A DNA stretch of 64,000 nt from Verrucomicrobiota bacterium (GTDB taxonomy: Bacteria; Verrucomicrobiota; Verrucomicrobiia; Limisphaerales; UBA11358), in assembly GCA_049511835.1 (NCBI GenBank), contig JBEKXN010000004.1, positions 81,231 through 145,230 of the forward strand. Direction: 5' to 3'. Under the pieces are notes generated by a model. It was not told where the DNA came from and ran no database searches. It saw nothing but the letters and a program-made list of their open reading frames with translations. How positions within the stretch are numbered: the first letter of the stretch is position 1; each line of letters opens with the position of its first letter. Below are positions 1-64,000 of this stretch, in pieces. The translations under genes were made by a program, and so were the position numbers.

Positions 1-195
1 ATGGCCGGCAGGCTGGGACGTCATCACAAGGCGTTGGAATATGCCGACCGGGCTCTCGCGCTGGATCCGAAGCTGGTGGAAGCTTATCTGCACAAAGCCA
101 CCGCGGCGAAGGCCTTGAAGAAAATGGACGTCGTCCAAGAGATTTGCCACAAGCTGGCCACCATCGAACCGGAAAAATTCCGCCGCGGGGGCTGA
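1..195 (+). CDS. TPR-repeat protein, C-terminal fragment (5' end outside window)
   Basis: Frame is open at the window edge. ALEYADRALALDPKLVEAYLHKATA reads as a TPR-like helix pair. Confidence 0.4.
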   Translation: MAGRLGRHHKALEYADRALALDPKLVEAYLHKATAAKALKKMDVVQEICHKLATIEPEKFRRGG

Positions 196-240
196 ACCCG
201 GCAGCTTGTTTCGATACCGGCCATCAGATAATTTCACGCC

Positions 241-1458
241 GTGATTTACAACGCGTCGTTGGAGGAACTGCTGCAAAAAGTCTGGGACGGCCGGCGCATC
301 AACGCGGCCGAGGCGCTGCGGCTCTATCCTCTGCCGCTGGAGGAACTCGGCGCGCTCGCCGACCGCCGGCGCCAGCTCGCCAAGGCAAAGGATTACAATG
401 GGCGCGGCAACGAAATCGTCACCTACCAGATTGACCGCAATGTCAACTACACCAACGTCTGCAATGTCTATTGCAAATTCTGCGCGTTTTATCGCACCGA
501 AAAAGACGACGACGCTTACGTCATCACCTTCGATGAGATGGACCGCAAAATCGAGGAGACCGTTGCGCTGGGTGGCACGCAGATTTTGATGCAGGGCGGA
601 CATCACCCGAAACTGACCAAGCAGTGGTATCTCGATTTGCTTTCGCACATCAAAACGAAATTTCCACAGGTCAACATCCACGGATTCAGCCCGAGCGAGT
701 TCGTCCACTTCCGCGAGGTGTTCAACGAGCCGCTGGAGAAAATCATCGGCGATTTCATGAAGGCCGGGCTGGGCTCAATTCCCGGCGGCGGCGGGGAAAT
801 CCTCGTGGACCGCGTGCGCAAAAAAGTTTCGCCGCTCAAGACCATGAGCGACGACTGGCTCGAAGTCATGGATGTGGCCCACCGGCTCGGCTTGTATTCG
901 AGCGCCACGATGATGTTTGGGCACGTCGAGACGATTGAAGACCGCATCGAACATTTGGAACGGCTGCGGCAGCAGCAGGACAAATCACTGACTCGTGTTG
1001 ACGGAGTGCGGCCGTCCCCGGCCGCAGCGACTGTGAAATCGGCGGTAGGGCCAAAAATTTCAAAAGGTTCGCAGGCCGGCAACGTTGCTGTGGCCGGGAC
1101 GGCCACACTCCCCGGCCATTTCACCGCCTTCATCTGCTGGACGTTTCAGGCCGAGCACACGAAGCTCAAGGCGCCGACCGTCGGCGCGCATGAATATTTG
1201 CGGACGCAGGCGCTGGGCCGGATTTACCTCGATAATTTCACCAACGTCCAGAGTTCGTGGGTGACGCAGGGACAGGAAATTGGCCAGGTGGCGCTCAAAT
1301 TCGGCGCAAACGATCTCGGCAGCATCATGATCGAGGAAAATGTCGTATCCCAGGCCGGCACCACCTTCCGCATGACCGTGGCTGACATGCACCGGCTCAT
1401 CAAAGACATCGGCTACGAACCGCACCAGCGCGACAATTGGTATCGGCTGGTGAATTAA
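241..1458 (+). CDS. radical SAM menaquinone (futalosine pathway) enzyme, MqnC/MqnE family
   Basis: NYTNVCNVYCKFCAFYR contains a CX3CX2C cluster. ILMQGG, GFSPSEF and the C-terminal GYEPHQRDNWY are typical of the CofH/MqnC/MqnE family. GTG start. Confidence 0.75.
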   Translation: MIYNASLEELLQKVWDGRRINAAEALRLYPLPLEELGALADRRRQLAKAKDYNGRGNEIVTYQIDRNVNYTNVCNVYCKFCAFYRTEKDDDAYVITFDEMDRKIEETVALGGTQILMQGGHHPKLTKQWYLDLLSHIKTKFPQVNIHGFSPSEFVHFREVFNEPLEKIIGDFMKAGLGSIPGGGGEILVDRVRKKVSPLKTMSDDWLEVMDVAHRLGLYSSATMMFGHVETIEDRIEHLERLRQQQDKSLTRVDGVRPSPAAATVKSAVGPKISKGSQAGNVAVAGTATLPGHFTAFICWTFQAEHTKLKAPTVGAHEYLRTQALGRIYLDNFTNVQSSWVTQGQEIGQVALKFGANDLGSIMIEENVVSQAGTTFRMTVADMHRLIKDIGYEPHQRDNWYRLVN

Positions 1459-1573
1459 AGTAGCACCGGCCTCCGGCCTGTGTTTCTGGGCGTCTTCCCC
1501 AGGGAATTGTGAGCATTTTTTGCGGGACACCGTCTAATGAATCAGTTATGCCATACAACCCACCAAACCAGTT

Positions 1574-3052
1574 ATGAAAATACTCGCTTCCTTGCTTTCC
1601 CTCGGCGCGGCGATGACGCTCGCCGCCTTCGCCCAGCCGGCGCTGACCATCTACAACCAGGACTTTGCCGTCGTGCGCGACACCGTCCCGCTCGACCTCA
1701 AATCCGGCGTCAATAATGTCCGTTATGCCGACGCCACGGCGCGTGTGGAGCCGGACTCGGTCATTTTGCGCGACCCGGCTGGAAAACATTCACTCCAGAT
1801 CTGGGAGCAAAATTACCGTAACGACCCCATCACGCAGGAACTGCTGCTATCGCTGTTCGAGGGCAAGACGATTGATTTTCAAAACATCCGCCTGAAGGAT
1901 AACACGCAGTCGCGCGAACTCATTCCGGGCAAGGTCATCCGCAGCGGCTATGTGCCGGGCGGTGCGGGGATAAATCCTTACAACGGCTTGCCCAGCGGTG
2001 GCTCGGAACAGCCCATCATCGAGGTGAACGGCAAATTGCAGTTCACTCTGCCCGGAACCCCGCTGTTTCCCGATCTGGGCGATGACACTGTGCTCAAACC
2101 GACGCTGAACTGGCTGTTGCAATCCGACAAGCCGGGCAAGTTTGACGCCGAGGTCAGCTACATCACCGGCGGATTCACCTGGGAGGCGGATTACAACCTG
2201 GTCTCGCCGGAAAAGGGCGACACGGTGGATTTGATCGGCTGGGTGACGATGAACAACCAGAGCGGCAAGACGTTCCGCGACGCCAAAATCAAATTGATGG
2301 CCGGTGACGTGAACAAGATTCAGCCGCGCAATTATCCGGCCATGGCTGGGCGGATGATGAAAGCCATGGACATGGAAGAAACTACGCCTGCTGTGACCGA
2401 AAAAGCGTTTGACGAGTTTCATCTTTACTCGTTGGCGCGGCCCACGACGTTGCGCGATCGCGAAACCAAACAGGTGGAGTTCGTCCGCGCCACGGAAGTG
2501 AAAGCGCCAACCATTTACGTTTATGACGGTGTGGAATCAGGCTACCGCTTTTACGGCGGGTTGAACAGCGACCGCGGTTACGGCACACAGTGCAACAAGA
2601 AAGTCCGGGTGATGCGCGAATTCGTGAACGCGGAGACGAATCATCTCGGCATCGCGCTGCCCAAGGGCAAGCTGCGGTTTTATCGGCGTGACGCCGACAG
2701 CCAGATGGAATTTACAGGCGAGGACATGATTGACCACACGCCGCGCAACGAGACCATCCGCGTGACCACCGGCAACGCCTTCGACCTCGTCGGCGAGCGC
2801 GAGCAGACGAATTTCCGCGTGGACACGGGCGACAAATGGCTGGACGAAACGTTCGAGATCAAGCTGCGCAACCGCAAAAAGGAGCCGGTGGAAATCCGCG
2901 TGGTCGAGCATCTCTACCGCTGGAGCAGTTGGGACATCACGGCCAAGTCAGACGACTTCAAGAAGACCGATGCCCAGACCATCGAGTTCCGCGTGCCGGT
3001 GAAACCCGACGAGGAGCGCACGGTGACTTACACGGTGCATTACTCGTGGTAG
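1574..3052 (+). CDS. DUF4139-type secreted protein (mucoidy inhibitor MuiA-like family)
   Basis: Signal peptide MKILASLLSLGAAMTLAAFA. The N-terminal LTIYNQDFAVVRDTVPLDLKSGVNNVRYADATARVEPDSV matches the DUF4140/DUF4139 pattern. Confidence 0.6.
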   Translation: MKILASLLSLGAAMTLAAFAQPALTIYNQDFAVVRDTVPLDLKSGVNNVRYADATARVEPDSVILRDPAGKHSLQIWEQNYRNDPITQELLLSLFEGKTIDFQNIRLKDNTQSRELIPGKVIRSGYVPGGAGINPYNGLPSGGSEQPIIEVNGKLQFTLPGTPLFPDLGDDTVLKPTLNWLLQSDKPGKFDAEVSYITGGFTWEADYNLVSPEKGDTVDLIGWVTMNNQSGKTFRDAKIKLMAGDVNKIQPRNYPAMAGRMMKAMDMEETTPAVTEKAFDEFHLYSLARPTTLRDRETKQVEFVRATEVKAPTIYVYDGVESGYRFYGGLNSDRGYGTQCNKKVRVMREFVNAETNHLGIALPKGKLRFYRRDADSQMEFTGEDMIDHTPRNETIRVTTGNAFDLVGEREQTNFRVDTGDKWLDETFEIKLRNRKKEPVEIRVVEHLYRWSSWDITAKSDDFKKTDAQTIEFRVPVKPDEERTVTYTVHYSW

Positions 3053-3110
3053 CGGAAATTCACGCCTTGGCGCGACCGGACAATTTGGGGCGAGTTTTCA
3101 AAATACGGAG

Positions 3111-3130
3111 TGTGGCCGTCCTCGGCCACA
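3111..3130 (+). terminator. 8-bp stem hairpin downstream of the DUF4139 gene (terminator or REP-like)
   Basis: tgtggccg-tcct-cggccaca followed by gttctgttc. A second hairpin, gcgcccg-ggga-cgggcgc, lies about 70 nt further on. Confidence 0.35.
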
Positions 3131-3217
3131 GTTCTGTTCGGCAACGACCGGTTTCCGTAATTTAAAGTCTCTTGACTGACGGAAGTTGCTGCGCCCGGGG
3201 ACGGGCGCGCTCCGGCA

Positions 3218-4399
3218 GTGCGGTTTGACGTTTTTGAAAACACGCCACGTTTTTTCACGCCGGCCCAAAAGGAGCTTGCTCCAAGGTTTTGGGAACAAGC
3301 AAACTGTGCCGTGGCCAATCCGCCAACATCGCGGTCCATCCGCAATCCGAAGACGCGTTTCAACTGGCGCGTTAGCGATTTCATCCGCCGGCTGATGGTC
3401 TGGTGGTTTGAACTCCGCGCGCGAATAACCGGCCGCGGTTATTATTGCACCACGCTGGCCGGGCTGGACGATTACAACATCACCGTCAATTCCGACCTGA
3501 CGGTTTCCTGTTGTTGCCAGGATTACGACGGCAGCGCCCACATCGGCGACCTGCGCCAAAACACGTTTGAGGAAATTTTTTTCGGGCCGGTGGCGCAGCG
3601 GTTTCGCGACGAGCAGGCGAAAGGGAAAATTCCGATTTCCACCTGCGTGCGTTGCACCATCCAGCGCCTGCCCAAGGGCGGCTCGGCACCCAAACCACAA
3701 TTGCCCCACCGCGGGATGTTGCTGGAGAACACCGTGCTTTGTAATGTGGACTGCATCGGCTGCGCGCGCGAAGGCGCAGCGGCCATTCGTTCGAACAAAC
3801 GAATGCCCCTGGAGGAACTCAGCCGGATGGCCGACCTGGTGCATCAGCTCAAGATGGAGAAATTGTTTTACCTGAACCTCGGCGAGCCGTTCTTGTCGCC
3901 GACCATTAATCAGGAGCTGCCCTTGTTGCGCGCGAAAAATCCCGACTGCTGGATTCTGGTTTCAACGAACGGCATTCTGTTGAACACCGATGCCAAGCGC
4001 GAAGCGGCGTTGAGCCTGAGCCACATCCTTTTTTCCGTCCACGGCGTCAGCGACGAGATGAGCGCGAAATACATGCTGGAGGGCAGCTTTGAAAAAGCCC
4101 ACGCCGCGATGAGGGAAATGGTGGCTTATCGCGACGCCCGCGGCCTGAAAGCGCCGGTGCTGGAATGGAAATATCTTTTGTTCAACTGGAACGACCAGCC
4201 GAAGGCGATCCGGCGTGCCATCGAAATGGCAAAAGAAATCGGCATGGACATCATTTCGTTCTGGCCGACACACAACCCGTTTTACGGCATGTCGTGGCGG
4301 TATCATCTCGGCCGGATGAACCACATCGGCGTCAAATGCTGGAAAGGGCGGGAAGTGATTCTCCGGCCGGACAACGTCGTCACGAAGCGGTTCCATTGA
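3218..4399 (+). CDS. radical SAM enzyme with an N-terminally placed SPASM/twitch-like Cys cluster
   Basis: CNVDCIGCAR is a CX3CX2C motif followed by a TIM-barrel-like core (LNLGEPFL, STNGILL). The upstream segment is VSCCCQDYDGSAHIGDLRQNTFEEIFFGP...STCVRC. GTG start; the true start is uncertain. Confidence 0.6.
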   Translation: MRFDVFENTPRFFTPAQKELAPRFWEQANCAVANPPTSRSIRNPKTRFNWRVSDFIRRLMVWWFELRARITGRGYYCTTLAGLDDYNITVNSDLTVSCCCQDYDGSAHIGDLRQNTFEEIFFGPVAQRFRDEQAKGKIPISTCVRCTIQRLPKGGSAPKPQLPHRGMLLENTVLCNVDCIGCAREGAAAIRSNKRMPLEELSRMADLVHQLKMEKLFYLNLGEPFLSPTINQELPLLRAKNPDCWILVSTNGILLNTDAKREAALSLSHILFSVHGVSDEMSAKYMLEGSFEKAHAAMREMVAYRDARGLKAPVLEWKYLLFNWNDQPKAIRRAIEMAKEIGMDIISFWPTHNPFYGMSWRYHLGRMNHIGVKCWKGREVILRPDNVVTKRFH

Positions 4400-4501
4400 T
4401 GTCCTCCGGCGTTCGCCTGCCGCGGGCAGTTCCCGGCGAAATGAGCCTCGACGCCGCCGGGAAAGTCTGCGATGTAATGGCCGAGTTTTACGGAAACAAA
4501 A

Positions 4502-5233
4502 ATGCCCGAAACGCCTGAACTCAGCTTCGTCATTCCCTGTTACAACGAGGAGGGGAATCTGATGGCGCTCATCACGGCGGTCCGCGAGGCGGTGGAGCCG
4601 CTCAAGCGGTCTTATGAGGTCGTCATCACCGACGATTGCAGCCGGGACCGGACGTGGGAACTCCTCAAACACCTCGCGGGGGGCGACCCGCGCATCCGCG
4701 TCCAGCGGTTCGCGTTCAACTGCGGGCAGTCCGCGGCGTTGTGGGCGGGCATGCAGGCGGCGCGCGGCCGGGTCATCGTCACCCTCGATGCCGATTTGCA
4801 GAACGACCCGCGCGACCTGCCGAAATTGCTGGCGGCGCTCGAAAAATTCGACTGCGCCTGCGGCACGCGGGTGGAAGCGCGCCGCCAGGTTGACGGGTTC
4901 ATCAAGGCCACATCGTCCCGGATTGCCAACTGGGTGCGCAACGTGTTGTCCGGCGAAAAGATCAGCGACGCGGGTTGTTGCTACCGGGCATTCAAACGCG
5001 AGTGCATCGCGAACCTGAAATTTTTCAAGGGAATGCATCGCTTCATGCCGACCCTGTTCAAGATCGAAGGGTTCACCGTGACCGAGGTTCCCATCGCGGC
5101 CAACCGTCGCCATGCCGGCCGGAGCCACTACGGCATTTGGAACCGGCTGTTCGTGTCGTTCCACGATTTGCTTGCCGTGCGTTGGATGAAGAAGCGCATG
5201 TTCAAGTACAAAATTGCCGAGAAAGTCAACTGA
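4502..5233 (+). CDS. family 2 glycosyltransferase (polyprenyl-phosphate sugar transferase, DPM1/ArnC-like)
   Basis: LSFVIPCYNEEGNL, VVITDDCSRD and LDADLQNDP are GT2 signatures. Confidence 0.8.
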   Translation: MPETPELSFVIPCYNEEGNLMALITAVREAVEPLKRSYEVVITDDCSRDRTWELLKHLAGGDPRIRVQRFAFNCGQSAALWAGMQAARGRVIVTLDADLQNDPRDLPKLLAALEKFDCACGTRVEARRQVDGFIKATSSRIANWVRNVLSGEKISDAGCCYRAFKRECIANLKFFKGMHRFMPTLFKIEGFTVTEVPIAANRRHAGRSHYGIWNRLFVSFHDLLAVRWMKKRMFKYKIAEKVN

Positions 5234-5260
5234 TCCGCCGCGCCTTCGCGGGGCCTGCCC

Positions 5261-5593
5261 ATGCAGCGATTGTCCATTCAATGCCTCAACGTCGCCCTGC
5301 TGGTGCTGATTTTCATCGGCCTGCCGGCGGCCACCCGGGCACAGTTGGGGAACTGGCACATTTCCCCGGCCTGGCAATCCCAGTGGTTGATGTTCTGGGG
5401 GCTAGCGCTTGCCGCCGCCGGAAACCTGGTCGCCGCGCTGGGGCTGATCAAGGGCCGCAAAGAACGGAAATTATGCTGGGAATGGACGGCGGTTTTTATC
5501 GGGCTGCTGTTCGTTCAATACGCATACCTCCGCGGCTATTTCAACTTCAACTGGCTGAAGCAAATGCTGTTGTGGTTTCGAAAACACTTCTAA
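5261..5593 (+). CDS. small integral membrane protein, unknown function
   Basis: 110 aa with about 3 hydrophobic helices, directly downstream of the GT2. Confidence 0.4.
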   Translation: MQRLSIQCLNVALLVLIFIGLPAATRAQLGNWHISPAWQSQWLMFWGLALAAAGNLVAALGLIKGRKERKLCWEWTAVFIGLLFVQYAYLRGYFNFNWLKQMLLWFRKHF

Positions 5594-5788
5594 CCAGCCT
5601 CCCGGCCGGCGGCGATTTTTACAAACCGGAGTCGGCAAAACGCTTTTCTGACATTATTTTTTGAAAACCCCACCTTTTATACTGGAAAAACGGTGAATTC
5701 TTATGCAAGGTTCGTTGTCTGTTTAGGTTGCCGAAGTTATGCAAAAATTTGGATGGCAAAAGAATGGCTCGTAACTGAAAGAATTTTT

Positions 5789-8026
5789 ATGGAAGTGATT
5801 GCTGGAACAAAATCCACGCCGGGATTGCAAACCCTTCCCGGTGACGACGTCCGCCAGATCATGTGGCGTTTCGCCGACCGCTACGAATTGCACATGCTCG
5901 TGCAGGCCAGCCGCGCCGTGGCGCGCGGGCCGGTCGCCCGCGTCGTCGCGGCCGGCGGACGCAACTCACACGAGTGGACGCCCGCGAAAGCGGCGCTGCT
6001 TCAACACTTCGACGAGAGCGGCATCACCGCCGCGGCCTTGGACCCGGAAGAGGGCGGCTTCATCGCCGGGCCGAAGAACCTCGCGCTGGCGCTGGTGGCG
6101 TTCGAACTTTCGTGGGTGGACGCCGGGGCAGCCACGTGCAGCCTGGCGGGTAATCTGGGTCTGGCACCGATTCATGAGCGCGGAACGCCGGAGCAGCGCG
6201 CCAAATACGTCGGCGGCGCCGCGCCGCTCAAGCCGGGGGAGAATCGCAAGCAGGTCCGCGCCGCCTTTGCGCTTACCGAACCGATCCCATTTGCCGGGGT
6301 GGAGACCGGAATGCTCGCCGGCAAGGTTCGCGTGGCCGAGTGGAAGGGCGGCCAGGAGCCGATGCTGCAAGTGGACAAGCGCGGGCGATTCATCACCAAC
6401 ATGGGTTTCGCCAACGTCGTGACCGCCGCCGTGGATTCCGACGACAAACGCATCAAGGGCAGCTGCATGATCATCCTTGAGGAAGGCGACCCCGGAATTT
6501 GGGATCGGGGCACGCCGACCAAGAAGCTCGTCCACCAGCTTTCCTCGACCAACGATCCCGTCTTCAACCTCAAGGTGCCGGCCAGCCGCATCGTCGGCGG
6601 TTACACGATCAAGAACGGCATCATCGTCCCGAATTATTCGAACAGCGACGTCATCGAAGCGGTCTTTCGCCGCACCCGGGTCACCGTCGGGCTGATGACC
6701 GCCGCAAAACTGCTTTCCGCCGTCGAGCCGGTGATTCTTTATCAGCGCCGCCGTTTCCGTGGTGGCGAAGGCGCGCCCGGCACGCCGCGCTACGAACTCG
6801 GTTTGCAGCAAAAGGAAGACGGGTTGCATCGCCTCGTGGACGTCTGGGCCGCCGGCGAGGCGAGCGCTTCGCTCGGTTTCGAGGCCGCGCGGTTGTTCGA
6901 CGTGCTCGATCCGCTGGAAAAACAAAAGGACCAGTTGCTGGCCGAAAGAAAACTCACCGGCCGTGCCGCGCTCAAGGAATTGGCGGCGAAACAAAAGGCC
7001 GCGCTGGAGCTGCTTCAGATCACCTCCCAATCCGTTGGTGAACGGGAATTGAAGCGCCAGGAAGAACTTGAAACCGACCTGCTCGTTCAATTCGTCAAAC
7101 TCGACTCGCTCGCCAGCGTCCTTTGCCCGGCGTGCAAGCTTTGGAACACCGGCCACGGCGCGACCATGATGCGCGAAGCGGTCAGCCTCATGGGCGGCTA
7201 CGGGGTCACGGAAGATTGCCCCGGCTTCCTCGGCCAGAAGTGGATGGACGCGCAGCTCGAAGCCACCTACGAAGGCCCCGAAGCCGTGCAGCGCCTGCAG
7301 CTTTCCATCACGATGACCAACGAGCTGTTCCTCGCCCAATTCGAGCAGTGGATTCTGGAAATGCGGCGCATCGCCTCCGACCGGCCCGGCACCGGCGCCT
7401 GCACGCTCGCCAGCGCCATGCAACTCTGGCTCTGGACGCTCAATCATATGCTGGAAGCCAGGGATGCCGATGGCGAGAAGCTCTACCATAAGGCGCGCCA
7501 GGGCGTGACTTTCCCGCTGGCCGATGCGCTGTGCTGGTTGCTCGCCGCGCGGCAATTCATCCTGGACGTCATCGAACTGGAAACAAAAGGCGCCGCGAAT
7601 CCCGTGCTCGCCGATGATCTGGCCGGCACGGTGGGTTTTTTCATGGACCTTTGCCACGTGCAATGCGCGCGCGCCGCCGGCGAAGTCGGTCGCATCTGCG
7701 CTGAACTCGTTCACGGTTACAATCGTCATCCGGCGTGGGATGAAACCAGCAGCCATGTCTGCTATTGCGCCGCGGAACTCGAGTCGCTCGAAGGACTCAT
7801 CCCCGGCATGGATAGTTCTGCCCGCGCCTACTCGGATGTGTTGGAAGAAGGCGGGTCGCACCCGCTGAAGGCCGGCCCGTGCGTGAAGTTTGCCGGACTC
7901 GAAACCTTCACGCGCCTGCGCGCGAAGCTGGACGGCTGCCTCACCGGCAGCCGTCTCGCCAAGGACCGCGCCGCCGAGGCGTTGACCAAGGTGATGACCC
8001 GCGAAGCACTGGATTATCCGGTGTAG
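5789..8026 (+). CDS. large acyl-CoA dehydrogenase family protein (about 745 aa)
   Basis: FALTEPIPFAGVE matches the ACAD motif. Middle beta-domain and C-terminal helical domains are present. ATG at 5789 chosen; the ORF is open from 5693. Confidence 0.7.
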   Translation: MEVIAGTKSTPGLQTLPGDDVRQIMWRFADRYELHMLVQASRAVARGPVARVVAAGGRNSHEWTPAKAALLQHFDESGITAAALDPEEGGFIAGPKNLALALVAFELSWVDAGAATCSLAGNLGLAPIHERGTPEQRAKYVGGAAPLKPGENRKQVRAAFALTEPIPFAGVETGMLAGKVRVAEWKGGQEPMLQVDKRGRFITNMGFANVVTAAVDSDDKRIKGSCMIILEEGDPGIWDRGTPTKKLVHQLSSTNDPVFNLKVPASRIVGGYTIKNGIIVPNYSNSDVIEAVFRRTRVTVGLMTAAKLLSAVEPVILYQRRRFRGGEGAPGTPRYELGLQQKEDGLHRLVDVWAAGEASASLGFEAARLFDVLDPLEKQKDQLLAERKLTGRAALKELAAKQKAALELLQITSQSVGERELKRQEELETDLLVQFVKLDSLASVLCPACKLWNTGHGATMMREAVSLMGGYGVTEDCPGFLGQKWMDAQLEATYEGPEAVQRLQLSITMTNELFLAQFEQWILEMRRIASDRPGTGACTLASAMQLWLWTLNHMLEARDADGEKLYHKARQGVTFPLADALCWLLAARQFILDVIELETKGAANPVLADDLAGTVGFFMDLCHVQCARAAGEVGRICAELVHGYNRHPAWDETSSHVCYCAAELESLEGLIPGMDSSARAYSDVLEEGGSHPLKAGPCVKFAGLETFTRLRAKLDGCLTGSRLAKDRAAEALTKVMTREALDYPV

Positions 8027-8117
8027 CCAGCGCTTTTGGTTTGATGTTGCAAATGGCCACCTCACAGGAGGCGGGTGGAGACGGGAATTACCAATTCCCG
8101 GGCGAAAGCCCCAAGCT

Positions 8118-8215
8118 CTAAACCATAATGACTAAAAAATGCTCCAATAACCAAACCCGCTTCCTGTGCGCATTCGAGCTTCGAGCTTGGAAATTCCTTC
8201 GTCATTATGGTTTAG
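8118..8215. repeat. 15-bp perfect inverted repeat with 68-nt spacer (MITE- or REP-like)
   Basis: ctaaaccataatgac at 8118-8132 and gtcattatggtttag at 8201-8215. The spacer contains a gagcttc gagcttg duplication. Confidence 0.5.
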
Positions 8216-8315
8216 GAATTAGTCATTCCGCGGAGCCGCTTGATTTGGTCATTTATCATCCAATGGAATGATGCGCCTTCGCGTTCGGTTGTGAAATTGC
8301 CTGCCCGTGAATCGA

Positions 8316-8344
8316 TTGACACCTTTTCGCGCGCGGCCTATGCT
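8316..8344 (+). promoter_or_regulatory. sigma70-like promoter for the ACT-domain gene
   Basis: TTGACA (8316-8321), 17-nt spacer, TATGCT (8339-8344). An AAAGGAG RBS lies just upstream of the ATG at 8398. Confidence 0.45.
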
Positions 8345-8397
8345 CGCCATCGTTGCTGTAAAAGGTCTTTGGCAATGAATGAAAGGAGTCTGATTCT

Positions 8398-8814
8398 ATG
8401 AAAGCACAACGAGTGGATACCTGGGCGGTTTCAATTGCGGACAAACCCGGCGCTTTGGCGGCCAAACTCAAGACGCTGTCAGCGGCGGGCGTGAACCTCG
8501 AATTCCTCATCGCGCGGCGCGCGCCCGAGAAGCCCCGCACGGGCGTCATCTTCGTCACACCCATCAAGGGACTGAAACAGTGCGGTGCGGCCGGGGCCGC
8601 GGGATTCAAAAAGGCCCGGAACCTGCATACGGTGCGGATCGAAGGACCCGACAGGCGCGGACTAGGCGCGAAACTCGCGCAAGCGCTGGCCGCGAAAGGG
8701 CTGAACCTGCGCGGCATGTCGGCGGCGGCCATCGGAAAGAAATTTGTCTGCCACATCTCCGTGGATAGCGAAGCCGACGCCACAAAGGTGATGCGCGTGG
8801 TAAAAGGCCTGTAA
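8398..8814 (+). CDS. ACT-domain (amino-acid-binding) protein
   Basis: VSIADKPGALAAKLKTLSAAGVNLEF and a second ACT-like half. Confidence 0.5.
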   Translation: MKAQRVDTWAVSIADKPGALAAKLKTLSAAGVNLEFLIARRAPEKPRTGVIFVTPIKGLKQCGAAGAAGFKKARNLHTVRIEGPDRRGLGAKLAQALAAKGLNLRGMSAAAIGKKFVCHISVDSEADATKVMRVVKGL

Positions 8815-8993
8815 TAGCCGTGTGACCTAAAAAATGTTGAAAAGTGTTTCGGTCGGAGGGGCGAGTTCCACGAGCCCCCATTCTATCGCCGTATCTTTGT
8901 CGTTCACAATAAAGCGGATTGCTTTTGTTGGCCGTCCTAGTAATCAGTTCGCCCGTGACTGAAACAATCCCGCCATCAATTGAGCGCCAGCGC

Positions 8994-10820
8994 ATGGACG
9001 TGGACATTGTCTGCGTTGGCTTTGGCCCGGCCTCGGCGGGATTCCTTACCACGCTCTCGAAGCAACTCGTCAATGCCGATGGCACACCGGCCGTCGAAAG
9101 CGCAACCTCGCCGGGCCTGCCGCCGCAGGTGCTCTGCTACGAGCGCGCCGATGACATCGGCTTCGGCGTTTCCGGGGTCGTGACGAAAGCGCGGGCTTTG
9201 CGCGCAACATTTCCCAATCTCGACCGGGCGCAGATTCCGATGACCGTGCCGGTCGGCGAAGAAAAAGTCCTTTATTTGCTCGACCCCATCGGCGCCAGCC
9301 GCCGCTCGGCCACATTGCGCGCGGCGGATGCGATGATTCGCACCTTCAAGTGGATACTGCCGGTGGAACATGACGCGTTGAATCTGCCGTGGACGCCACC
9401 ATTCCTGCACAAGCATGGCGGCTTGATCCTTTCCATGGGCCAGTTCATGCAATGGGTCGGCACACAGGTGCAAAGCACCGGCACGGTCCAAATCTGGCCC
9501 GGCACACCCGTATCGCAGGCGCTCATCGAGGCGAACAAAGTTGTCGGCGTGCACTTGCTCGACCAGGGTGTGGACAAAAAGGGGAAGCCTGCCGATGGCT
9601 TTACGCCCGGCATGGACATCCATGCCGCGCTCACGGTCGTCGCTGACGGCCCGGTCGGGCCCATCGGCCAGCAACTGGACGCTCACTTCGGCATGCCCGA
9701 TGGGCATCACACTCGTGATTGGGCGGTGGGCATGAAGTTTGTCGTGGATTTGCCTGCCGACACGCCGCTCAAACCCGGCACCGTGCTGCATACGTTCGGT
9801 TATCCGGAGCCGGAGATTTTCGGATTCTTCTACGTGCATCCTGACCGCGTCGCGTCGCTCGGCATTTTCGTGCCGTCGTGGTTCGACAGTCCGATGCGCA
9901 CGGCCTACCGCCAGCTCCAGCATTGGATGCTGCATCCGTATCTCTGGCGTTACCTCAAAGGCGGCAAGCTCCGCTCGTGGGGCGCGAAAACGCTCGGGGA
10001 ATCGGGCCGCCGCGGCGAGCCGCATCTCGTTGGCGACGGCTATGCGCGCGTCGGCGAAGGCAGCGGCAGCACAAATGTGCTCACCGGTTCCGGCGTGGAT
10101 GAAGCCTGGGCCACCGGCACACAACTCGCTGAGGCCGTGCTCGAATTGCTCAAGGCAAAGAAACCGTTCACGAAACAGAACCTTGACGAAGCCTACGTGA
10201 AACGCCGCCGCGCGAGCTGGGTGGAAAAGGAAGCGGTTGTGGCCGAGAAATCTCGGGATGGTTTTCAAAAAGGCGTGGTGAGGGGCATGATCGGCATGGC
10301 GCTGGCGGGTTTGACCAACGGCAGACTCACACTCGCCGGCGATCCCGTGCCGCCCTGGAAACGCATCCCATCCATCGAAGAATATTATCGGGGTCGTATC
10401 TCGCCGGAAGAAATCGCCAAGCTTCACGAAGAATGCCAGGCGCGGAACAGGTCACTCCACGGCGCGCTGATGGAGAAAGCCGGCTGGCCTGCGATTCCTT
10501 ACGACGGCCGGTTGCTCATGTCGCATCAGGACGCGCTACTCATGGGCGGCAAGGTGCAGGCGCCCGCCGGTTACGCCGACCACATCGTGTTTCTTGACCC
10601 GGAACTGTGCGAGAAATGCGGGGCGAAAATTTGCATCGAGGCTTGCTCCGGCCAGGCCATCACGCTGGGGAACGACGGCGTGCCGTCATTCGACCGCGAG
10701 AAATGCGTTCACTGCGGCGCGTGCATCTGGAACTGTGCGCAACCATTGCCGGACAATCCGGAACGCACCAACATTGCCTTCCGCGCCGGCACCGGCGGCC
10801 TGCACTCGGCGGAGAATTAA
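8994..10820 (+). CDS. electron-transfer flavoprotein:quinone oxidoreductase (ETF-QO, FixC/FixX-like fusion)
   Basis: DIVCVGFGPASAG is a dinucleotide-binding motif. C-terminal 4Fe-4S motifs are CEKCGAKICIEAC and CVHCGACIWNC. The tail is AGTGGLHSAEN. An alternative GTG start lies at 8955. Confidence 0.75.
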   Translation: MDVDIVCVGFGPASAGFLTTLSKQLVNADGTPAVESATSPGLPPQVLCYERADDIGFGVSGVVTKARALRATFPNLDRAQIPMTVPVGEEKVLYLLDPIGASRRSATLRAADAMIRTFKWILPVEHDALNLPWTPPFLHKHGGLILSMGQFMQWVGTQVQSTGTVQIWPGTPVSQALIEANKVVGVHLLDQGVDKKGKPADGFTPGMDIHAALTVVADGPVGPIGQQLDAHFGMPDGHHTRDWAVGMKFVVDLPADTPLKPGTVLHTFGYPEPEIFGFFYVHPDRVASLGIFVPSWFDSPMRTAYRQLQHWMLHPYLWRYLKGGKLRSWGAKTLGESGRRGEPHLVGDGYARVGEGSGSTNVLTGSGVDEAWATGTQLAEAVLELLKAKKPFTKQNLDEAYVKRRRASWVEKEAVVAEKSRDGFQKGVVRGMIGMALAGLTNGRLTLAGDPVPPWKRIPSIEEYYRGRISPEEIAKLHEECQARNRSLHGALMEKAGWPAIPYDGRLLMSHQDALLMGGKVQAPAGYADHIVFLDPELCEKCGAKICIEACSGQAITLGNDGVPSFDREKCVHCGACIWNCAQPLPDNPERTNIAFRAGTGGLHSAEN

Positions 10821-10862
10821 GGCGTGGGCCGACCTTTACCGTTGGCACGCTCGCGAGACCTA

Positions 10863-12521
10863 TTACTGCTTGCTGGCGCGGTAAAAGCGACACAGGTGGT
10901 TGCTGGTCTCCTGGTCCGTATAAAACAGCACATTAGTGGGCGCAGTGTTGGTAATTACCGGGGACCAACCCACCAGGTTCGTGGAGGCCTCAATCACCAC
11001 CGTCCCGGGTGAAGTCAGGTTCTCCAGCCAAATTTGGAAGGGACCATTGGTCAATTTGCAGTCGCTAAACATCGGCGTATAGGCGTATTTGATCGTGGCA
11101 ATGTCATAATAGCCTTCACTGCCAACCGAACCTCCCGTCACGATTACATAACCGCTTTGGTCAACCACCACGGCGGCGACCGTGTCCTCACTGTTCCCGG
11201 GCCCGTTGTAGCGGTTGGTCCAGAGCGGCACCCCCGCGCCCGAATACTTGATTGTCACGTAATCTTTATTGTAAGGAATAGGATAGTCTTGGCTGGTTGA
11301 ATACCCCGTCACCACCACGTTGTAATTGCCGTCCACCGCCACGGCGACGGCCTCGTCAGAAATGTTCAGCGGCCCGTCGTAGCGGTTGGTCCAGAGCGGC
11401 GTGCCCGCGCTCGAATACTTGATCGTCGCGTAATCTCGATTGTAAGGATAGACGTTTGTGCTGGCTGAAGACCCCGTCACGATCACGTTGTTGTTGCCGT
11501 CCACCGCCACAGCGTAGGCTTCATTGTCGTTTGCCGGTCCGTCGTAGCGGTTGGTCCAGAGCGGATACCCCCCGCTCCAATACTTGATCGTCGCGTAACT
11601 ACCCGACGAATTCCCCGTCACGATCACATTGTTGTTGCCGTCCACCGCCACGGCGCAGGCATCGTCATCGCCGTTCCCGGGTCCGTTGTAGCGGTTTATC
11701 CAGAGTGGCCACCCCCCGCTTGAATACTTGATCGTCGCGTAATCGAAATGGCCCCCCACGTCAGCCGACATCCCCGTGACGATTACGTTGTTGTCGCCAT
11801 CCACCGCCACAGCGGTAGCCATGTCAGTGCCGTTTGCCGGCCCGTTGTAGCGGTTGGTCCAGAGTGGCACCCCCGCGCTCGAATACTTGATTGTCGCGTA
11901 ATCGTGATTTCCGCTACCCCACGAATACCCCGTCACGATGACGTCGTTGTTGCCGTCCACCGCCACGGCGTAAGCCAATTCATTGCCGTTCCCCGATCCG
12001 TCGTAGCGGTTGGTCCAGATCGGCACCCCCGCGCTCGAATACTTGATTGTCACGTAATCGTCATTATTTCCGCTACCCAACGAAGTCCCCGTCACGATGA
12101 CGTCGTTGTTGCCGTCCACCGCCACGGCCTTGGCTTCATCGTCGTTTGCCGGTCCGTCGTAGCGGTTGGTCCAGATCGGCACCCCCGCGCTCGAATACTT
12201 GATTGTCACGTAATTTCCATAGTCAGGAGAGTCGTTTGGGATGGCTGAATCCCCCGTCACGCTCACGTTGTTGCTGCCGTTTCTCGACTGACTTGGAGGG
12301 GGAACGGCGAGGTCGCCTGCAAACCCTGTCACGATTACGTTGTTGCTGCCGTCCACCACCATGGCACGGGCAATAGCGCCGTTTCCCGGTTCGTGATAGC
12401 GTTGTACCCAGGCTTCAACGGCAGACTCGGCGCGCGTTGGCGTGGGAATGGACGACAGGAGTGATACCGACAACAGACACGAGGCCGTCAGCGTTAGCCC
12501 AATTCTTTCGGCAGTTTTCAT
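10863..12521 (-). CDS. SBBP (beta-propeller) repeat protein, secreted, with PVC-type C-terminal beta-sandwich domain
   Basis: Signal peptide. About 8 tandem units of Y(A/V)TIKYSSAGVPLWTNRY(D/N)GP...AVAVDGNNNVIVTG. The tail ends ...CRFYRASKQ. Confidence 0.8.
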   Translation of the reverse strand: MKTAERIGLTLTASCLLSVSLLSSIPTPTRAESAVEAWVQRYHEPGNGAIARAMVVDGSNNVIVTGFAGDLAVPPPSQSRNGSNNVSVTGDSAIPNDSPDYGNYVTIKYSSAGVPIWTNRYDGPANDDEAKAVAVDGNNDVIVTGTSLGSGNNDDYVTIKYSSAGVPIWTNRYDGSGNGNELAYAVAVDGNNDVIVTGYSWGSGNHDYATIKYSSAGVPLWTNRYNGPANGTDMATAVAVDGDNNVIVTGMSADVGGHFDYATIKYSSGGWPLWINRYNGPGNGDDDACAVAVDGNNNVIVTGNSSGSYATIKYWSGGYPLWTNRYDGPANDNEAYAVAVDGNNNVIVTGSSASTNVYPYNRDYATIKYSSAGTPLWTNRYDGPLNISDEAVAVAVDGNYNVVVTGYSTSQDYPIPYNKDYVTIKYSGAGVPLWTNRYNGPGNSEDTVAAVVVDQSGYVIVTGGSVGSEGYYDIATIKYAYTPMFSDCKLTNGPFQIWLENLTSPGTVVIEASTNLVGWSPVITNTAPTNVLFYTDQETSNHLCRFYRASKQ

Positions 12522-12729
12522 ATCATTGGCTTTCCAATGAGTCTTATGGCTTTTAGCGGCATCATTCCATTAAGTCAAGGAATAATTGCGTGTGATGGTC
12601 GGAAACGCGCACTCCCGTCACAGTGTTTTCGAGGCGGACGGCCGGGTAATTTGTCGCGACTTTGAAACGCGGGGCATCCTGAAATCGCTTTTCGCATTTG
12701 TACCGCCCAATTACTCTTCTGGAGAACTG

Positions 12730-12828
12730 ATGAACATTTCCATCATTCTCGCCCACGTGAATCCGGGCGGTTTCAATCATGCCATCGCCAACAGGGCGGC
12801 GGAAACGGCGCACTCGGCGGAGAATTGA
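12730..12828 (+). pseudogene. 5' fragment of a flavodoxin-like NAD(P)H dehydrogenase paralogue (copy of 28964..) fused to an ETF-QO-like tail
   Basis: MNISIILAHVNPGGFNHAIAN matches MNISIILAHPNPGSFNHAIAN at 28964. It then reads ...AHSAEN-stop, using the 17-nt gcactcggcggagaatt that also ends the ETF-QO gene. Confidence 0.7.
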
Positions 12829-12845
12829 ACAACCACGGTTAAGCG

Positions 12846-15530
12846 TCACGTTGTTTGCGGGATTTCAGCATGGTCTTCGGCCAGACGTTTGAGGACGCTT
12901 ACGCGGCCGCGGTTTCCATCCACCTGCACCAGGTCGCCCGTGTGAATGACCCGCGTGGCCGAAGCCACGTTGGTCACCGCCGGAAGACCGTATTCGCGCG
13001 CGACGATGCTGCCGTGCGAGAGAATCCCGCCTTGTTCCATGACCACGCCGGCGGCAGTGATGAAATACGGCGACCACGCCGGATCGGTGAACGGGGCGAT
13101 GAGAATTTCGCCGGGGAGAACCTGCTGGTGCTCATCCGTGCGCAAAATCACGCGGGCGGGGCCGGTGACAATGCCGGGAGAAACCGGAATGCCTTCCAGA
13201 AGTTTCGCGCCGACGTTCGCCACCGGCCAGCCGGGCGCGTTTGGATCGAATCTTCCGATCACAACCGGCGGCGGGGTGAGCTTCAGGTTCTTTTCGTATT
13301 CCCGCCGGCGCAATTCGATGCGTTCGCGCCAATCGAACGAAGCGCTGCCCATCGCGACCGGTTCAATCTCGGAAATTTCCAGGAAGAAAATGTCATCGCG
13401 GCCGGACAAGCTGCCCTGCTCGTGGAGCCGCTGGCCGAGGGCCAGGAGAACGCGGCGCACGAAGGCAATCCGCCGGACGCCGAGGTTCTTCAAATGCTCC
13501 CGGAAGACGGCCAGTTCCTGCGCGCGGCGCAGCGAGCGCGAGAATATCCAGCGTTTGATTGGATTCTTCAGCCGCGCGCGGCATTGGACGGTCAAGCGTT
13601 CCCGTTCGTCCGCCAGCCGCCGTTGATTTTCCAGCGGGTTGGACTGGCCCAGCGAGCGAAGATAGCCGCGCACCAACCCCAGGATATAATCGGGGGTCTC
13701 GCTCCAACGGGCGTTGGACAGCTCCAGTTCGCCGCGGCAATGATGTCCGTGCTCGGCCATGAAGGCATCCCAGACGGCCAGGAATTTCCGGCCGTGTTCG
13801 GTGCAGCCAAGCCTGGCGCGGACCTCCGGCCAATTGTTTTCGGAAGACACAACGCCCTCTGTGTCGCTGTCGGCGTGGGCAAGTGCCGCCAGTCGCCAAA
13901 GAGCCAGGCCAGCTTCCGCGACCGGCAGGCCGCCCAACGCGGCAAACAAGCGCAGCGACACGCCGGGTTCGCCCAGCCAATTGCGGCAAACTTTCTGAAA
14001 CACCGGAAGCACCCCCGCCTGCACCGCCAGGTAGAGAACATCCGCGTCCTTGAAAACTTCCCGTACGTACTGACCGCAAAGCCGGGTCAGCTCCGGCGTG
14101 GACAGGGCTTCGAGGTCCAGGCGGTCGAGTTCGTCCGTTTGTTTCTTAAAGCGGGCCAGCCAGGCCCAGCCACGCCGGCGGGACGAGTGGGTGATGAGGT
14201 CGTAAGCGATGCGGGGCCAGGAGAGGATGTATTTCGGCCAGCGGAAACCCAGATCCGGAAGATCCTCCGGCGGGATGGACAACGGGGTCTGGTGGTAGGA
14301 CTCCACCAGGTCGCCTCCCAGTGTTCGGGTAAATTCAGGAAACCCCTTCCGCAGGAAAGCGAATGGTTTGACGGCGGCCACAAACGTGTTGGCGTTGAAG
14401 TAGAGCCGGCCGGCGACAAGATCCCCGACCAGCGAAACGCGCCGGATATCCGCGCCCACCAGACGAAAGATGGAACCGACCACCGTCAGCAAGGATTGCA
14501 GCATGGACCACGTCATCGGCGTCACCACGTCCGGCATCGCTTCACCCGTGTTGACGTTGGTCCAGATTTGCCGGTCCTCCCATGTTTTGACCGGAGCTTT
14601 GGTTGTGATCGGACGGGACTGCAACAGGAACAGTTTGCCATCCCACTGCGCCCACTCGATGTCCTGCGGCGAACCAAAGAGGCGTTCGGTCTGACGAGCC
14701 AGGTCGCACAGGTTTTTGAGAGTTGCGGACGAAAGCAACTCATTTTCGGGCGAAGCCAGCACGCGCCCCGTTCGCTTTTCAACCACCATCCGTTCGGGCT
14801 GAACTGTTCCCTGCACCAGTCCTTCGCCCAAACCGCTCACGCACTCCACGACGAACCGGTCCGTTGCTCCCGTCAGCGGATCGGCGGTGAACGCGACTCC
14901 GGCGTGGCCGGCCTCCACCATTTCCTGCACCACCACTGCCATCCTGGCCTTCTCCGCCGGCACCCGCTGCTTCGCCAGGTAAACGAGCGCCCGCTCGGAG
15001 AAAAGCGACAGCCAGCACGTCTTGATGGCAGCCAACAACGCGTCCTCTCCGCGCACATTCAGAATGGATTCAAACTGACCGGCAAAAGACATTCCGGCTG
15101 CGTCCTCGACGGTCGCGCTGGAACGCACGGCAAAGCTCCGTTCTTCACCCAGTTCCCGCCACGCGGACAGCACTGCATCCTTCACCATTTCCGGCACGGG
15201 AACCTCCGCCAGACAGAAGCGGACTTCCCGGCTCAGTTCAGCAATTTGCCCAAGTTCCTTGCCGGAACATTGCGCCAGCAGATGGGATAAATCAGTGCGC
15301 CTCGGACACGAAGCCAGGAAGAGATCGAACGCCGTCGTCGTGACACAAAAACCGCACGGCACCGGCTGACCCGCCGCGATCAATTTGCCCAGGTTAAACG
15401 CCTTGCCGCCCACCAGCGACCGGTGGTTGTCGCCAGTTTCCGCCAAGCGAAGCACGAACACAGCGGTTTTGTCTGTTGCCGCCAGCACCGCCATGCTCCC
15501 CTCAGAATGGGTTGAAGATATCTTTTTCAT
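12846..15530 (-). CDS. PEP-utilising phosphotransferase, three-domain PpsA/rifampicin-phosphotransferase-like architecture
   Basis: N-terminal ATP-grasp motif GGKAFNLGKLIAAGQPVPCGFCVTT. Long central domain. C-terminal swivel-His domain ...GGILSHGSIVAREYGLPAV. The start MKKISS at 15530 overlaps the upstream stop (ATGA). Confidence 0.75.
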   Translation of the reverse strand: MKKISSTHSEGSMAVLAATDKTAVFVLRLAETGDNHRSLVGGKAFNLGKLIAAGQPVPCGFCVTTTAFDLFLASCPRRTDLSHLLAQCSGKELGQIAELSREVRFCLAEVPVPEMVKDAVLSAWRELGEERSFAVRSSATVEDAAGMSFAGQFESILNVRGEDALLAAIKTCWLSLFSERALVYLAKQRVPAEKARMAVVVQEMVEAGHAGVAFTADPLTGATDRFVVECVSGLGEGLVQGTVQPERMVVEKRTGRVLASPENELLSSATLKNLCDLARQTERLFGSPQDIEWAQWDGKLFLLQSRPITTKAPVKTWEDRQIWTNVNTGEAMPDVVTPMTWSMLQSLLTVVGSIFRLVGADIRRVSLVGDLVAGRLYFNANTFVAAVKPFAFLRKGFPEFTRTLGGDLVESYHQTPLSIPPEDLPDLGFRWPKYILSWPRIAYDLITHSSRRRGWAWLARFKKQTDELDRLDLEALSTPELTRLCGQYVREVFKDADVLYLAVQAGVLPVFQKVCRNWLGEPGVSLRLFAALGGLPVAEAGLALWRLAALAHADSDTEGVVSSENNWPEVRARLGCTEHGRKFLAVWDAFMAEHGHHCRGELELSNARWSETPDYILGLVRGYLRSLGQSNPLENQRRLADERERLTVQCRARLKNPIKRWIFSRSLRRAQELAVFREHLKNLGVRRIAFVRRVLLALGQRLHEQGSLSGRDDIFFLEISEIEPVAMGSASFDWRERIELRRREYEKNLKLTPPPVVIGRFDPNAPGWPVANVGAKLLEGIPVSPGIVTGPARVILRTDEHQQVLPGEILIAPFTDPAWSPYFITAAGVVMEQGGILSHGSIVAREYGLPAVTNVASATRVIHTGDLVQVDGNRGRVSVLKRLAEDHAEIPQTT

Positions 15531-17695
15531 TTCACGGGCTGGAAGTCTTTGTGGCCCGTCTGCCACAGGAGGAATGCGTACTGGTCCGCGAAATTCTTGA
15601 AGGTGACAACCTTCTCCTCCGTGAAGTGGCCGTTGTCGTAGTTCACCTTCATCAGGACGGGCTTTCCCGAGGCCGTTGCCGCCTGCAAGGCAGCCACGAA
15701 CTTGCCAGGTTGCCAGGCTGGGCATCGGGGATCGTTCCAGCCACCCACACCCATAACCGCAGGGTAATTTACACCCTTCTGGACGTGCTGGACTCCGTCC
15801 ATCTCGAACAGAGCCTGGCACTCAACGGGATCTTTCACTGTGCCAAATTCCGGCGTGTCGCCCGCACCAAAGGGCCGGAACTCATGACGCATCGCATTCG
15901 CGACCCCGACATTGCAAACTGCGGCAGCAAATAAATCCGGGCGTTCCGTGATAGCACGGCAGATCAGGATTCCGCCAGCACTGGTGCCAGTAACTGCGAG
16001 CTTCCGGGGACTGGTATATCCCTTTTTCACAAGGTACTCCGCGCAGGAAATGAAGTCCTTCCATGTGTTCGGTTTGGTAGTCTTGTAGCCGGCTTTGTAC
16101 CAAGCCCCGCCCTTTTCGCCGCCGCCCCTTACGTGCGCAAAAGCAAACACCACACCTCGGGCTGCCAGTAAGTTAACGCGAATGTTGAAGTAGGGGGTAT
16201 AACTAAACCCGTAAGCGCCATAGCCAGTAAGGATGCAGCTGTTTGACCCATCCAACGGAATACCCTTCTTGTAAATGATGGAGAGCGGAATCATTGTGCC
16301 ATCGTGCCCGGGCACTTCAACTTCTTTGGAGACTAGGTTCTCGAAGCCTGGATACGACATGTCCGTGTTGAAAATGCTCTTCGCGAAGGTGTCCTTCTGC
16401 GCATCAAAATCATAGATCGTCAGGGGTGAAGTCCAGGAGGTGATATACACCAGACAACGATCCGTTTTCCAATCCGGACAACTGACGTCCACGGTCCCGG
16501 ACGCCGGAAGTTTGATTTCTGCGATCTTGCCGGTGGTTAGGTCGTATTTGATGAGACGGCCTACAATCCCATCTGAATAAACGACGAGGAGATAGTGCTT
16601 GCTCTTGGTAATGGATTGGATGGAGTCAGCCCCCTCGGGAATCACGGTCTCGGCGTGTTCCCAGTCAGGGTGCTTCACGCTCGTCCGAACAACCTTATAC
16701 TTTGGCGCACCTGCATGGGTGACGGCGTAAACGTAATCCCCGTAGAATTCAAACCCTCGATATTCAGACCCTCGATACACCAGATTATCTGAGGGTTTAC
16801 ACAGGACATCCCATTTGATTTTCTTGTGCTTCAGTTCGGAGGTGGGAGCATAGAAAATCCGCATCTCCCACTGCGAGGTCTCCACTCTCCCGATGATGTA
16901 GTCAGGGTAGGATTCATCAATGAAAGCAACGGGCCTCTCCTTTGCCGTGATCCCCAGTTCAGGGTTGCTCTCATCGCTGAAGATATCTCTGTCCATGGCA
17001 GTTTCGGTGCCAAGTTTATGCACTTTGGTTTTGCGGTTCAGTAGGACATCGGGGCTCTTGATGTCAGCGACCTTGCCGAAGTCATAGAAAAACGACTTGC
17101 TGTCCTTCGTCCACCCCAAGGCTGCAAAGGAGGGATAAATACGTTCGGGCAACAGCGTTCCCCGTTCCACGTCCAAAACACGGATTTCTGAATACTCAGC
17201 GCCACCCGAGGAAAACCCCATGGCGACGTATTTCCCGTCCCACGAGGGGAGGAAGGAATGGATGGTTGTTGTCACACCAGCCTTGTATGTAGCTGGATCG
17301 AAGAGCAGTTTTTCAGCACCATCCCATCCCTCGCGGAAGTAGAGCTTGCCCACGTTTTCGCCACCCAAAGTCTTCTTGTAAAAGACCCGGCCATTTTCAC
17401 ACATGATTGTCGAGTAAACCACAGGTTCGAGCTTGTCCAACGCCATCCATTCCTTCGCGAGGGCATCCCTGCCGGGAATCTTCGCCAGCAGGTCGTCGGT
17501 CAATTCCGCCTGAGCCTTGAACCAGGCTTCGACCTCCTTGTCTTTTAGGTCCTCCAACCAGCGGTAAGGATCGTTGTAAGTCTTCCCAAAGTAGGTGTCG
17601 GATGCATCGACGGTTTTTGTCGGCGGATAGTTCCACTGGGCAAAGCATGGCATGGCAGCCAAGACTGGGAGGACGAGGAAAAGAAATCTTTTCAT
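15527..17695 (-). CDS. prolyl oligopeptidase (S9A), secreted
   Basis: Signal peptide MKRFLFLVLPVLAAMPCFA. YFGKTYNDPYRWLED. GTSAGGIL is the GxSxG nucleophile motif. Confidence 0.85.
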   Translation of the reverse strand: MKRFLFLVLPVLAAMPCFAQWNYPPTKTVDASDTYFGKTYNDPYRWLEDLKDKEVEAWFKAQAELTDDLLAKIPGRDALAKEWMALDKLEPVVYSTIMCENGRVFYKKTLGGENVGKLYFREGWDGAEKLLFDPATYKAGVTTTIHSFLPSWDGKYVAMGFSSGGAEYSEIRVLDVERGTLLPERIYPSFAALGWTKDSKSFFYDFGKVADIKSPDVLLNRKTKVHKLGTETAMDRDIFSDESNPELGITAKERPVAFIDESYPDYIIGRVETSQWEMRIFYAPTSELKHKKIKWDVLCKPSDNLVYRGSEYRGFEFYGDYVYAVTHAGAPKYKVVRTSVKHPDWEHAETVIPEGADSIQSITKSKHYLLVVYSDGIVGRLIKYDLTTGKIAEIKLPASGTVDVSCPDWKTDRCLVYITSWTSPLTIYDFDAQKDTFAKSIFNTDMSYPGFENLVSKEVEVPGHDGTMIPLSIIYKKGIPLDGSNSCILTGYGAYGFSYTPYFNIRVNLLAARGVVFAFAHVRGGGEKGGAWYKAGYKTTKPNTWKDFISCAEYLVKKGYTSPRKLAVTGTSAGGILICRAITERPDLFAAAVCNVGVANAMRHEFRPFGAGDTPEFGTVKDPVECQALFEMDGVQHVQKGVNYPAVMGVGGWNDPRCPAWQPGKFVAALQAATASGKPVLMKVNYDNGHFTEEKVVTFKNFADQYAFLLWQTGHKDFQPVK

Positions 17696-17811
17696 AATGG
17701 GAAGCTCCAATGAATTATTGATCGGAATGTGCTTTTAATGTTCCGCGAACATGGGTGATTCGGTCTGGTTAACAGGAAGGTAAAACAAATGATGCGGATG
17801 GTAGTTTTCAT
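17692..17811 (-). pseudogene. 39-codon remnant of a fourth hydrolase paralogue (signal-peptide stub), bridging two cistrons
   Basis: MKTTIRIICFTFLL matches the paralogue N-termini MKTAIRAICFTLLL and MTTAIRVLCFMILL, then diverges. ATGA overlaps at both ends. Confidence 0.5.
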
Positions 17812-19583
17812 TTTAGTTTCTTTCCCTCGTGATTTAACCCCGTAATACTGCGGACTACCGCCGTCACTTCTCCCTGGCCATTCTTGATGAAGGTGTATCG
17901 CATGTGATTGATCTTGCAGAAAAAGTTCGTTTCCGATTCGGGATACATATCGAAGGCGCCCTCGAGAACGTTCTCGCCCCAGGCTTGCCCGAACAACTGG
18001 TCTCCCTGCCGCCAGATCGTCAGTTTGATTCCCGTGGGATACGCGGCGTCCGGCGCGACTTCGTAATGGCCGACACAGGCGTCAAGAAGTTTTGGGGCCA
18101 GCTTGATGGCAACAGGCCGTTTCAGCGGTTCGGGGGCTTTGGGCGGCTGATCGGAGATTTTCTCATAATAAAACTCTCTGCCCTGGAAGTGCACGGTTAA
18201 GCCGGTCACCTTGCCTCGTGTATCCCGGGAAAAGGTCATGGGTATGCCGCTCAACCTTTCAAAAAAACGATTTTCCGATTCCGGCAATAATTCGATGGTG
18301 AGAGGCGGTAATAATACATCAACCGGCCACGATCTTGATCCTGTGGCCTGGGCGAAGAGCCGGTCCCCTTCACGGCAAATACCGATGCCGGATGGGATCA
18401 TATTACTCGACACGAGCGCAACATCAGGTGGACGCTGGTATTGTCCGAGATACGAACCATAAACTTTGTTGCTGATTTTGGTTTCCTTGGGCCGATGGTC
18501 CGACTGCCATTCGCTTTCGAGTAACAAGAGGCCCAAGCCGTAAACGACATCCCAATCTTCCGTGTTAGCCAAGACCACCACGCCGCGCCGCCGGGCCTTG
18601 TCGAAACCGATGAACGTGCGAAAACCGCCCGTACCTCCGGTTTTCCAGATGATTTGTGTCCCATGCAGGTCGGAAATATACCAAGCCAACCCAATGTCAG
18701 TGTCCGGCTCTAAACGAAAGTGCGCGACCTGTGTTTTTTCCATGAGCGGTGTCAGAGTGGATGGCGTCAGGCCGAGGTTGGCAGACACGTATTTGAGCTG
18801 GTCATGGGCCGTCGAGCACAGCGCACCACAGCCCGCCAAGACCCCAAATTCCATAACCGGGACCGCGTAGTTGAGTTCAGAGTGTCCCTGTGCAAACCGC
18901 GCTTTCATTCCGGGCGTCAAAGTGATCCGCGTGCTGTCCATCTTTAGTGGCCGGCAAATCCGATCCACCACGAGCGACTCGTAGTTCGTCCCGGCTTTCA
19001 GCGCAATGACATGACCGAGCAATCCCATTCCTAGGTTGGAATATTGATATTTCGCGCCCGGATCACGGGTCAATCTGTAGCCGGACAGGAAGGCATACAA
19101 CTTTTCGACGGAATAATCAGCATAGGGGCTATCCGCGCTTTTGGTGTCAACGTTGTCAGGATTGTCTGGCAGCCCGGAGGTGTGCGTCGCCAGTTGAAGC
19201 AAGGTGATTTCCTTGCCGTTGCGGGTTGGCATCCTGACCGACTTGGGCAAATACCTGGCCACGGGATCATCCAGCTTCATCTCCCCGCGCTCAATCATGT
19301 CTTGCAGCAACAGCGCGGTAAATGTCTTCGTGACCGAACCGATCTCAAACACGGTACTGCCATTCACTGCCTGATCGGTCCCGTTATCCAGTTTTCCGCA
19401 ACTGACAATGCTGCTGCCATGCTCGTCCACAATGCCGACCACTATGCCGACGTCACGCTTTTCAAGCTCGACGCGCTGTTGCAGGTAAGCGTGGATGGCA
19501 TTGGTGAAATCCTCCGCCGCAGCACGGAATGAAGATGCCGATAACAATATCATGAAACAAAGGACTCGGATGGCAGTGGTCAT
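17808..19583 (-). CDS. beta-lactamase-fold serine hydrolase (class C/EstB-like) with two C-terminal DUF3471-like modules
   Basis: Signal peptide. The SVTK (SxxK), YSN and KTG motifs are all present. C-terminal module LDACVGHYEVAP...LTIWRQGDQLFGQ...PESETNFF...GEVTAVV. Confidence 0.8.
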   Translation of the reverse strand: MTTAIRVLCFMILLSASSFRAAAEDFTNAIHAYLQQRVELEKRDVGIVVGIVDEHGSSIVSCGKLDNGTDQAVNGSTVFEIGSVTKTFTALLLQDMIERGEMKLDDPVARYLPKSVRMPTRNGKEITLLQLATHTSGLPDNPDNVDTKSADSPYADYSVEKLYAFLSGYRLTRDPGAKYQYSNLGMGLLGHVIALKAGTNYESLVVDRICRPLKMDSTRITLTPGMKARFAQGHSELNYAVPVMEFGVLAGCGALCSTAHDQLKYVSANLGLTPSTLTPLMEKTQVAHFRLEPDTDIGLAWYISDLHGTQIIWKTGGTGGFRTFIGFDKARRRGVVVLANTEDWDVVYGLGLLLLESEWQSDHRPKETKISNKVYGSYLGQYQRPPDVALVSSNMIPSGIGICREGDRLFAQATGSRSWPVDVLLPPLTIELLPESENRFFERLSGIPMTFSRDTRGKVTGLTVHFQGREFYYEKISDQPPKAPEPLKRPVAIKLAPKLLDACVGHYEVAPDAAYPTGIKLTIWRQGDQLFGQAWGENVLEGAFDMYPESETNFFCKINHMRYTFIKNGQGEVTAVVRSITGLNHEGKKLK

Positions 19584-20791
19584 TTTAGTTTCTTTCCCTC
19601 GCTATCCGGAACCCCCGCTTGAGAGGAATGGTGGATGACAGCCGTCACTTCTCCCTTGTCATTCTTGATGAAGGTCAATTGCGCGCCATCGATTTTGAGG
19701 AAGAAATTCGTTTCCGATTCGGGATAAATATGAAACGCACCTTTGAGGGTGTTCTCGCCCCAGACTTGTCCGACCAACTGATCTCCTTCCCGCCAGATCG
19801 TCACCTTCCCTACAGTGGGAGACATGGCGTTCGGCGCAAATTCGTAGTGCCCGACACAGGCATCAAGAAGTTTTGCGTCCAGCTTGATGGCAACATGCGA
19901 TTTGGCTGGTGCAGAATCCGGGACGCTGGCACTGGCCGGGAGTGGCACTTTCGGTTCTTTGCCCAGATAGCCGATGCGGCACAGAAACTCATCAACCTCC
20001 TCCGTTGTTATTCCCAGCCAGGGCGGCTGATTGAAGAAGCCGTGCGATTCCCCTTCTGTGAAGCAGGCCTCGACCGGTGCGCCCAGGGATTTGCTCTTCT
20101 GGACAAACTCGCGGATCTCATAGTTAAACTGATCTTCCGTGCCATCGATGAACAATGTGGGAGGCGCTTTTTTGCAGACATGAAAGAAAGGGGAAATCCG
20201 CTTCAGCATCGCGTCGTCCATGCCGGTGAGGGGGTTGTCGGCACCACCGCCGCGCAACGCGATCAGGTTCAGGTCGGGGTTGTAGAGAACCATCGCATTG
20301 GGCTTGGGAGAGACGGATTTGTCGTCGTCCGGAGCGTTGATCCCCTCGGCGAAAAAGGTGCAGGCCGCGAGATGCCCCCCTGCCGAACCGCCCGAAGCCA
20401 CGATACGGTTGGGATCGATGCCGAGCTGGGCAGCATGGCTGCGGACCCAGCGCATGGCGCTGATGGCGTCTTCGACGCATTTGTCGAGCTTGACGCCGTC
20501 CTTGGCGTGGGTACGGCGATCGGCACGGGCACAGACCAAGCCACGCTTGGCGAAGTATTCGGCCTGAGGCTTGAACTGGTCAAGCGTGCCGCCTCCACCA
20601 GAAAAGAAAACAATGGCCGGGTGCTTATCGGCTGGCTTCCAGTCGGGCGGGTAGTCGAGGTCGAGCGTCAGCTTCCGTTCGCCGACGGTCTTATAGACAT
20701 ATTGCGCCTGTGGTTTGGCCTCCGCCGAAGCGCGAAAGGAAAACGCCGATAACAGTATCGTGAAACAAATTACTCGGACGGCAGTGGTCAT
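19580..20791 (-). CDS. alpha/beta-hydrolase (esterase/lipase-type) fused to one DUF3471-like module
   Basis: The signal peptide resembles those of the neighbours. IVFFSGGGG oxyanion region and GGSAGGHLA nucleophile elbow. The C-terminal module resembles those of the flanking genes. Confidence 0.75.
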   Translation of the reverse strand: MTTAVRVICFTILLSAFSFRASAEAKPQAQYVYKTVGERKLTLDLDYPPDWKPADKHPAIVFFSGGGGTLDQFKPQAEYFAKRGLVCARADRRTHAKDGVKLDKCVEDAISAMRWVRSHAAQLGIDPNRIVASGGSAGGHLAACTFFAEGINAPDDDKSVSPKPNAMVLYNPDLNLIALRGGGADNPLTGMDDAMLKRISPFFHVCKKAPPTLFIDGTEDQFNYEIREFVQKSKSLGAPVEACFTEGESHGFFNQPPWLGITTEEVDEFLCRIGYLGKEPKVPLPASASVPDSAPAKSHVAIKLDAKLLDACVGHYEFAPNAMSPTVGKVTIWREGDQLVGQVWGENTLKGAFHIYPESETNFFLKIDGAQLTFIKNDKGEVTAVIHHSSQAGVPDSEGKKLK

Positions 20792-22758
20792 TTTAGTTTC
20801 TTTCCCTCGAGATCTGGAAACCCCGCTCCATGGTCGATCGCCGCCGTCACTTCTCCTTCTTTATTCTTGATGAAGATGAATTGCTCATCAGCGATTTTGA
20901 GGAAGAAATTCGTTTCCGATTCGGGATAAATATCGAAAGCGCCTTGGCCGACGTTCTTGCCCCAGCATTGCGAGACCAACTGATCTTCTTCCCGCCGGAT
21001 CGTCAGTTTCATTCCAGTGGGAAACATGGCGTTCGGCGCAAATTCGTAGTGGCCGACGACGGCATCAAGAAGTTTTGTGTCCAGCTTGATGAGGACGGGA
21101 CGTTTCGGTGGTTCGGGAGCTTTTGGTGGTTCATCGGAGATTTTCTCGTAAAAAAACACCTTCTCGCGGTAGTGCAGCGTCAAGCCGGTCACCTTGCCCC
21201 GGGCATCCCGGGAAAAGGTCATGGGCACGCCGCTCAACCTTTCAAAGAGACAGTTTTCCGATTCCGGCAACAATTCCGCCTGGACAAGCGGAAATAATAC
21301 ATCAATCGGATTTGATTGTGATCCCCACGCTTGCAAGAACCTCCAATCCTCAATCGGACATAAGTTCAATCCTGTGGCTTGGGCGAAGAGCCGATCCCCT
21401 TCGCGGTGAATGCCGATGCCGGGCTGAAAACGCGCGCAAAATACACGACTCGACACTAGAGCAAGGAGCGGGGCCAAAAGACCACAGACCAGGACCACGC
21501 AACCCAAGATGACCCATCGCTTGCGGAAACTGCCAGCACGCCAGAGGAGGATCACCAGCGCCGCGAGGCAGAAAGCCGCCGGGAGAAAGATGGCCGTTTT
21601 GGGAGCGTTGCGGAGATACTGCCGCATAACGAACATTCCCAGTGTAAAATCAGGTGACCGTCGGTATTGTCCTACATACGAACCGTAAACCTGACTGTTA
21701 ATGTTGGTCTTCGTTGGCCGTCGGTCCGATTGCCATTCGCTTTCAAGTAGAAGATTGCCCAACTCGCGCCCTGAATCGTCCGCAGTGGACAAGATTACCA
21801 CGCCGCGACGCCGCGTCTTGTCGAAACAGGCATACGATCTGCCGCCGAACCCCCCTCCGCCGGTATGGATCATTCCCTCTATCTCCGGAGCATAACTGAG
21901 GTTAGTCATGCTTTTTTCCATGAGCGGTGTCAGACCTGACGGAGTCAGGCCGAGGGCCGACACGAATTTCAGCAGGTCATTGGCTGTTGAGTGCAGCCCG
22001 GCAAAGGGTTTCATAGCTCCCCAATCCCAACTCGGTCTCGCATAGCCGAACTCATTGTGTTCGCTGGCGAGCCGAGATTTCAGTTCGCCAGTCAGAGTGA
22101 ACCGGGCGCTATCCATCTTCAATGGCCGGAAAATCCGGTCCACCATGAGAGATTCGAAATCCGTCCCGGCTTTCAGCGCCATGGCCTGGCTCAGCAATCC
22201 CAGGTCCACGCCGCCATGATAATGCTTCGTTCCCGGGTCATTGGTCAATTGGCAGCCGGACACGAAGGCATACATTTTCTCGACGGTAAAATCAGCAAAG
22301 GGATTATCCGCGCGTTTAGGGTCAAGTTTGCCAATTAAGTTTGGAAGCCCGGAGGTTTCCTTCACCAGGTGGCGCAAGGTGATTTCCTTGCCATGGTAGG
22401 TCGGCATTTTGACAGACTTGGGCAAATAGCCGGCCACGGGATCATCCAGCTTCATTTCTCCACGCTCAACCATGTCTAGCAGCAACAAGTGGGTAAATGT
22501 GCCTGTCGCGGAATGAACATTGAACAGTGTGTCGCCATTCGCTTCCCGGTCGGTGCCATTATCCAATTTCCCAAAACTGACAATGCTGCTGCCATGCTCG
22601 TCCACAATGCCGACCACGATGCAGCCGTTTATCTTTTCAGCCTCGACGCGCTGTTGCAGATACGCGTGGATGGCATTGGTGAAATCCTCCGCCGCAGCGC
22701 GAAAGGGAAACGCCGATAACAACAGCGTGAAACAAATGGCTCGGATGGCAGTTTTCAT
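20788..22758 (-). CDS. beta-lactamase-fold paralogue with degenerate catalytic motifs and an internal two-helix membrane insertion
   Basis: Collinear with 17808..19583, but SVTK becomes SATG, YSN becomes HGG and KTG becomes HTG. An extra hydrophobic segment, TAIFLPAAFCLAALVILLW...WVILGCVVLVCGLLAPLLALV, is present. Confidence 0.7.
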   Translation of the reverse strand: MKTAIRAICFTLLLSAFPFRAAAEDFTNAIHAYLQQRVEAEKINGCIVVGIVDEHGSSIVSFGKLDNGTDREANGDTLFNVHSATGTFTHLLLLDMVERGEMKLDDPVAGYLPKSVKMPTYHGKEITLRHLVKETSGLPNLIGKLDPKRADNPFADFTVEKMYAFVSGCQLTNDPGTKHYHGGVDLGLLSQAMALKAGTDFESLMVDRIFRPLKMDSARFTLTGELKSRLASEHNEFGYARPSWDWGAMKPFAGLHSTANDLLKFVSALGLTPSGLTPLMEKSMTNLSYAPEIEGMIHTGGGGFGGRSYACFDKTRRRGVVILSTADDSGRELGNLLLESEWQSDRRPTKTNINSQVYGSYVGQYRRSPDFTLGMFVMRQYLRNAPKTAIFLPAAFCLAALVILLWRAGSFRKRWVILGCVVLVCGLLAPLLALVSSRVFCARFQPGIGIHREGDRLFAQATGLNLCPIEDWRFLQAWGSQSNPIDVLFPLVQAELLPESENCLFERLSGVPMTFSRDARGKVTGLTLHYREKVFFYEKISDEPPKAPEPPKRPVLIKLDTKLLDAVVGHYEFAPNAMFPTGMKLTIRREEDQLVSQCWGKNVGQGAFDIYPESETNFFLKIADEQFIFIKNKEGEVTAAIDHGAGFPDLEGKKLK

Positions 22759-24668
22759 TTCAGTTTCTTTTCCTCGATTTCCTCCTTGGGTAGAGGGCCG
22801 GACAGCGTGACGCTCTGACCGATGGCCGGAATTTTGAAGGGTTGGTAGGGCTGGTAGCCTCGCGTTTGCCAGTCGAACCGGAGCCAGTGGAAATCGGGCG
22901 AATCCAGCGAGGTGTCGAACCGGAATGCAACGCGGGACGGCAAATCCGATGCATCCGATTCCAGGACTTCCACCGTGAGGCCGTCGAGGTCATACCGGTC
23001 GCCTTTTTTGCATCTGGGTCCGCCCACGAGCAGGTTTAAAGTCCTGCAGGCGTAGGCGCTATGGATCGGACCAACATTGTCGCAGAAGAATATGTCCGGC
23101 GCTTTGGATTGAATCACCAGCGTTTTGTCATCGGTCCGCTGGACGTCGAAGCTCGTGCCAGCCGGTACCAGCGCCCGCAAGGTCTTGGGCAGCGGCTGGT
23201 GGTGATACGCTTTGTAAGCAGGTGCATGAACCAACGCGAGCGGCAAGGCGTTGATAATGATCACATTTTCGTTCTCGATGTTTGGCCAATCACCGAGATC
23301 ACTGAGTAAGCACATCCGGTTGAAAAGGAGAGGGGCAACTTTAACTACTGCGACTCTTCCGGCGGCCGCTCCCGGAACATGCGCCAGAATCAGCAGCACG
23401 CAGGCAATCCATGCCGGGATTCGGTAGGCCAACGCTTTCGGCAACCGACTCGGCCGGGTGATCAGGCCGGCGACAAAACTGGCGATCAATCCATAAGCTC
23501 CGACGGCCACAAAGCCAAGGTTCTTGCTGACTGGCACTACCGTGGACGCAGGGATGGCCGCCAGCACCATGATCGCGAACCAGAACGCGGCCGTTTTGTC
23601 CCGGCGCACCCACGGGAGGAAAACCACCAAAGCCGCGACCACGGTCACGCAAAAAAGCGCCGCGACCCTCTGCCGCAATAGAGGATTGAGTGCGCACAAA
23701 ACATCCGGCGCCACGCCGGTAAGTTGGCCGCCAAGCAGAACCATCGCCCGGGGAATCAACACCCGCCCAAACTCAAGCGGATCGTTGGCAGGGTCAGTGT
23801 AAAGGCCCATCTGAAACACACCAAAGCCGGAAAGTGTATAGATGGTCCGCCACAGAACGATCACCAGAATCGCAGGCAAAATCGTCAGCGCCCGGTGGCG
23901 AAGAGAACCCGGCTCGCGCACCAGCGCATACGCGAAGATGAAGGCCAACGTGGAAGCTCCGCCTTCATCCGTGAGAAGCGAAAGCGCGAGGAACACGGCG
24001 GACAACACCAATCCGGAACGGGACTTTGCGGAACGCCATTGATGATGTTCATAAAGACACAGCAGGCCGAAGAATAATGATAGCATGAAGCCGCGGTTTG
24101 CGACGAACGCCACCGGGAAGTAGGTGTTGACATCGAGCAGGAACAACAGCGCCGCGAATCCCGCGACCCATCCCGCTCCCATCAGCTTCCGGTAAACAAT
24201 CGTGATGAGAAACACGATGGCCGCGAACCAGGCGATGTTGTGGGCGTGCATCAGCATGGGCGAGTCGGGAAAAAGCCGGTAATCAAGCCAGTGGGTGAAG
24301 GCGGCGAGCGGCCGCCAAAGGGCAAATCTGAAATTGTCCGGCGTCCACCACGGCAGCGTGCCGTAACTTTTCATCAACGCCATGCATTGCGGATCTCGGC
24401 TGAAGCCGAAAAGGTCGCAGAGCACGGTCCCGAGACTGCCGGAATCCGCAGGGTTGCCCGTCTCGTGCATTCGCGGCGGCAATTGGCTGGGCTTGAGTTC
24501 GACGGCCCGCTGCATCAGATCGTCCACCGCCAAGTCGATCTTCAAGGCGGGCAACATGACCAGTATCGCCCCAATTGCCAGAATCGCTGGAAGGTGGCGA
24601 TGCTCAAGAAGTTTTTTCAAGAACCCCAGCATCTTGGCTCCTATTCCATTCGTTTTCATCGTTTCCAT
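22755..24668 (-). CDS. polytopic inner-membrane protein with C-terminal soluble domain (possible GT-C/ArnT-PMT-like glycosyltransferase)
   Basis: More than 10 hydrophobic helices. An acidic DD pair lies in the first loop (KIDLAVDDLMQ). A soluble tail of roughly 200 aa follows. The family assignment is tentative. Confidence 0.35.
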   Translation of the reverse strand: METMKTNGIGAKMLGFLKKLLEHRHLPAILAIGAILVMLPALKIDLAVDDLMQRAVELKPSQLPPRMHETGNPADSGSLGTVLCDLFGFSRDPQCMALMKSYGTLPWWTPDNFRFALWRPLAAFTHWLDYRLFPDSPMLMHAHNIAWFAAIVFLITIVYRKLMGAGWVAGFAALLFLLDVNTYFPVAFVANRGFMLSLFFGLLCLYEHHQWRSAKSRSGLVLSAVFLALSLLTDEGGASTLAFIFAYALVREPGSLRHRALTILPAILVIVLWRTIYTLSGFGVFQMGLYTDPANDPLEFGRVLIPRAMVLLGGQLTGVAPDVLCALNPLLRQRVAALFCVTVVAALVVFLPWVRRDKTAAFWFAIMVLAAIPASTVVPVSKNLGFVAVGAYGLIASFVAGLITRPSRLPKALAYRIPAWIACVLLILAHVPGAAAGRVAVVKVAPLLFNRMCLLSDLGDWPNIENENVIIINALPLALVHAPAYKAYHHQPLPKTLRALVPAGTSFDVQRTDDKTLVIQSKAPDIFFCDNVGPIHSAYACRTLNLLVGGPRCKKGDRYDLDGLTVEVLESDASDLPSRVAFRFDTSLDSPDFHWLRFDWQTRGYQPYQPFKIPAIGQSVTLSGPLPKEEIEEKKLK

Positions 24669-24856
24669 TCGATTTGGTCAATAACCATTCCTGCCCTTCA
24701 GGAATAGACAAGGGAAATCAGAAAGCCTCACGCTTCGCGGGGTCGGTCAATGGAATCGTGCCATCCAACCAACACGGGTCATCATTTGCTGCGCCGATTG
24801 CGGAGTCCCACGAATCGTCCACGCGCAACACGCCAAAAAGCGGAAGCCGACGATAA

Positions 24857-24946
24857 TTGTCAGCAGGCACAGGCTGGACAATTCCCGGCGACCCGGACCA
24901 GACGAACATTGCCGGCAGGGGCGGCCTGCACTCGGCGGAGAACTAG
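24857..24946 (+). pseudogene. remnant copy of the ETF-QO 3' end
   Basis: Translates as ...PGDPDQTNIAGRGGLHSAEN-stop, compared with the ETF-QO tail LPDNPERTNIAFRAGTGGLHSAEN-stop. A 23-nt identical core lies at 24920-24942 and 10794-10816. Confidence 0.65.
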
Positions 24947-25003
24947 CAGTTCAATGGCTGAATTTCAGTTGAGCTTAAGACGTGGTTGGCACAAGGTTGT
25001 GCC

Positions 25004-25630
25004 ATGAAACGAACATTATCCATTTTCGCCGCCGCATTCATCGCCGGCAATCTTTTTGCGCAATCCATTGACCTGCCCGCGCCGCAAAAAACCGGCGGCC
25101 TGCCGCTGATGGATGCGCTGGCCAAGCGGTCCACGGTTAGGGCTTTCGATTCCAAGGAGCTTTCACCCCAACAGCTCTCCAGCCTCCTCTGGGCGGCTTT
25201 CGGCATCAATCGGCCCGATGGCAAGCGTACCGCCCCCTCCGCCATGAATTTTCAGGAGACCGACATCTATGTGCTGCTCAAGCAGGGCGCGTATGTCTAT
25301 TCCGCCAAATCCAACAAACTCGATCTAATTGTCGCCGAAGACATCCGGGCGCTGGGTGGAACCCAGGCTTTTGTAAAGGACGCGCCCGTGACTTTGGTTT
25401 TCGTCGCCGATCTCTCCAAAATGGGCAAAGGAAACGATGATAGTAAAAAGAACACCGCCAATATTGATGTCGGCTATATTTCCCAAAACGTTTATCTCTT
25501 CTGCGCCTCCGAAGGCTTGGTCACCGGGGCAAGGATGTCGGTGGATAAAGCGGCCCTTGGGCCAAGACTTAAACTTCACCCCGATCAGATGATCATTCTG
25601 GCGCAATCCGTGGGCCATCCAAAGCCCTGA
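25004..25630 (+). CDS. nitroreductase-family (SagB/ThcOx-like) protein with N-terminal signal-like peptide
   Basis: LMDALAKRSTVRAFD...LSSLLWAAFGINRP matches the nitroreductase pattern. Hydrophobic N-terminus MKRTLSIFAAAFIAGNLFA. Confidence 0.6.
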   Translation: MKRTLSIFAAAFIAGNLFAQSIDLPAPQKTGGLPLMDALAKRSTVRAFDSKELSPQQLSSLLWAAFGINRPDGKRTAPSAMNFQETDIYVLLKQGAYVYSAKSNKLDLIVAEDIRALGGTQAFVKDAPVTLVFVADLSKMGKGNDDSKKNTANIDVGYISQNVYLFCASEGLVTGARMSVDKAALGPRLKLHPDQMIILAQSVGHPKP

Positions 25631-25644
25631 ACTGAAGGATAATT

Positions 25645-26766
25645 ATGGCTGAATTGTTTGAGAATGTTTCCATCAACGGAATGACGCTGGCCAACCGCTT
25701 CGTGCGGTCCGCCACCTGGGAGGGGTTGGCCGGCCGCGAGGGTTCCGTCACCCCCAAGCTCACCAAAATGATGGTTGAACTGGCCAGGGGCGAAGTCGGT
25801 TTGATCATCAGCAGTTACGCGTTCGTCAGCCCCGAAGGACAGTCGAGCCCCGGCCAGCTCGCGATTCATGATGATCGTTTCGTGGCCGGGTTGTGGGCAA
25901 TGGTTGAAGCGGTCCATAAGGCCGGCGGAAAAATCGCCTTGCAGATCGTCCACGGCGGGAGGTTTGCGGACTTCGCGCTGACCGGATTGAAGCCAATCGG
26001 CCCCTCCGCCGTTGCCAAGGATGGCCAGACCACCTGCCGGGCGATGAGCAAGTCCGATATCGCCAATATTGTCTCAGCCTTCGCTCAGGCGGCCATGCGG
26101 GCCAAGCAGGCCGGCTTCGATGCGATCCAGCTTCACGCCGCCCATGGTTATCTGTTCAGCCAGTTTCTCTCCCCGGCCCTGAACCAGCGGACGGACGAAT
26201 ATGGCGGCACGCTGGAAAACCGCGCCCGGTTCCTGCTCGAAGCGGTGCGGAGCGTCCGGAAAGCAACCGGGCCGGCCTATCCACTCCTCGTCAAACTCAA
26301 CTCGGAGGATTTCCTGGAAGGCGGGCTGACGCGCGACGAGGCCGTTCAAGTTTCGGCCAGGCTCGAAGCGGCCTCTGTTGATGCCATTGAATTCTCCGGC
26401 GGAACGGCGGCTTCTCCGGAAAAGTTCATGCCGGTGCGCCCCGGGAAGCCGAAGCCTCCGCAGGACGAGGTTTTCTACCGGGAAGCCGCGAAGCTCTACA
26501 AAGCCAGGGTCGGGACACCCCTGATGCTGGTCGGTGGCATTCGCTCCTACGAGACGGCAAACGATTTGATCCGCCGCAGGCTGGCTGACTACATCTCCCT
26601 GTCGCGGCCGCTGATTTGCGAACCGGGACTGGTCAAGCGCTGGCACAACGGAGACCACCGCGAATCGGAATGCGGCTCGTGCAACAGTTGCTTTGCTCCC
26701 GCCAGCGACGGTCGGGGTGTCTATTGTGTGACCATGGAAAAGAAGCGCGGCAAAGCCGGCGGGTGA
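25645..26766 (+). CDS. NADH:flavin oxidoreductase (Old Yellow Enzyme family)
   Basis: NRFVRSATWEG, LQIVHGGR, HAAHGYLFSQFLSP and LVGGIR. Confidence 0.8.
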   Translation: MAELFENVSINGMTLANRFVRSATWEGLAGREGSVTPKLTKMMVELARGEVGLIISSYAFVSPEGQSSPGQLAIHDDRFVAGLWAMVEAVHKAGGKIALQIVHGGRFADFALTGLKPIGPSAVAKDGQTTCRAMSKSDIANIVSAFAQAAMRAKQAGFDAIQLHAAHGYLFSQFLSPALNQRTDEYGGTLENRARFLLEAVRSVRKATGPAYPLLVKLNSEDFLEGGLTRDEAVQVSARLEAASVDAIEFSGGTAASPEKFMPVRPGKPKPPQDEVFYREAAKLYKARVGTPLMLVGGIRSYETANDLIRRRLADYISLSRPLICEPGLVKRWHNGDHRESECGSCNSCFAPASDGRGVYCVTMEKKRGKAGG

Positions 26767-26882
26767 TTAATAGCCGGAGGTTGTGAACGGATCCCGGCAA
26801 CTGACAATTTTTGCGCTGCCGGCAGGTTTTAATCTTCTTCAACCCTGCGACCTTGCCTTTTTTTGCATATTTCGCCCGTCCT

Positions 26883-26938
26883 CCATAGCGGCATTGCGGA
26901 GGGTGGACGTGTTTGGCGGTTTGCCTTTGTCCGTCCGG
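26883..26938 (+). repeat. conserved upstream module, copy 1 (ends 55 nt before the uxuA ATG)
   Basis: ...gcggagggtggacgtgtttggcggtttgcctttgtccgtccgg is near-identical to 28862-28909. Confidence 0.6.
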
Positions 26939-26992
26939 GTTGAAAACATAAATTTGCCGAGCCGGCAAACTTGTGATTTTGTATGGACTGAG

Positions 26993-28063
26993 ATGAAACT
27001 TGGACTGGGTTTGTATCGGCACATGCTGACGCGCGAAAATTTCCAATTTGCGCGGCAGGCCGGAGCCACGCACATCGTGGCACATCTGGTGGATTACTTC
27101 AAAGGCGGCGCTCATAATCCCCGCGGCAACCAACCCACCGGCGGCGAATGCGGCTGGGGGCGGGCCGGAGATCCCGACAAGCTTTGGACGTTCGAGGAGT
27201 TGCTGGAATTGCGCCGGGCCGTCGAAGCCGAAGGGCTGACGCTTGAGGCCATTGAAAACTTCGACCCCGCCCACTGGTACGACGTTCTGTTGAATGGCCC
27301 GAAAAAAAAGCAGCAACTCGAAAATCTGAAGGACATAATCCGGAACCTCGGCAAGGCGGGGATTCCGATCATGGGATATAATTTCAGCATCGCGGGCGTC
27401 TGCGGGCGGACCCAACGTCCCTACGCGCGGGGCGACGCAATGTCAGTGGGGATGGAAGGTCCGCTCGAGGTGCCCATGCCAAACGGCATGGTCTGGAACA
27501 TGGTCTATGACCCCAAGGCCCAGCCCGGCGCCGTCCCCTCCATCACCAGTGAAAAACTGTGGAAACGCCTCGGCGTTTTTCTTGAAGCACTGGTGCCGGT
27601 TGCCGAACAGGCGGGCGTCAAACTCGCCTTGCATCCGGATGATCCGCCGCTGCCAACGATGCGCGGTCAGCCCCGGCTCGTCTATCAGCCGTGCCTTTAC
27701 CAGCGGGTCATCGATTTGAAACCCAGCCCGGCCAACGCTCTGGAATTCTGCCTGGGGTCGCTCGCCGAAATGACGGAGGGCGATATTTACGAAGCCGCGG
27801 AACAATACAGCCGGCAAAACAAACTGGCTTACGTTCATTTCCGCAACGTCACCGGCAAAGTGCCTTCCTATCGCGAAACCTTCATTGATGACGGCGACAT
27901 TGACATGCTCCGCATCCTGCGCATTCTGAAAAGGAACAAGTTCGAAGGCGTTCTGATCCCCGATCACACTCCGCAAATGTCCTGCGGCGCGCCCTGGCAC
28001 GCGGGAATGGCGTTCGCCATGGGCTATATGCGGGCGGCATTGCAACACCTCGAAAAGGAATGA
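26993..28063 (+). CDS. uxuA: mannonate dehydratase
   Basis: [29 protein letters not shown] is a UxuA N-terminus. LHPDDPP and the length fit. The ORF is open from 26783, but that extension covers a repeat element. Confidence 0.8.
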
Positions 28064-28073
28064 GTCCGGCACC

Positions 28074-28832
28074 ATGAAAAATCCGTTCTCACTAAAAGGC
28101 GAAACCGCACTCATCACCGGCGGCGGCAGCGGCCTTGGTTTGGGGATCGCCACCTGCTTCACGCAGGCGGGGGCCCGCGTTGTCCTGGTGGGACGCCGCG
28201 CGGATGTTCTTGAAAAAGCGGCGCGTAAACTGGGCAAGGCCGCCATTTTTGAACCGCATGATATCACGAGGTTCGACGAAGCCGGGGAGCTGCTTCAACG
28301 CATCAACAAACGCGCCGGACACATTTCCATCCTCGTGAACAACGCCGGCATTCACCTCAAAAAGCCGGCGGTGGACACGACGCCCGCTGAATTCAATGCC
28401 ATGCTGCAAACCCACGTCGTCGCGGCATTCAGTCTCACGCGGGCCGTGCTGCCGGACATGATCAAGCGTGGACATGGCAATATTCTGTTCATCGCTTCGA
28501 TGGCATCGCTGTTCGGCATTCCGCTGGTAACGGCGTACTCGGCGGCAAAATCGGCTTATTTGGGAATGGTCCGCTCGCTGTCAACCGAGGTTTCGCAGCA
28601 CCGGGTTCGCGTGAATGCCATTGCGCCCGGCTGGATCGAATCGGACATGATGCGCGAATCGCTGAAGGGCGACCCGGGGCGTGCCCAAAAAATACTCGGG
28701 CGCACGCCCATGAATTGCTACGGAAAAGCGGAGGACATTGGTTTGGCGGCGACCTATCTGTGTTCTCCCGCAGCTCGATTTGTCACGGGAATCGTCCTTC
28801 CCGTTGACGGCGGAGCAAGCATCGGCTTTTGA
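28074..28832 (+). CDS. SDR-family oxidoreductase (gluconate-5-dehydrogenase/KduD-like)
   Basis: [14 protein letters not shown] and YSAAKSA (YxxxK). Confidence 0.8.
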
Positions 28833-28861
28833 TCGGGAGCCAGCATCCGTCCTTCCTGGCG

Positions 28862-28909
28862 GCATAGCGGAGGGTGGACGTGTTTGGCGGCTTGCGTTTG
28901 TCCATCCGG
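28862..28909 (+). repeat. conserved upstream module, copy 2 (ends 55 nt before the ATG at 28964)
   Basis: catagcggagggtggacgtgtttggcggcttgcgtttgtccatccgg. Confidence 0.6.
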
Positions 28910-28963
28910 ACTGAAATCGCTTTTCGATCACGGCATTGGCCAATTACACTGCGCAACTAATTG

Positions 28964-29560
28964 ATGAATATTTCCATCATCCTTGCGCACCCGAATCCGG
29001 GCAGCTTCAACCACGCCATCGCCAACACGGCGGCGGACACGCTTCGCCGGAACGGCCATCAAGTCATCCTTCACGACCTCTGCCAGGAACAATTTCCACC
29101 GCTGCTTTCCGCGGCGGAACTCCGGAAGGACGCCAAGCTCGATCCGTTTGTGGCCCGGCACTGCAATGAAATCACCAAGGCCGACGGCATCATCATCGTG
29201 CATCCGAACTGGTGGGGCATGCCGCCGGCCATCCTCAAAGGCTGGATTGACCGTGTGCTCCGGCCCGAAGTGGCGTATCGCTTTATCGAAGGCGACAAGG
29301 GCGAAGGCGTGCCCGTCGGCTTGCTGAAAGCGAAGGCAGCGATTATTTTCAACACCGCTAACACGACTGAGGCGCGCGAGCGGAAAGTATTCGGTGACCC
29401 GCTGGAAACGCTCTGGGAAAATTGCGTGTTCGACTTGTGCGGTGTGAAGAACGTCCATCGCTGGACGTTCGCCGTGGTCGTCACCAGCACGCGACAGCAG
29501 CGAGCCAAATGGCTGGCTGAGGTGCGGGAGATTGTCGCCCAGCGCTTTCCCGTCGGATGA
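28964..29560 (+). CDS. flavodoxin-like fold NAD(P)H dehydrogenase (quinone) family protein
   Basis: MNISIILAHPNPGSFNHAIA and IIIVHPNWWGMPPAILKGWIDRV (Flavodoxin_2 pattern). Confidence 0.75.
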   Translation: MNISIILAHPNPGSFNHAIANTAADTLRRNGHQVILHDLCQEQFPPLLSAAELRKDAKLDPFVARHCNEITKADGIIIVHPNWWGMPPAILKGWIDRVLRPEVAYRFIEGDKGEGVPVGLLKAKAAIIFNTANTTEARERKVFGDPLETLWENCVFDLCGVKNVHRWTFAVVVTSTRQQRAKWLAEVREIVAQRFPVG

Positions 29561-29589
29561 ATACCCGCTCGTGTGACTTTTCGCGAATC

Positions 29590-29641
29590 CGGTAGGGCCG
29601 AGCTGCTGCTCGGCCAGGACGCGCCGCAGCGCGTCCCTACC
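29590..29641. repeat. GGTAGGG...CCCTACC clamp element enclosing two hairpins
   Basis: ggtaggg, then ccgagc-tgctg-ctcgg, then ggacgcgc-cgca-gcgcgtcc, then the closing cctacc. Confidence 0.6.
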
Positions 29642-29691
29642 ATGTCTTCGAGCTTTTCAAACAGCTCGTAACTTATAATCATCCGCCCCGC

Positions 29692-30501
29692 ATGAGCATT
29701 GCCTATCAAGTTGTCGTTTGCGGCAGCGTTGTGCCGGACCCGCTCCAGACGCTGGAGCCGGTGACCGGCCCGGCCGGCCCCGCGTTGAAAAATGAAATGA
29801 TGTTGCCCGCCATTCTTGACCCATGGGCCAGCCACGCGCTCTACGAGGCCGCGAATCTCGTGAAGAACGCGCCCGGCAGCAAAGTCTGGCTCGTCAGCCT
29901 CGGCCCCAAGGCCAAGCTCCAGCAAGTGATGATGACCGTCGCGCAAAAGGTGCCGTTCGAACTTGTCGCGCTCGACGGCCCGGCCAGCGGATTCACCGAG
30001 GCCGCGGAAGTCGCCGCCGCCCTCGCCGATGCCATCCAAAACATCCCCGGCCTCGACAAATCCAGGCTGCTCGTATTTGGCGGCTGGGAATCCGCGTCGC
30101 GCGGCGCGGGCGCCACGATGCAGATGGTCGGCGAACGTCTCGGCATCGTGGACCAGTTTCAAGGTGTGGATGAACTGAAAATCGCCGCTGACGGTTCGCT
30201 CGAAATTCTGGAGCGCATCGAAGGCGGCAAACATCAGATTTCGAAGTGCGCCGGTCCGCCCGCCTTGCTCGGCTGGGCCACCGGCAACCTGCCGGAACCC
30301 AAGAACAATCCGCAGGTGGGCATGGTGAACATGCGCACCGTGATGCCGGCGTTGCAAAAGGCCAAGCCGGCGAAGCTCGCCGGTGAAGGGTTGAGCTTCG
30401 CGAGCGTCTCGCTCCCGAAACAATTGCGTGAAACCAAAATCGTGAAGGACAAATCGGCCGACGACATCGCGAAGGAAATTGTGGAATGGATCAAGAAATA
30501 A
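29692..30501 (+). CDS. etfB: electron transfer flavoprotein beta subunit (divergent)
   Basis: VVCGSVVPDP...ILDPWASHALYEAANL fits the EtfB pattern (VPD, NP.D..ALE). Length and adjacency to etfA support the call. Confidence 0.65.
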   Translation: MSIAYQVVVCGSVVPDPLQTLEPVTGPAGPALKNEMMLPAILDPWASHALYEAANLVKNAPGSKVWLVSLGPKAKLQQVMMTVAQKVPFELVALDGPASGFTEAAEVAAALADAIQNIPGLDKSRLLVFGGWESASRGAGATMQMVGERLGIVDQFQGVDELKIAADGSLEILERIEGGKHQISKCAGPPALLGWATGNLPEPKNNPQVGMVNMRTVMPALQKAKPAKLAGEGLSFASVSLPKQLRETKIVKDKSADDIAKEIVEWIKK

Positions 30502-30506
30502 AAACC

Positions 30507-30564
30507 GGGAGGGACGGCATGTTGCCGTCCCAAATATAAGGGACGCCGACACGGCGTCCCTCCC
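30507..30564. repeat. twin-hairpin REP-like element in the etfB-etfA spacer
   Basis: ggga, then gggacggca-tg-ttgccgtccc, then aaatataa, then gggacgcc-gaca-cggcgtccc, then tccc. An inverted copy lies at 47553-47610. Confidence 0.75.
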
Positions 30565-30576
30565 AACAAAACGATT

Positions 30577-31611
30577 ATGGAAACAATTTTACTTCTCGCC
30601 CACACCGAAGCCGACGGTTCGCTTGCCAAATCCGCCCGCGAAGCGTTGCGCGCGGCCCGCACCCTGAACCAATCGCTCGCCGGCTCCAGCCTCGTCGTGG
30701 GCCTCGTCGGCGAAAATGTCCAGGCGGCCGCGGATTCCATCGCCGCCTGTCCCGCCACGAAATATTTCGGCGTGGCTGGCAAGGACTTTGCCCCGTCGCG
30801 CTACGCGTCCGATGCTGCTGCTGCGGAAGCCGTTTGCAAGGCGGCCCAGGCCACGATTGTCGTTGCACCGGCGACGTCGCGCTGGGCGCGTGTATTGCCA
30901 GGCGTCGCGCAACGCCTCGGCGGACGCGCCGACACCCACGTGACCGGTGTGGCCGATGCGAGCGGCAAGCCGGCCATCAACCGCTGGTATTACCGCCAGC
31001 GCATGGAAGCCACGCTCACCCGCGCGCAACGGCCCTGGTTCATTCTCGTTGACCCCGGCAGCCAGACCGCCTGCGAATGCGGCGCCGGTACGGCCAAGGT
31101 TGAAACAGTAACGGTGAATCTGCCGGACAATTGCAAACGCACCACGGTGGTTGGCCTGCGCGAACCGAAGGCGGATGCCCAGACCATCCGGCCCGACGCG
31201 GAACTGCTCTTCGTGACCGGCGCGGGCTGGACGAAGAAACAGGCCGACGGCCAAACGCACGTGCCGGAGGCGGAAAAACTCATTCGCGGTTTTCTCCAAG
31301 TCAGCCGCGCGTCGCTGGGAAGCAGCAAATCGCTGGTGGACCTCGGCGGCGAAGGCCAGGCCGTGCTGTCATTCCTGTCGCACCTGAACCAGATTGGCCA
31401 GACCGGCTCGACGCCGCGTCATGCGAAGGGATTGAGCACCTGCTGTCATGGCGAGGAACCGCACACCGTCGGCTGGCGATTCATCAACGAACGCCGCGCC
31501 ATCAGTCTGGACCCGAACTGCGGCTGGGCGCGCGGCAAGGCGGACGTCCTCTACGTCGCCGACGCCTTCGCCGTGATAGGAAAAGTGAACGAACTGCTCG
31601 CGGCGAAGTAG
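30577..31611 (+). CDS. etfA: electron transfer flavoprotein alpha subunit (divergent)
   Basis: The N-terminal ETF domain and the C-terminal QIGQTG...AISLD...ADVLYVADAFAVIGKVNELL are collinear with EtfA. Confidence 0.6.
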   Translation: METILLLAHTEADGSLAKSAREALRAARTLNQSLAGSSLVVGLVGENVQAAADSIAACPATKYFGVAGKDFAPSRYASDAAAAEAVCKAAQATIVVAPATSRWARVLPGVAQRLGGRADTHVTGVADASGKPAINRWYYRQRMEATLTRAQRPWFILVDPGSQTACECGAGTAKVETVTVNLPDNCKRTTVVGLREPKADAQTIRPDAELLFVTGAGWTKKQADGQTHVPEAEKLIRGFLQVSRASLGSSKSLVDLGGEGQAVLSFLSHLNQIGQTGSTPRHAKGLSTCCHGEEPHTVGWRFINERRAISLDPNCGWARGKADVLYVADAFAVIGKVNELLAAK

Positions 31612-31669
31612 CCGCCGATGTTAATCGGCGCTCGTATTCCTGTAGGAGCCGAGGTGACGAGGCTCAAAT

Positions 31670-32878
31670 CTATTCAGGATTTGGCTTCGGCTGGTTCCCG
31701 TTTGCCGCACCGCTTGGTTGGGCGCTGCTTTCTTTCTGCCAGTGACTGAGCAGTTCTGAATTGTCAACCCACAAAGCGAAATACGGAGTCTTCGCGCCGC
31801 GCTGGCGCAGAAAGATCAGGAAAGGGCGATCCAGCACAAAGTATGTTGGGACAGGCATGCAGTACATTTTGCTTTCGGATTTCAATTCGGCGCCACTTCG
31901 ATCAAGGCGAAACAGAATATCCTGTTCGGCAACGTCGAGCCGCTGGCCCTTCAGTTTCGCATTCGTGAATGCTTTACCTTCCAGTTCAGAGAAATGATGG
32001 GAAAGTTGCCAGAGCAAATTCGGCACCAGCAAAACGTCGTTTGGCCCCACCGTGCGAAGGTATTCAGCGGAATCAGGCCGACTGCGGTCAAGCGCGTCCA
32101 TTTCCCTGGATTCTTTGTCAACCCGGGCAACTGCTGCGGCCAGTGTAGGCTCCCGGTTGATCCGGGCGACCACGATTTGGCTAGGCATGGAATCAGGACA
32201 AAGGTCAATGGCAAACTCCAGACTTTCCTCACGCTCCTCTCCCTTACGGAACAGAACCCAAGGCTGTTTTCTGAGCTTGTCGTATGCGTAATCATCCTCG
32301 GGACGAATGCCAAAGGAAACAACCGGAGTCTTTCGGCCTTCCGAATCCTTGAATTCGAGCGGCTGGCGGTTTTGAAAGTAAGGCAGCGAAAACTTCACGC
32401 TGGCTTCAAGGTAGGAATAGGCAACGAAAGAATTCGGCGTGATTCCGGGGAACGTTGGCGCCTGTTTGGATGGGAACTTCTGAACCAACTCCCTCTGGAT
32501 GCGCTCAATAATGCCTTCTTGTTTCCAGCCCGAGGCAACATACAGTGCTGCTTGAGGAACTGCTGGCCTGGGGTCTGGTGCACTGTTGAGGGAGGGAACA
32601 ATCCCTCCTTGTCCTTCCAATGAGATAGGCTCTTGTGCTACTTGTTCCGTAAGGGTCTTCCAGGCGGCGAGGAACGACGCGCACCAGATTGCATTCTTGC
32701 CTTCTGGAATCGGCGCCTCCAGGGTCGCGACAACCTCTGTGGACTTGGGAGCATCGAGGAGCATGGCAGCGACTGGAGCATCAACCGTCATAGGAACGAC
32801 TGGCGCGTCAGTGTGCCGGGAACACGAACAGGCGACAGTCGATATCAACGCCACTACTACTACAGGCCAGTTCTTCAT
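31670..32878 (-). CDS. serpin-fold lipoprotein (divergent, short reactive-centre region)
   Basis: Lipobox-like LISTVACSC. The C-terminus ...LFRLDRSGAELKSESKMYCMPVPTYFVLDRPFLIFLRQRGAKTPYFALWVDNSELL parallels the serpin hinge and s5B signature (EEGTEAAA...F.ADRPFLF.IR....ILF.GRV.NP). Confidence 0.5.
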   Translation of the reverse strand: MKNWPVVVVALISTVACSCSRHTDAPVVPMTVDAPVAAMLLDAPKSTEVVATLEAPIPEGKNAIWCASFLAAWKTLTEQVAQEPISLEGQGGIVPSLNSAPDPRPAVPQAALYVASGWKQEGIIERIQRELVQKFPSKQAPTFPGITPNSFVAYSYLEASVKFSLPYFQNRQPLEFKDSEGRKTPVVSFGIRPEDDYAYDKLRKQPWVLFRKGEEREESLEFAIDLCPDSMPSQIVVARINREPTLAAAVARVDKESREMDALDRSRPDSAEYLRTVGPNDVLLVPNLLWQLSHHFSELEGKAFTNAKLKGQRLDVAEQDILFRLDRSGAELKSESKMYCMPVPTYFVLDRPFLIFLRQRGAKTPYFALWVDNSELLSHWQKESSAQPSGAANGNQPKPNPE

Positions 32879-32916
32879 AAGTTAAGAAATGATTTGCTCC
32901 CAACTTTATTCAAACA

Positions 32917-33032
32917 AACTCACTTTGTCATTTGCTGTCTTTTGCCGGAAAAAGCCAAAGTCCGAATGCCTTGTCCCTTCCCGCCCGCCTGACTTCGCGG
33001 GCATGATGCGCCCCGGCCATGACCAGTCAACC
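32917..33032 (+). repeat. 116-nt direct repeat, copy 1 (flanks the lysA-like gene)
   Basis: Differs from 34621-34736 at 4 positions. Contains the hairpin gcccgc-ctgacttc-gcgggc. Confidence 0.9.
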
Positions 33033-33066
33033 CCTTTTGGTTTGCCCGCGGCCGGGCGCGGAGGTT

Positions 33067-33214
33067 TTAACGCAAAGGCGCAAAGACGCAGAGGCGCAAA
33101 GGTCTGAACTCAAGGCAATTTCAGGAAAACCAAGCCGTCGTTCCGTGTCTGGTTGCCAAGGTAACCCGATCCGGCAATTCTTCGCGTCTTTGCGCCTTGG
33201 CGTCTTGGCGTTAA
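33067..33214. repeat. MITE-like element bounded by imperfect inverted repeats
   Basis: Left arm ttaacgcaaaggcgcaaagacgc. Right arm gcgtctttgcgccttggcgtcttggcgttaa. Confidence 0.55.
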
Positions 33215-33266
33215 TAATTTGAAGACAGATACCCAAGGCATTGCCCCGGGCCTGGCAAAGCAACGT

Positions 33267-34598
33267 TCACTTCGCCCGCCTTTTCAGAAATGCCGGCGTC
33301 ACCTCATTCTGCAGTATCTGGTCCAACGTCTGGCGTTTTCGGATAAGCTCGACCGAGCCGTTTCTGGAGATCATGACTTCCGCAGCTTCCGGGAAAGAAT
33401 TATAGTTCTTGGCCGCCATGCTCGAGCAATAGGCTCCAGCGCCGCCGAACACCACCAGGTCGCCAATCCGTGTTTCCGGGAGCAGACGCGGTTGCAGGCC
33501 TTCCGGGCTTCCCGGGGCGGGTGTGAGCACGTCGCCACTTTCGCAGCAGTGTCCAACGACGACATACTTTACCCGGCTGCGTCCTCTTGTCGCGCCACGC
33601 ACGACTTCGATGGGATGTTGTGCCCCGTACATGCCGGGCCGGAGCATCTCGGTCATCCCGGTGTCCACCTTGAGAAACTTATAACCGCGGCGCCCCGTAT
33701 CCACGATGTCGATGACCGTCGCGATCAGGGCGCAGGAATTGGCCACCAGATACGTGCCTGGCTCCACTTCAAGATGCAGCCTTCGCCCATGTTTTGCTTC
33801 GAACGATCGAAACGCCTCTATGATGGGAAGGCCGATCTTCTGCAAGTCGGTCGTTTCTTCGCCCTTCACCCTGCCGATTTTATATCCGCCACCCAGATTC
33901 AGCACGGTCACGTCACGCAGGCGCGAGCAGGTGTCCAATGACATCAACGCCACGTGTTGCCAAACCTTCGGGTCGCTCCCCGATCCAATGTGCGTGTGCA
34001 GACGAGTGAACTTGAGGCCATACTTCCGTCCGGCTGCCAGCGCCTCGTCCAGATGTTCATGCCAGATGCCGAAACTGGCCGAAGGCCCGCCGACGTTTGT
34101 CCGGTTGTTGTGCCCCGAACCCAGACCGGGATTGACCCGAATCGACAGTTGACGGCCGGGAAACAGTGCCCCGAATGCGTGGATTTGTGCAATCGAGCAG
34201 GCATTGAACAGGACTCCCCTGGTCACCAGCTCCTTCAGATTGTCCGGCACCTGTTGCGCTGTGAGTTGAATTCTTTCGGGGGAAACACCGGCGCGGAGCG
34301 CGCGCTCGACCTCATGGCCGCTGCTGGCATCAATATGCAGACCGGCATCGGCCAACATCTTGATCACTGCGCTTGTTGGACAAGCCTTCGCCGCATAACG
34401 GGTCGTCAGGCCGAAAGCATTGGGAAAGCCGAGTACCAGGAGAGCCTGATGCTCCAACGTCCTCTGATCATATACGAAAACCGGTGTCCCAAACTTCCGA
34501 TGGATGGAACGGGTTTTAGCTTCAGTAAGAAACGGGACCGACTTCATGCTCGCTCTCTTTTGTGTCATGCTCTTTCTGTCCTTCACGTCCGTTTGCAA
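33267..34598 (-). CDS. lysA: PLP-dependent fold-III decarboxylase, diaminopimelate decarboxylase-like
   Basis: FGTPVFVYD, HTHIGSG, NLGGGY, EPGTYLVA and CCESGD. Several in-frame Met starts are possible (M1, M11, M18). Confidence 0.6.
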   Translation of the reverse strand: MQTDVKDRKSMTQKRASMKSVPFLTEAKTRSIHRKFGTPVFVYDQRTLEHQALLVLGFPNAFGLTTRYAAKACPTSAVIKMLADAGLHIDASSGHEVERALRAGVSPERIQLTAQQVPDNLKELVTRGVLFNACSIAQIHAFGALFPGRQLSIRVNPGLGSGHNNRTNVGGPSASFGIWHEHLDEALAAGRKYGLKFTRLHTHIGSGSDPKVWQHVALMSLDTCSRLRDVTVLNLGGGYKIGRVKGEETTDLQKIGLPIIEAFRSFEAKHGRRLHLEVEPGTYLVANSCALIATVIDIVDTGRRGYKFLKVDTGMTEMLRPGMYGAQHPIEVVRGATRGRSRVKYVVVGHCCESGDVLTPAPGSPEGLQPRLLPETRIGDLVVFGGAGAYCSSMAAKNYNSFPEAAEVMISRNGSVELIRKRQTLDQILQNEVTPAFLKRRAK

Positions 34599-34620
34599 GG
34601 CTAACAGAATTAATGGGGTA

Positions 34621-34736
34621 AACTCACTTTGTCATTGGATGTCTTTTGCCGGGAAAAGCCAAACTCCGAATGCCTTGTCCCTTCCCGCCCGCCTGACTTC
34701 GCGGGCATGATGCGCCCCGGCCATGACCAGTCAACC
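34621..34736 (+). repeat. 116-nt direct repeat, copy 2
   Basis: See 32917-33032. Confidence 0.9.
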
Positions 34737-34996
34737 AATTTTGGAGTAGCGGTAAATTATGGAACCTTTGGTGGGGCGAGCGTACTCGCGAGCCGGACTT
34801 GGCGTGCCAAAGCAACGAAACAGCGGCTCGTCAGTAGCCTCGCCCCACCAAACTTTACCAATGCCTCTTTTTGGTTTGTCCCGGCTCGCGGTGTTTCCTT
34901 AATGTAAATTTGCGATAATTCGTGGAATTCGTGTAAAAATGTTTTGCGTTAAGATTTCAGATTGATGTCCGGCCCCGGTTCGACCATAACTTTCCC

Positions 34997-36523
34997 ATGT
35001 TAGCGAGGGTCTGTTCCGCCGCGCTCAATGGCATTGAAGCGTATCCCGTCGAAGTCGAGGTCAACGCCGGTTACGGTGACACCCTGGTCGTCATCGTCGG
35101 CCTGCCGGATGCCGCGGTGAAGGAATCGCGCGACCGTGTCTCCACCGCGCTCACCAATTCCGGTTTCAAATTTCCGATGGGCCGCACGACCATCAACCTC
35201 GCGCCCGCCGACGTGAAAAAGGAGGGGCCGAGCTTCGACCTGCCCATCGCCGTCGGCATGCTCGCCGCCGGGGAACAAATCGAAACCGACCAGCTTGACA
35301 ATTTTGTCATCGTGGGCGAACTCGCGCTGACCGGCGCGGTGCGTCCGTGCAAAGGCGTTTTGCCCGTCGCGCTGCGTGCGCGCGCCGACGGCAAGGTTGG
35401 CGTGCTGGTGCCGGCGGAAAACGCCGCTGAAGCCGCCGTCGTCGAAGGATTGCAAGTCATCCCGGTACAAAATTTGCGCGAGGCCGCGGGCTTTCTCGAA
35501 GGCGAGATCAAAATCGCGCCGGTAAAGGTGGACATCGCCAAAATTTTCGATCAAGCGCACGACGACGACTTGGATTTTGCCGAGGTCAAGGGCCAGGAAA
35601 ATGTAAAACGCGCATTGGAAATCGCTGCCGCCGGCGGACACAACGCGCTGCTCATCGGCCCGCCGGGCACCGGCAAGTCCATGCTCGCCAAGCGGCTGCC
35701 GACAATTTTGCCGCCGCTGACCCTGGACGAGGCGCTGGAGACCACGAAGATTCACAGCATCGTCGGGCTGCTGGCCCCGGGACAGGCGCTGGTGACGCGG
35801 CGACCGTTCCGCACGCCGCATCACACAGCCAGCGACGCCGGCCTGCTCGGCGGCAACATCAATCCGACGCCGGGCGAAATTTCGCTCGCGCACAACGGCG
35901 TTTTGTTCCTGGACGAACTGCCGGAGTTCAAGCGCAGTGTGCTGGAGACCATGCGCCAGCCGCTGGAAGACGGACGCGTGACCATTTCCCGCGCGGCGGG
36001 CACCATGACGTTTCCGTCGCAATTCATGCTGGTGGCGGCAATGAACCCGACGCCGGACGGCAAAATGCCGCATGAATCGAGAAGCTCCCCGCGCGAGATC
36101 CAGAATTATCTGGGCCGGATATCCGGGCCGTTGCTGGATCGGATTGATTTGCACGTGGAAGTGCCGCCGGTGAAATTCCGGGAAATCGCCGGTGACCGCA
36201 CGGGCGAAACCTCGGCGCAAATCCGTGAGCGCGTCGTGGCCGCGCGCCGCCGCCAGCACGAACGGTTCAAGTCCAAGCCGAAGATCACCTGCAACGCCCG
36301 GATGGGCACGCGTGAATTGAAGCAGTTCTGCGAGCTGGATGAGGGGACGAAGGAACTGCTGAAAAACGCGATGGCCGATTTGAATTTGAGTGCCCGGGCC
36401 TACGACCGGATTTTGAAGGTGGCGCGAACGATTGCGGACCTGGCCGGCTCGGAAAAAATCCTGAGCGACCATATTTCGGAAGCGATCCAATACCGCTCTT
36501 TGGACCGGCAGATTTGGGCATGA
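34997..36523 (+). CDS. comM: YifB/ComM family Mg-chelatase-like AAA+ ATPase
   Basis: N-terminal Lon-protease-like domain ([11 protein letters not shown]...[13 protein letters not shown]). Walker A motif [19 protein letters not shown]. Confidence 0.85.
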
Positions 36524-36578
36524 AAATGTTCAAAGGATTTGTCGTTCCAGATTGTCTAACTTGGTAAAAGAAAGCCGC

Positions 36579-37127
36579 ATGGGCGACACGGATGAAGAGA
36601 AAACTTGGGTGTTACAGAGTCGGAATGGCGATCCTGCGGCTTTTGAATCGCTGATTCGCGCGCATCAATGCATGATCCATTCGCTGACATTCCGGATGAC
36701 GGGATCAATGGCCGATGCCGAAGACTTGGCGCAGGAGGCCTTCATCCGCGCTTACCGGCAACTGGATTCCTACCAGGGCACGGCAAAGTTTTCCTCATGG
36801 CTTTATCGGATTGCGGTCAACGCCTGCTTGAACTGGCGACAGCGGGAGATGCGCCGCGATCAAATTTACACCCAGTGGGCCGAGTCAAACGCCGTTTCTC
36901 AATCCGAACCCGGCCCCGATGCCCCTGGCTGGGAAGTGCCAGCCGCCTTGATGAAGTTGCCAGCCAAACAACGCGCCGCCATCGTGTTGACCGTTTACGA
37001 CGGACATAATCACGCGGAAGCGGCGAAAATCCTGGGGTGCTCCGAGACGACAGTCTCCTGGCGCGTGTTTGCCGCTCGCCGGAAATTGAAACGGCTGTTG
37101 AGCGCTAAGGGAGGAAGCAATGAATGA
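36579..37127 (+). CDS. ECF (group 4) sigma-70 factor
   Basis: Region 2 is DLAQEAFIRAYRQL...FSSWLYRIAVNACLN. Region 4 is LPAKQRAAIVLTVYDGHNHAEAAKILGCSETTVSWRVFAARRKLK. Confidence 0.85.
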   Translation: MGDTDEEKTWVLQSRNGDPAAFESLIRAHQCMIHSLTFRMTGSMADAEDLAQEAFIRAYRQLDSYQGTAKFSSWLYRIAVNACLNWRQREMRRDQIYTQWAESNAVSQSEPGPDAPGWEVPAALMKLPAKQRAAIVLTVYDGHNHAEAAKILGCSETTVSWRVFAARRKLKRLLSAKGGSNE

Positions 37128-37719
37128 TTTTGATTTGGAGCAAAAACTAAAGGCCGTGCGGGTTCCCGAGCGCGAAGAGGATTATTGGGAATCATTTCCG
37201 CGGTTGGTATCGGCAAAGTTGCGCACGACTCCTGCAAGGCGTCCAGTGGGGGAACAACACTGGCCGCCCCGGCTGGCGTGGGGCGGCGGCATCGCCTTCG
37301 CCTGCCTGCTCATTGGTTTTGCCATCGGTCATTGGCACGGTCGGATGGAAAAGAATGATCCTTACGCGTTGCTGCAAAACGGGAAGATGCTCCGCGAAGT
37401 ATTGACGCTTTTCCCCAACCGCGTCCGGGCCATCATTCAGGATGAACACGGGGTGCAACTGGTGCTTTCCGATCAGTCCGACATACCGGCCTCGACGCCG
37501 ATTTATGTTCACATTTGCGACGGCAAACAATGTTCGTCGCTGGTGACTTTCAGTGGCCAGGAACTTGAAATCGCCGGGCGGAAGGTCACGGTGCTTTTGG
37601 ACGCTCAGGATGGCGTAATTGTGGCGGGGCCCCAGTTCGCCTGGTCGAGCGATCAGCCGGCCGGCGCGAGCAGCGGCTTGAAGATCGAGGCCAGAAGTTT
37701 GAGCTCGATAACGTTGTAA
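37120..37719 (+). CDS. single-pass membrane protein, putative anti-sigma factor (non-zinc type)
   Basis: Overlaps the sigma gene by 8 nt. One TM helix (GGGIAFACLLIGFAIGHW). No HxxxCxxC motif. Confidence 0.5.
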   Translation: MNDFDLEQKLKAVRVPEREEDYWESFPRLVSAKLRTTPARRPVGEQHWPPRLAWGGGIAFACLLIGFAIGHWHGRMEKNDPYALLQNGKMLREVLTLFPNRVRAIIQDEHGVQLVLSDQSDIPASTPIYVHICDGKQCSSLVTFSGQELEIAGRKVTVLLDAQDGVIVAGPQFAWSSDQPAGASSGLKIEARSLSSITL

Positions 37720-37728
37720 CTAAAGATC

Positions 37729-40700
37729 ATGAAAAAACTTCTGGCGGCTTTGGCCATTGTGATTTTGGCGACCCAGTTATTGGCGCAGTCCAACATGCCG
37801 GTTCGGCTGGCGTTGATTGCGGAAACAGACGAGGCATCCGCAGCCTCGGATGTTTTGACGGTCCAACTTTCCGCCAATCAAAAAATCCAATTGCTGGAGC
37901 GGAATGAAATCGAAAAGGTCTATCGCGAGCAGGGATTGTCGGCGGCCAACAAGGATTACCTGAAGCTGGGGCGGATTCTCGGCGCGGATGGATTAATGTT
38001 GTTCGATGTGGTTCGAACCAAACAGGCGACCAATTTAATGACGCGGCTGATCGCGGTGAAGCCGGGCATAATTCTGGCGAACGAAGGTTTTTCATGGCCG
38101 CTGGCAAGTATAAATGAATGGTCGTCTTCATTTGCGGAGCATTTGAATTTGTTTTTCCCCAAACTGACCGTTCTGGCCAAAGAAGCCATTCCCATTTCGG
38201 TGGTGAACCTGCGTTCCGCGGTCCAGTCCGCCGAATCGCAGGAAGCGGAACGGCAATTGAAGCTGCTGGCCATTCAGCGGTTGAGCCAGGAACGGCAATT
38301 TTTTGTTCTGGAACGGCAACAAATGCAATTGTTGGGCGAGGAAAAAGAATTGAAATCGGATGACTCGGCGTTTTGGGACGGCAGCTACCTGCTCGAAGGC
38401 ATCGTGGATCAAAACGGTTATTCCAAGGATACCATCACCATCAACGCGCGTTTGACTCCACCGAAAGGTGGCGCGCCGCTGCTTTTTGAAGTTAGCGGCA
38501 GCCGCACCAATTTGGTAGATGTCATCAATCATTTGGCAGCAAAAGTCGCCGAACTGTTGAAGATCAATTCCACCGTCAAGGAATGGAATGCCGCCGATGA
38601 GGCGCAGCAATACTTTGAGGAAGCGAAATGGGCGCTCAAGTGGGGAGTCTATTCAGAAGCGCAAGCGGCGGCGGAATCGGCTTGGGCGCTGGGAAAACGA
38701 GATTTGGACTGTGCTTTGGTGCGGGTGAAATCTTACCTGGCAGACGCAGAACCCACCGATCCCAACGACCTGTATGAAAAGGGCAGTTACAGGGATGAGA
38801 CCGGCACTCCCGGCGATATTGATTCCTTTATTCGGGAATTGACCAACGCCCAACCTGGTAAAGTGATATTTGAACGGAATGGCAACGTCGTCCATTCTGT
38901 AATTCTTAAGAAACAACCTGACCAATTCAAATTCATCCGGTTGGTGCATGCGCTTGAGCTTTACGAGGCACAATTAAATTCATTGCAATGGAGTGATCCG
39001 ACAATCCGTAAAGAGTGGTGTGAGCTGGGCACAAGCCTTCTGGAAACCGCCGGCCAATGGTTGCGGGATTATTGTCTCGCAAAGCAGGCGCGGGCGGGAG
39101 TCGAGACACAGTTGGAGTCAGCGCGGCGACTCAGCGGGAAAATCGCGACCGCGCTCGTCGTCATGCCGGAAGCCAATGAGGAACGGTTCTGGAATGCCGT
39201 AGGCGGCTTCGGCGTCTTTTGGTGCGAGACGCCCGAAGAAGGCGTGGCACTCTACAGGAAACTTTTCGGACTGCGCCGGTTTAGTTCTGTGCGAAAGCAC
39301 GTGACCGGGTGCTACCCGGTTTTTTGCAATAAACTGCTGCTGCCCGTGCTGGCGGCGTGGCACGAGGAGGACGATAATCACATTGCTCGACTCTGGCGCG
39401 ATCTGGTGGAAGAAATGTGCGCGTCAACAAACAGTGAGCTTCGCGGCAATGGCTATTTCATTGTTTGTGCCGAAGCCGATAATGCACAAACATTCGTAAA
39501 AGCCCTCCGAATATCAAACAAATGTTTCTACGGTAATGACTCGAGCATCGTTTCTGACCTTGTAACATTGTCCGAGGAAGGACGGGACAAATTCACCCGC
39601 GACCAATGGATGTTGGCTCGGCAGGCGAAACTTGACCTGGTTGTCGAGCTGGAGACTCAGGAAGCCAGATCGAACGCCATGCGATCTATTCCACCCCTGT
39701 CACCCATGTTGTCGCGACCATTCCAATTCCTTACGAATTCGAATCTTCCAGCGTTGGCTAAACCCGCGCCTGTTGCTCCTCAAAAAGTCGAAACCCAACC
39801 CAGCAATCTGCTCGAAGTCACCCGGTTCTGGGAAATTCCGCTGACAAACAAATTGACGTTCACAAATTATTCCGGCGAAGGTGAAAACGAGTTTACGATG
39901 GCCGCGCCGAGTTCGGTAATCGCTTTCTGCTATCGTGAAGGTTACCTGTGGGTGGAAGCCGAGCATGAATGGGGTGATGTTCATCCGCGTTTTTTCTTCC
40001 GGGTAAACTTGGAAACTTTCGCATCGGAAACCATCCCCGTCGACAAGGACCGATACCACCCCCAGGACAGTTATGAATTTGCCGGCTCATTTCGAACATT
40101 TGAGGTTTATAGCAACCATCTTTACGCGAGTTCGAGCGATGGCATCAAACGATACTCGCTGGCACGCAAAACGTGGGAAGACCTGCCCGTGCCGGTTGGC
40201 GGCCATGCCCGAATAACTGCATTTGACGGTCGGATTTTTCTGAGCAGCGCGAATGCCATCATTGAAATGGCGACCGATGGTCGCACGTCGAAGGTTCTGG
40301 CCAGCACCCGGCGTCGCCCGCCGTTGACGATGCTCGATACGATGGATGGTTATTTCATGAAGGTTGCGCCGGATTGGAGTTCCTGCAAGCTGTTCGCGCC
40401 CGTTCTTCCCGGCCCCGACGGATCGGTCATGATGTTCTTGATCCCGAAAACCGAAGTTGCGGCGACGAGGGCGTCGCCACTACGCACAACTCCGGTTTTC
40501 GGGTTGAACGGGAGATTATACCTGCTGCCGCGTGGTGCGAGTGACTGGATCCCTGCAACACAAATTGCTGCTAGTCGAGAGGCAGAACGTTCATTTTCCA
40601 CTTGCGGCCTGCTGGTTTTGTCCGCGCTTGAATATGGCTTGTCGCAACCACCTGCGCCCGAATTGTATTTGATCCGTGCCGGTTCCACCAATGCGGATTG

Positions 40701-41109
40701 TATTATCGCCGACAAACCAGGACCGGGAGAACAAGCTTATTTGAACTCGATGAATTTTCACATACAACCAGTGCTAACGCGATGGACTTCGCCTGAGGGG
40801 ATGCGCATTGCTGATTCGCCTGCATGTCTGGATGGAGACACGCTGTGGGTCCTGCATGGCCGCCCCAGCGACTTGAATCTTACTTTGCTCCACTATTTGC
40901 CCGGCCAAACCAAGCCGGTTCAATACCAATTACACCTGAAACAACCTGATGCTGGCAGGATACATTCCGATTGGCATTTCCCATACAAATGGATTCAAAT
41001 TGAAGCGACACCTCAAGGCATCGTTTTCGGTGGCGCGGGGGTGAGTGGTCTCTGGTTTGTTCCCTCTAACGAACTTCAAAGGAATAACCTGTCTGAATTG
41101 TCAAAGTAG
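37729..41109 (+). CDS. large secreted protein: two LpoB/CsgG/TolB-N-like modules, a helical region and a C-terminal beta-propeller-like region
   Basis: Signal peptide. VRLALIAE...LLERNEIEKVYREQGL and ISVVNL...FVLERQQMQLLGEEKEL. The C-terminal repeats have a ...LW(V/I)... hydrophobic pattern. Confidence 0.45.
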   Translation: MKKLLAALAIVILATQLLAQSNMPVRLALIAETDEASAASDVLTVQLSANQKIQLLERNEIEKVYREQGLSAANKDYLKLGRILGADGLMLFDVVRTKQATNLMTRLIAVKPGIILANEGFSWPLASINEWSSSFAEHLNLFFPKLTVLAKEAIPISVVNLRSAVQSAESQEAERQLKLLAIQRLSQERQFFVLERQQMQLLGEEKELKSDDSAFWDGSYLLEGIVDQNGYSKDTITINARLTPPKGGAPLLFEVSGSRTNLVDVINHLAAKVAELLKINSTVKEWNAADEAQQYFEEAKWALKWGVYSEAQAAAESAWALGKRDLDCALVRVKSYLADAEPTDPNDLYEKGSYRDETGTPGDIDSFIRELTNAQPGKVIFERNGNVVHSVILKKQPDQFKFIRLVHALELYEAQLNSLQWSDPTIRKEWCELGTSLLETAGQWLRDYCLAKQARAGVETQLESARRLSGKIATALVVMPEANEERFWNAVGGFGVFWCETPEEGVALYRKLFGLRRFSSVRKHVTGCYPVFCNKLLLPVLAAWHEEDDNHIARLWRDLVEEMCASTNSELRGNGYFIVCAEADNAQTFVKALRISNKCFYGNDSSIVSDLVTLSEEGRDKFTRDQWMLARQAKLDLVVELETQEARSNAMRSIPPLSPMLSRPFQFLTNSNLPALAKPAPVAPQKVETQPSNLLEVTRFWEIPLTNKLTFTNYSGEGENEFTMAAPSSVIAFCYREGYLWVEAEHEWGDVHPRFFFRVNLETFASETIPVDKDRYHPQDSYEFAGSFRTFEVYSNHLYASSSDGIKRYSLARKTWEDLPVPVGGHARITAFDGRIFLSSANAIIEMATDGRTSKVLASTRRRPPLTMLDTMDGYFMKVAPDWSSCKLFAPVLPGPDGSVMMFLIPKTEVAATRASPLRTTPVFGLNGRLYLLPRGASDWIPATQIAASREAERSFSTCGLLVLSALEYGLSQPPAPELYLIRAGSTNADCIIADKPGPGEQAYLNSMNFHIQPVLTRWTSPEGMRIADSPACLDGDTLWVLHGRPSDLNLTLLHYLPGQTKPVQYQLHLKQPDAGRIHSDWHFPYKWIQIEATPQGIVFGGAGVSGLWFVPSNELQRNNLSELSK

Positions 41110-41115
41110 TTAAAA

Positions 41116-41973
41116 ATGAACGCGCTAACCAAATTGACTCTTCTGACCGCCGCCAGTCTGTGGTCGGGCGCGGCCTGCGCCCAGTTGCAACTGCTGTCTG
41201 ACCGGGAACCGCAGCAGGTGTTCGCCGGCAATGCGCGGGAAATCACCGTCGTCTGGCACAATGCCGGCAACAAAAGCGCAGCCGCCGAAATTCGCGCGCG
41301 GCTTTATCAGGCCAGTTCCGCGACGGCCGCTCCGCTGTCTGAGAAAGCTTGGAAGCAAATCGAGATTTTGCCCGGGCAAACCGTGCTCGAATCCGCGTCC
41401 TTGGACTTTCCTGCCGTAAACGCGGAAACACGTTTTCTCATTCAATGGCTGGAAGGCACCAATCAGGTCGTCGGGAAAACTGAGGTGCTGGTTTATCCGA
41501 CGAACCTGCTGGCGGAATTAAAGACGCTGGTGGGCGATGAGAATTTTGGCATTCTTGATCCGAACGATGAACTCAAACCGTTGCTCAAGCAGAACCACGT
41601 GGAATTTTCGGATTTGGGAGAAGCCGCGCTGGAAGATTTTCAGGGCAAACTGGCCATCATCGGGCCGTTCCAATCGAAAGGCCAGATGCGTGAAGGCCTG
41701 GCGCCGACGATTCAGAAAATTGCCCGGAAGGGCGTGGCCGTGGTCTGGATTCAGCCGCCACCGGGACCAAAGGACCAAATCAAACCATCGTTTTATGTCG
41801 TACCGGAAGGCAAAGGTACGGTTGTTATCGTCCAGTCTGACCTGGTTGCCGGTCTGTCGGAAAATCCCAGGTCGCAATGCAACCTGATTGATTTTTGCAA
41901 GCTGGCGCTAAATCCCATGCCGTTTTCCCTGCCCGATTTCAAAACTCAACCACGAAACCAAAACACATTATGA
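41116..41973 (+). CDS. secreted protein, beta-sandwich plus alpha/beta domain, unknown function
   Basis: Signal peptide ending ACA-QL. No motif recognised. Confidence 0.4.
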   Translation: MNALTKLTLLTAASLWSGAACAQLQLLSDREPQQVFAGNAREITVVWHNAGNKSAAAEIRARLYQASSATAAPLSEKAWKQIEILPGQTVLESASLDFPAVNAETRFLIQWLEGTNQVVGKTEVLVYPTNLLAELKTLVGDENFGILDPNDELKPLLKQNHVEFSDLGEAALEDFQGKLAIIGPFQSKGQMREGLAPTIQKIARKGVAVVWIQPPPGPKDQIKPSFYVVPEGKGTVVIVQSDLVAGLSENPRSQCNLIDFCKLALNPMPFSLPDFKTQPRNQNTL

Positions 41974-42899
41974 AAACACGAATCGCATTAATCCTGGCCT
42001 TGCTACTGACCGTCGGCACAACCGTGCGCGCGGCAACCAATGATGTTCTCACCGTCGCGGTCTTCGACTTTGAATCGAAAGACGAGGCCGTGAGCGGTCT
42101 CGGTCCCAAGGTGGCCACGTTGGTCAACGCCAACCTGTCCGCCGAACCGCAAATCATCACGGTGGAACGTGCAGAACTGGAAAAGGTTTTGGGCGAACAG
42201 GAACTGGGCTTGTCTGGAACCGTTGACCCCAACAGCGCGGCCAAAATCGGCCAATTGACCGGGGCCAAGGTACTCGTCACCGGACGGGTGTTCAAAACAG
42301 ATGGTCAGACCATCATTGTGGCCAAGGTCATCGGCACCGAGACCAGCCGGGTTTATGGCGAAATGGTACAAGGTGGATCGTCCGCCACGATCGTTGACCT
42401 TTCGTCCAGTCTCGCGAAAAAAATCGCCGCGGACGTGTCGGGGAAAAGCGACACCTTGATGGCCAGGGTGGAAACGCGCGAAGAGCGGATCGCCAAACTC
42501 AAAAAAACCCTCGATGGGAAAAAACTGCCGGTGGTTTCGGTAAAAATCAACGAACGGCATTACGGGCCGCACATCATTGACCCGGCGGCGGAGACGGAAC
42601 TGTCTTTGATCCTGCAGCAATGCGGATTCACGCTGGCGGACAGCAATTCCACCAACAAACCGGCCATTGAAATATCGGGTGAAGCCTTCAGCGCCTACGG
42701 CATGCAAAAGGGCAACCTGATTTCCTGCAAATCGCGGGTGGAAATCAAAGCCCGCGACCTCGATACCGGAAACATTCTTGTGGTGGACCGTCAAACCAGC
42801 GTGGGCGTGGACATTGCGGAGCAAACCGCCGCCAAGACGGCATTGCAAAATGCGGCGGACGTGCTGGCGGAACGCGTGATTCCAAAACTGGGGAAATGA
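41970..42899 (+). CDS. CsgG/LpoB-like periplasmic protein
   Basis: Signal peptide. LTVAVFDFESKDEAVSGLGPKVATLVNANL...ITVERAELEKVLGEQELGLSG...AKVLVTGRV is a CsgG/LpoB-type module. ATGA overlaps at both ends. Confidence 0.55.
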   Translation: MKTRIALILALLLTVGTTVRAATNDVLTVAVFDFESKDEAVSGLGPKVATLVNANLSAEPQIITVERAELEKVLGEQELGLSGTVDPNSAAKIGQLTGAKVLVTGRVFKTDGQTIIVAKVIGTETSRVYGEMVQGGSSATIVDLSSSLAKKIAADVSGKSDTLMARVETREERIAKLKKTLDGKKLPVVSVKINERHYGPHIIDPAAETELSLILQQCGFTLADSNSTNKPAIEISGEAFSAYGMQKGNLISCKSRVEIKARDLDTGNILVVDRQTSVGVDIAEQTAAKTALQNAADVLAERVIPKLGK

Positions 42900-45800
42900 A
42901 AGCATTCTTTTGCCGGTTTTTTTGCACGGTAATTTTTCTTGCGGCCCTGCGAATTGAGGCGTCGCCAAGGGTTGCGTTGATGGATTTCTCTACCGACGAC
43001 AATTCCTATCGCAGCGCGTTGGCGGCAGCAGATTTTAGCGCATTGCTTCAGGTAAAATTGAAGGATGTCGACGGCCTCGAATGGGTGGAGCGCAGCCAAT
43101 TGCAGGCGGCGGAAAAGGAGCTGAAGCTCTCCGCTGCGGGTTTGGTTTCGTTGTCTGCGGCGCTACGCGTGGGCAAGTTCGTAAAGGCCGATTTATTAGT
43201 AGTCGGGCAATTCACTTCCGCGTCCCAACTCAAACGGGTATTGCATCTTGAAGTAATCGACCTGGAGCACGCGGATGTTTTGGCTGAGACATCGCTGCCG
43301 ATTGTTGGTGTTCCGAACAAGCCCCTCGGAGTTTCCGTCATGGACGTCACGGCAGCGGAAAAAGGTTTCAGAACCATTATTAAGCAGGCATTAGCAAGTC
43401 AGTCGCGCGTGAAGAACCAAACGATAATCGCGCCGCTATTCTTCGCCAACACCTCCAGCAGCCGGCGGCTTGATTATCTGGAAACTGAATTACAATCAGC
43501 GCTGGTTGAAGCTGCGGCGCGGGAGGGTGCGCGAGTTCTGCAATTTCCACGCGCCAACATGGCTGTGGAAGAAGCTGAACTTGTCGTGGCTGGCTTGGTG
43601 GAGCAAGACCCGACCGCGTGGCAGAAGATGGCGGATGTTTATGTTTGGGGGCAATACGAGGAAGCGAAAGCCGATGGGCTTGCCTTTGAGCAAACACCGG
43701 TCACTTTCACACTCAACCTCTGGGATGGCAGTGACGAAGTGCAGACCCTGACGGAAACCGTGAAGGTGTCGGAGCTGCCGCAATTAAAGGAGCGGCTCAT
43801 CAAACGAATGCTCGATGCGGCCCAATCATTCAAAAAGCGACCACCTTCGGAGACAGCGCGCCATCAGGTGGCCCGTCAGCTTCTGTTTCGTGCTTACGAT
43901 GTTCAGGCATCGCCCAAGCCGTCGGGTGAAACAGCACAAGGCCGGCAATTGTGGGAATATGAAGTCAAATTGCTGGCCACAGCGCATTTTTTTGCGCCTG
44001 AATCCCATCTTATTCATCGTTTCTGGCTCGAAAATCGCTGGTTGCATTTGGCCCAATCCAATCTCTTTGGGCAGCACCTGGAGCAAATTCGTAGTTACGC
44101 TGAGTTTGAAAACAAGTTCGGTCTGATCACCCCAAAGGAAATGGAATCAGACCTTTTGACAGGTGGGCAGTGGCTTTCTTTCTCAAAACCCCGGGAGGTG
44201 GATTCGGCTCTTGAATGGGGTTGGTTGATTGCGCTGCGGGATGTGTGTGATACCATCAATGGGGAAAGCAAGGAAGGGCTTCCGATAGAAAAGATGTCCG
44301 GTTTTCCGACGGATGCTCCGCGGGCAGTGCTCGAATCGTGGCGGGACCAGATGAACGACGATTTCGTGCGCCGGCTGTTTATCATGTACGAGCAAGCATT
44401 GCATTCCAACCCACCCATTCCCGTGCCCAATGCACATCTGTTTATCGATTACGGCCTTGTTTTCGCCTTAAAAGACAAGGAAATAAAAGTGAAGTTTATC
44501 GAAGACCTCTGGCCGGCATATCTGGAGTCTCATTACGTGCCTTCGGCGCGTCACGAATACAGTGCTGAGGAATTTGAGGTTTACTTCACCAGAGGCATTC
44601 TGGCGGATGTCCAACGGGCCTTCACGGAGGCTGGCCGACCCCAAGCAGCGGAACCATTGATAGCAGCGTTCAAGCAAAAGGTGAAGATTGTGGCCGATCC
44701 TACGGCTGACATCAGAGCCGCTTGGGAAAATCCCCGCAAGCTGGTGACTGTGGACTTTTTGCCGCCCAACCTGAAGCCGGAATTGAAACCCGTCATGTTC
44801 CCGGGAAAGCCGTCCGTGGACGGAGTGGTGGCGTTGAAATTCAACGAGGGCATGCTTTGGGTGAGTACCCGGGCAGGTGCGATGACCTGGAGCGATCCGG
44901 CTTGGGAATACTTGACAAGGTCGCACACAAACGCAGCGGTCTGGCGGCTTTCAGCGAACAGCAGCACGCCGGAAATGATCTCATCCAAGCTTGGCCAACA
45001 CTCAAAGGTTACGTCTTTCTGTGCGCAGAATGACAAGCTGTGGATGACACTGGAACAGGATGGCGTGTTCTGTCTTTCGCCCGAAACTTTACAGAACACA
45101 CGTTACGGGGATAAACAAGGGGTGTTGTCACGCCAAATGTTTGCCAGCGCTCTTGTGGGCAAACGGTTATACTTCGGCGGTGGTGAGCCGAATAGCGGAA
45201 AATTAAACTATGTCGAATTGCCGGGACGGCTCTGGAAAAGTCAGGATTTGGGAAGCGAAATCGGTGCTCAAATCGTGTTGCTACAACCCTTTGGGAACAA
45301 CCTGTTGGTCAATGACCGGATTCTTAACACAGGCAGCGGAGTGTGGCGGTCCGTTCGCGACGAACTGTTGGGGGGAAATGCACCCCCGTTCAATAGTGGC
45401 ATGCCGACGCGCGAGTTTGAGTTGCTGGCGGCAACCGCCGACACGAATGCCTTGTGGCTCGGACATACCCTGGGACTGATTTCTTATAACCCCGATACTG
45501 GGGCTCAACATCATTGTTTTTCTGTGTGGGGCGGCTATCTCGTGGATGCCAGGAGCGGTGCGGCCACAAACGCCATGCCGACCTCTCGGCTGCCAGGGAG
45601 CGTGACCGCCTTGGTGAACGATGGAGATTTCCTGTGGGTGGCCGCGACCACGCGATTTGATCCGTCACTTAATGGCAACGGAAGCGAAGGACGATGGGTG
45701 AACGGCTACCTTGTGCTCACCTTGCGCCCGGGTTGTTTTGGATACGGCGGCGGCGGCAACAGTGGTGGATGGCGTAACATGTATGCAAAGAACGAACGCA

Positions 45801-46099
45801 ATTACGTGCTGCTGCTACATAAGCCAACCGGAAAGTGGGTTGGATACTTTCCGGTCACCAGCCGGGTCACAAGTCTGGCCGTCTCCGGCGAAAAGCTTTG
45901 GATCGGCCTGGAGGCCACCGGCTATGTCGCGCTGGGCGAACACTCGTGGGAAGACGATGAAAGGTTCGTGCCCAGTCCGCTGATCGAAGTGCGCAAGTTG
46001 CCCTTGCTCGCCATTTCGCCCAGCGAATGGATTCCTGACGAGGTTACGCCCACCGAACTGAAAGTACGCATACAACAGGCAATTCAGGCATTGAAATGA
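42896..46099 (+). CDS. large secreted protein: two LpoB/CsgG/TolB-N-like modules, a helical region and a C-terminal beta-propeller-like region
   Basis: RVALMDFSTDD...WVERSQLQAAEKELKLS...ADLLVVGQF. C-terminal repeats such as NALWLGHTLGLISYNP, GDFLWVAATT and GEKLWIGLEATGYV are Reg_prop-like. Confidence 0.45.
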   Translation: MKAFFCRFFCTVIFLAALRIEASPRVALMDFSTDDNSYRSALAAADFSALLQVKLKDVDGLEWVERSQLQAAEKELKLSAAGLVSLSAALRVGKFVKADLLVVGQFTSASQLKRVLHLEVIDLEHADVLAETSLPIVGVPNKPLGVSVMDVTAAEKGFRTIIKQALASQSRVKNQTIIAPLFFANTSSSRRLDYLETELQSALVEAAAREGARVLQFPRANMAVEEAELVVAGLVEQDPTAWQKMADVYVWGQYEEAKADGLAFEQTPVTFTLNLWDGSDEVQTLTETVKVSELPQLKERLIKRMLDAAQSFKKRPPSETARHQVARQLLFRAYDVQASPKPSGETAQGRQLWEYEVKLLATAHFFAPESHLIHRFWLENRWLHLAQSNLFGQHLEQIRSYAEFENKFGLITPKEMESDLLTGGQWLSFSKPREVDSALEWGWLIALRDVCDTINGESKEGLPIEKMSGFPTDAPRAVLESWRDQMNDDFVRRLFIMYEQALHSNPPIPVPNAHLFIDYGLVFALKDKEIKVKFIEDLWPAYLESHYVPSARHEYSAEEFEVYFTRGILADVQRAFTEAGRPQAAEPLIAAFKQKVKIVADPTADIRAAWENPRKLVTVDFLPPNLKPELKPVMFPGKPSVDGVVALKFNEGMLWVSTRAGAMTWSDPAWEYLTRSHTNAAVWRLSANSSTPEMISSKLGQHSKVTSFCAQNDKLWMTLEQDGVFCLSPETLQNTRYGDKQGVLSRQMFASALVGKRLYFGGGEPNSGKLNYVELPGRLWKSQDLGSEIGAQIVLLQPFGNNLLVNDRILNTGSGVWRSVRDELLGGNAPPFNSGMPTREFELLAATADTNALWLGHTLGLISYNPDTGAQHHCFSVWGGYLVDARSGAATNAMPTSRLPGSVTALVNDGDFLWVAATTRFDPSLNGNGSEGRWVNGYLVLTLRPGCFGYGGGGNSGGWRNMYAKNERNYVLLLHKPTGKWVGYFPVTSRVTSLAVSGEKLWIGLEATGYVALGEHSWEDDERFVPSPLIEVRKLPLLAISPSEWIPDEVTPTELKVRIQQAIQALK

Positions 46100-46309
46100 A
46101 ACTGTAAGGACTAGCGTGTTTTTGGTTTTCGATGGGCACACGATCAAAACAAAGCTGGCAAATGACAGAACTGTCATCTGCCGTTCAGCGGGCGCTCATC
46201 TCCACAAGGTTTCATGGTGACGTTTCAGTTAAAAAACAGACGCTTGTTGACGCCGAGCGCCCGGAAGAGCAAAAGTGGTTGGGCAAATTCAACTAAAAGA
46301 AGTCGCGTT

Positions 46310-47320
46310 ATGGAAAAAATTCTATTGCCGGTTCTGTTCAGCCTGGCCGTCGCGGTTTGCCGCGCCGACGGGCCTTATCATTTCATCAAGGAAATCCCCG
46401 TCGGCGGCGACGACGGATGGGATTACTGTTCCGCCGATTCGGCGGCGCAGCGCCTTTACGTCTCGCACGGCAACAAGGTCGTGGTCGTTGACCTCGCCAA
46501 GGACCAGGTCGCCGGTGAAATTACGAACACGCCCGGAGTCCATGGCATCGCTCTGGCGTCCCAATTGAATCGTGGATTCACCAGCAACGGTCGCGAAAAC
46601 AAGGCGAGCAGCGTTGACCTGAAAACTTTGTTGACGATTTCCAAAGTGGACACGGGGACAAATCCCGACGCGATCCTTTTTGAGCCGGGACAAAATGAAG
46701 TTTATGCGTTCAACGGACGCGGCCAATCGGCAACGGTGATTGATGTCAAATCAGCCAAGGTCGTGGCCACTATTCCGCTGGGAGGCAAACCGGAATTTGC
46801 CCAGGCTGACCCGGCGGCGGGCCGCGTTTACAACAACATTGAAGATAAAAACGAGGTCGCCGTGATTGATACGAAGTTGCATCAGGTCGTCGCCAACTGG
46901 CCCATCGCGCCGGGCGAGGAGGCTTCCGGCATGGCGATGGATTTGAAAAACCACCGGCTGTTCCTCGGCTGCGGTGGCAGCAAGACGATGATGATGATGG
47001 ACAGCGCCAGCGGCAAAGTCATCACTTCAGTGCCCATCGGTCAAGGTGTGGACGCCAATGCATTTGATCCGGAAACCCAACTCGCGTTCGCCTCTTGCGG
47101 AGATGGGACGGTCACAATTGCGCATGAAGACACGCCGGACAAGCTGACCGTGGTGCAGACGCTGGAAACCCAGCGCGGTTCACGCACGATGGCGCTTGAT
47201 CCCAAGACGCACAAAATCTACCTGGCCGCCGCCAAATTCGAGGCCCCGGCGGAAGGCCAGCGGCGCGGCAAGATGGTACCGGACAGCTTCAAAATCCTGG
47301 TGTACGGCATGGAGAAATAA
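46310..47320 (+). CDS. YncE/YVTN-family seven-bladed beta-propeller protein, secreted
   Basis: Signal peptide. Repeated ...VYVSHGNKVVVVDL..., ...ATVIDVKSAKVVATIPLGGKPE... and ...VAVIDTKLHQVV... units. Confidence 0.65.
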   Translation: MEKILLPVLFSLAVAVCRADGPYHFIKEIPVGGDDGWDYCSADSAAQRLYVSHGNKVVVVDLAKDQVAGEITNTPGVHGIALASQLNRGFTSNGRENKASSVDLKTLLTISKVDTGTNPDAILFEPGQNEVYAFNGRGQSATVIDVKSAKVVATIPLGGKPEFAQADPAAGRVYNNIEDKNEVAVIDTKLHQVVANWPIAPGEEASGMAMDLKNHRLFLGCGGSKTMMMMDSASGKVITSVPIGQGVDANAFDPETQLAFASCGDGTVTIAHEDTPDKLTVVQTLETQRGSRTMALDPKTHKIYLAAAKFEAPAEGQRRGKMVPDSFKILVYGMEK

Positions 47321-47552
47321 ATTTGTTCGACCACCGCCACCGAAGTTGTAGTGTCGAGCCTGCCTGCCGTGCCGAAGCTTGGAGCGTAGGCTGGTGGCTC
47401 GAACGAATCGGCGCACAGCGCCGACGCTACATCAATAGACCAAAACCAGCACGGCAGCATCCTGTGCGGATTTCACCACATCCTCAAACTTTCGGTCAGC
47501 CGTGATTGGCTCTTTCAACTTGGCCGAAACTGCCGGCACGGATTCAAGGATT

Positions 47553-47610
47553 GGGAGGGACGCCGTGTCGGCGTCCCTAAAATTGGGAACGGCAACATGC
47601 CGTCCGTCCC
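47553..47610. repeat. twin-hairpin REP-like element (inverted copy of 30507-30564)
   Basis: gggagggacgcc-gtgt-cggcgtccc, then taaaattg, then ggaacggca-acat-gccgtcc, then gtccc. Confidence 0.75.
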
Positions 47611-47807
47611 GGCTCCTCACTAGCGCCTCAATACACTACGCAACTCAAAAGGAATAATTTCTTCAGTGGTATTGTCACGTCACAGCCAGCGGTCAAGAGG
47701 CAGGATTGGCGTTAAAACCGTTTATCTCGGTCGTCCATCCCAAAATGATTTTGGCAGCGGCAGCTTTCTTCGCCCGGGGCAGAAGGGATTGGTTTTGATT
47801 CACGCGC

Positions 47808-47977
47808 CACCTCACCCCGTCCCTCTCCCCCAACTTCGTTGGCGGAGAAGGAGAACCGTTCGCCGTCTCCTTGAAAATTCGCGCGACTGGATTGGCCGGA
47901 CAGTCATCCGCAAAACCAGAATCGTTCAAGGATGATTTCCTCTCCTGGGGGGGGAGAGGATAAAAGGTGAGGGCGAG
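47808..47977. repeat. MITE-like element with C-rich and G-rich inverted termini
   Basis: Left terminus cacctcaccccgtccctctccccc. Right terminus ggggggggagaggataaaaggtgagggcgag. Confidence 0.5.
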
Positions 47978-48270
47978 CGTTAAACAAATTTCCTCTGCCG
48001 TTCAATCCCGCCGGAACCGATTTCAGCGGCTTCAGGCTTTGGGCTTGCCAGACAGCGGCGCTACCGCTAACAGCTAAGAAATCTGGAAAGGAGAAGGGTC
48101 ATAAAAATTCGACCCGGCGTATCCCCCTTTGGCCATCAAGAGTGGCACGGCAAAAAATGCGGAAAAGCGTATTACGTGCCTGAAAGTGGTATTATGAATG
48201 CTCGTGAAAAGGGATTCTCCAACAGTACCAAAGGAGATGTGACCGGAAAAACGTATAGCCTGACAGCATT

Positions 48271-48774
48271 ATGAACAGCCCTTTATTTCCGAGCGAACAA
48301 CAGCTTTGCACGGCAAAAATTCTCATCATTGACGATGAGATGGCGGACATCCGCATGCTCGAATGGGCATTAAAAAAGGCCCAATTTCCGAACTTTCGAA
48401 GTTTGACCGACCCGGCCAGGGCGCAAAAGGAATTCGAACAGTTTCAGCCCGACCTGGTGCTGCTGGATTTGCACATGCCCAAACTGGATGGGTTTGCCAT
48501 TTTGGCGCAACTGCGGAAGTCCGCGCCGGCCGGAGAATTCCTGCCGGTGCTGGTGATCACGGGAGAGAACACGGCCGAGACGCGCAGCCGGGCGTTGGCG
48601 GCCGGGGCCAACGATTTTCTTGGCAAACCCATTGATTATACCGAGGTCATGCTGCGAATAAAAAATTTGCTGCAAACCCGGTATCTCCACCGGCGGGCGG
48701 AGGACATCCAGGCACAACTGAAAGCCCTCTCCGCCGTAAAGGAAACCAAAATCAAATCCGCCCGGAAACATTAA
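48271..48774 (+). CDS. stand-alone response regulator receiver protein (CheY-like)
   Basis: KILIIDDE...DLVLLDLHMPKLDG...VLVITG...FLGKP. Confidence 0.85.
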   Translation: MNSPLFPSEQQLCTAKILIIDDEMADIRMLEWALKKAQFPNFRSLTDPARAQKEFEQFQPDLVLLDLHMPKLDGFAILAQLRKSAPAGEFLPVLVITGENTAETRSRALAAGANDFLGKPIDYTEVMLRIKNLLQTRYLHRRAEDIQAQLKALSAVKETKIKSARKH

Positions 48775-48798
48775 GTTGATGGGCGCATCCGTGTCTGA

Positions 48799-50058
48799 AT
48801 GATGAAAACAATCCCGACAGAGGAACTCGACCGGCTGCTGGCGGCCATGATTCAAAGCGCCGACGGAATTTCAGATTTGCTTTTTGTGGCCGGCAAGCCG
48901 CCGCAAGCGGAGGTTCACGGCCGGCTCCGCCCGTTTGCGCTGGAGCCGCCTGAAACCGTGCTCACCAGCGATCACATCGAAGGCGTGGCCGGGGCGGTCA
49001 TCAACAAAAATGCCCGGTTGATTCAGGACCTGGCGAACCATGGGTCGTGTGATTGCAGTTATGCCCTGAAAAATTTCTGCCGCTTCCGCGTCAACATCTT
49101 TCGTCAGAACGGAAATTACGCGATGGTGATGCGGCGCCTCCAAGCCCAGATTCCGACTCTTGAATCCCTCCGCCTGCCGCCGGTGTTCCGCGAGGTCGTC
49201 AAGGAAAAGAACGGACTCATCTTTGTGACCGGCGCCACGGGCAGCGGCAAGACGACCACGCTGGCCGCCATGCTGAATGAAATCAACCAGACCAGCGATG
49301 TCCATATCGTCACCCTGGAGGACCCGATTGAATTTCTGCATCCACATCTCAAGGCCACGTTCAGCCAGCGCGAGCTGGGGCGCGATTTCTACACCTTTCC
49401 GGACGGCCTGCGCGCCGCCTTGCGGCAGGCGCCCAAGGTTGTCCTGGTGGGCGAAATTCGCGACCGCGAGACGATGGAAATTGCGCTCACGGCCGGGGAA
49501 ACCGGACACGCGGTTTACAGCACCCTGCACACCATCAGCGCTGGCCAGACCATCCAGCGCGTCCTGGGCATGTTCACCCGGGACGAGGAACAACAGGTGC
49601 GCGAACGCCTGGTCGGAATCCTGCGTTACGTCATCAGCCAGCGCTTGGTTCCCAGAAAGGACGGCGGACGGCTGCTGGTCACTGAGTTGATGGGCAGCAG
49701 TCTGCGCACCCGCGAAGCCATCGCGATCGGCGAAAATGAAAATCGCCGGCTGTCGGACATCATCGAAGCCGGGCATGCCTACGGCTGGCACAGCTTCGAG
49801 CAATCCCTGATTAAAGCCTACGAAGAGAATTTGATCACCGAGGAAACCGCGATGCTGTACTGCATCAGCAAATCCCAAATGCGCCAGCGCGTTGACCTGG
49901 TCAACAAGCGACGGGAAACCGCTCCCGCCGCCAGCACACTGAAAATGAAGGTGGACAAAACTCCCCCGGTGGCGATTCCCCTGCCGGAGACGCCTCCGCC
50001 CCCGCCACCGTTGTCGGATAATCCCGCCGCCGCCACCGCGAGCGGAACCAGCCGGTGA
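48799..50058 (+). CDS. pilT: PilT/PilU-family type IV pilus retraction ATPase with Pro-rich C-terminal tail
   Basis: Walker A motif GATGSGKTTT. IVTLEDPIEF, VLVGEIRD and the His box TLHT. The tail is ...PLPETPPPPPPLSDNP.... Confidence 0.75.
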   Translation: MMKTIPTEELDRLLAAMIQSADGISDLLFVAGKPPQAEVHGRLRPFALEPPETVLTSDHIEGVAGAVINKNARLIQDLANHGSCDCSYALKNFCRFRVNIFRQNGNYAMVMRRLQAQIPTLESLRLPPVFREVVKEKNGLIFVTGATGSGKTTTLAAMLNEINQTSDVHIVTLEDPIEFLHPHLKATFSQRELGRDFYTFPDGLRAALRQAPKVVLVGEIRDRETMEIALTAGETGHAVYSTLHTISAGQTIQRVLGMFTRDEEQQVRERLVGILRYVISQRLVPRKDGGRLLVTELMGSSLRTREAIAIGENENRRLSDIIEAGHAYGWHSFEQSLIKAYEENLITEETAMLYCISKSQMRQRVDLVNKRRETAPAASTLKMKVDKTPPVAIPLPETPPPPPPLSDNPAAATASGTSR

Positions 50059-50126
50059 CTGCATTCGCGCTCGACCCGGCTGCCGCGAACCGCTATTTTC
50101 CCGCGCGTCTCATCACGAGGTGAATT

Positions 50127-50606
50127 ATGGATGAACTGTTAAAAATTTTGCAGGCCAACGCGATTGAATCGCGTGAGAACATCGCCAAGATGTTGAACAC
50201 CACCGTTGCCAAGGTAAACGAGCGCATTGCCAAATACGAAAAGAGCGGCGTCATCCGCGGTTACCAGGCCATCCTGAACGAGGATCAGCTTGGACTCGAT
50301 ACGGTCACGGCCGTCATCGAGGTCAAGGTGTCGCCCCAGCGCGAAGGCGGGTTCAACACCGTCGCCGCCCGCATCAGCCGTTTTCCCGAGGTGCGCTCGG
50401 CGTATCTCATGAGTGGCACCTATGACGTGCTGTTGTTCATCGAGGGCCGCAACCTGCGCGAAGTGGCCGCGTTCGTCAGCGAACGGCTCTCGCCGCTCGA
50501 AGGCGTGCTGTCCACCTCCACCCACTTCATGCTCAAAACCTACAAGCGCCTCGGCGTCCTGATGGAATCCGGCCATGCAGAAGAAAGACTCAGTGTCGCT
50601 CCGTAA
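50127..50606 (+). CDS. Lrp/AsnC-family transcriptional regulator
   Basis: N-terminal HTH (ILQANAIESRENIAKMLNTTVAKVNERI) and a C-terminal RAM domain. Confidence 0.8.
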   Translation: MDELLKILQANAIESRENIAKMLNTTVAKVNERIAKYEKSGVIRGYQAILNEDQLGLDTVTAVIEVKVSPQREGGFNTVAARISRFPEVRSAYLMSGTYDVLLFIEGRNLREVAAFVSERLSPLEGVLSTSTHFMLKTYKRLGVLMESGHAEERLSVAP

Positions 50607-51756
50607 CCGCATCAACGCGACGGTGCGCGACATCCCGCGCTCGGGCATCCGCGACTTCTTCGACATCGTCAGCACGATGAAGGACGTGATCAGCCTGGGC
50701 ATCGGCGAGCCGGACTTTGACACGCCCTGGCACGTGCGCGAATCCACGATGTTTGCGCTCGAACGCGGCGTGACGCATTATACCAGCAACCTCGGCTACC
50801 TCGAACTCCGCCGGGCGCTGGCCAAATACGTTGGCAAAAAATTCGGCGCGGAATACAACCCGGACAACGAAATCCTCGTCACCGTCGGCGTGAGCGAGGC
50901 GCTCGACCTTGCCTTGCGCGCGCTGGTCACGCCCGGCGATGAAGTGCTTTACCACGAACCGTGCTACGTGTCGTATCGTGCCACCATTCTGTTCGCGCAC
51001 GGCGTGCCGGTGGCGGTTGAAACCAAACCCGAAAACGGCTTCCGTCTCACCCGCGCGATGCTCGAAGCGAAGGTGACACCGAAGACGAAGGTGTTGATGC
51101 TGAATTTCCCGAACAATCCCACCGGCGCAATCATGGGCCGGCAGGATTTGGAGGACATCGCAACGTTCGCCCGCGAGCGGAATCTCATTGTTGTCACGGA
51201 TGAAATTTACGGCGAACTGACCTACGACTCCCCGCACACGAGCATCGTGAGCCTGCCAGGCATGCGCGACCGGACGATTTTCCTGCACGGCTTCTCAAAG
51301 GCGTGGGCGATGACCGGTTACCGGCTCGGCTACGCCTGCGGCCCGGCGGAGCTTATCGAGGCGATGATGAAAATCCACCAATACACGATGCTCTGCGCCT
51401 CTTCGATGGGCCAGAAAGCCGCGATTGAAGCACTGGCCCGTCCTGAGTCGGACATCGGTGAAATGGTGAACGAATACCGTCGCCGCCGGAATTTCATCGC
51501 CGCGGCGTTTGCGGACATGGGCCTTGAATGTCACCGTCCTCTCGGCGCGTTCTACGCGTTTCCGAGCGTGGCGAAATTCGGGCTGAAGTCGAAGGACTTC
51601 GCGTTGAAGCTGCTGCACGAGGAAAAAGTGGCGGCGGTGCCGGGCACCGCTTTCGGCGAATGCGGCGAAGGCTTCATCCGCTGCGCCTACGCGACCAGCA
51701 TGGACAATCTCAAGGAAGCGATGAGCCGACTCAAACGGTTCATCGGAAAACTTTGA
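50575..51756 (+). CDS. class I/II (aspartate-type) aminotransferase
   Basis: ISLGIGEPDFDTP, NFPNNPTG and FSKAWAMTGYRLGY (PLP Lys). Confidence 0.85.
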   Translation: MQKKDSVSLRNRINATVRDIPRSGIRDFFDIVSTMKDVISLGIGEPDFDTPWHVRESTMFALERGVTHYTSNLGYLELRRALAKYVGKKFGAEYNPDNEILVTVGVSEALDLALRALVTPGDEVLYHEPCYVSYRATILFAHGVPVAVETKPENGFRLTRAMLEAKVTPKTKVLMLNFPNNPTGAIMGRQDLEDIATFARERNLIVVTDEIYGELTYDSPHTSIVSLPGMRDRTIFLHGFSKAWAMTGYRLGYACGPAELIEAMMKIHQYTMLCASSMGQKAAIEALARPESDIGEMVNEYRRRRNFIAAAFADMGLECHRPLGAFYAFPSVAKFGLKSKDFALKLLHEEKVAAVPGTAFGECGEGFIRCAYATSMDNLKEAMSRLKRFIGKL

Positions 51757-51765
51757 TGTATTTGT

Positions 51766-51839
51766 GGTAGGGCGCGTCACTCCGTGCGCGCCGTGGACGC
51801 TTTGGGACGAACGGCGGGCAGAGGACGGCCCGCCCTACC
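51766..51839. repeat. GGTAGGGCG...CGCCCTACC clamp element enclosing two hairpins
   Basis: ggtaggg, then cgcg-tcactccgtg-cgcg, then a spacer, then ggcggg-cagaggacgg-cccgcc, then ctacc. Confidence 0.6.
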
Positions 51840-51931
51840 AAACTTAATACACCGCCGCCGCCGGCCATTTCATCCCCTGCGCCCCGCCCCGCGGTATTCC
51901 TGCTCCTTGATTTCCTTGCGAACGCCAATGG

Positions 51932-53518
51932 TCACAGGGGAGAATTTTCGTTGGCGTTGGTTGAAGCTGTTGCGGTTGGCGAAGGCGGGGTGAGTTCGAG
52001 CCGGGCTTGGGCGCGATTGACCAGCGCCAGCATCGTCACGGATGCGGCGGCCTGCCGCTCGGCTTCCTCGATGCGCGCAAATTCGCCATAGACTTCCGCG
52101 CGCACCGGTTCATCTTGCGAAGGCAGTTCCTGTCCGCCGCCGGTGCGCATGGCGTGCAGAATGTGATGGGCGTTGATCAAATCCAGCGGACGCGCGGGCG
52201 CGTAGGCGGATTCGGCGCCGGCGATTTCCGTGACGAGCCGCGCGGCGAGGAGCGTTTGCAAAACCTGTTGCGCGAGCCGGGTCGGGATGCCCAGCTCGGC
52301 GGAAATTCCCTGAATGGTGACCGGCGGCAGGCCGTGTTGGAAGCGTTGCCCGACGCACGTCATCAGCCGCAGCGCGACGAATTCGCGTCCGCGCTGATTG
52401 ACGTTCTCCGCGAGTTTGTCCTGCAGATACGCCGCACGATTTTGGAAGGCGTAGGCGACCTGGGCGCCGAAGAGCAAAATCAGCCAGGAAAAATAAAGCC
52501 CGATCATGAACACGGGCACGAGGCCGATGCTGCCGTAAATCTCTCTATTGGAGACGACGCGTGAAACGTAAAGAAAACCAAAAAGGTTGTTCACGTGCCA
52601 GAGCGAGCCGCCGACGACTCCGCCGACGAACGCCGCGCCGAAGCGGACCCGGGTGTTGGGCACCAGTTCATAAATCAGCGTGAACGTCAGCCACAGGACC
52701 AGAAGGGGCAGGAATTGAAAAAAGAAGCCGCCGACGTGCGGCATTTGGTTGACCCAATGTTCCGCCCATTTCAAATGTTTGCCCCCGGCAAGTCCCACCG
52801 CCCCGGCGAGGGCCAGCGGGCCCAGCGTGATCGTCGTCCAGTAAAGCACGATGCGCCAAAGCCAATTACGGCCGCGGGTCACGCCCCAGATGTCGTTGAA
52901 CGTCTCTTCGACATTCGCGAGCATTTGAATGGCCACGACCACCAGCAGCAGCATGCCAATCGTGCCGAGCGTGCCGCTCCGGGTTTTTTGGACAAAATCG
53001 CGGATGTCCCGAACCACCTCTTTCTGCGCGGTGGTGGCGCGGGTTTCGGTTCCAGCGGCGGCCGTCAAATTGGTTTCCGCCGGCACATTGGTCGGGACCT
53101 CGGCCGTCGGAAAATTCGTGGGGGTCAGGACGGCCGACGGACCCAATCCCGGCCCGGGTGAAGCTTTCTGCTCATTGGGACTGAGCGTTGCCGGGGGCAT
53201 GACGGTGGAGACAAATTTATCAATGGCCTGATAGATTTTTTCCTCGCCTTCGTTTTTCAGCAGACCGCCGGTGACGCTGATGGCGACCGCGAGGAGGGGA
53301 ATGAGCGCGAGCAGGGAGGCGTAGGACAGGGCGGCGGCGCGGACGGGACAGCGATTGCGCACGAAACTCCTGATGACCAGCGCGCAAAGGTGCGCGAACC
53401 GTTCGAGCCGGCTCAATTCGCTTTCCGCGCCGGAATAAACACCGGTCAAAATTTTGATGAGACGTGAAAACGGCTTTATTGCCATGCGTTGCGCCACGCT
53501 AACAAACCCATTCGCCAA
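51932..53518 (-). CDS. YihY/BrkB-family inner-membrane protein with C-terminal winged-helix-like domain
   Basis: RAAALSYASLLALIPLLAV is a YihY signature. Six or more TM helices. The tail contains PPVTIQGISAELGIPTRLAQQVLQTLLAARLV. Confidence 0.7.
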   Translation of the reverse strand: MANGFVSVAQRMAIKPFSRLIKILTGVYSGAESELSRLERFAHLCALVIRSFVRNRCPVRAAALSYASLLALIPLLAVAISVTGGLLKNEGEEKIYQAIDKFVSTVMPPATLSPNEQKASPGPGLGPSAVLTPTNFPTAEVPTNVPAETNLTAAAGTETRATTAQKEVVRDIRDFVQKTRSGTLGTIGMLLLVVVAIQMLANVEETFNDIWGVTRGRNWLWRIVLYWTTITLGPLALAGAVGLAGGKHLKWAEHWVNQMPHVGGFFFQFLPLLVLWLTFTLIYELVPNTRVRFGAAFVGGVVGGSLWHVNNLFGFLYVSRVVSNREIYGSIGLVPVFMIGLYFSWLILLFGAQVAYAFQNRAAYLQDKLAENVNQRGREFVALRLMTCVGQRFQHGLPPVTIQGISAELGIPTRLAQQVLQTLLAARLVTEIAGAESAYAPARPLDLINAHHILHAMRTGGGQELPSQDEPVRAEVYGEFARIEEAERQAAASVTMLALVNRAQARLELTPPSPTATASTNANENSPL

Positions 53519-53609
53519 GTCAATCGGCGCGCGAATTTGCCGCCATTAAAATTCCGGCGCGATAAATCCGCTTTATCATCACGGCAAAATCCGCACAATG
53601 TCCGTGCGC

Positions 53610-53686
53610 GCATCCGTAGCTCAATTGGATAGAGCTTCTGACTTCGGATCAGAAGGTTGCAGGTTCGAGTCCTGCCGGATGCGCCA
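53610..53686 (+). tRNA. tRNA-Arg (anticodon TCG)
   Basis: Folded by hand. Acceptor stem GCATCCG/CGGATGC. D arm GCTC-AATTGGATA-GAGC. Anticodon arm TCTGA-CTTCGGA-TCAGA. T arm GCAGG-TTCGAGT-CCTGC. Discriminator G, encoded CCA. The 5' half closely resembles E. coli tRNA-Arg. Confidence 0.9.
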
Positions 53687-53818
53687 GTTTTTATTGGGGT
53701 TTCTCGCTTCTCGGCATTCTGCGAAGCTGCCGGGTAGTATCAAAAGCAGTATCGCGTCTGTTTTTTTTAAGGCCTGCGACATCATAGCGTTGCCGGTTAG
53801 AGCGGTTACAACTTTGAT

Positions 53819-53934
53819 GTAGCGCAGACATTCTTGTCTGCGGGTTTGCGGGACATTCTTGTCCCGTGATTGATCAGCACGAAAGAGGCGACTGGAAAGT
53901 CGCCTGAACCCGCAGGCTGGAAAGCCTGCGCTAC
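53819..53934. repeat. clamp element enclosing four short hairpins
   Basis: The clamp gtagcgcag...ctgcgctac encloses gcagac-attctt-gtctgc, gggac-attctt-gtccc, ggcgac-tggaaa-gtcgcc and gcaggc-tggaaa-gcctgc. Confidence 0.7.
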
Positions 53935-54115
53935 GTAATAACTGGAAACGCTCTAAGCAACCAGCCCGTGGTTTCCATCAAGTTGCTCGGTTCGTCGAAA
54001 AAATTGCCTGGATTCGGAAGGCTGACGGCTTGCGCGTGACGTTGCCGGCAAGAACCCTGCGATGATGTTTTCGCCCTCAAGCTTGCGTTGAAGTAAAAAC
54101 GGGCCCGGTTGGAAA

Positions 54116-56194
54116 TCACTCGTGATTGGACCTGCCCGGGTATTCCTGGTCAAACCACGCCTTCACTTCGGCATCGAGCTGTTTCAAGTCCGGGCGGGTG
54201 TTCGCGGCGGCCACCGCGTCGCTCCATTCCCGGTTCAAATCACCGAGTTCGACATTCGAGCCGGCGCGGACAAAAATCGGCATTTGATGCAGGTCCGTGT
54301 TGACGGTGATGGTCTGGCCGCCGTCGTAAATTTTTTCAGGATGCCACGCATCGCGCCATTGGCTGATGGACGGCAGATAAACCTCCTGCGTCCGCTGGTT
54401 CTTTTGCCAGATGGGCGAAACCAGAATGTCCGGGCCGTAGAGATACGTCCACCAGTTCGACCACGCGGCGGGCGCCTTCGGTTCGACCAGAAACAGCGGC
54501 CGGACAATCGGCATGCCGGTTGCATGGGCGACTTTCGCCTGGTCAAAACTGTAATCGGCCAGCCGGGTGTGCAGTCGCGCGTAAAGCCGCCAGATGGCAA
54601 TCAATTCCGCGTCGTAACTGGGCGGATTGTGAAAATCCCAGAACGCGCGGTTTTGCGTCGGCCCGACTTCCATGATGGGCGTGAAACAACTGAACGCCAG
54701 CCAGCGGCCGCAGACTTCCGTGTCCGCCGATTGCTGGCTGTAACCGCAGGTGTCCGAACCCCAGTTGGGATAACCCATCACCGCCGCCCGTTGCACGGCG
54801 ATGATTTCGGCGCGCAAACCTTCCGGGGTGCCGCCGATGTCGCCGCTCCAGAAAACGCCGCGAGCTGAACTGCCCGTGTAAGCCGCGCGCGGCATGCAGA
54901 CGAAATCGTCGCCGCGATATTCCCGGGCGACGTCATAAGCCGCCTGTAGATACATCACCGGATACGCGTTGCGATTTTCGCGGACGGAGCGGCCGTCGAA
55001 AACCTTGTCCGGTCCACTTTCGGGAAGGTTCTCCTCGCTGCGGTCCATTTTGAAACCGGCCACGCCGAGCTTCAGCAGTCTGGCCACGCCATCCTGCCAG
55101 TATTTTTTCGCCTTCGGATTGGTGAAATCCGCCAGCGGATAATTTTCCCGGGCGGGTTTCTGGCCGGCGCTGACCAGCGTCCAGCCTTTGGCCAGCGCAT
55201 GGGTGGCCATTTGCCCATTGAAGAACGGTCCGATCCACAAAAACATCTGCACCTTTTGCTCGTTCAGCCATTTCACCGATTCGGCAAAATTCGGCAAACG
55301 GTTCGTATCAATCTCAAAGTCATCGTAGCCGTTTTCGCCCGGGCCCCAAGGACGGTCCACCCAGTAAATCCCCAACGGAATGCCGTAGGCCTTCATCAGC
55401 AGAACGTCCTCCATGAACTCGGAATTGAACGGACCAGTGACGGGCGTGCCGTCGTAATAATTTGTCCGTTGCGTGTTCTCGTCGCGCCAGCGCCACGTGC
55501 CATACATCCATTGCGGCGGCAGGAACGGCGGCCCGGCGTCGAGTGCGTGCGCGCGAACGAGCGCGGCGGGATTGTCGGCGGTGTAGATTTTTGCCTCGAA
55601 CGACGGACCTTCAAATTCGATCTTCACCCGGTTGGAAACGCTCGCACAAAAATCAAAACGGCCCGGCCAGTTTCCCTTTACAAAAACCGCATAGCCGCGC
55701 GACGAAAGATAAAACGGCGCGTAAGCCGACAGCGTCGGCTTGATGATCATGTCCACGGTCTCGCCGCGCAGGTTCATGGCGGCGGTGAGGTTCGTCGCCC
55801 ACGAATCCTGCTGCGGTCCGTCCACGACGCGCTCCATCAGGCCGGTGAAGTATTCCTTCGGCCCGGCGTCCACGGCCAGTCCCCATTTAAGGATGTCCGC
55901 GTCCGGCATCGCGGAAAATCGGACGGAGAAATCGTTCCCATCCGGTTTCACGGAGATTTTCACCACCCGCCCGTCGGGCATATTGGTTTCCGCCTGCTGG
56001 CCTGGACCATCTGGTGTCTTGGTGAAAGGAATGGACGGAAGTGGTGTCCGGCCGGTTGCCGTTTCATAAAACAACCCGTCCATCTTGACCGGGCAAATCC
56101 GGGAAAGCGTCGTGGTCCGGGTGGAAGTGCAACCGGCGAGCAGAAGGGACGCCAACAGAACCGGCAACAGTGAAAGAGCGATTTTTCCTTTCAT
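54116..56194 (-). CDS. glycoside hydrolase family 31 lipoprotein (alpha-glucosidase/alpha-xylosidase-like)
   Basis: Lipobox LLLAGC. YWVDRPWG, GFKMDRSEE (nucleophile region) and FWSGDIGG. Confidence 0.8.
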   Translation of the reverse strand: MKGKIALSLLPVLLASLLLAGCTSTRTTTLSRICPVKMDGLFYETATGRTPLPSIPFTKTPDGPGQQAETNMPDGRVVKISVKPDGNDFSVRFSAMPDADILKWGLAVDAGPKEYFTGLMERVVDGPQQDSWATNLTAAMNLRGETVDMIIKPTLSAYAPFYLSSRGYAVFVKGNWPGRFDFCASVSNRVKIEFEGPSFEAKIYTADNPAALVRAHALDAGPPFLPPQWMYGTWRWRDENTQRTNYYDGTPVTGPFNSEFMEDVLLMKAYGIPLGIYWVDRPWGPGENGYDDFEIDTNRLPNFAESVKWLNEQKVQMFLWIGPFFNGQMATHALAKGWTLVSAGQKPARENYPLADFTNPKAKKYWQDGVARLLKLGVAGFKMDRSEENLPESGPDKVFDGRSVRENRNAYPVMYLQAAYDVAREYRGDDFVCMPRAAYTGSSARGVFWSGDIGGTPEGLRAEIIAVQRAAVMGYPNWGSDTCGYSQQSADTEVCGRWLAFSCFTPIMEVGPTQNRAFWDFHNPPSYDAELIAIWRLYARLHTRLADYSFDQAKVAHATGMPIVRPLFLVEPKAPAAWSNWWTYLYGPDILVSPIWQKNQRTQEVYLPSISQWRDAWHPEKIYDGGQTITVNTDLHQMPIFVRAGSNVELGDLNREWSDAVAAANTRPDLKQLDAEVKAWFDQEYPGRSNHE

Positions 56195-56416
56195 GGCACA
56201 TTTTAATTACGGTGAAATGCGGAGTCGCGCAAGGCTGAAGGCGGGGTTGTAGCCGCCGACGTGAGTCGGCGCTGACTTCTATTGGACTTAAAGTGCGCGG
56301 ACTGACGTCCGCGGCAACGAGTTTCATGTGAAGGACAATCCGCGCCCAAGGGGCCTCGGCGCCGATTGTGAACAACTAATTTTTGTGCTTTGCCAGGCAG
56401 CCGCTACGATGACGCC

Positions 56417-57328
56417 ATGTCCGACGCCTATGGCCAGCTCCTCGACGCGACGATCCAACATCTGGAAGATTTGAAATCGCGTGGCGTGCGTCACGTTGCC
56501 GTCGTGCCGGAAACACTCCACGCCCTGACGCAACCGCCTGCAACCGGAACGCCGGCCTCCGGCCCGGCACGCGCAGAAAGACAGAAACCCGCCGGGTCGG
56601 AGACCGGCGCTCCACAGCCCGTTGCCGAGCAGGCCACCTTTCTAGCCCTCCCCGGCGAAATCACGCCCGCGGCCACCCCGTCACCCGCCACCCGTCTCTC
56701 GCCACCCGAAAAAGCGTCGGCCTTTGCCGCGTTGCGCGAGCGGGCGCTGGCCTGCGTCAAATGCCCGCACCTCGCGTCGTCGCGCAAAAACGTCGCGTTT
56801 GGCGTCGGCAGCATTGACGCGCAGCTCATGTTCGTGGGCGAAGCGCCGGGGGCGGATGAAGACGAACAGGGCGAGCCGTTCGTCGGCAAGGCCGGCCAGT
56901 TGCTCACCAAAATCATCCAGGCGACGGGATTGAAGCGCGCGGACGTTTACATCGCCAACATTTTGAAATGCCGGCCCGACACGCCCGGCCAGAGCGCCGG
57001 CAACCGCAAGCCGACCTCCGACGAAATGGCCACGTGCATTCCGTATCTGCACGAGCAGATTGATTTGATCCGGCCCAAGGTCATCGTGGCGCTGGGCGCG
57101 ACGGCGGTGGAAGGATTGCTGGGCAAGACCCTTGGTATCACGAAACTGCGCGGCACCTGGAAGACCTATCGCGGCACGCCGCTCATGCCGACGTATCATC
57201 CGGCGTATCTGCTGCGCAACCAGGCCATGAGCGAGAAACGCAAAGTCTGGGAAGACATGCTGGCCGTGATGGAAAAGCTCCAGATGCCCGTCAGCGAAAA
57301 ACAGCGGAATTTCTTTTTGAACCGGTGA
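56417..57328 (+). CDS. family 4 uracil-DNA glycosylase with a long N-terminal extension
   Basis: CVKCPHLASSRKNVAFGVGSIDAQLMFVGEAPGADEDEQGEPFVGKAGQLL and HPAYLLR. Confidence 0.8.
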   Translation: MSDAYGQLLDATIQHLEDLKSRGVRHVAVVPETLHALTQPPATGTPASGPARAERQKPAGSETGAPQPVAEQATFLALPGEITPAATPSPATRLSPPEKASAFAALRERALACVKCPHLASSRKNVAFGVGSIDAQLMFVGEAPGADEDEQGEPFVGKAGQLLTKIIQATGLKRADVYIANILKCRPDTPGQSAGNRKPTSDEMATCIPYLHEQIDLIRPKVIVALGATAVEGLLGKTLGITKLRGTWKTYRGTPLMPTYHPAYLLRNQAMSEKRKVWEDMLAVMEKLQMPVSEKQRNFFLNR

Positions 57329-58734
57329 AAACGCGGTGGAAAATTTTAATAAGCTTGGCTGTAGTGCCGGGCGTTTTCATTGCTTCTTCGGTCCTTCGTC
57401 ATTTCCAACTCAAGTGGGCAACCGAGAGATTCAAGGCTGAACTCAAAGCCAGAGGCGAGCTGAAGGAATTGGCGCAGGTGGTTCCGCCACGAATTCCTCC
57501 GGAGAGAAATTCCGCGGCGCAATTTCTTGCAGCAGTTGACTTGTTTGCCACCAACGAAAATGTTTTGACCACCAACTGGCCCATCGGTATGCGCGGCGTG
57601 GCGCCAGGCAAAGCACAGGTTTTGTGGCGGCAGAATTTCATCCGCGATTGGGGCATGACAAACTCGTGGGAAGATTTGGCGCTGGCGGTGGCGTCAAACA
57701 AAGAAGCATTCAACCGACTTCTCCTGATTACCAACTCATCCAAGTTTGATTTCGCGTTACATTACGAGGAGCGATTCGAAATGCGCATTACCAATTTGGT
57801 GGCAGAGAAAAAGACGGTTCAGAAGCTTGCGGCCAAGACTTTCTCCGACCTGCGCGCAGGGCAAACCGGGCCGGCAGCGGAAAATATTCGCGTCATGCTG
57901 GCGCTAGTGGATGGCACCAGCGATGAGAGGACAGCCATCTCGCAACTGGTGAGGATTGCCATCGCACAAATCACCTGCGCCACGACCTGGGAATTTTTGC
58001 AATCTTCAAATGTCACCGATGGCCAGTTGGCGGAGTTGCAGGCGGATTGGAGCAGGCCGGAATTTATCCGGGCAATGATCAACGTGATGCCTCTGGAACA
58101 GGAGGGAGCCGAATATGAAATCGGCAAGTGGCATCGTTCGCTTAAAGAAATGCGACGTTATGAGGAACTGTCCAAAACGGTCAGTGCAGCACTCGGCCAT
58201 TTTCAGGAAGAGGAAAACTTTTTAGAAAAGGCCGATAAATATCGGAAGAGGTTTCTCTGGCGTTATTGGTGGTCGTATCCCGATGAACTACGCTACCTCA
58301 AGGGCCTACAAGTTCTTACCGACACCATGCGCCAAATAGCCGCGAACGGAGTCTTTCATGACGCCTTGGAAAATCAAGATGTCGAGCTAGACCGTTTGGG
58401 CATTTCCAAACTCAACAGCTCACTCGATTCGCTTTACGCCGGCAAAACCGATTATCACAACATGCTGTCCGAATCTGTCATCACGCTTACCCGCCTCGCG
58501 GTAAAGGTAATGAGCGTCGAGACCGCGCGACAAGTGACCATTACAGCCATTGCGCTGAAACGCTTTCAATTGAAAAACAACCGTTATCCGCCGGATTTGA
58601 AAGCGCTCGTGCCGGCATTTTTTACATCGGCGCCGTGCGACCCGGTGGACGGCCACCTGCTGCGCTACCACCTCAATGCAGACGGGACGTTTCTGCTTTA
58701 TTCCGTCGGTGAAAACGGGAAAGACGATATTTGA
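57325..58734 (+). CDS. membrane-anchored protein of unknown function with pseudopilin-like C-terminal motif
   Basis: N-terminal TM helix. The tail is ...CDPVDGHLLRYHLNADGTFLLYSVGENGKDD. The GTG start overlaps the UDG stop. Confidence 0.4.
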   Translation: MKTRWKILISLAVVPGVFIASSVLRHFQLKWATERFKAELKARGELKELAQVVPPRIPPERNSAAQFLAAVDLFATNENVLTTNWPIGMRGVAPGKAQVLWRQNFIRDWGMTNSWEDLALAVASNKEAFNRLLLITNSSKFDFALHYEERFEMRITNLVAEKKTVQKLAAKTFSDLRAGQTGPAAENIRVMLALVDGTSDERTAISQLVRIAIAQITCATTWEFLQSSNVTDGQLAELQADWSRPEFIRAMINVMPLEQEGAEYEIGKWHRSLKEMRRYEELSKTVSAALGHFQEEENFLEKADKYRKRFLWRYWWSYPDELRYLKGLQVLTDTMRQIAANGVFHDALENQDVELDRLGISKLNSSLDSLYAGKTDYHNMLSESVITLTRLAVKVMSVETARQVTITAIALKRFQLKNNRYPPDLKALVPAFFTSAPCDPVDGHLLRYHLNADGTFLLYSVGENGKDDI

Positions 58735-58804
58735 GTCTCGTTACCTCGACTCCTACCGAATTCGCGGATTGCTTCAGCACGCTTTTCCGCTATAACCACC
58801 CGCC

Positions 58805-59443
58805 ATGCATCAAATCATCCAGGCCCTGAGCGAGTGGTATAATCACGCGCTGCAAACGGGCGGTTATCCCGCCATCGCCCTGATGATGGCGGTGGAAAGT
58901 TCGGTGTTCCCCTTGCCCAGCGAAATTGTGATTCCACCGGCGGCGCATTGGGCACACACGGGACAAATCCCGCTTTCGCTCTGTGGTATCGTGCTGGCGG
59001 GCGCCATCGGGTCGTGGTTTGGCGCCACGTTGATGTATTGGGCGTCGCGGATTGCCGGTCGGCCGCTCGTGCTGCACTTCGGCAAATACGTTTTCATTTC
59101 CGCACAAAAAGTGGAGGGCGCAGAACGCTGGGCGGCGCATTATGGCCCGATGGGCATTTTCATTTCGCGCATGTTGCCGGTGGTGCGGCATCTCATCGGC
59201 ATCCCGGCGGGCATTGTGCGGATGGATTACCTGAAATTTTCCCTGTTCACGCTGCTCGGCTCGGGCATCTGGTGCTCGGTGTTGTGCTGGCTGGGCGTGA
59301 AGATGGGGCAGGACGAACAATTGATGAAGGGCGAGTATCATCGCGTCACCCTCTGGCTCACGGGCGCGATGCTGGTGCTGGGCGGACTGTATTATTTCTT
59401 CGTCCATAGGCATATGCAAAATCGTGATTCGTTGAAGCGTTAA
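58805..59443 (+). CDS. DedA-family membrane protein
   Basis: GYPAIALMMAVESSVFPLPSEIVIPPAA and RMLPVVRHLIGIPAG. Confidence 0.8.
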   Translation: MHQIIQALSEWYNHALQTGGYPAIALMMAVESSVFPLPSEIVIPPAAHWAHTGQIPLSLCGIVLAGAIGSWFGATLMYWASRIAGRPLVLHFGKYVFISAQKVEGAERWAAHYGPMGIFISRMLPVVRHLIGIPAGIVRMDYLKFSLFTLLGSGIWCSVLCWLGVKMGQDEQLMKGEYHRVTLWLTGAMLVLGGLYYFFVHRHMQNRDSLKR

Positions 59444-59548
59444 ATTGTTAAATCGTAAATTCCCGCCGCGCCACCCGATTCAAGATTGAACAATTCAACA
59501 AGTTAAAATTCCTTTGCGGTCTTGGCGGCTTTGCGTTGAAATTCCGTT

Positions 59549-61096
59549 GTGCCTGCGACTGAAGCCATCCGCAAAAAACTGGGCGTCCTGCCGCACAAAC
59601 CGGGCATCTATCTGATGAAGGACCGGTTCGGCACGGTCATTTACGTCGGCAAGGCCCGCGACCTGCGCAAACGCGTGAGCCAGTATTTCCATCCGTCGCG
59701 CCGCCTGGGCTGGGACCTGAAATTCAATGCGCTGGTCGAGGCCATCCACGATTTCGACATTCACGTCGTGCGGAGCGAGCCGGAGGCGTTCCTGCTCGAA
59801 GGCAAGCTCATCAAGGAGTTTCATCCGCGCTACAACGTCAGTTTCCGCGACGACAAACGGTTTCTGATGCTCAAGGTGAACCTGAACGACCCGATCCCGA
59901 ACTTCGCCTTCACCCGGCTGAAAAAGGACGATGGCGCGCGGTATTTCGGGCCGTTCTCGAATTCCGGCGCATTGCGCAACACGCTGGCGCTGGTGCGGCG
60001 GCAGTTCAATCTGCGCGGCTGCCGCGTGTTCACGCCGAGCGAGGCCGACTACAAACATTGTCTCTACGCGCACCTGAAATACTGCACCGCGCCGTGCATT
60101 GGCAATGTAACGCACGAACAATATTTGGAACAGGTGACCGCCGCGTGCGATTTCATCGAAGGCCAGTGCTACGAAATGAAGGACAAGCTCGAAGTGGAAA
60201 TGCGCAAGGCCGCCACCGCGCAGGATTACGAGAAGGCCGCCAGCCTGCGCGATCTCATCTCCGACCTGAACGAAACGACGAAGAAAGAAAGGAAATTCGA
60301 GCGCGTGCCCTACACGCTGCCGCTGGCAATTGACCCGCAACACGATCTGGCCGAACTGGCGAAGGCGCTGGGCCTGCGCGAACCGCCCCAACGCATTGAA
60401 GGGTTCGATATTTCAAATATCAGCGGCACGTTTGCCGTGGCATCGCTGGTGAGTTTCAAAAATGGCCGGCCTGACCGCGCGAACTACCGCCGGTTCAAAA
60501 TCAAAACCGTCGAAGGCCAGGATGATTTCGCGAGCATGGCGGAGGTGGTGAGGCGGCGGTATTTGCGGCTTTTGCGGGAATCCGGTAGCCGCGTTCGTGA
60601 GAACGCGGACAGCCCGACCGCGCTTTTACAAGCGCGGCTACAAACGTTTCCCAATCTCATCTTGATAGACGGCGGCAAGGGGCAATTAAGCGCCGCGTGC
60701 GGAGAATTGAAGAAACTGGGCCTCGAAAAAATCGCCGTCATCGGGCTGGCGAAGGAGTTCGAGGAAATCTACCAGCCGGGCGAAAGCAAACCGCTGCGGC
60801 TGGGCCTGAATCATCCGGCGGTGAAATTGCTCCAGCGCATTCGCGACGAATGCCATCGCGTGGCGAACAGCTACAACGCGCAGCTTCGCATCAAACGCAT
60901 CTCGGAGAGCGTGCTGGATGAATTTCCCGGCATCGGCGAGCGGCGCAAGCAGGCGCTGCTGAAAAAATTCGGGTCGGTGCAGCGATTGCGGACGGCGACG
61001 CTGGAACAAATCGCCGCCGTGCCGGGTTTTGGCGGCAAGGCGGCGAAGGAATTGAAAAAGTTTTTGGCGGCGCGTTCAACTTTGACTGACCAATAA
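59549..61096 (+). CDS. uvrC: excinuclease ABC subunit C (short form)
   Basis: GIY-YIG motif (PGIYLMKD...VIYVGKARDLRKRV). UVR motif (AQDYEKAASLRDLI). IEGFDISN. C-terminal (HhH)2 domain. GTG start. Confidence 0.85.
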   Translation: MPATEAIRKKLGVLPHKPGIYLMKDRFGTVIYVGKARDLRKRVSQYFHPSRRLGWDLKFNALVEAIHDFDIHVVRSEPEAFLLEGKLIKEFHPRYNVSFRDDKRFLMLKVNLNDPIPNFAFTRLKKDDGARYFGPFSNSGALRNTLALVRRQFNLRGCRVFTPSEADYKHCLYAHLKYCTAPCIGNVTHEQYLEQVTAACDFIEGQCYEMKDKLEVEMRKAATAQDYEKAASLRDLISDLNETTKKERKFERVPYTLPLAIDPQHDLAELAKALGLREPPQRIEGFDISNISGTFAVASLVSFKNGRPDRANYRRFKIKTVEGQDDFASMAEVVRRRYLRLLRESGSRVRENADSPTALLQARLQTFPNLILIDGGKGQLSAACGELKKLGLEKIAVIGLAKEFEEIYQPGESKPLRLGLNHPAVKLLQRIRDECHRVANSYNAQLRIKRISESVLDEFPGIGERRKQALLKKFGSVQRLRTATLEQIAAVPGFGGKAAKELKKFLAARSTLTDQ

Positions 61097-61744
61097 ATCA
61101 ATCGGTTCAGTTTTTTTCGCTGCTGCTTTTTCCAACCCATGACCGACACCACCAAGAATGGCCATCACCGTCCATTCTGATCCAAAAACAAACAGAGGCA
61201 GCAAAAAGCTTCGGGGGTGCGAGCCTCCTGGTGAAAAATGGAATACGCCGAATCGCATCCAAAGCAGACTTCCCCCATAGCACACAATGCCAACGGCTCT
61301 TCTAAGCGGTTGATTGCGGATAACCGGAAGAAACTCGTGGTTATATCTCCAGCTTAAAACAATTATTGCAACGGTTGTGGCATATACGGCCAATCCGAGC
61401 ATTTTCGCCATCAAACTTAATCCGTGATCCAAAAGAAAAGGAAGGAAAAGGAACAGCGGGCAAAATAATGCGGCGGCAACAAAAATGACTCCTGCCAGTT
61501 TTATGACCTCCTGCATTTCCATCGGGGCGCTTACTTTTTTAAATTCCATTTTGAGTTCGGGGGCTTGGCCGATTTTTTTTATGGCAATTCCAAAAGCCTG
61601 CTGCGTGCTCAATCCCGATCGCATCCGCTGCTCGACGTCCTCACGCAAATGACTTTCCAGCTCCTCCAGCGGCACAGGCGTTTTGATTCCGGCAGCCAGC
61701 ATCTGCCGCCGCCAGTCGGCGACGGCTTGTTCGAGGTCAAACAT
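61076..61744 (-). CDS. membrane protein with PadR-associated N-terminal domain
   Basis: MFDLEQAVADWRRQMLAAGIKTPVPLEELESHLREDVEQ followed by 4 TM helices. Overlaps the PadR gene by 8 nt. Confidence 0.55.
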   Translation of the reverse strand: MFDLEQAVADWRRQMLAAGIKTPVPLEELESHLREDVEQRMRSGLSTQQAFGIAIKKIGQAPELKMEFKKVSAPMEMQEVIKLAGVIFVAAALFCPLFLFLPFLLDHGLSLMAKMLGLAVYATTVAIIVLSWRYNHEFLPVIRNQPLRRAVGIVCYGGSLLWMRFGVFHFSPGGSHPRSFLLPLFVFGSEWTVMAILGGVGHGLEKAAAKKTEPIDLLVSQS

Positions 61745-62069
61745 ATTGCTCCTTTCGCAGCCCGGCCAAAACGGAATGAACCAGCGACCATTGTTCGTGG
61801 TGCCTGGTCATCGCCGTTTTGCCGTCTTTCTTGAGCGAGTAGTATTTTCGCTTCCGCCCGGTTTCGCTTTCGCCCCAGTGTGACTTGATCAACCCCCGGT
61901 GTTCCATCCGGTGCAAAACCGGGTAGAGCATGCCATCCGTCCATTGCAGTTTGCCATTGGAGCGGGCTTTGACTTCCTGGATGATGGCGTAACCGTAGCT
62001 CTCACCCCGGGAAAGCAGCGACAAAACCAGCGGCTCCGCCGACGCCGCAACCAGTTCCTTGCGAATCAT
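61737..62069 (-). CDS. PadR-family transcriptional regulator
   Basis: PLVLSLLSRGESYGYAIIQEV...GMLYPVLHRMEHRGLI...RKYYSLKKDG. Alternative starts at 62084 and 62093. Confidence 0.85.
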   Translation of the reverse strand: MIRKELVAASAEPLVLSLLSRGESYGYAIIQEVKARSNGKLQWTDGMLYPVLHRMEHRGLIKSHWGESETGRKRKYYSLKKDGKTAMTRHHEQWSLVHSVLAGLRKEQYV

Positions 62070-62168
62070 AGAGACACGATACATAGGAACCATATGTATG
62101 TCAAGCGGGAAATTGGCTTGAAAAGAAATTCGTGCCAATCTGTGAAATTCGTGGCTTAATTTTGCGGT

Positions 62169-62573
62169 ATGAACATTCAAGTGGCCATTCTCTGCGATGC
62201 CGCGACCGAGGACCACGGCAAGCTCAATCTCCTCGGCGCGTTCGACACGATTTACACCCCGCAATTGCCCGCCGTGCATCCGCAATGCGCCGTCGCGTTG
62301 CGCGTCACGTTCAACCCCGGCGACGAGGGCGCGCGCAAGCTCAAGCTGAACTTCGTCAACGCCGACGGCCACAGCATCATGCCGCCCATCGAAATCCCGG
62401 TGGTGGTCACGCTGCCGGACGATGTGCTTTTTGCCACGCGCAATTTCATCGTGAACATCCAGCAGTTGAAATTCACCGAGGCGGGGTTGTATTCCGTGGA
62501 TGTCCGGCTCGATGACAAATCACAGGCGGCCATTCCGCTGTTGGTCAAACACCTGCCGCAAGCGGTGGCGTAA
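62169..62573 (+). CDS. hypothetical protein (134 aa, predicted all-beta)
   Basis: Clean ORF with an ATG start and GC-rich third codon positions. No motif recognised. Confidence 0.4.
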   Translation: MNIQVAILCDAATEDHGKLNLLGAFDTIYTPQLPAVHPQCAVALRVTFNPGDEGARKLKLNFVNADGHSIMPPIEIPVVVTLPDDVLFATRNFIVNIQQLKFTEAGLYSVDVRLDDKSQAAIPLLVKHLPQAVA

Positions 62574-62690
62574 GGAGCGCGGGCAGCCTGCCCGCAACCA
62601 TCCTGCTTCAGAAAACGCGGACAAGCTGTCCGCGCTCCCGGTCACGACTTTGGGCTTTGACCTTTTGGGTTGAGTCTTAATAATTCGCGC

Positions 62691-63590
62691 ATGGCGAATT
62701 CCAAAAGCGAAACGATCCTTAAGCTCGAACTGCCCGGCGTTAAAAAGCTCAAGAGCGGCAAGGTGCGCGAAGTTTTCGACCTCGGCGACCGCCTGCTGTT
62801 CGTCGCCACCGACCGCCTCTCGGCCTTCGACGTCATCATGCCCAACGGCATTCCGCGCAAAGGCGAGGTGCTCACGCAGATTTCGTATTTCTGGTTCGCG
62901 CAGACCGAATCGTTCCAGCCGAACCACCTGCTTTCCCGCGCGGATGACCCGTTGCCAAAAAATCTTCAGCCCTTTGCCAGCCAGCTCGCCCGGCGCAGCA
63001 TGATTGTAAAGAAGGCCAAGCCGCTCGCCATCGAATGCGTCGTGCGCGGCTACCTCGCCGGTTCGGGCTGGAAAGAATACCAGAAATCGCAAACTGTCTG
63101 CGGCATCAAGCTGCCGCCCGGTTTGAAGGAATCGTCCGAACTGCCGGAACCGATCTTCACGCCCGCGACCAAAGCCGAGACCGGCCACGACGAAAACATT
63201 CCCTTTGCCCAGGCGGCGAAGATTGTGGGCGCGGACATCGCGGAAGAAGCCCGGGCAAAGAGCCTGAAGATTTACAATTCCGCCCGGGATTACGCCCGCC
63301 AGCGCGGCATCATCATTGCCGACACGAAATTCGAGTTCGGCCTGTTCGATGGCAAACTCATCCTGATTGATGAAGTGCTCACGCCCGATTCCTCCCGCTT
63401 CTGGCCGGCCGACCAGTATCAACCCGGCCGTAGTCAGCCAAGTTTCGACAAACAATTTGTCCGCGATTATCTGGAAACGCTCGACTGGAACAAAACCCCG
63501 CCGGGTTCGGTGCTGCCGCCGGAGGTTGTTGCCAAGACCACGGCGAAATATCTGGAGGCCTACGAGCGGCTGACGGGAAAGAAGCTTTAA
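62691..63590 (+). CDS. purC: phosphoribosylaminoimidazole-succinocarboxamide synthase
   Basis: GKVREVFDLGDRLLFVATDRLSAFD, ADTKFEFG and DEVLTPDSSRFW. Confidence 0.9.
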   Translation: MANSKSETILKLELPGVKKLKSGKVREVFDLGDRLLFVATDRLSAFDVIMPNGIPRKGEVLTQISYFWFAQTESFQPNHLLSRADDPLPKNLQPFASQLARRSMIVKKAKPLAIECVVRGYLAGSGWKEYQKSQTVCGIKLPPGLKESSELPEPIFTPATKAETGHDENIPFAQAAKIVGADIAEEARAKSLKIYNSARDYARQRGIIIADTKFEFGLFDGKLILIDEVLTPDSSRFWPADQYQPGRSQPSFDKQFVRDYLETLDWNKTPPGSVLPPEVVAKTTAKYLEAYERLTGKKL

Positions 63591-63717
63591 TTCGTAGCGG
63601 CAGTCGGCAGACCGCCGGTAACTTTCTTTGATAAGCCGGGGAATTGGCGGCTTTCTGCCGAGAGCCGCTACGTTGGCTGGAGTTCACAGGCCAGAGGCCT
63701 GTGCCACGTTTTGAACC

Positions 63718-64000
63718 ATGCAAACGCTGGTCGAAGATTTTTTGCAATACCTGCGCCATGAGCGCGGGCAGGCGGAGCACACCCAGAAAACCTATGCCGC
63801 GTTGCTGAACAAATTCACGACTTGGGCGGCCAAACAGAACCTGACGGACTGGAAATCGGTTGAACTGAAACACCTCATGGCGTTCCTGCAGAACGAACGC
63901 GCCCGTCCGCTGGCCGATGAGCCGAAAGAGTCCATCAAGCGCCTTAGCAGCGAGAGTGTTTATCTCGAAATCGCCGCGCTGCGGGCGTTTTACCGCTTTG
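63718..64000 (+). CDS. tyrosine recombinase XerC/XerD-like, N-terminal fragment (runs off the window; not in the ORF track)
   Basis: ATG at 63718. MQTLVEDFLQYLRHERGQAEHTQKTYAALLNKF...LKHLMAFL is the SAM-like N-terminal domain pattern of Xer recombinases. Confidence 0.65.
   Translation, partial: MQTLVEDFLQYLRHERGQAEHTQKTYAALLNKFTTWAAKQNLTDWKSVELKHLMAFLQNERARPLADEPKESIKRLSSESVYLEIAALRAFYRF

Follow-up and report, generated by a model that had tools for sequence, protein, structure and literature searches.

Copies of one gene's 3' end mark the entry of accessory genes at the ETF-QO/etfB junction of a peat Verrucomicrobium

The window, by which we mean the whole 64-kb stretch of Verrucomicrobiota DNA that we analysed, carries the following features around an electron-transfer operon. 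We call "tail" the final ~90-100 nt of the functional ETF-QO-like gene, and the loci of relatives bear numbers preceded by L.

5693..8026, + strand: acyl-CoA dehydrogenase (ACAD), conserved left neighbour (Pfam Acyl-CoA_dh_N, Acyl-CoA_dh_1), syntenic in nearly all relatives
8994..10820, + strand: ETF-QO-like gene, FixC-type flavoprotein of 608 aa with a C-terminal 4Fe-4S domain (Pfam ETFQO_UQ-bd, Fer4), 100% identical to protein P0001
10794..10816, + strand: copy 1 of a 23-mer, within the functional gene end, equal to the consensus gene end across relatives
10863..12521, - strand: cargo unit 1, secreted beta-propeller repeat protein (SBBP/delta-60 repeat type; NCBIfam delta_60_rpt, below cutoff), convergent with ETF-QO
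12680..12807, + strand: orphan 5' fragment of an NAD(P)H-oxidoreductase gene (Flavodoxin_2), ~50 nt of leader and 26 codons with the ATG at 12730, 84% identical to 28959-29041
12810..12828, + strand: copy 3, the last 17 nt of ETF-QO and a TGA stop, in a head/tail joint with the gene head to its left; same joint in L089
12846..15494, - strand: first gene of cargo unit 2, PEP-utilising enzyme (phosphoenolpyruvate synthase / rifamycin-phosphotransferase-like; Pfam PPDK_N, Rph_4th, PEP-utilizers; NCBIfam below cutoffs)
15527..17695, - strand: S9 prolyl oligopeptidase, missing from the otherwise similar block of L005
17808..22758, - strand: secreted serine hydrolases, three paralogues sharing a C-terminal DUF3471 domain (beta-lactamase fold, esterase, beta-lactamase fold; Pfam, NCBIfam)
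22755..24668, - strand: 637-aa protein, last gene of unit 2, no Pfam/NCBIfam match, L005 homologue 78%
24857..24946, + strand: copy 2, an ETF-QO tail of L001 type that has been displaced and is decaying (..IPGDPDQTNIA-GR-GGLHSAEN, then stop); it has a 9-nt deletion, its stop is TAG, and L005 shares both this remnant and its left flank
24947..25003, + strand: ancestral ETF-QO/nitroreductase spacer, collinear with L001 11828-11885
25004..29560, + strand: older cargo, namely nitroreductase, OYE flavin oxidoreductase, UxuA-like dehydratase, SDR and the full-length NAD(P)H oxidoreductase (Flavodoxin_2, 28964-29560) (Pfam); same order in L001
29692..31611, + strand: etfB and etfA, conserved right border; etfB starts 10-15 nt past the ETF-QO stop in basal relatives

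The segment between copies 3 and 2, announced as a block of seven cistrons, was found to hold six ORFs, and gene junctions are repeated among its three serine hydrolases (repeat families D1, D6, D7). In the segment between copies 1 and 3, the expected SBBP gene and gene fragment are both present, but the fragment is now identified as the 5' end of an NAD(P)H-oxidoreductase gene native to the locus.

The ETF-QO-like gene has, in the 64 kb, two additional copies of its 3' end on its own strand (12810-12828 and 24857-24946). The 23-mer GGCGGCCTGCACTCGGCGGAGAA has exactly two matches in the window (10794-10816 and 24920-24942), while none is expected in shuffled sequence, even with three mismatches allowed. 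The 15-mer GCACTCGGCGGAGAA has three matches (at 10802, 12810 and 24928) for 0.21 expected in the shuffles, no one of which reached three. Copy 2 translates into ..PGDPDQTNIAGRGGLHSAEN followed by a stop; copy 3 is exact over 17 nt and then reads TGA. The original prediction that three direct copies of the ETF-QO 3' end bracket about 14 kb is therefore borne out, with all three on the + strand. It had also singled out a 23-nt identical core: its positions are exact, but there is nothing special about this core, which is the consensus of the best-conserved stretch of the gene (across the group, conservation over the last 50 nt of the tail is 84%) and is found identical in 15 of 81 relatives. 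Short as it is, copy 3 is not a chance match, because a remnant also stands at this position in relatives, again 17 nt away from the stop codon of the convergent gene, and measures 173 nt in L004. We concluded that the repeats are real leftovers of one gene's end, marking the entry of ~14 kb of extra genes into the electron-transfer operon of this peat Verrucomicrobium.

The relative L001, whose ETF-QO protein is 94% identical to that of the window, has only a 58-nt spacer between the ETF-QO stop and the nitroreductase gene, with no insert; L006 has the same empty site. The spacer of L001 is also found in the window, to the right of copy 2. Hence the empty site that the original prediction proposed to look for, with ETF-QO directly followed by the flank at 24.95 kb, does exist, and this comparison supports the view that the DNA between the tail copies is accessory. 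An empty site in relatives is expected under models with no integrase as well. When the ETF-QO gene of the window is compared with that of L001, the identity is 94-97% at 10494-10693 and 82% over the final 100 nt, while copy 2 bears the tail variant of L001 (IPG.PD.TN). This means that the functional end has been regenerated, as anticipated, and that the ancestry of copy 2 is contiguous with that of its right flank, since both are L001-like, tail variant included. To the left of copy 2 there is no recognisable native gene head, which counts against the explanation that we favour below. The remnants are decaying: copy 2 has its 9-nt deletion, the L005 remnant an insert of 50 nt, and the L089 remnant point changes. 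L001 has a 48-nt ETF-QO tail of its own, located between its OYE and UxuA genes.

Copy 3 has a different history on each of its sides. On the left, the fragment 12730-12807 reproduces the 5' end of the gene at 28964-29560 at 84% identity and is fused in frame to the ETF-QO tail; a tblastn search with the first 26 residues of the NAD(P)H-oxidoreductase gives an 85% match at the orphan fragment, and 12680..12807 matches the heads of this gene in relatives. The native place of this gene is just upstream of etfB. On the right, copy 3 and its flank, GAACAACCACGGTT..CGTCACGTTGTTTGC, are the native ETF-QO/PEP-enzyme junction of L019 and L028, where the PEP-enzyme gene is convergent with ETF-QO and has its stop 17 nt from the ETF-QO stop; copy 3, the 17-nt spacer and the PEP-enzyme gene reproduce this arrangement in the window. 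Orthologous remnants at the position of copy 3 measure 173 nt (L004), 36 nt (L005), 29 nt (L010) and 27 nt (L011), so that the tail on the PEP-enzyme side is cut at 17, 27, 29, 36 and 173 nt by five different left partners. A head-to-tail joint is expected from unequal or illegitimate recombination and not from att sites, and we read that of copy 3 as the probable b/a joint of an unequal exchange. Its microhomology, 2-4 nt at most, counts against our favoured explanation. The independent contig L089 carries a nearly identical version of the beta-propeller gene part 11541-12521: it shows no difference from the window over 11541-12461 and differs by ~10% from 12819 on. This jump in divergence points to a recombination boundary at the tail.

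The source being a metagenome contig, and strain variants of the locus being known to coexist, one could imagine that an assembler had linked alternative strain alleles at shared k-mers. We consider such a chimera extremely unlikely. The joint is not an assembly artefact, because the independent metagenome contig L089, from another sample and assembly and with point differences of its own, has the same joint; moreover the head/tail joints, here and in relatives, offer no long shared k-mer by which an assembler could be misled, the remnants are diverged and carry indels instead of being exact copies, and the pattern recurs in dozens of MAGs from different projects. The topology of the joint, a downstream gene head followed by an upstream gene tail, is also that of a classic tandem-duplication join point, and tandem duplications are frequent in bacteria. 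The locus could accordingly have arisen in situ, with no horizontal transfer, by duplication from the ETF-QO tail to the downstream gene head and by differential gene loss afterwards. This is very improbable in our opinion: identity between the oxidoreductase head and the resident gene is only 84%, the two "copies" have no cargo in common, an empty-site relative lacks all of the inserted genes, and duplication followed by loss makes no new gene content while needing several precise deletions. Unlike the copies of a tandem duplication, those found here carry different genes and diverged sequence, which suggests that the partners were different alleles and not sister copies.

The same pattern is found across relatives in this uncultured lineage, which is represented by MAGs only. 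We counted 44 extra ETF-QO tails, distributed over 27 of the 81 loci; every one is on the + strand, and all but one (43) are downstream. There are 21 orphan 5' heads of etfB, 20 of them upstream of etfB, and some are fused to ETF-QO tails: a head of ~21-27 codons is joined to a tail in L036, L041, L046 (twice) and L071, at microhomologies of 4-10 nt (GAAC/ATCGC, TCGCC, GGAA) and at differing positions in the tail. Six other gene ends were taken as controls and gave 1-13 extra matches (ACAD tail 5, ACAD head 13, ETF-QO head 7, etfB tail 1, etfA head 3, etfA tail 4), without the uniform bias in strand and side seen for the ETF-QO tails. The tail remnants of relatives are 17-303 nt long and fall into ~31 junction classes, and the distance from ETF-QO to etfB varies from 10 nt to 18.9 kb, with differing cargo between the two genes among these related Limisphaerales. 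Units made of a tail and of the cargo downstream of it are modular: the PEP enzyme precedes the beta-propeller gene in L004 and follows it in the window, and in L004 the beta-propeller homologue immediately follows a tail copy of 47 nt whose 3' flank is the same. Since relatives show the same pattern of tails and etfB heads, the ETF-QO/etfB junction is a lineage-wide hotspot of gene gain; the proposed accretion of an island has taken place, at a site used repeatedly. In relatives, many cassettes are compact and run in the same direction as the operon, which appears more orderly than random illegitimate joining would produce and counts against the explanation that we favour.

The copies had been taken for the att sites (attL, an internal att and attR) of decayed integrative elements whose attP would imitate the ETF-QO 3' end, integrated serially and later deprived of their integrases. 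Direct repeats in one orientation, a regenerated gene end and an empty site agree with this. Accretion beside a conserved gene is also the product of elements targeting tRNA genes or gene 3' ends, such as tycheposons (10.1101/2020.12.28.424599), in which partial target 3' ends of the same orientation are scattered through the island, new arrivals move older cargo farther from the target and integrase-less remnants occur. Furthermore, L012 has a MobF/TrwC relaxase element starting directly after the ETF-QO stop, and a related element in L085 adjoins a tyrosine integrase. We nevertheless hold this reading to be quite unlikely. As the original prediction had stated, the cargo contains no integrase: no ORF in 10821-24946 has a Pfam or NCBIfam match to a tyrosine or serine site-specific recombinase. 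With a XerD probe, which recovered the control integrase of L085 at 3e-22 and is validated for tyrosine recombinases only, we detected no tyrosine recombinase in the window or in any of 99 other loci, related or fetched; in 80 relatives, viewed over the 10 kb downstream of ETF-QO, none was detected either.

There is no fixed core or crossover, as the remnants start anywhere from 17 to 303 nt from the stop. Tycheposon repeats are att sites of ~40 nt with a defined crossover and element-encoded tyrosine recombinases; here, on the contrary, the breakpoints are continuous and the native downstream genes, NAD(P)H oxidoreductase and etfB, also have duplicated heads fused to tails, which attL and attR do not predict. 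It is for these reasons (variable cuts, native gene-head partners, no recombinase detected) that we do not find the att interpretation supported. Copy 2 is L001-like on both sides of the supposed core, and the free decay of the remnants also speaks against att sites. For the element of L012, no tail repeat is present within 10 kb, and related elements occupy unrelated sites. Searches of IMG/VR, PLSDB plasmids and phage records did not find the tail motif, but Verrucomicrobia elements are scarce in these collections and the result carries little weight. The cargo consists of ordinary metabolic and hydrolase genes whose composition does not appear clearly foreign: the GC content falls to 0.51-0.55 over 15.5-22.5 kb and is 0.58-0.63 in the flanks, but equally low values occur elsewhere in the window, and the tetranucleotide distance at 15-18 kb, 0.274, is the highest among full 3-kb segments but not far beyond their range. 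Integron arrays offer another likeness: there too, compact cassettes, often co-oriented and seemingly without promoters, line up behind a fixed point with the newest nearest to it, and a repeated element bounds each one. However no IntI (no tyrosine recombinase was detected), attI or attC-like imperfect hairpin was found here: the tail folds no better than its shuffles (z from -0.3 to +0.9), and the repeats, which are gene fragments in decay, vary in length.

The explanation that we favour, and that we regard as somewhat probable, is that the three copies are scars of a serial "allele concatenation" at one hotspot, where ETF-QO meets the gene that follows it in the etf operon, by imprecise recombination between differently organised copies of the locus. 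DNA from one such locus would meet a locus organised differently. On one side it would pair through the conserved ETF-QO gene; on the other it would be joined illegitimately, with little or no homology, inside the ETF-QO tail of the recipient, a process of homology-facilitated illegitimate, or unequal, recombination. The incoming piece would bring a complete ETF-QO end, and the old end would be displaced downstream as a truncated, non-functional tail still abutting its original neighbour. We infer that at least two such events, between strains, are recorded in the window. The older one would have set the PEP-enzyme/hydrolase block before an L001-type tail (copy 2), which still leads into the spacer, the nitroreductase gene and so on. 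The recent one would have set the ETF-QO end, the beta-propeller gene and the NAD(P)H-oxidoreductase head before a tail natively abutting the PEP-enzyme gene, leaving 17 nt of that tail (copy 3).

Both the mechanism and this type of array have precedents elsewhere (PMC3240628; PMC5361080). Homology-facilitated illegitimate recombination is documented in Acinetobacter, S. pneumoniae, P. stutzeri and E. coli conjugation (PMC3240628; references 41, 42 and 47 in PMC5361080). As there, foreign DNA would be added beside one homologous anchor (here ETF-QO) and its other end joined at 0-10 nt of microhomology; unlike the laboratory events, which usually delete recipient DNA, those deduced here from the scars alone would have kept the recipient gene end as a duplicate. 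By analogy, the hotspot resembles the sequential-displacement arrays of T6SS effector-immunity loci and the orphan arrays of Rhs/CDI loci (Kirchberger et al. 2017, PMC5361080). In those arrays too, new modules enter beside a conserved upstream gene, older ones are shifted downstream and retain 3'-end fragments of the displaced gene, no integrase is involved and strain-specific arrays result; the route proposed for them is homology-facilitated illegitimate recombination together with ordinary homologous replacement. Two features predicted for a displacement array were observed in the window: an ancestry switch near the end of the anchor gene, in ETF-QO, and displaced fragments still joined to their original downstream neighbour, in copy 2 (L001 arrangement) and copy 3 (L019/L028 arrangement). 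A third, joining at varied positions with short microhomology, was seen in the five etfB-head/tail joints of relatives. The differences are that the anchor is here a metabolic operon junction and not a toxin gene, that the cargo consists of unrelated enzymes with no toxin/immunity pairs, hence no obvious selection for retaining immunity, and that both borders leave fragments (upstream tails, downstream heads), often fused head to tail. The ~30 independent joints are a lot for a single site, illegitimate events being rare in experiments, with cited rates orders of magnitude under those of homologous recombination (PMC5361080), and this counts against allele concatenation.

Alternatively, cassettes could have been shuffled by ordinary homologous recombination, an illegitimate event being required only for the first joint of each unit. 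The border tails and heads (25-300 nt) would then act as portable homology arms for RecA, and a linear fragment running from ETF-QO through the cargo to a tail, or a looped-out circle (Campbell type), would be brought to the ETF-QO end of any related genome. The conserved last 50 nt of the tail do make homology available, and the same units occur in differing orders and positions (PEP enzyme and beta-propeller in L004 and the window; clusters c17 and c25). Two strains have the beta-propeller gene and its head/tail joint in identical form while their adjacent PEP-enzyme genes are ~10% apart, and the switch in divergence between them falls at the tail. We find this route rather unlikely all the same, as several remnants (17-30 nt) are under the usual minimum for efficient RecA pairing, the decay of the remnants argues against their upkeep as recombination sites, and no circular forms were seen. 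Shuffling of this kind would complement allele concatenation more than it would exclude it.

The window is part of a 216-kb metagenome contig (JGI 3300038428 Ga0427950_000079) of a Limisphaerales-like Verrucomicrobiota bacterium. The gene end in question and its copies in the window, called tails below, are the following.

8994-10820, ETF-QO-like gene, a FixC-type flavoprotein with a 4Fe-4S tail
10794-10816, copy 1, within the functional end of this gene
12810-12828, copy 3
24857-24946, copy 2

The gene terminates in ...GGCGGCCTGCACTCGGCGGAGAATTAA. Its 23-mer occurs a second time, exactly, at 24920-24942, and nowhere else in the window with three mismatches or fewer, nor in shuffled sequences; the 15-mer GCACTCGGCGGAGAA is found three times (third site at 12810) where 0.21 occurrences are expected. 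Copy 2 can still be translated into ..PGDPDQTNIAGRGGLHSAEN followed by a stop, and copy 3 is made of 17 nt of the tail, then TGA. The three copies of one gene's 3' end described in the original prediction are therefore present, at counts far above those of shuffled sequences. The "gene fragment" reported between copies 1 and 3 is there as well, and can be described more precisely: it comprises the leader and the first 26 codons (the head) of a gene for an NAD(P)H oxidoreductase of the Flavodoxin_2 family, and runs in frame into the tail of copy 3. Its identity to the full-length gene, which lies at 28964-29560, is 84%. In the second segment, said to hold seven cistrons, only six ORFs were counted. 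The joint at copy 3 is genuine, since the independent metagenome contig L089 carries the same one, with point changes of its own in the tail. A near-identical ETF-QO protein (P0002) is listed at 100% identity; its look-up returned no record.

We compared the locus with 80 related loci (81 with that of the window). The last 50 nt of the ETF-QO gene have a mean pairwise identity of 84% among relatives, against 64% just upstream, and the exact 23-mer is present in 15 of the 81 loci. The 23-mer thus corresponds to the consensus gene end and contains no special core; hence two tails of different ancestry are expected to have it in common. The identity of the 23 nt at 10794 and 24920 thus stands, and their reading as a special core does not.

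The empty site which the original prediction proposed to look for exists in L001/L006 (SPRUCE 359 MAG), whose ETF-QO is 94% identical to that of the window. There, the ETF-QO stop is followed by a 58-nt spacer and by genes for nitroreductase, OYE, UxuA, SDR, NAD(P)H oxidoreductase, etfB and etfA. In the window this spacer lies directly to the right of copy 2, and copy 2 also has the unusual tail variant of L001, ATTCCCGGC.ACCCGGAC.AGACGAACAT. The window's ETF-QO gene is 94-97% identical to that of L001 but only 82% over its last 100 nt: its functional tail is of a different type. By this comparison copy 2 is the displaced original end of ETF-QO, its original neighbours still attached. In the same way, copy 3 and its right flank (GAACAACCACGGTT..CGTCACGTTGTTTGC) are the native ETF-QO/PEP-enzyme junction, which is seen intact in two relatives (L019, L028) where a convergent PEP-utilising enzyme gene follows ETF-QO. 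Remnants of this junction, of 173, 36, 29 and 27 nt, sit behind four other inserted genes in L004, L005, L010 and L011, respectively. In L005 the ortholog of copy 2 (21372-21422) is interrupted by some 50 nt of inserted sequence, which is further evidence that the remnants evolve without constraint.

Throughout the lineage, the distance from the ETF-QO stop to the etfB start varies between 10 nt and 18.9 kb; the largest value seen is that of the window. The cargo is highly varied (410 ORF clusters, chiefly enzymes and transporters). A Pfam census covered 177 clusters and listed the commonest families, so that rarer ones may be missed; those listed are metabolic or transport genes, together with IS200-like Y1_Tnp (2), IstB (1) and TrwC (1). 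Surplus ETF-QO tails number 44, in 27 of the 81 loci; all 44 are on the strand of the gene and 43 are downstream of it. There are 21 surplus etfB heads, spread over 12 of 44 loci; all but one are upstream of etfB. Six control gene ends gave 1 to 13 extra matches each (ACAD tail 5, ACAD head 13, ETF-QO head 7, etfB tail 1, etfA head 3, etfA tail 4), without uniform bias of strand or side. L001 itself has a 48-nt tail between its OYE and UxuA genes. We thus confirm that accessory DNA has accreted at the 3' end of ETF-QO.

The original prediction attributed this accretion to a decayed integrative element, with att-like repeats and no integrase left inside. The last point is borne out: among the ORFs of 10821-24946, Pfam and NCBIfam gave no match to integrases, transposases or other mobility families. 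No tyrosine recombinase was found by a XerD probe among six-frame ORFs of the 64-kb window and of 99 loci; this probe was validated by its recovery (3e-22) of the one known integrase of the data set, in L085. A phmmer search with the L085 integrase matched only that integrase. No occurrence of the tail motif was found among the viral contigs of IMG/VR, the plasmids of PLSDB or the phages of GenBank, and the composition of the window's cargo gives no clear foreign signal. Moreover, 40 catalogued tail fragments, of 17 to 303 nt, fall into about 31 junction classes. Given that no tyrosine recombinase was detected in these sequences, this diversity and the consensus nature of the 23-mer, an att/integrase mechanism is not supported.

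Other readings were considered and rejected. An attC-like or fork-stalling hairpin was discarded, the folding energies being the same as those of shuffled sequences. As to an ICE at the ETF-QO site, a MobF-relaxase element does start right after the ETF-QO stop in the related locus L012, but without a tail repeat within 10 kb, and relatives of this element are located at unrelated sites, some without integrase. The tail as a Shine-Dalgarno source for the next gene (basal loci have a GGAG some 16 nt before the start of etfB) was dropped as a general explanation because, for several tails, the next start is 60-230 nt away or the next gene is convergent.

In L036, L041, L046 (twice) and L071, what lies to the left of the tail is the first 21-27 or so codons of etfB (MSTAYQIVVCGSIVPDPLQTLEPV...), with nothing in between. 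The joints sit in microhomologies of 4-10 nt common to the etfB head and the ETF-QO tail (GAAC/ATCGC, TCGCC, GGAA), at varying positions of the tail. In many relatives an NAD(P)H-oxidoreductase gene natively lies just before etfB, and the oxidoreductase-head/tail joint of the window has the same topology as these etfB-head/tail joints. A downstream gene's head joined to an upstream gene's tail is the joint expected when two copies of such a locus exchange unequally. The two "copies" have different cargo and diverged sequence; the partners were therefore different alleles, and this implies that DNA of another strain took part. Units made of a tail and its downstream cargo also occur in differing order, the PEP enzyme preceding the beta-propeller gene in L004 and following it in the window. 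Between L089 and the window there are 0 differences over 920 nt of the beta-propeller gene and about 10% from 12819 onward, hence a recombination boundary at the tail. A donor with ETF-QO, the beta-propeller gene and a full oxidoreductase gene was sought by a metagenome scan with the beta-propeller protein, which returned only L089, of the same architecture.

The most likely history of the locus, as we infer it, has three steps. In an older event, the PEP-enzyme block would have been placed before an L001-type locus, leaving copy 2; this joint is common to L005, and the tail type to L004, L011, L019 and L028. The block would then have grown through insertion and through paralog duplication of secreted hydrolases. 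Recently, a unit of ETF-QO end, beta-propeller gene and oxidoreductase head would have been placed ahead of it, leaving copy 3. Homology-anchored illegitimate, or unequal, recombination fits best as the mechanism, finished units then spreading, we suppose, by homologous recombination. The same route was proposed earlier for T6SS effector-immunity arrays and for Rhs orphan arrays (PMC5361080), and experiments have demonstrated it in several bacteria (PMC3240628). The locus is a new, unusually well-documented example of this known kind of recombination-scar array, located within a metabolic operon of an uncultured lineage.

Because some 30 independent joints at a single site is a high number for a process that is rare, and because compact, co-oriented cassettes are common in relatives, we also considered dedicated capture or portable homology. 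Units of cargo and etfB-head/ETF-QO-tail would then act like integron cassettes, the operon junction being portable RecA homology or the site of an unrecognised trans-acting recombinase; they would be excised, swapped between strains and re-inserted beside ETF-QO, where the operon promoter would express them. That the Limisphaerales junction is such a true integrase-independent capture site, a distinct and novel system, seems to us improbable.

Under homology-anchored recombination, one short operon junction, with a gap of 10 nt at its smallest, has expanded beyond 18 kb via about 30 separate events. Each of these left a tail, a head or both as a scar, which makes it possible to work out in what order genes were gained and from where. 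The junction is a natural record of gene gain without mobile elements in a soil and peat lineage that is abundant but has not been cultured, and population metagenomics on existing data could show the rate and route by which non-mobile genes are added inside an operon. When accessory DNA is bracketed by direct repeats of a gene's 3' end, this alone does not count as evidence for an integrative element, a caution that applies to automated prediction of islands and att sites.

Several minor observations were made. Orphan etfB heads are cut after ..LQTLEP by an insert of about 60 nt, beyond which etfB resumes, in L062 (~14810-14970), L069 (~13795-13945) and L080 (~13337-13495); the position is that of the head/tail breakpoints. 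An insert of about 50 nt within an ETF-QO tail remnant (L049, 14909-14956; L068, 7399-7449) forms a hairpin with inverted ends CCGTGAGATAG...TTATCTCACGG and a flanking duplicated GGCGTGCC, and looks like a miniature mobile element. A 70-nt element (D15) lies at 26876-26945 and 28847-28916 (87% identity), in the OYE/UxuA and SDR/oxidoreductase intervals. At 13747-13834 of L001 the first such element is followed by the 48-nt tail; the window lacks this tail, and the missing stretch is bounded by short GG.YTGAA repeats. Degenerate etfB heads were sought in D15 and in the left flanks of copy 2, the L019-type tail and the 48-nt tail, and discarded, local alignments resembling shuffles (z -0.6 to 1.4).

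The ETF-QO 5' end has seven extra same-strand copies in seven loci, and an ACT-domain gene lies between acyl-CoA dehydrogenase and ETF-QO in some genomes; the ACAD/ETF-QO junction may be a second, weaker hotspot. The small MobF/TrwC element (L012, 11828-19600; L085, 6800-15430; L086, 6900-13300) consists of a 194-aa gene, HTH_17, HTH_3, the relaxase and a 118-aa gene; it is widespread in Verrucomicrobia, with neighbours varying by genome, and adjoins a tyrosine integrase solely in L085.

Within the inserted block, the hydrolases are encoded by a tandem series of paralogs whose gene-to-gene junctions (17770-17833, 19542-19605, 20750-20813, 22717-22780) are repeats of 64-109 nt with 73-86% identity (so too families D1, D4, D6, D9 and D14), comprising the end of the DUF3471 domain, an overlapping stop/start and the start of a signal peptide. 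The 637-aa protein without family match carries the same junction. Farther on, a 125-nt direct repeat (32916-33040 and 34620-34744) has 95% identity between copies 1.7 kb apart. Finally, ten contigs with a Verrucomicrobia-type locus (L013, L020, L021, L025, L032, L043, L045, L056, L062, L084) have Bifidobacteriaceae, Acidoferrum, Sulfopaludibacter or Limnocylindrales in their record titles, which on these public MAG contigs are probably binning or labelling errors.

What the first reader, a model, noticed from the sequence alone, without database searches (positions are those of the whole stretch)
12846..24668. Seven-cistron minus-strand block in which every junction is an ATGA stop/start overlap
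Reading from 24668 down to 12846, every consecutive frame overlaps the next by ATGA. The overlaps lie at 22755-22758, 20788-20791, 19580-19583, 17808-17811, 17692-17695 and 15527-15530. In order, the products are: a polytopic membrane protein; a beta-lactamase-fold paralogue without catalytic motifs; an alpha/beta-hydrolase; an intact SxxK/YSN/KTG hydrolase; a 39-codon stub; a signal-peptide S9A prolyl oligopeptidase; and a cytoplasmic ATP-grasp + central domain + swivel-His enzyme with the domain order of rifampicin phosphotransferases. I know of no described system that combines these families. Coupling this tight implies fixed stoichiometry or strict co-expression. Possible roles are an envelope peptide- or xenobiotic-processing module or an antibiotic-inactivation island. 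By eye the block is also more AT-rich than its flanks, and it sits inside att-like repeats (see separate finding).
Basis: partly seen in the sequence, partly recalled or inferred. Interest (0 to 1): 0.8.

Follow-up and report, generated by a model that had tools for sequence, protein, structure and literature searches.

The report
Hydrolase gene cassettes inserted in operon
The "seven-gene system" is a strain-specific patchwork: an older two-gene pair (a membrane protein and a rifampicin-kinase-like enzyme) that was split when a 7.3-kb string of related secreted hydrolase genes inserted between them, and most of the ATGA overlaps are copies of one family junction.

Summary
All six ATGA stop/start overlaps and all domain calls are correct, but the overlaps are not six independent events. 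Four are copies of one repeated junction, formed by the family tail EGKKLK* and the start of the family signal peptide MKTAIR. One overlap involves a 39-codon relic rather than a gene.

Relatives with 79-90% identical proteins carry the first gene (g1, GT-C-like membrane protein) directly followed by the last gene (g7, RPH-type dikinase). Homology breaks at window positions 22793 and 15530. Genes 2-6 are therefore a 7,262-bp insert.

The same g1|g7 slot is occupied differently in other peat Verrucomicrobiota:
- empty;
- one beta-lactamase-fold gene;
- stub plus prolyl oligopeptidase;
- two beta-lactamase-fold genes plus a membrane protein.

The full seven-ORF order occurs only in the window's own population (at least 98.8% nucleotide identity).

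The cassettes belong to one family with a conserved signal peptide and a DUF3471 tail. Gene 3 is an esterase core placed between those two handles. Gene 2 belongs to a conserved non-canonical "SxTG/HGG" subfamily.

The g1..g7 module is flanked by copies of the ETF-QO gene's 3' end, and in other populations it sits in ICE-like contexts.

Verdict: a real mosaic, probably co-expressed operon in a variable island, not a dedicated seven-component system. Interest is moderate to low.

The parts
22755..24668 (-). g1: 637-aa polytopic membrane protein from a large family with no Pfam model, probably GT-C-fold. First gene of the ancestral g1-g7 pair. Its last ~12 codons (PKEEIEEKKLK*) belong to the junction repeat rather than to the native end (..SGPHR*).
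   Evidence: No Pfam hit even at E<=1. 504 homologues, mostly Verrucomicrobiota and Planctomycetota. 3,219 50%-cluster representatives at E<=1e-10. D49 and D50 are invariant. The AF2 model (pLDDT 61) has STT3, AftA, ArnT, PglB and PMT as top Foldseek hits. C-termini compared.
15531..22792 (-). 7,262-bp insert (genes 2-6) between g1 and g7. It replaces ~24 nt present in relatives (the last codons of g1 plus a short spacer).
   Evidence: blastn of the window against L002, L005 and L009 shows homology running 24762..22793 and then resuming at 15530..12844.
20788..22758 (-). g2: signal peptide, beta-lactamase fold with non-canonical motifs (SATG for SxxK, HGG for YSN, HTG for KTG), a DUF3471 domain interrupted by a two-helix membrane hairpin, then a second DUF3471 and the tail EGKKLK*.
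   Evidence: Pfam. Alignment A3. The same SxT[GCVS]/HGG state occurs in 19 of the 120 best g4 homologues and in L102 gene b. The hairpin is also present in L028, L105a, P0125 and P0130.
19580..20791 (-). g3: chimera of the family signal peptide, a BD-FAE/Abhydrolase_3 esterase core (GGSAGG) and the family DUF3471 tail.
   Evidence: Pfam. Only four full-length homologues exist (82-91% identity). They are stand-alone genes at other loci and carry the same signal peptide plus EDFTNA and the tail EGKKLK[DN]. More than 100 other hits are ~300-aa esterases without DUF3471.
17808..19583 (-). g4: signal peptide, class C-like serine hydrolase with intact SVTK / YSN / KTG, two DUF3471 domains, no membrane hairpin.
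   Evidence: Pfam Beta-lactamase 207 bits. Best PDB matches are AmpC-type enzymes, 119 bits. AmpH scores 166 against a cut-off of 266, and bla_class_C 152 against 415. Alignment.
17692..17811 (-). 39-codon stub: remnant of the 5' end of a beta-lactamase-family gene fused to the POP upstream region. Not a gene in its own right, though possibly still translated as a coupling leader.
   Evidence: Not called by the ENA or JGI gene callers.
15527..17695 (-). g6: secreted S9A prolyl oligopeptidase with its own signal peptide and a GGAG about 10 nt upstream of its ATG.
   Evidence: Pfam Peptidase_S9_N 197 bits plus Peptidase_S9 163 bits. The same stub-POP-g7 arrangement occurs in L103, at 82-85% amino-acid identity; L104, a short contig, shows g1-stub-POP.
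12846..15530 (-). g7: cytoplasmic RPH-type ATP-dependent dikinase (ATP-grasp, central substrate-binding domain, C-terminal swivel His839). Second gene of the ancestral pair.
   Evidence: Pfam. PDB 5HV1/5FBS 334 bits. His839 aligns with His825, and FREH aligns with Arg666/Glu667 (PMC4844700). All NCBIfam scores are below cut-off. Start codon analysis.
17770..17833 (-). Junction repeat copy 4 (g4 end / stub start). The other copies are at 19542-19605, 20750-20813 and 22717-22780.
   Evidence: the repeat finder family D4/D7, 78-81% identity. Alignment. The 17-mer is found 4 times against 0.21 expected.
12725..12828 (+). Scar just downstream of g7: the first 83 nt of the Flavodoxin_2 gene (intact copy at 28964-29560), fused to the last ~20 nt of the ETF-QO gene (..HSAEN*).
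   Evidence: (D11).
24880..24946 (+). Scar upstream of g1: a copy of the last ~65 nt of the ETF-QO gene (..TNIAGRGGLHSAEN*). The true gene end is at 10820.
   Evidence: (D18). Equivalent copies bracket the g1..g7 module in L002, L005, L028 and L103.

Best explanation
The block is a lineage-specific mosaic operon, not a dedicated seven-protein system.

Its frame is a two-gene module. g1 is a GT-C-like polytopic membrane protein. g7 is an RPH-type ATP-dependent small-molecule dikinase. In this group of peat Verrucomicrobiota the module sits beside the ETF-QO gene, bracketed by copies of that gene's 3' end. In other populations the same module lies in ICE-like contexts.

The short g1|g7 junction has become a slot for promoter-less cassettes encoding exported serine hydrolases. 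Most cassettes belong to one family with conserved coding 'handles':
- a 5' handle encoding the signal peptide M(K/T)TAIRxICFTxLLSAFxFRAAAEDFTNA;
- a 3' handle encoding DUF3471 and ending EGKKLK*.

Where family members lie head to tail, the tail's last codons and the next signal peptide's ATG-A form the ATGA overlap. Each new cassette therefore copies the same overlap.

Recombination within or just after these handles best explains:
- the variable occupancy of the slot among strains;
- the esterase chimera g3;
- the stubs left in front of foreign genes (POP here, a membrane protein in L105).

Inferred working:
- One transcript starts upstream of g1.
- The overlaps allow ribosome re-initiation, so the cassettes are expressed without promoters of their own.
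- g2, g3, g4 and POP are exported by Sec to the periplasm, and g2 is held in the membrane by its hairpin. There they process peptides or esters.
- g7 stays cytoplasmic and phosphorylates an unknown hydroxylated small molecule through phospho-His839.

Shown here: anatomy, insertion breakpoints, alternative slot states, family relationships and motif states. Inferred: co-transcription, translational coupling, export, substrates and the recombination mechanism.
For: - Breakpoints lie at 22793 and 15530 against three independent relatives in which g1 is followed by g7 after 16-52 nt.
- Alternative states of the slot: L028 has g1, one intact 661-aa beta-lactamase-fold gene with hairpin and DUF3471, then g7. 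L103 has g1, a 69-aa stub, POP and g7; L104, a short contig, shows g1-stub-POP. L105 has two beta-lactamase-fold genes, a stub, a 235-aa membrane protein and g7 in an ICE-like context.
- The full order is found only in L015, L016, L100, L101 and L106, at 98.8-100% identity, from several samples. It is therefore real and not an assembly artefact.
- Junction repeat.
- The handles are conserved family-wide, including in dispersed stand-alone genes.
- g3 chimera.
- The stub is a 5' handle fused to the POP upstream region, with an in-frame 90-nt deletion.
- ATGA overlaps also join family members in L102 and L105.
- ETF-QO tail copies bracket the module in five lineages.
- ICE-like context with TrwC relaxase and integrase.
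- g7 catalytic residues.
- g1 is GT-C-like.
Against: - No expression data exist. Co-transcription and coupling are inferred from spacing only, and the promoter/terminator scan is uninformative (7 against 5.5 expected; 19 against 17.5 expected).
- The left edge of the insert is not certain. A g1 paralogue in L022 also ends ..EDIELKKLKDE, yet is followed by another g1 copy. The KKLK tail may therefore predate the insert or be a scar of a lost one.
- The g1-g7 link holds only in a subclade. Only 2 of the 80 GTDB loci with a g1 homologue have a g7 homologue within 6 kb.
- The GT-C assignment rests on a low-confidence model (pLDDT 61, TM 0.27-0.40).
- Nucleotide identity in the junction (73-87%) is no higher than in the adjacent DUF3471 coding sequence (77-83%). 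Nothing marks the junction as a dedicated recombination site.
Confidence: 0.72

Rival explanations
1. One reading: a dedicated seven-component envelope peptide- or xenobiotic-processing module, or an antibiotic-inactivation island. Its parts would need fixed stoichiometry, which the ATGA coupling would enforce.
For: - The overlaps are uninterrupted.
- The families echo resistance functions: g4 is class C-like, g7 is RPH-like with intact catalytic residues, and g1 resembles ArnT-type GT-C enzymes.
- The g1-g7 module is mobile.
Against: - Gene content between g1 and g7 differs in every lineage examined.
- One 'cistron' is a relic.
- The first overlap is lost in L028 through a single base change.
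- All resistance-family scores are below the curated cut-offs.
- PADLOC finds nothing.
Confidence: 0.08
2. The array arose by recent tandem duplication and divergence of a single inserted cassette in place. It was not assembled from family members that had already diverged.
For: - A single-cassette state exists (L028) with the same left junction as the window.
- g2 and g4 are collinear paralogues at 77-78% nucleotide identity.
- The repeated handles favour unequal crossing-over.
Against: - g2 belongs to the SxTG/HGG subfamily, which is spread over many genomes, so its divergence from canonical g4-type genes predates this array.
- g3 has stand-alone orthologues at 82-91% identity at unrelated loci.
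- g4's best non-self homologues (65-76% identity) are dispersed genes.
- POP is unrelated to the family.
Confidence: 0.15
3. The cassettes form a hetero-oligomeric hydrolase particle through their shared DUF3471 domains, as in the CubicO peptidase Pab87. The non-canonical, membrane-anchored g2 would act as scaffold, and translational coupling would serve co-assembly.
For: - In Pab87 the C-terminal lipocalin domain drives octamer formation and closes the active site (PMC2651629).
- g2, g3 and g4 all carry DUF3471.
- The g2 subfamily is conserved rather than decaying.
- g2 has a membrane hairpin.
Against: - That DUF3471 equals the Pab87 lipocalin domain was not tested here. g4's catalytic domain matches AmpC-type enzymes best, not Pab87.
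- Family members also occur singly.
- Array composition varies between strains.
Confidence: 0.12
4. Assembly artefact: a chimeric metagenome contig joined at the repeated junctions.
For: Repeats of 64-380 nt at 73-87% identity lie at every junction.
Against: - The same order is recovered in independent assemblies from different samples: L015 at 100% over 21.5 kb, L016 at 99.99%, and L100, L101 and L106.
- The repeats are too diverged to collapse assemblies.
Confidence: 0.02

Closest known systems
Rifampin phosphotransferase RPH-Lm (PDB 5FBS/5HV1; PMC4844700) and the wider RPH-type dikinases (PigC/HapC/RedH ligases; HpeHI and MarK aromatic kinases, PMC12167813, PMC12624787)
   Same: g7 has the ATP-grasp domain, a large central domain and a C-terminal swivel phospho-His domain. 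His839 aligns with His825, and the FREH motif aligns with Arg666/Glu667. It matches RPH-Lm at 334 bits over both halves.
   Different: It scores below the RPH equivalog cut-off (433 against 999) and below every other NCBIfam model. The family phosphorylates very different substrates, so rifamycin cannot be assumed. It is paired with a membrane protein, which is not described for RPH.
Class C beta-lactamase / AmpH-type DD-peptidases, and CubicO peptidases (Pab87, PMC2651629)
   Same: g4 has the SxxK, YSN and KTG motifs and the class C-like fold. It is followed by DUF3471 domains, the arrangement JGI labels 'CubicO group peptidase'.
   Different: It scores below the AmpH and class C cut-offs. 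It has two DUF3471 copies, a conserved family signal peptide and the EGKKLK tail. g2 replaces the catalytic Lys, Tyr and Asn (SATG, HGG) and carries a membrane hairpin.
GT-C fold glycosyltransferases (ArnT, PglB/STT3, PMT, AftA)
   Same: g1 has about 12-13 transmembrane helices followed by a C-terminal beta-rich soluble domain. It has an invariant DD pair just after the first helix. GT-C enzymes dominate the Foldseek hits.
   Different: No sequence-level match to any Pfam GT-C family or PDB chain. The model confidence is low.
Promoter-less cassette arrays (integron cassettes) and handle-mediated module swapping (orphan toxin/immunity modules of Rhs/CDI loci). This comparison comes from my own knowledge.
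   Same: Strain-variable strings of genes sit in one slot, read from an upstream promoter, with conserved sequences at the cassette boundaries.
   Different: There is no integrase or attC-like structure here. The boundaries are coding sequence (signal peptide and DUF3471 tail). The breakpoints differ (about 25-30 codons in g3, and 31 and 41 codons in the two stubs). This fits general or illegitimate recombination rather than a site-specific mechanism.
Translationally coupled operons with ATGA overlaps (textbook; for example the trp operon)
   Same: Four-base stop/start overlaps occur between co-directional genes.
   Different: Nothing unusual apart from the run length, and duplication of one junction explains that.

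Membership tests
Rifamycin phosphotransferase (RPH; NCBIfam NF041857) | Domain order: ATP-grasp, central substrate-binding domain, C-terminal swivel His domain; no PEP/pyruvate TIM barrel | tested here: met
   PPDK_N at residues 38-312 and PEP-utilizers at 806-875, with no PF02896 hit. Alignment to 5HV1 covers residues 23-348 and 515-880.
Rifamycin phosphotransferase (RPH; NCBIfam NF041857) | Catalytic His825 and the Arg666/Glu667 phosphotransfer pair | tested here: met
   His839 in GGILSHGSIVAREYGLPAV, and FREH aligned to YREY (residues as in PMC4844700).
Rifamycin phosphotransferase (RPH; NCBIfam NF041857) | Score at or above the curated equivalog cut-off | tested here: not met
   432.9 bits against a cut-off of 999. 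NF000283 scores 305.8 against 1700.
Rifamycin phosphotransferase (RPH; NCBIfam NF041857) | Phosphorylates rifamycins and confers resistance | not testable with these tools
   Needs an enzyme assay or MIC measurement in a heterologous host.
PEP synthase PpsA (TIGR01418) | Central swivel His and a C-terminal PEP/pyruvate-binding TIM barrel; score at or above cut-off | tested here: not met
   319.8 bits against 739.75, matching only the N-terminal ATP-grasp. No TIM barrel domain. PDB PpsA scores (232 bits or less) are lower than the RPH score of 334.
Class C beta-lactamase / AmpH | SxxK, Y(S/A)N and KTG motifs (g4) | tested here: met
   SVTK, YSN and KTG in g4.
Class C beta-lactamase / AmpH | Score at or above the curated cut-off (g4) | tested here: not met
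   AmpH 166 against 266; bla_class_C 152 against 415.
Class C beta-lactamase / AmpH | Catalytic motifs in g2 | tested here: not met
   SATG (Lys to Gly), HGG in place of YSN, and HTG. The state is shared with 19 of the 120 best homologues.
CubicO-type peptidase (Pab87-like) | Penicillin-recognising domain followed by a C-terminal DUF3471 (lipocalin-like) domain | tested here: met
   DUF3471 scores 40.1 bits (g2), 41.0 (g4) and 30.7 (g3) against a cut-off of 29.3. That DUF3471 equals the Pab87 lipocalin domain was not checked.
CubicO-type peptidase (Pab87-like) | Octameric self-compartmentalising particle | not testable with these tools
   Needs biochemistry or structure determination.
Prolyl oligopeptidase S9A | N-terminal seven-bladed propeller followed by a C-terminal alpha/beta catalytic domain | tested here: met
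   Peptidase_S9_N at residues 24-436 (197 bits) and Peptidase_S9 at 502-714 (163 bits).
Prolyl oligopeptidase S9A | Ser-Asp-His catalytic triad | tested here: inconclusive
   The GTSAGG nucleophile elbow and a C-terminal NGH are visible in the sequence. They were not aligned to a reference enzyme.
GT-C glycosyltransferase (g1) | GT-C membrane fold | tested here: inconclusive
   Foldseek top hits are STT3, AftA, ArnT, PglB and PMT (E 4e-4 to 3e-2). However, TM scores are 0.27-0.40 and the model pLDDT is 61.
GT-C glycosyltransferase (g1) | Conserved acidic motif in the first extracytoplasmic loop | tested here: met
   D49 and D50 are invariant in 43 sequences. Their topology is assumed, not shown.
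GT-C glycosyltransferase (g1) | Match to a curated GT-C sequence family | tested here: not met
   No Pfam family at E<=1. No PDB sequence match with a single sequence or a profile.
Integron-type cassette array | IntI integrase, attI, and attC imperfect inverted repeats at cassette ends | tested here: not met
   No integrase among the products. No inverted repeats at the junctions. The junctions are coding sequence.
Integrated mobile element at a gene's 3' end | Direct repeats of the target gene's 3' end flanking the cargo | tested here: met
   ETF-QO tail copies at 12810 and 24928, plus the true end at 10802. The same bracketing occurs in L002, L005, L028 and L103.
Integrated mobile element at a gene's 3' end | Integrase or relaxase within the element | tested here: not met
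   None lies between 12829 and 24946 in the window. Related g1-g7 modules do sit next to a TrwC relaxase and a Phage_integrase gene (L009-L014).

The most novel reading that the evidence does not exclude
The conserved signal-peptide and DUF3471/EGKKLK coding 'handles' may act as a recombination-based cassette system. With it, these Verrucomicrobiota would swap catalytic cores (beta-lactamase-fold, esterase) and load whole genes into one translationally coupled expression slot between g1 and g7. The slot would be carried on a mobile module (GT-C-like transferase plus RPH-type kinase) that moves by ICE and integrates at the ETF-QO 3' end. The conserved non-canonical g2 subfamily (Ser kept, Lys lost, Tyr replaced by His) would be a functional scaffold or an enzyme with altered chemistry.
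Probability: 0.2. Interest if true: 0.55.

Novelty: new member of a known kind. Interest (0 to 1): 0.33.

Why it matters
The result corrects an attractive misreading. A long run of ATGA overlaps can arise by copying one family junction, so it does not by itself indicate a multi-subunit machine.

It also leaves four concrete leads:
- A strain-variable expression slot in abundant peat-bog Verrucomicrobiota that collects periplasmic hydrolases. This bears on peptide, ester or cell-wall turnover in peat carbon cycling.
- A large membrane-protein family with no Pfam model (about 3,200 50%-identity clusters), probably GT-C-like. In one subclade it travels with an RPH-type kinase and lies in ICE-like contexts.
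- A conserved beta-lactamase-fold subfamily that keeps the Ser but has lost the Lys and changed the Tyr to His.
- An RPH-type kinase of unknown substrate, in a habitat rich in phenolics, where related kinases act on lignin-derived aromatics.

Tried and rejected
- PADLOC scan of g1, g2, POP, g7 and the 552-aa neighbour: no defence-system match.
- Rfam at gathering threshold over 10-27 kb: nothing. The only tRNA is at 53.6 kb, so a tRNA att site is excluded.
- Sigma-70 promoter and terminator scan: counts at the shuffled expectation, so it does not bear on internal promoters.
- Sequence searches of g1 against Pfam (also at E<=1 for 43 family members) and PDB (single sequence and profile): no usable hit.
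- AF2 of g1 gave only pLDDT 61, so the GT-C call is tentative.
- Compositional island idea: the insert is mildly AT-richer (0.541) but within the window's range. Composition alone does not make it foreign.
- Integron-like or site-specific cassette capture: rejected. There are no inverted repeats or integrase, and the breakpoints differ.
- g1 and g7 as an obligatory pair: rejected. Only 2 of 80 GTDB loci have both genes within 6 kb.
- The 70-nt repeat at 26876/28847: no stable fold (z = +0.69).

Full report
OBSERVATION

On the minus strand the open frames are 24668-22755, 22758-20788, 20791-19580, 19583-17808, 17811-17692, 17695-15527 and 15530-12846. Each frame meets the next at an ATGA.

- g2: Beta-lactamase + DUF3471.
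- g3: BD-FAE/Abhydrolase_3 + DUF3471.
- g4: Beta-lactamase + two DUF3471 stretches.
- g6: Peptidase_S9_N + Peptidase_S9.
- g7: PPDK_N + PEP-utilizers, without the TIM barrel.
- g1: no family.

The overlaps are not independent. Junctions 1-4 are copies of one repeat...CGAGG(G/A)AAAGAAACT(A/G)AAATGA(AA/CC)ACTGCCATCCG...ATTTGTTT. It spans 64-109 nt at 73-87% identity. The core 17-mer occurs 4 times against 0.21 expected. The repeat encodes the C-terminal tail EGKKLK* of one protein and the start of the signal peptide M(K/T)TAIRxICFTxLLSAF of the next.

Four-base overlaps also occur elsewhere in the window, at 42896, 57325 and 37120.

WHAT THE BLOCK IS

The window is 100% identical over 21.5 kb to a 216-kb JGI peat metagenome contig (L015). 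The same order is found in four further contigs from other samples, at 98.8-100% identity. The arrangement is therefore real and not an assembly artefact.

Homologues of g1 are abundant in Verrucomicrobiota and Planctomycetota MAGs. In three sets of relatives, g1 is followed directly by a g7 homologue after 16-52 nt:
- L002-L004: g1 86% identical.
- L005-L007: g1 79% identical.
- L009-L014: g1 90% identical.

In L002 and L005 the surrounding genes are syntenic with the window: acyl-CoA dehydrogenase, ETF-QO, ETF, OYE, nitroreductase and Flavodoxin_2.

blastn places the breakpoints at window 22793 and 15530. Native g1 ends ..SVTLSGPHR*. In the window it continues ..SGPLPKEEIEEKKLK*. Homology resumes exactly at the ATG(A) that begins g7. 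Genes 2-6 are therefore a 7,262-bp insert in an older g1-g7 pair.

THE SLOT IS VARIABLE

A GTDB scan with the g1 profile and a metagenome scan with the junction motif recovered other occupancy states:
- L028: g1, one intact 661-aa beta-lactamase-fold gene (SITK, YSN, KSG; membrane hairpin; DUF3471), then g7. The left junction is the same as in the window except for one base (TAG instead of AAG). That change ends g1 three codons earlier and leaves an 8-nt spacer instead of the overlap.
- L103: g1(..EEKKLK*)-ATGA-69-codon stub-ATGA-POP-ATGA-g7. L104, a short contig, shows the g1-stub-POP part.
- L105: two beta-lactamase-fold genes joined by ATGA, a stub, a 235-aa membrane protein, then g7, followed by genes whose sizes and positions match the TrwC relaxase and integrase of L009-L014.
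- L102: two family members joined by ATGA at a locus with neither g1 nor g7.

Only sub-arrangements are.

THE 'FIFTH CISTRON'

The L103/L104 stub consists of the first ~125 nt of a g2-like gene (signal peptide plus EDFTNAIHAYLQQRVEAE) joined to ~80 nt of POP upstream sequence. The window's 39-codon stub is the same sequence minus an in-frame 90 nt. It is a relic of a truncated family member, and neither public gene caller annotated it.

Its frame stays open up to the POP ATGA in all three versions. This is compatible with a role as a coupling leader, but the three versions are not independent.

THE LAST JUNCTION

Two public gene callers start g7 33 nt downstream of the ATGA, at MAVLAATDK. In L002 that Met codon is ATC and in L028 it is GTG. 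The ATG inside ATGA/ATGG is the only start conserved in all five relatives, and the frame is open from it. The overlap with POP is therefore plausible.

THE CASSETTE FAMILY

g4 has more than 7,800 homologues, labelled by JGI as 'CubicO group peptidase'.

Alignment A3 shows that the signal peptide plus N-terminus and the tail EGKKLK(x)* are conserved across the family. This includes stand-alone genes at unrelated loci (P0123).

g4 keeps SVTK, YSN and KTG. Its best PDB matches are AmpC-type enzymes, but it scores below the AmpH and class C cut-offs.

g2 has SATG, HGG and HTG. This is not random decay. The same SxT[G/C/V/S] plus HGG state occurs in 19 of the 120 best homologues and in L102 gene b. 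g2 therefore belongs to a stable non-canonical subfamily.

g2's two-helix hairpin is shared with L028, L105a, P0125 and P0130. It has a positively charged connecting loop, RAGSFRKRW.

g3 is a chimera. Only four full-length homologues exist (82-91% identity). They are stand-alone genes elsewhere and carry the family signal peptide plus EDFTNA fused to an esterase core at KPQAQYVYK, with the family DUF3471 tail. More than 100 other hits are ~300-aa esterases lacking DUF3471.

Foreign sequence has thus been joined shortly after the 5' handle in at least three events: g3, the POP stub and the L105 stub. The positions differ (about 25-41 codons from the start). This argues for general or illegitimate recombination plus selection, not a site-specific mechanism.

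THE FRAME GENES

g7 aligns with RPH-Lm over both halves at 334 bits, against 232 bits or less for PEP synthases. His839 aligns with the catalytic His825, and FREH aligns with Arg666/Glu667. It is below every NCBIfam cut-off, including RPH (433 against 999).

RPH-type dikinases include prodiginine ligases and kinases for lignin-derived phenolics (PMC12167813). The substrate of g7 is therefore open.

g1 has no Pfam or PDB sequence match. Its family comprises 3,219 50%-identity clusters at E<=1e-10. D49 and D50 are invariant. A low-confidence AF2 model (pLDDT 61) retrieves almost only GT-C glycosyltransferases: STT3, AftA, ArnT, PglB and PMT, at E 4e-4 to 3e-2 and TM 0.27-0.40. I treat 'GT-C-like' as probable, not established.

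The g1-g7 link is confined to a subclade. Only 2 of 80 GTDB loci carry both genes within 6 kb, and the g7-linked copies cluster together in a g1 tree.

ISLAND CONTEXT

Copies of the last 17-174 nt of the ETF-QO gene (..LHSAEN*) bracket the g1..g7 module in the window, at 12810 and 24928, with the true gene end at 10802. The same bracketing is seen in L002, L005, L028 and L103. The copy next to g7 is fused to the first 83 nt of the Flavodoxin_2 gene.

In L009-L014 and L105, a g1-g7-(ABHD18-like hydrolase) module lies near genes for a TrwC relaxase and a tyrosine integrase, but without ETF-QO fragments.

Window g1 is closest to the ICE-associated copy L009 (92.5% nucleotide identity). Window g7 is closest to L105 and L005 (about 88%). 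This fits exchange of alleles by homologous recombination, with g1 and g7 acting as arms. Such exchange would also explain why occupied and empty slots are interleaved in the g1 tree.

HOW IT MOST LIKELY WORKS

All of this section is inferred.
- A promoter in the conserved 70-200 nt upstream of g1 drives one transcript.
- The ATGA overlaps allow re-initiation, so the promoter-less cassettes are expressed.
- g2, g3, g4 and POP are exported, and g2 is membrane-anchored. They act on peptides, esters or cell-wall fragments in the periplasm.
- g7 acts in the cytoplasm.

A hetero-oligomer formed through DUF3471, by analogy with Pab87, is possible. The variable composition of the array and the existence of solitary family members weaken that idea.

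CAVEATS

- There are no expression data.
- The promoter and terminator scans are uninformative.
- A g1 paralogue in L022 also ends ..KKLKDE, so the exact left edge of the insert is uncertain.
- The GT-C assignment is tentative.
- The origin of POP was not traced.

VERDICT

The sequence facts are correct, but the 'system' is a lineage-specific mosaic in a variable island. The phenomenon is ordinary in kind: a paralogue and cassette array with inherited overlaps. It has several modestly interesting side leads.

Noticed in passing
window 10802-10818, 12810-12826, 24928-24944; 12725-12807 vs 28959-29041: There are three copies of the ETF-QO gene's 3' end. A duplicated 5' fragment of the Flavodoxin_2 gene is fused to one of them. 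Equivalent scars bracket the g1..g7 module in L002, L005, L028 and L103. This suggests repeated integration or accretion at the ETF-QO 3' end.
   Followed up: partly
L009-L014 and L105 (e.g. L011 6351-17222): A g1-g7 module, plus an ABHD18-like hydrolase overlapping g7 by 4 nt, lies in an ICE-like context with a TrwC relaxase, a tyrosine integrase, RadC and an HTH regulator. This copy has the g1 most similar to the window's (90% amino-acid, 92.5% nucleotide identity).
   Followed up: partly
window 20788-22758 (g2); L102 2878-4650; P0141, P0142, P0148 and others: There is a conserved beta-lactamase-fold subfamily. In it the SxxK Lys is replaced by G, C, V or S, and YSN is replaced by HGG (Tyr to His), while the Ser is kept. 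It accounts for 19 of the 120 closest homologues of g4. It may be a pseudoenzyme or have altered catalytic chemistry.
   Followed up: partly
window 22755-24668 (g1 family): g1 belongs to a large family of ~630-aa membrane proteins, with 3,219 50%-identity clusters at E<=1e-10. The family is mainly in Verrucomicrobiota and Planctomycetota and has no Pfam model. Some genomes carry tandem copies (L020, L022).
   Followed up: partly
window 10863-12521 (-): A 552-aa protein has no Pfam match and is built from about eight tandem repeats of ~52 aa (141-171 nt spacing, 61-100% identity between copies). It starts MKTA.. and lies between two ETF-QO tail copies. A homologue (516 aa) occupies the same place in L005.
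   Followed up: no
window 26876-26945 and 28847-28916: A 70-nt direct repeat (87% identity; 24-nt exact core; none expected by chance) occurs twice. One copy lies in probable intergenic DNA upstream of the UxuA-like gene; the other lies between the SDR and Flavodoxin_2 genes. It has no stable RNA fold (z = +0.69).
   Followed up: partly
L022 4067-5977 / 5974-7935: A g1 paralogue ends ..PPPMEDIELKKLKDE, the same kind of tail as in the window. It overlaps a second g1 paralogue by 4 nt. The KKLK tail on g1 is therefore not tied to the presence of hydrolase cassettes.
   Followed up: no
L002 6396-9855 and 14622-16216: In the syntenic relative, the same ETF-QO/ETF interval also holds a DNA methylase/Vsr/DUF4928 set, a PIN toxin pair and a PA-IL-like lectin. 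The interval is a general hotspot for accessory genes.
   Followed up: no

Follow-up and report, generated by a model that had tools for sequence, protein, structure and literature searches.

A 22-nt sequence recurs at four gene borders of a single operon in the window, a 64,000-nt stretch of DNA from a Verrucomicrobiota bacterium. It is most probably the 3' end of secreted hydrolase genes that carry a DUF3471 domain; tandem duplication would have copied this end, and an unrelated membrane protein gene, A, would have captured one of the copies. The initial annotation had proposed a portable coupling module rather than simple paralogy. Its rejection of simple paralogy holds for the copy on gene A, which is a capture, but the other three copies (J2-J4) are explained by paralogy of the DUF3471 end together with the next signal peptide. 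What looks like a regulatory cassette at cistron borders can prove to be a protein domain's conserved end, repeated along an array of tandem paralogues, and a false lead is cleared. In Verrucomicrobiota of peat and soil, the locus also shows a variable slot of exported hydrolases with a conserved gene on either side. Its features are as follows.

22755..24668, minus strand: gene A, first in the overlapped operon; polytopic membrane protein of 637 aa whose C-terminal domain is beta-rich
22758..22793, minus strand: twelve-codon extension LPKEEIEEKKLK on gene A, at the left edge of the 7.26-kb block
22755..22776, minus strand: J1, variant 22-mer, end of gene A and start of hydrolase gene B
20788..22758, minus strand: gene B, signal peptide, beta-lactamase-fold domain, inserted hydrophobic hairpin, DUF3471, tail
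20841..21140, minus strand: DUF3471 domain repeat in B
20788..20809, minus strand: J2, exact 22-mer, end of B and start of C
19580..20791, minus strand: gene C, signal peptide, alpha/beta-hydrolase (BD-FAE / Abhydrolase_3) domain, DUF3471, tail
19639..19938, minus strand: DUF3471 domain repeat in C
19580..19601, minus strand: J3, exact 22-mer, end of C and start of D
17808..19583, minus strand: gene D, signal peptide, AmpH/class-C-like beta-lactamase-fold serine hydrolase domain, DUF3471, tail
17858..18157, minus strand: DUF3471 domain repeat in D
17808..17829, minus strand: J4, exact 22-mer, end of D and start of the 39-codon stub
17692..17811, minus strand: 39-codon stub, the opening 14 codons of a signal peptide from a paralogue, joined to a 25-codon piece
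15527..17695, minus strand: prolyl oligopeptidase (S9; POP) gene, ATGA overlaps at both ends, both without the cassette
12846..15530, minus strand: PEP-utilising (PPDK_N / Rph-like) gene, conserved right flank of the variable slot
15531..22792, minus strand: 7.26-kb block (tail, B, C, D, stub, POP), absent from the syntenic relative L138

Copies and extent of the junction repeat

Three copies of the 22-mer are identical (CGAGGGAAAGAAACTAAAATGA, J2-J4) and the fourth, CGAGGAAAAGAAACTGAAATGA at J1, has two mismatches. All four end an ORF in ...E(G/E)KKLK*, with the TGA overlapping the ATG of the next ORF (ATGA). The four sites and the shared tail described in the initial annotation were thus borne out, and its four cistron boundaries are present as junctions, but the "cistron" that begins at 17811, after J4, is only the 39-codon stub. 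The TGA of the stub overlaps the ATG of the POP gene. With a tolerance of up to 3 mismatches the window had 4 matches; the expectation from 100 shuffles was 0.00. A genome-wide search, also suggested at the outset, was run on the whole 3.8-Mb genome (95% complete) with 2 mismatches allowed, and returned the four operon copies and none besides. Since no copy lies at an unrelated locus in the 3.8 Mb searched, a dispersed element (REP/MITE/attC-like) was ruled out. The operon resembles integron gene cassettes (attC) in its promoterless genes of the same orientation, its recurring short spacer sequence, and a gene content that varies between relatives. Unlike attC, the repeat belongs to the coding part of the gene before it, it has no genomic dispersal, and no inverted repeat or stable hairpin was found in the cassette. 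No integrase was seen among the window ORFs examined.

The 22-mer does not stand by itself. A 64-nt repeat present in four copies (17770-17833, 19542-19605, 20750-20813 and 22717-22780) has it as its core, and at J2-J4 it also sits inside a longer repeat, of at least about 400 nt, in which ~300 nt of DUF3471 domain is followed by the 22-mer and then by ~65 nt of signal peptide. The repeat families comprised D1 (300 nt, three copies), D6 (109 nt, three copies) and D7 (64 nt, four copies), and the three DUF3471 domain repeats are 74-79% identical. Comparison of J2-J4 with one another gave 79-84% identity over ~250 nt of the upstream domain, 22/22 in the cassette and 62-87% in the signal peptide. 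The corresponding values for J1 are 35% (random level), 20/22 and 82%. In a test for tandem paralogy, homology therefore continued from the repeat into the coding sequence on either side at J2-J4, and only downstream of the cassette at J1. The earlier description of A as otherwise unrelated to the hydrolases agrees with this, as A upstream of the cassette is at the random level and has neither a Pfam nor an NCBIfam match.

Tandem paralogue arrays with unequal crossing-over offer a close parallel. They share with this locus head-to-tail paralogues, a truncated terminal copy (here the stub), and a copy number that varies between close relatives; there are 3 hydrolase genes in the window, 0 in relative L140 and 2 in relative L065. 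The locus differs in that the unit repeated here crosses from one gene into the next, so that conservation lies at the junction and the catalytic domains are of two kinds (beta-lactamase fold and alpha/beta hydrolase), and in that an unrelated upstream gene has gained the last codons of the unit. We propose that genes B, C, D and a fourth present only as a stub, lying head to tail, would make the DUF3471 end, the ATGA and the opening of the signal peptide behind it recur within a long paralogous repeat. This repeat would have arisen by duplication and unequal crossing-over, and selection at the protein level would keep it intact.

The tail as the end of the DUF3471 domain

Genes B, C and D scored 40.1, 30.7 and 41.0 bits, respectively, against Pfam DUF3471 (PF11954), above the gathering cut-off of 29.3. 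The protein-level Pfam scan is the valid test here; a six-frame HMM search of the genome itself for DUF3471 gave sub-threshold matches only. The Pfam match ends at position 86-89 of the 103-position model; 15 protein residues remain, and the tail runs colinear with the stretch of the model left unaligned. Across 25 related loci, 28 homologous tails that are not identical to one another end in ...PDxEGKKL(K) whatever gene comes next, and dozens of Verrucomicrobiota MAGs conserve the ...EGKKLK tail irrespective of the gene behind it. Homologues that are 41-44% identical, from Kiritimatiellae, Chthoniobacteraceae and Acidobacteriota, place ...ATKIK* or ...AKKLK* in the same alignment columns. An AlphaFold2 model of the domain (pLDDT 85.5, last block 93) put S-E-G-K-K in the final strand, residues 111-115 of 117. 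By colinearity with the model end, conservation in distant members and predicted structure, the tail falls within the DUF3471 domain. The alignments identify EGKKLK as the native C-terminus of DUF3471 hydrolases, and the tail is the predicted last beta strand of a lipocalin-like DUF3471 barrel. The first 18 nt of the 22-mer encode E-G-K-K-L-K, this predicted last strand, and the last 4 nt (ATGA) supply the stop and the next start.

The best PDB fold matches were the barrel domains of beta-lactamase-fold peptidases (8FEK, 9SN1, 1EI5) and lipocalins, and these Foldseek matches are weak (E 3e-3 to 2.5e-2, TM 0.53-0.60). D-aminopeptidase DAP (1EI5), Ulm16 (8FEK) and Lip3 (9SN1) are similar in having a serine-hydrolase domain followed by an eight-stranded barrel, and the tail is modelled as the last strand of such a barrel in domains that pass the Pfam cut-off. 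A difference, apart from the weakness of the matches, is that DUF3471 here is also joined to an alpha/beta-hydrolase, in gene C. The catalytic SxxK motif of gene B reads SATG; the SVTK and YSN motifs of gene D are intact. A literature search on DUF3471 found no paper, and we know of no function for this domain.

Capture of a tail by a membrane protein

The extension LPKEEIEEKKLK is missing from the paralogue of A, from most orthologues and from L138. The native end of A-type proteins, ...SGP(H/Q)R*, was found in 9 orthologues from related genomes, in the paralogue on contig C12 and in most of 120 database homologues. Even the closest relatives of A, 95-96% identical in the C-terminal domain, have no tail. 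The tail of A is homologous to the hydrolase tails (20/22 nt), and for this one copy the initial annotation was right to set simple paralogy aside. Judged from these comparisons, the fourth copy is a real capture of a hydrolase 3' end by A. A rearrangement would have put the hydrolase/peptidase block directly behind A, with its left breakpoint in frame and ~8-12 codons short of the 3' end of a DUF3471 gene. A would then read through the captured codons and terminate exactly on the ATG of the first hydrolase.

Two relatives bear on the history of the block. L138 is syntenic, with 88-91% nucleotide identity; it keeps the native A end, and its PEP-utilising gene starts 25 nt after A. L140 has a tailed A, then a 69-codon version of the stub, then POP, and it is without B, C and D. 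The order of events at A rests on parsimony and could be insertion in the lineage of the window, or deletion in L138 with its native end restored; that end is common to the paralogues as well as to L138.

All of the intact A-family tails examined (7/7) overlap the downstream ORF by 4 nt. Among native short ends 0/10 overlap a conserved gene, and 1/10 overlaps a probably spurious 92-codon ORF. The A-family tails keep E-x-K-K-L, and the Gly position alone varies freely. We infer that the captured tail persists on A because the ATGA overlap is kept. When a block of genes moves, codons from the end of the gene that used to precede it can go along and become attached to an unrelated protein at the new site. 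Short C-terminal tails common to different proteins can arise simply in this way, and annotators could take them for sorting signals.

AlphaFold2 gave a poor model of whole A (pLDDT 57), with a tail pLDDT below 50, so disorder of the tail is weakly supported. The tail has no predicted structural role on A, and more than inertia may keep it there.

Coupling at ATGA overlaps and the rival readings

An ATGA stop/start overlap occurs at all 6 junctions of the seven-ORF operon, from gene A to the PEP-utilising gene, and 2/6 junctions (stub to POP, POP to the PEP-utilising gene) lack the cassette. The genome has about 220 ATGA overlaps, and the cassette is at none of the other ~216. The hydrolase genes that stand first in their operons in relatives G011 and G012 have AT-rich leaders with no cassette upstream, and X-to-X junctions in relatives end in another tail, ...GRKNNV*. 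On these two grounds the cassette was ruled out as the leader of the downstream gene; on the sequences compared, it travels with the upstream DUF3471 gene and not with the downstream gene. A scan of the operon for promoters and terminators gave counts no higher than shuffles, hence no evidence for internal signals. Strict coupling with a variable SD contribution has been described at ATGA overlaps (Huber et al. 2019, PMC6728339). The operon shares with that system co-directional genes, a 4-nt overlap and a purine-rich tract inside the upstream gene, and by analogy its ATGA overlaps may well couple termination to reinitiation as a generic mechanism. In tightly overlapped operons the ribosome-restart context of a gene sits inside its upstream neighbour. 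The differences are that the SD-like core lies 13 nt from the start in a genome with weak SD use, and that the repeat is explained by domain conservation and paralogy rather than by coupling.

The initial annotation placed an SD-like block about 10 nt upstream of the next ATG. This distance suits the 3' end of the 7-mer GAGGGAA, but the GAGG core is at -17..-14, which leaves the 13-nt spacer. The 16S rRNA of the genome ends ...CACCUCCUUU. An SD-like tetramer of any kind is present at 24% of the ATGA overlaps in the genome, and the GGAG/GAGG excess is small and peaks at -12..-8. The cassette GAGG falls outside this weak peak, and an SD role for the cassette is therefore doubtful. In relatives with NE or NLSE extensions the same tract is 19-29 nt from the ATG. 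No conserved RNA structure was detected at the cassette (fold z-scores -0.8 to +1.6), which is mostly unpaired, and Rfam gave no match to it at E<=1. Synonymous codon conservation in the tail (GGA 78%, AAG 97%, AAA 94%, Leu 53%) does not exceed that of the other positions conserved in the domain, and so gives no specific signal of an RNA-level constraint.

These results bear on a reading that we consider distinctly unlikely, in which the purine-rich core of the tail plus ATGA is an RNA-level adaptor, itself selected and reused between unrelated gene pairs, perhaps also serving as a crossover point for swaps of the downstream gene. In its favour, A-family proteins in several metagenomes carry the core …[DE][IVF]E.KKLK… only with a 4-nt overlap of a downstream ORF. 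The partners of tailed A proteins are of four kinds (signal-peptide hydrolase or its stub, ABHD18-like hydrolase, second A paralogue), and degenerate A tails accompany lost or decayed partners (G011, L145). The A tails share PPxEDIE upstream of the core while their 3' sides vary with the partner (KLK* versus KLKNE*), which would fit crossovers within the core, and the arrays of the window and L140 differ in content with breakpoints within the junction/signal-peptide repeat. Its difficulties are the confinement of all 4 copies to one operon, the cassette-free overlaps of that same operon, the other tail of X-to-X junctions, the distance of the GAGG and of the tract in relatives from the start, and the results on synonymous sites and RNA structure. 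Furthermore, both edges of the 7.26-kb difference from L138 are at gene borders beside the conserved A and PEP-utilising genes, and exchange through flanking homology would explain that difference without the cassette. An unlikely but broader proposal is that the last 8-12 codons of DUF3471 hydrolases form a reusable junction adaptor in this Verrucomicrobiota genus, grafted onto an unrelated membrane-protein family. It would be retained there (E-x-K-K-L, always ATGA) to set termination on the start of whatever exported-hydrolase gene fills the slot behind the membrane protein, and the same junction repeat of ~25-110 nt would be the crossover site at which those genes are swapped, added or removed.

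The remaining readings concern the peptide and the identity of the copies. The initial annotation had stated that its module would be refuted if KKLK proved a conserved functional peptide signal. This came out in part, as DUF3471 proteins of different phyla conserve the KKLK peptide, which is the predicted last beta strand of the domain; E.KKL is also kept in the A-family tails. That it is a C-terminal sorting, retention or recognition tag common to the exported hydrolases and the membrane protein of one pathway is very improbable. The hydrolase tail is confidently predicted as an integral barrel strand and not a free tail, and the paralogue and closest relatives of A lack it. Many homologues have 1-5 extra residues after the tail (KLKN*, KLKNLSE*) and one continues for 17, which makes a strictly C-terminal tag unlikely. 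We likewise give very little credence to recent gene conversion among tandem copies, rather than selection, as the source of the perfect identity of three 22-mers, even though tandem paralogues are typical conversion substrates. The 22-mer is 22/22 in all three pairs, the domain ~80% and the linker just upstream only 40-60% identical, and extra constraint or conversion at the junction is possible on this account. A 22-nt conversion tract bounded by divergent linker would be unusually short, however, and TATCCCGAATCGGAAACGAA and other blocks of the DUF3471 domain are as invariant as the 22-mer. The nucleotides GAG GGA AAG AAA CTN AAA are kept in ~30 junctions of other genomes, so purifying selection on the domain suffices.

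The repeated 22-mer and its operon

The genes of the operon, from the membrane-protein gene (A) through the PEP-utilising gene, are listed here.

22755-24668, minus strand: A, polytopic membrane protein of 637 aa, matching nothing in Pfam or NCBIfam
20788-22758, minus strand: B, beta-lactamase fold plus DUF3471
19580-20791, minus strand: C, alpha/beta hydrolase plus DUF3471
17808-19583, minus strand: D, beta-lactamase fold plus DUF3471
17692-17811, minus strand: stub of 39 codons
15527-17695, minus strand: prolyl oligopeptidase (POP)
12846-15530, minus strand: PEP-utilising gene (PPDK_N/Rph-like)

ATGA overlaps were found at 6/6 junctions in this series, the final two without the cassette, a repeated 22-mer (CGAGGGAAAGAAACTAAAATGA). 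The initial annotation placed the cassette at four gene boundaries, which was borne out by three exact copies (17808-17829, 19580-19601 and 20788-20809) and a two-mismatch variant (22755-22776) on the minus strand. No copies are expected by chance. Every copy is the end of an ORF encoding ...E(G/E)KKLK, and the TGA of the copy overlaps the following ORF at its ATG. Beyond these four, 0 copies were found in the genome of the window (G000, a 3.8-Mb, 95%-complete Verrucomicrobiota MAG).

Longer repeats, of which the 22-mer is the core, emerged on comparison. The 64-nt family (4 copies) joins the cassette to the initial 42 nt of the signal peptide, and a 109-nt family and a 300-nt DUF3471 family have 3 copies each. 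Identity was then tabulated by segment.

Segment identities at the cassette junctions (J1, A/B; J2, B/C; J3, C/D; J4, D/stub)
J2-J4, pairwise: upstream domain 79-84%; linker 40-60%; cassette 22/22; signal peptide 62-87%
J1 versus the others: upstream domain ~35% (random); linker random; cassette 20/22; signal peptide ~82%

These identities assign three cassette copies to paralogy and one not. The view that the cassette is more than simple paralogy is therefore lost for three copies, where homology runs into the flanks, and kept for the J1 copy, where upstream identity is random.

In gene B (20788-22758) SATG stands in place of the catalytic SxxK, and there is no YxN motif. A ~65-residue hydrophobic insert (two helices) separates its catalytic domain from DUF3471. 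B-type orthologues of 650-676 aa in other MAGs have the insert and some retain SxxK (FEIGSFTK, FEIGSVTK), which argues that the insert is old and the loss of the active site specific to the B of the window.

The tail as the end of DUF3471

Hydrolase genes of related MAGs (Limisphaerales/Verrucomicrobiia, peat and soil) end ...(L/V)PDxEGKKLK plus 0-5 residues. The tail is kept irrespective of the 3' neighbour, be it a signal-peptide hydrolase, an ABHD18-like hydrolase starting MIAPLAK (X), an acyltransferase-like gene, short decayed ORFs, or nothing. In a 39-sequence alignment it shares columns with the ...ATKIK* and ...AKKLK* ends of 41-44%-identity homologues from Kiritimatiellae, Chthoniobacteraceae and Acidobacteriota. 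AlphaFold2 on this alignment predicted a helix and eight strands (pLDDT 85.5), with S-E-G-K-K as the last strand of the DUF3471 model (final block pLDDT 93). The top PDB matches of the model, all with weak E-values, were barrel domains of beta-lactamase-fold peptidases (8FEK, 9SN1, 1EI5), then lipocalins. Alignment and model together indicate that the tail belongs to the DUF3471 domain. The alternative offered in the initial annotation, that the KKLK tail is a conserved functional peptide signal, holds insofar as the tail is conserved across phyla and modelled as a strand; a signal role is unlikely.

The cassette was also considered as the leader of the downstream gene. This was ruled out using first-in-operon hydrolase genes (G011:C3, G011:C4, G012), whose AT-rich leaders contain neither cassette nor SD. 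The cassette is therefore the end of the upstream gene, not the leader of the downstream one.

Relatives contain tandem arrays of X, at L074 6327-9333 (three copies) and L060 9409-10377. X-X junctions are ATGA overlaps with a distinct family-specific tail (...GRKNNV* / ...RRENNT*), and at such junctions each family retains its own gene end. A ~25-nt conserved sequence, TGAATGATTTTGGCCGCCGGCAAG, lies just 3' of the stop of many hydrolase genes (L066-L072, L080-L085) and starts only short non-conserved ORFs (MILAAGK...). Its resemblance, with indels, to the beginning of X (ATGATCGCGCCTTTGGCCAAA) makes a decayed X start the probable origin. A D-type hydrolase at L060 7475-9412 (G022) and L074 4393-6330 starts MKTA|TEDLTNAIH. 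An in-frame deletion has removed the hydrophobic core of its signal peptide, and export of this copy is therefore improbable.

Capture of the tail by the membrane protein

The ending ...IGQSVTLSGP(H/Q)R*, or one like it, occurs in nine A orthologues from related genomes and in the contig C12 paralogue. Most of 120 database homologues of A share this short end, among them the two closest, whose C-terminal domains are 95-96% identical to that of A. A minority of the 120 carry a 12-14-residue extension, xxx[DE][IVF]E[G/E/R/L]KKLK(NE).

State of the A gene end and the gene that follows
Window: with tail; B (signal-peptide hydrolase), 4-nt overlap
L140: with tail; 69-codon stub, 4-nt overlap
L141, L144, L146, G026: with tail; X, 4-nt overlap
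L142: with tail; second A paralogue, 4-nt overlap
G011, L145: degenerate tail; partner decayed or none
Ten copies with native short end: no conserved gene overlapping; in L029 one probably spurious 92-codon ORF overlaps

Since paralogues have both the native short end and the 3' flank that goes with it (CGCTGACGCTG...), the tailed state is more parsimoniously taken as derived, and the cassette copy on A reads as capture of a hydrolase tail. In A, residues G, E, L and R all occur at the Gly position of the tail, the free variation expected of a strand that is no longer part of a barrel. E, KK and L are retained, which may reflect limited divergence or modest constraint at the junction. The AlphaFold2 model of A was poor (pLDDT 57; tail below 50).

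Syntenic locus L138 (88-91% nt identity to the window) contains A with its native end, a 25-nt spacer and the PEP-utilising gene; window 15531-22792 is absent. In L140 (85-87% identity) A carries the tail and is followed by a stub and POP, and B, C and D are absent. The window stub equals the L140 stub minus ~85 nt, deleted between two GTTA microhomologies. The analysis as a whole shows a tandem DUF3471 hydrolase array with a structural tail and ATGA overlaps, and capture of the tail by A with a presence/absence block.

The second A paralogue of G000 (78% identical) lies at C12:33530-35437 (L027), in the order rpoZ, smpB, rpmB, A, DUF1015 gene. The same locus in L142 has two tandem A genes whose junction consists of the tail, ATGA and four initial codons of X (MIAP), which suggests an internal deletion of X.

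Proposed coupling and turnover of the array

The 16S rRNA of G000 has the canonical CCUCC tail (anti-SD). Before the starts of ~2,500 long ORFs, GGAG/GAGG/AGGA are in excess by a few percent only, with a maximum at -12..-8. The SD-like block described near the next ATG is present as GAGG, but at -17..-14 it falls outside this maximum. Genome-wide, SD-like motifs before starts are marginally enriched and leaders mildly A-rich despite the canonical anti-SD; G000 is a weak-SD genome. An SD-like tetramer accompanies 24% of its 220 ATGA overlaps, and only the four cassette junctions have KKLK ends. Major-codon fractions in the tail (GGA 0.78, AAG 0.97, AAA 0.94, Leu 0.53) are typical for conserved positions across the whole domain. 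No consistent RNA fold and no Rfam match were found, and across the operon promoter- and terminator-like sites were no more frequent than in shuffled controls. In relatives ending KLKNE* or KLKNLSE* the same tract (GAGGGAAAGAAAC) lies 19-29 nt before the restart codon.

In published work ATGA overlaps give strict coupling, with an SD contribution ranging from none to essential (PMC6728339). The simplest reading would be generic termination-reinitiation at the overlap, with perhaps a small contribution from the tract as an SD or A-rich element. We consider it unlikely that the cassette is a portable coupling module, as first proposed. In its favor, the tail is grafted on an unrelated protein family, A, in correlation with the presence of a coupled partner, and this is the sole unusual feature of the locus. 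However, the whole-genome search for the 22-mer returned no copy elsewhere, which is not the behavior of a dispersed portable element. The locus fits two familiar categories, operon junctions coupled through ATGA and arrays of tandem paralogues with a common C-terminal domain. The captured in-frame tail would persist by holding termination of A on the next start codon. Unequal crossing-over in the junction/signal-peptide repeat would change array length (window versus L140 versus L065), and the variable block may be swapped through homology in its conserved flanks, A and the PEP-utilising gene.

Other repeats occur in the region. The 3' end of the ETF-QO gene is present as two direct copies of 35 nt, 91% identical, at 10785-10819 and 24911-24945, which flank ~14 kb that includes the entire A-to-PEP-utilising operon; several short copies of this segment were also seen in BLAST of L138 against the window. 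Two-copy direct repeats of 83 nt (84% identity; 12725-12807 and 28959-29041) and 70 nt (87% identity; 26876-26945 and 28847-28916) connect the region just beyond the operon with loci 2-16 kb off. Downstream of the operon, several tandem repeat families (~137-160 nt, 5-8 copies, 61-89% identical) at 11119-12361 all lie within one gene.
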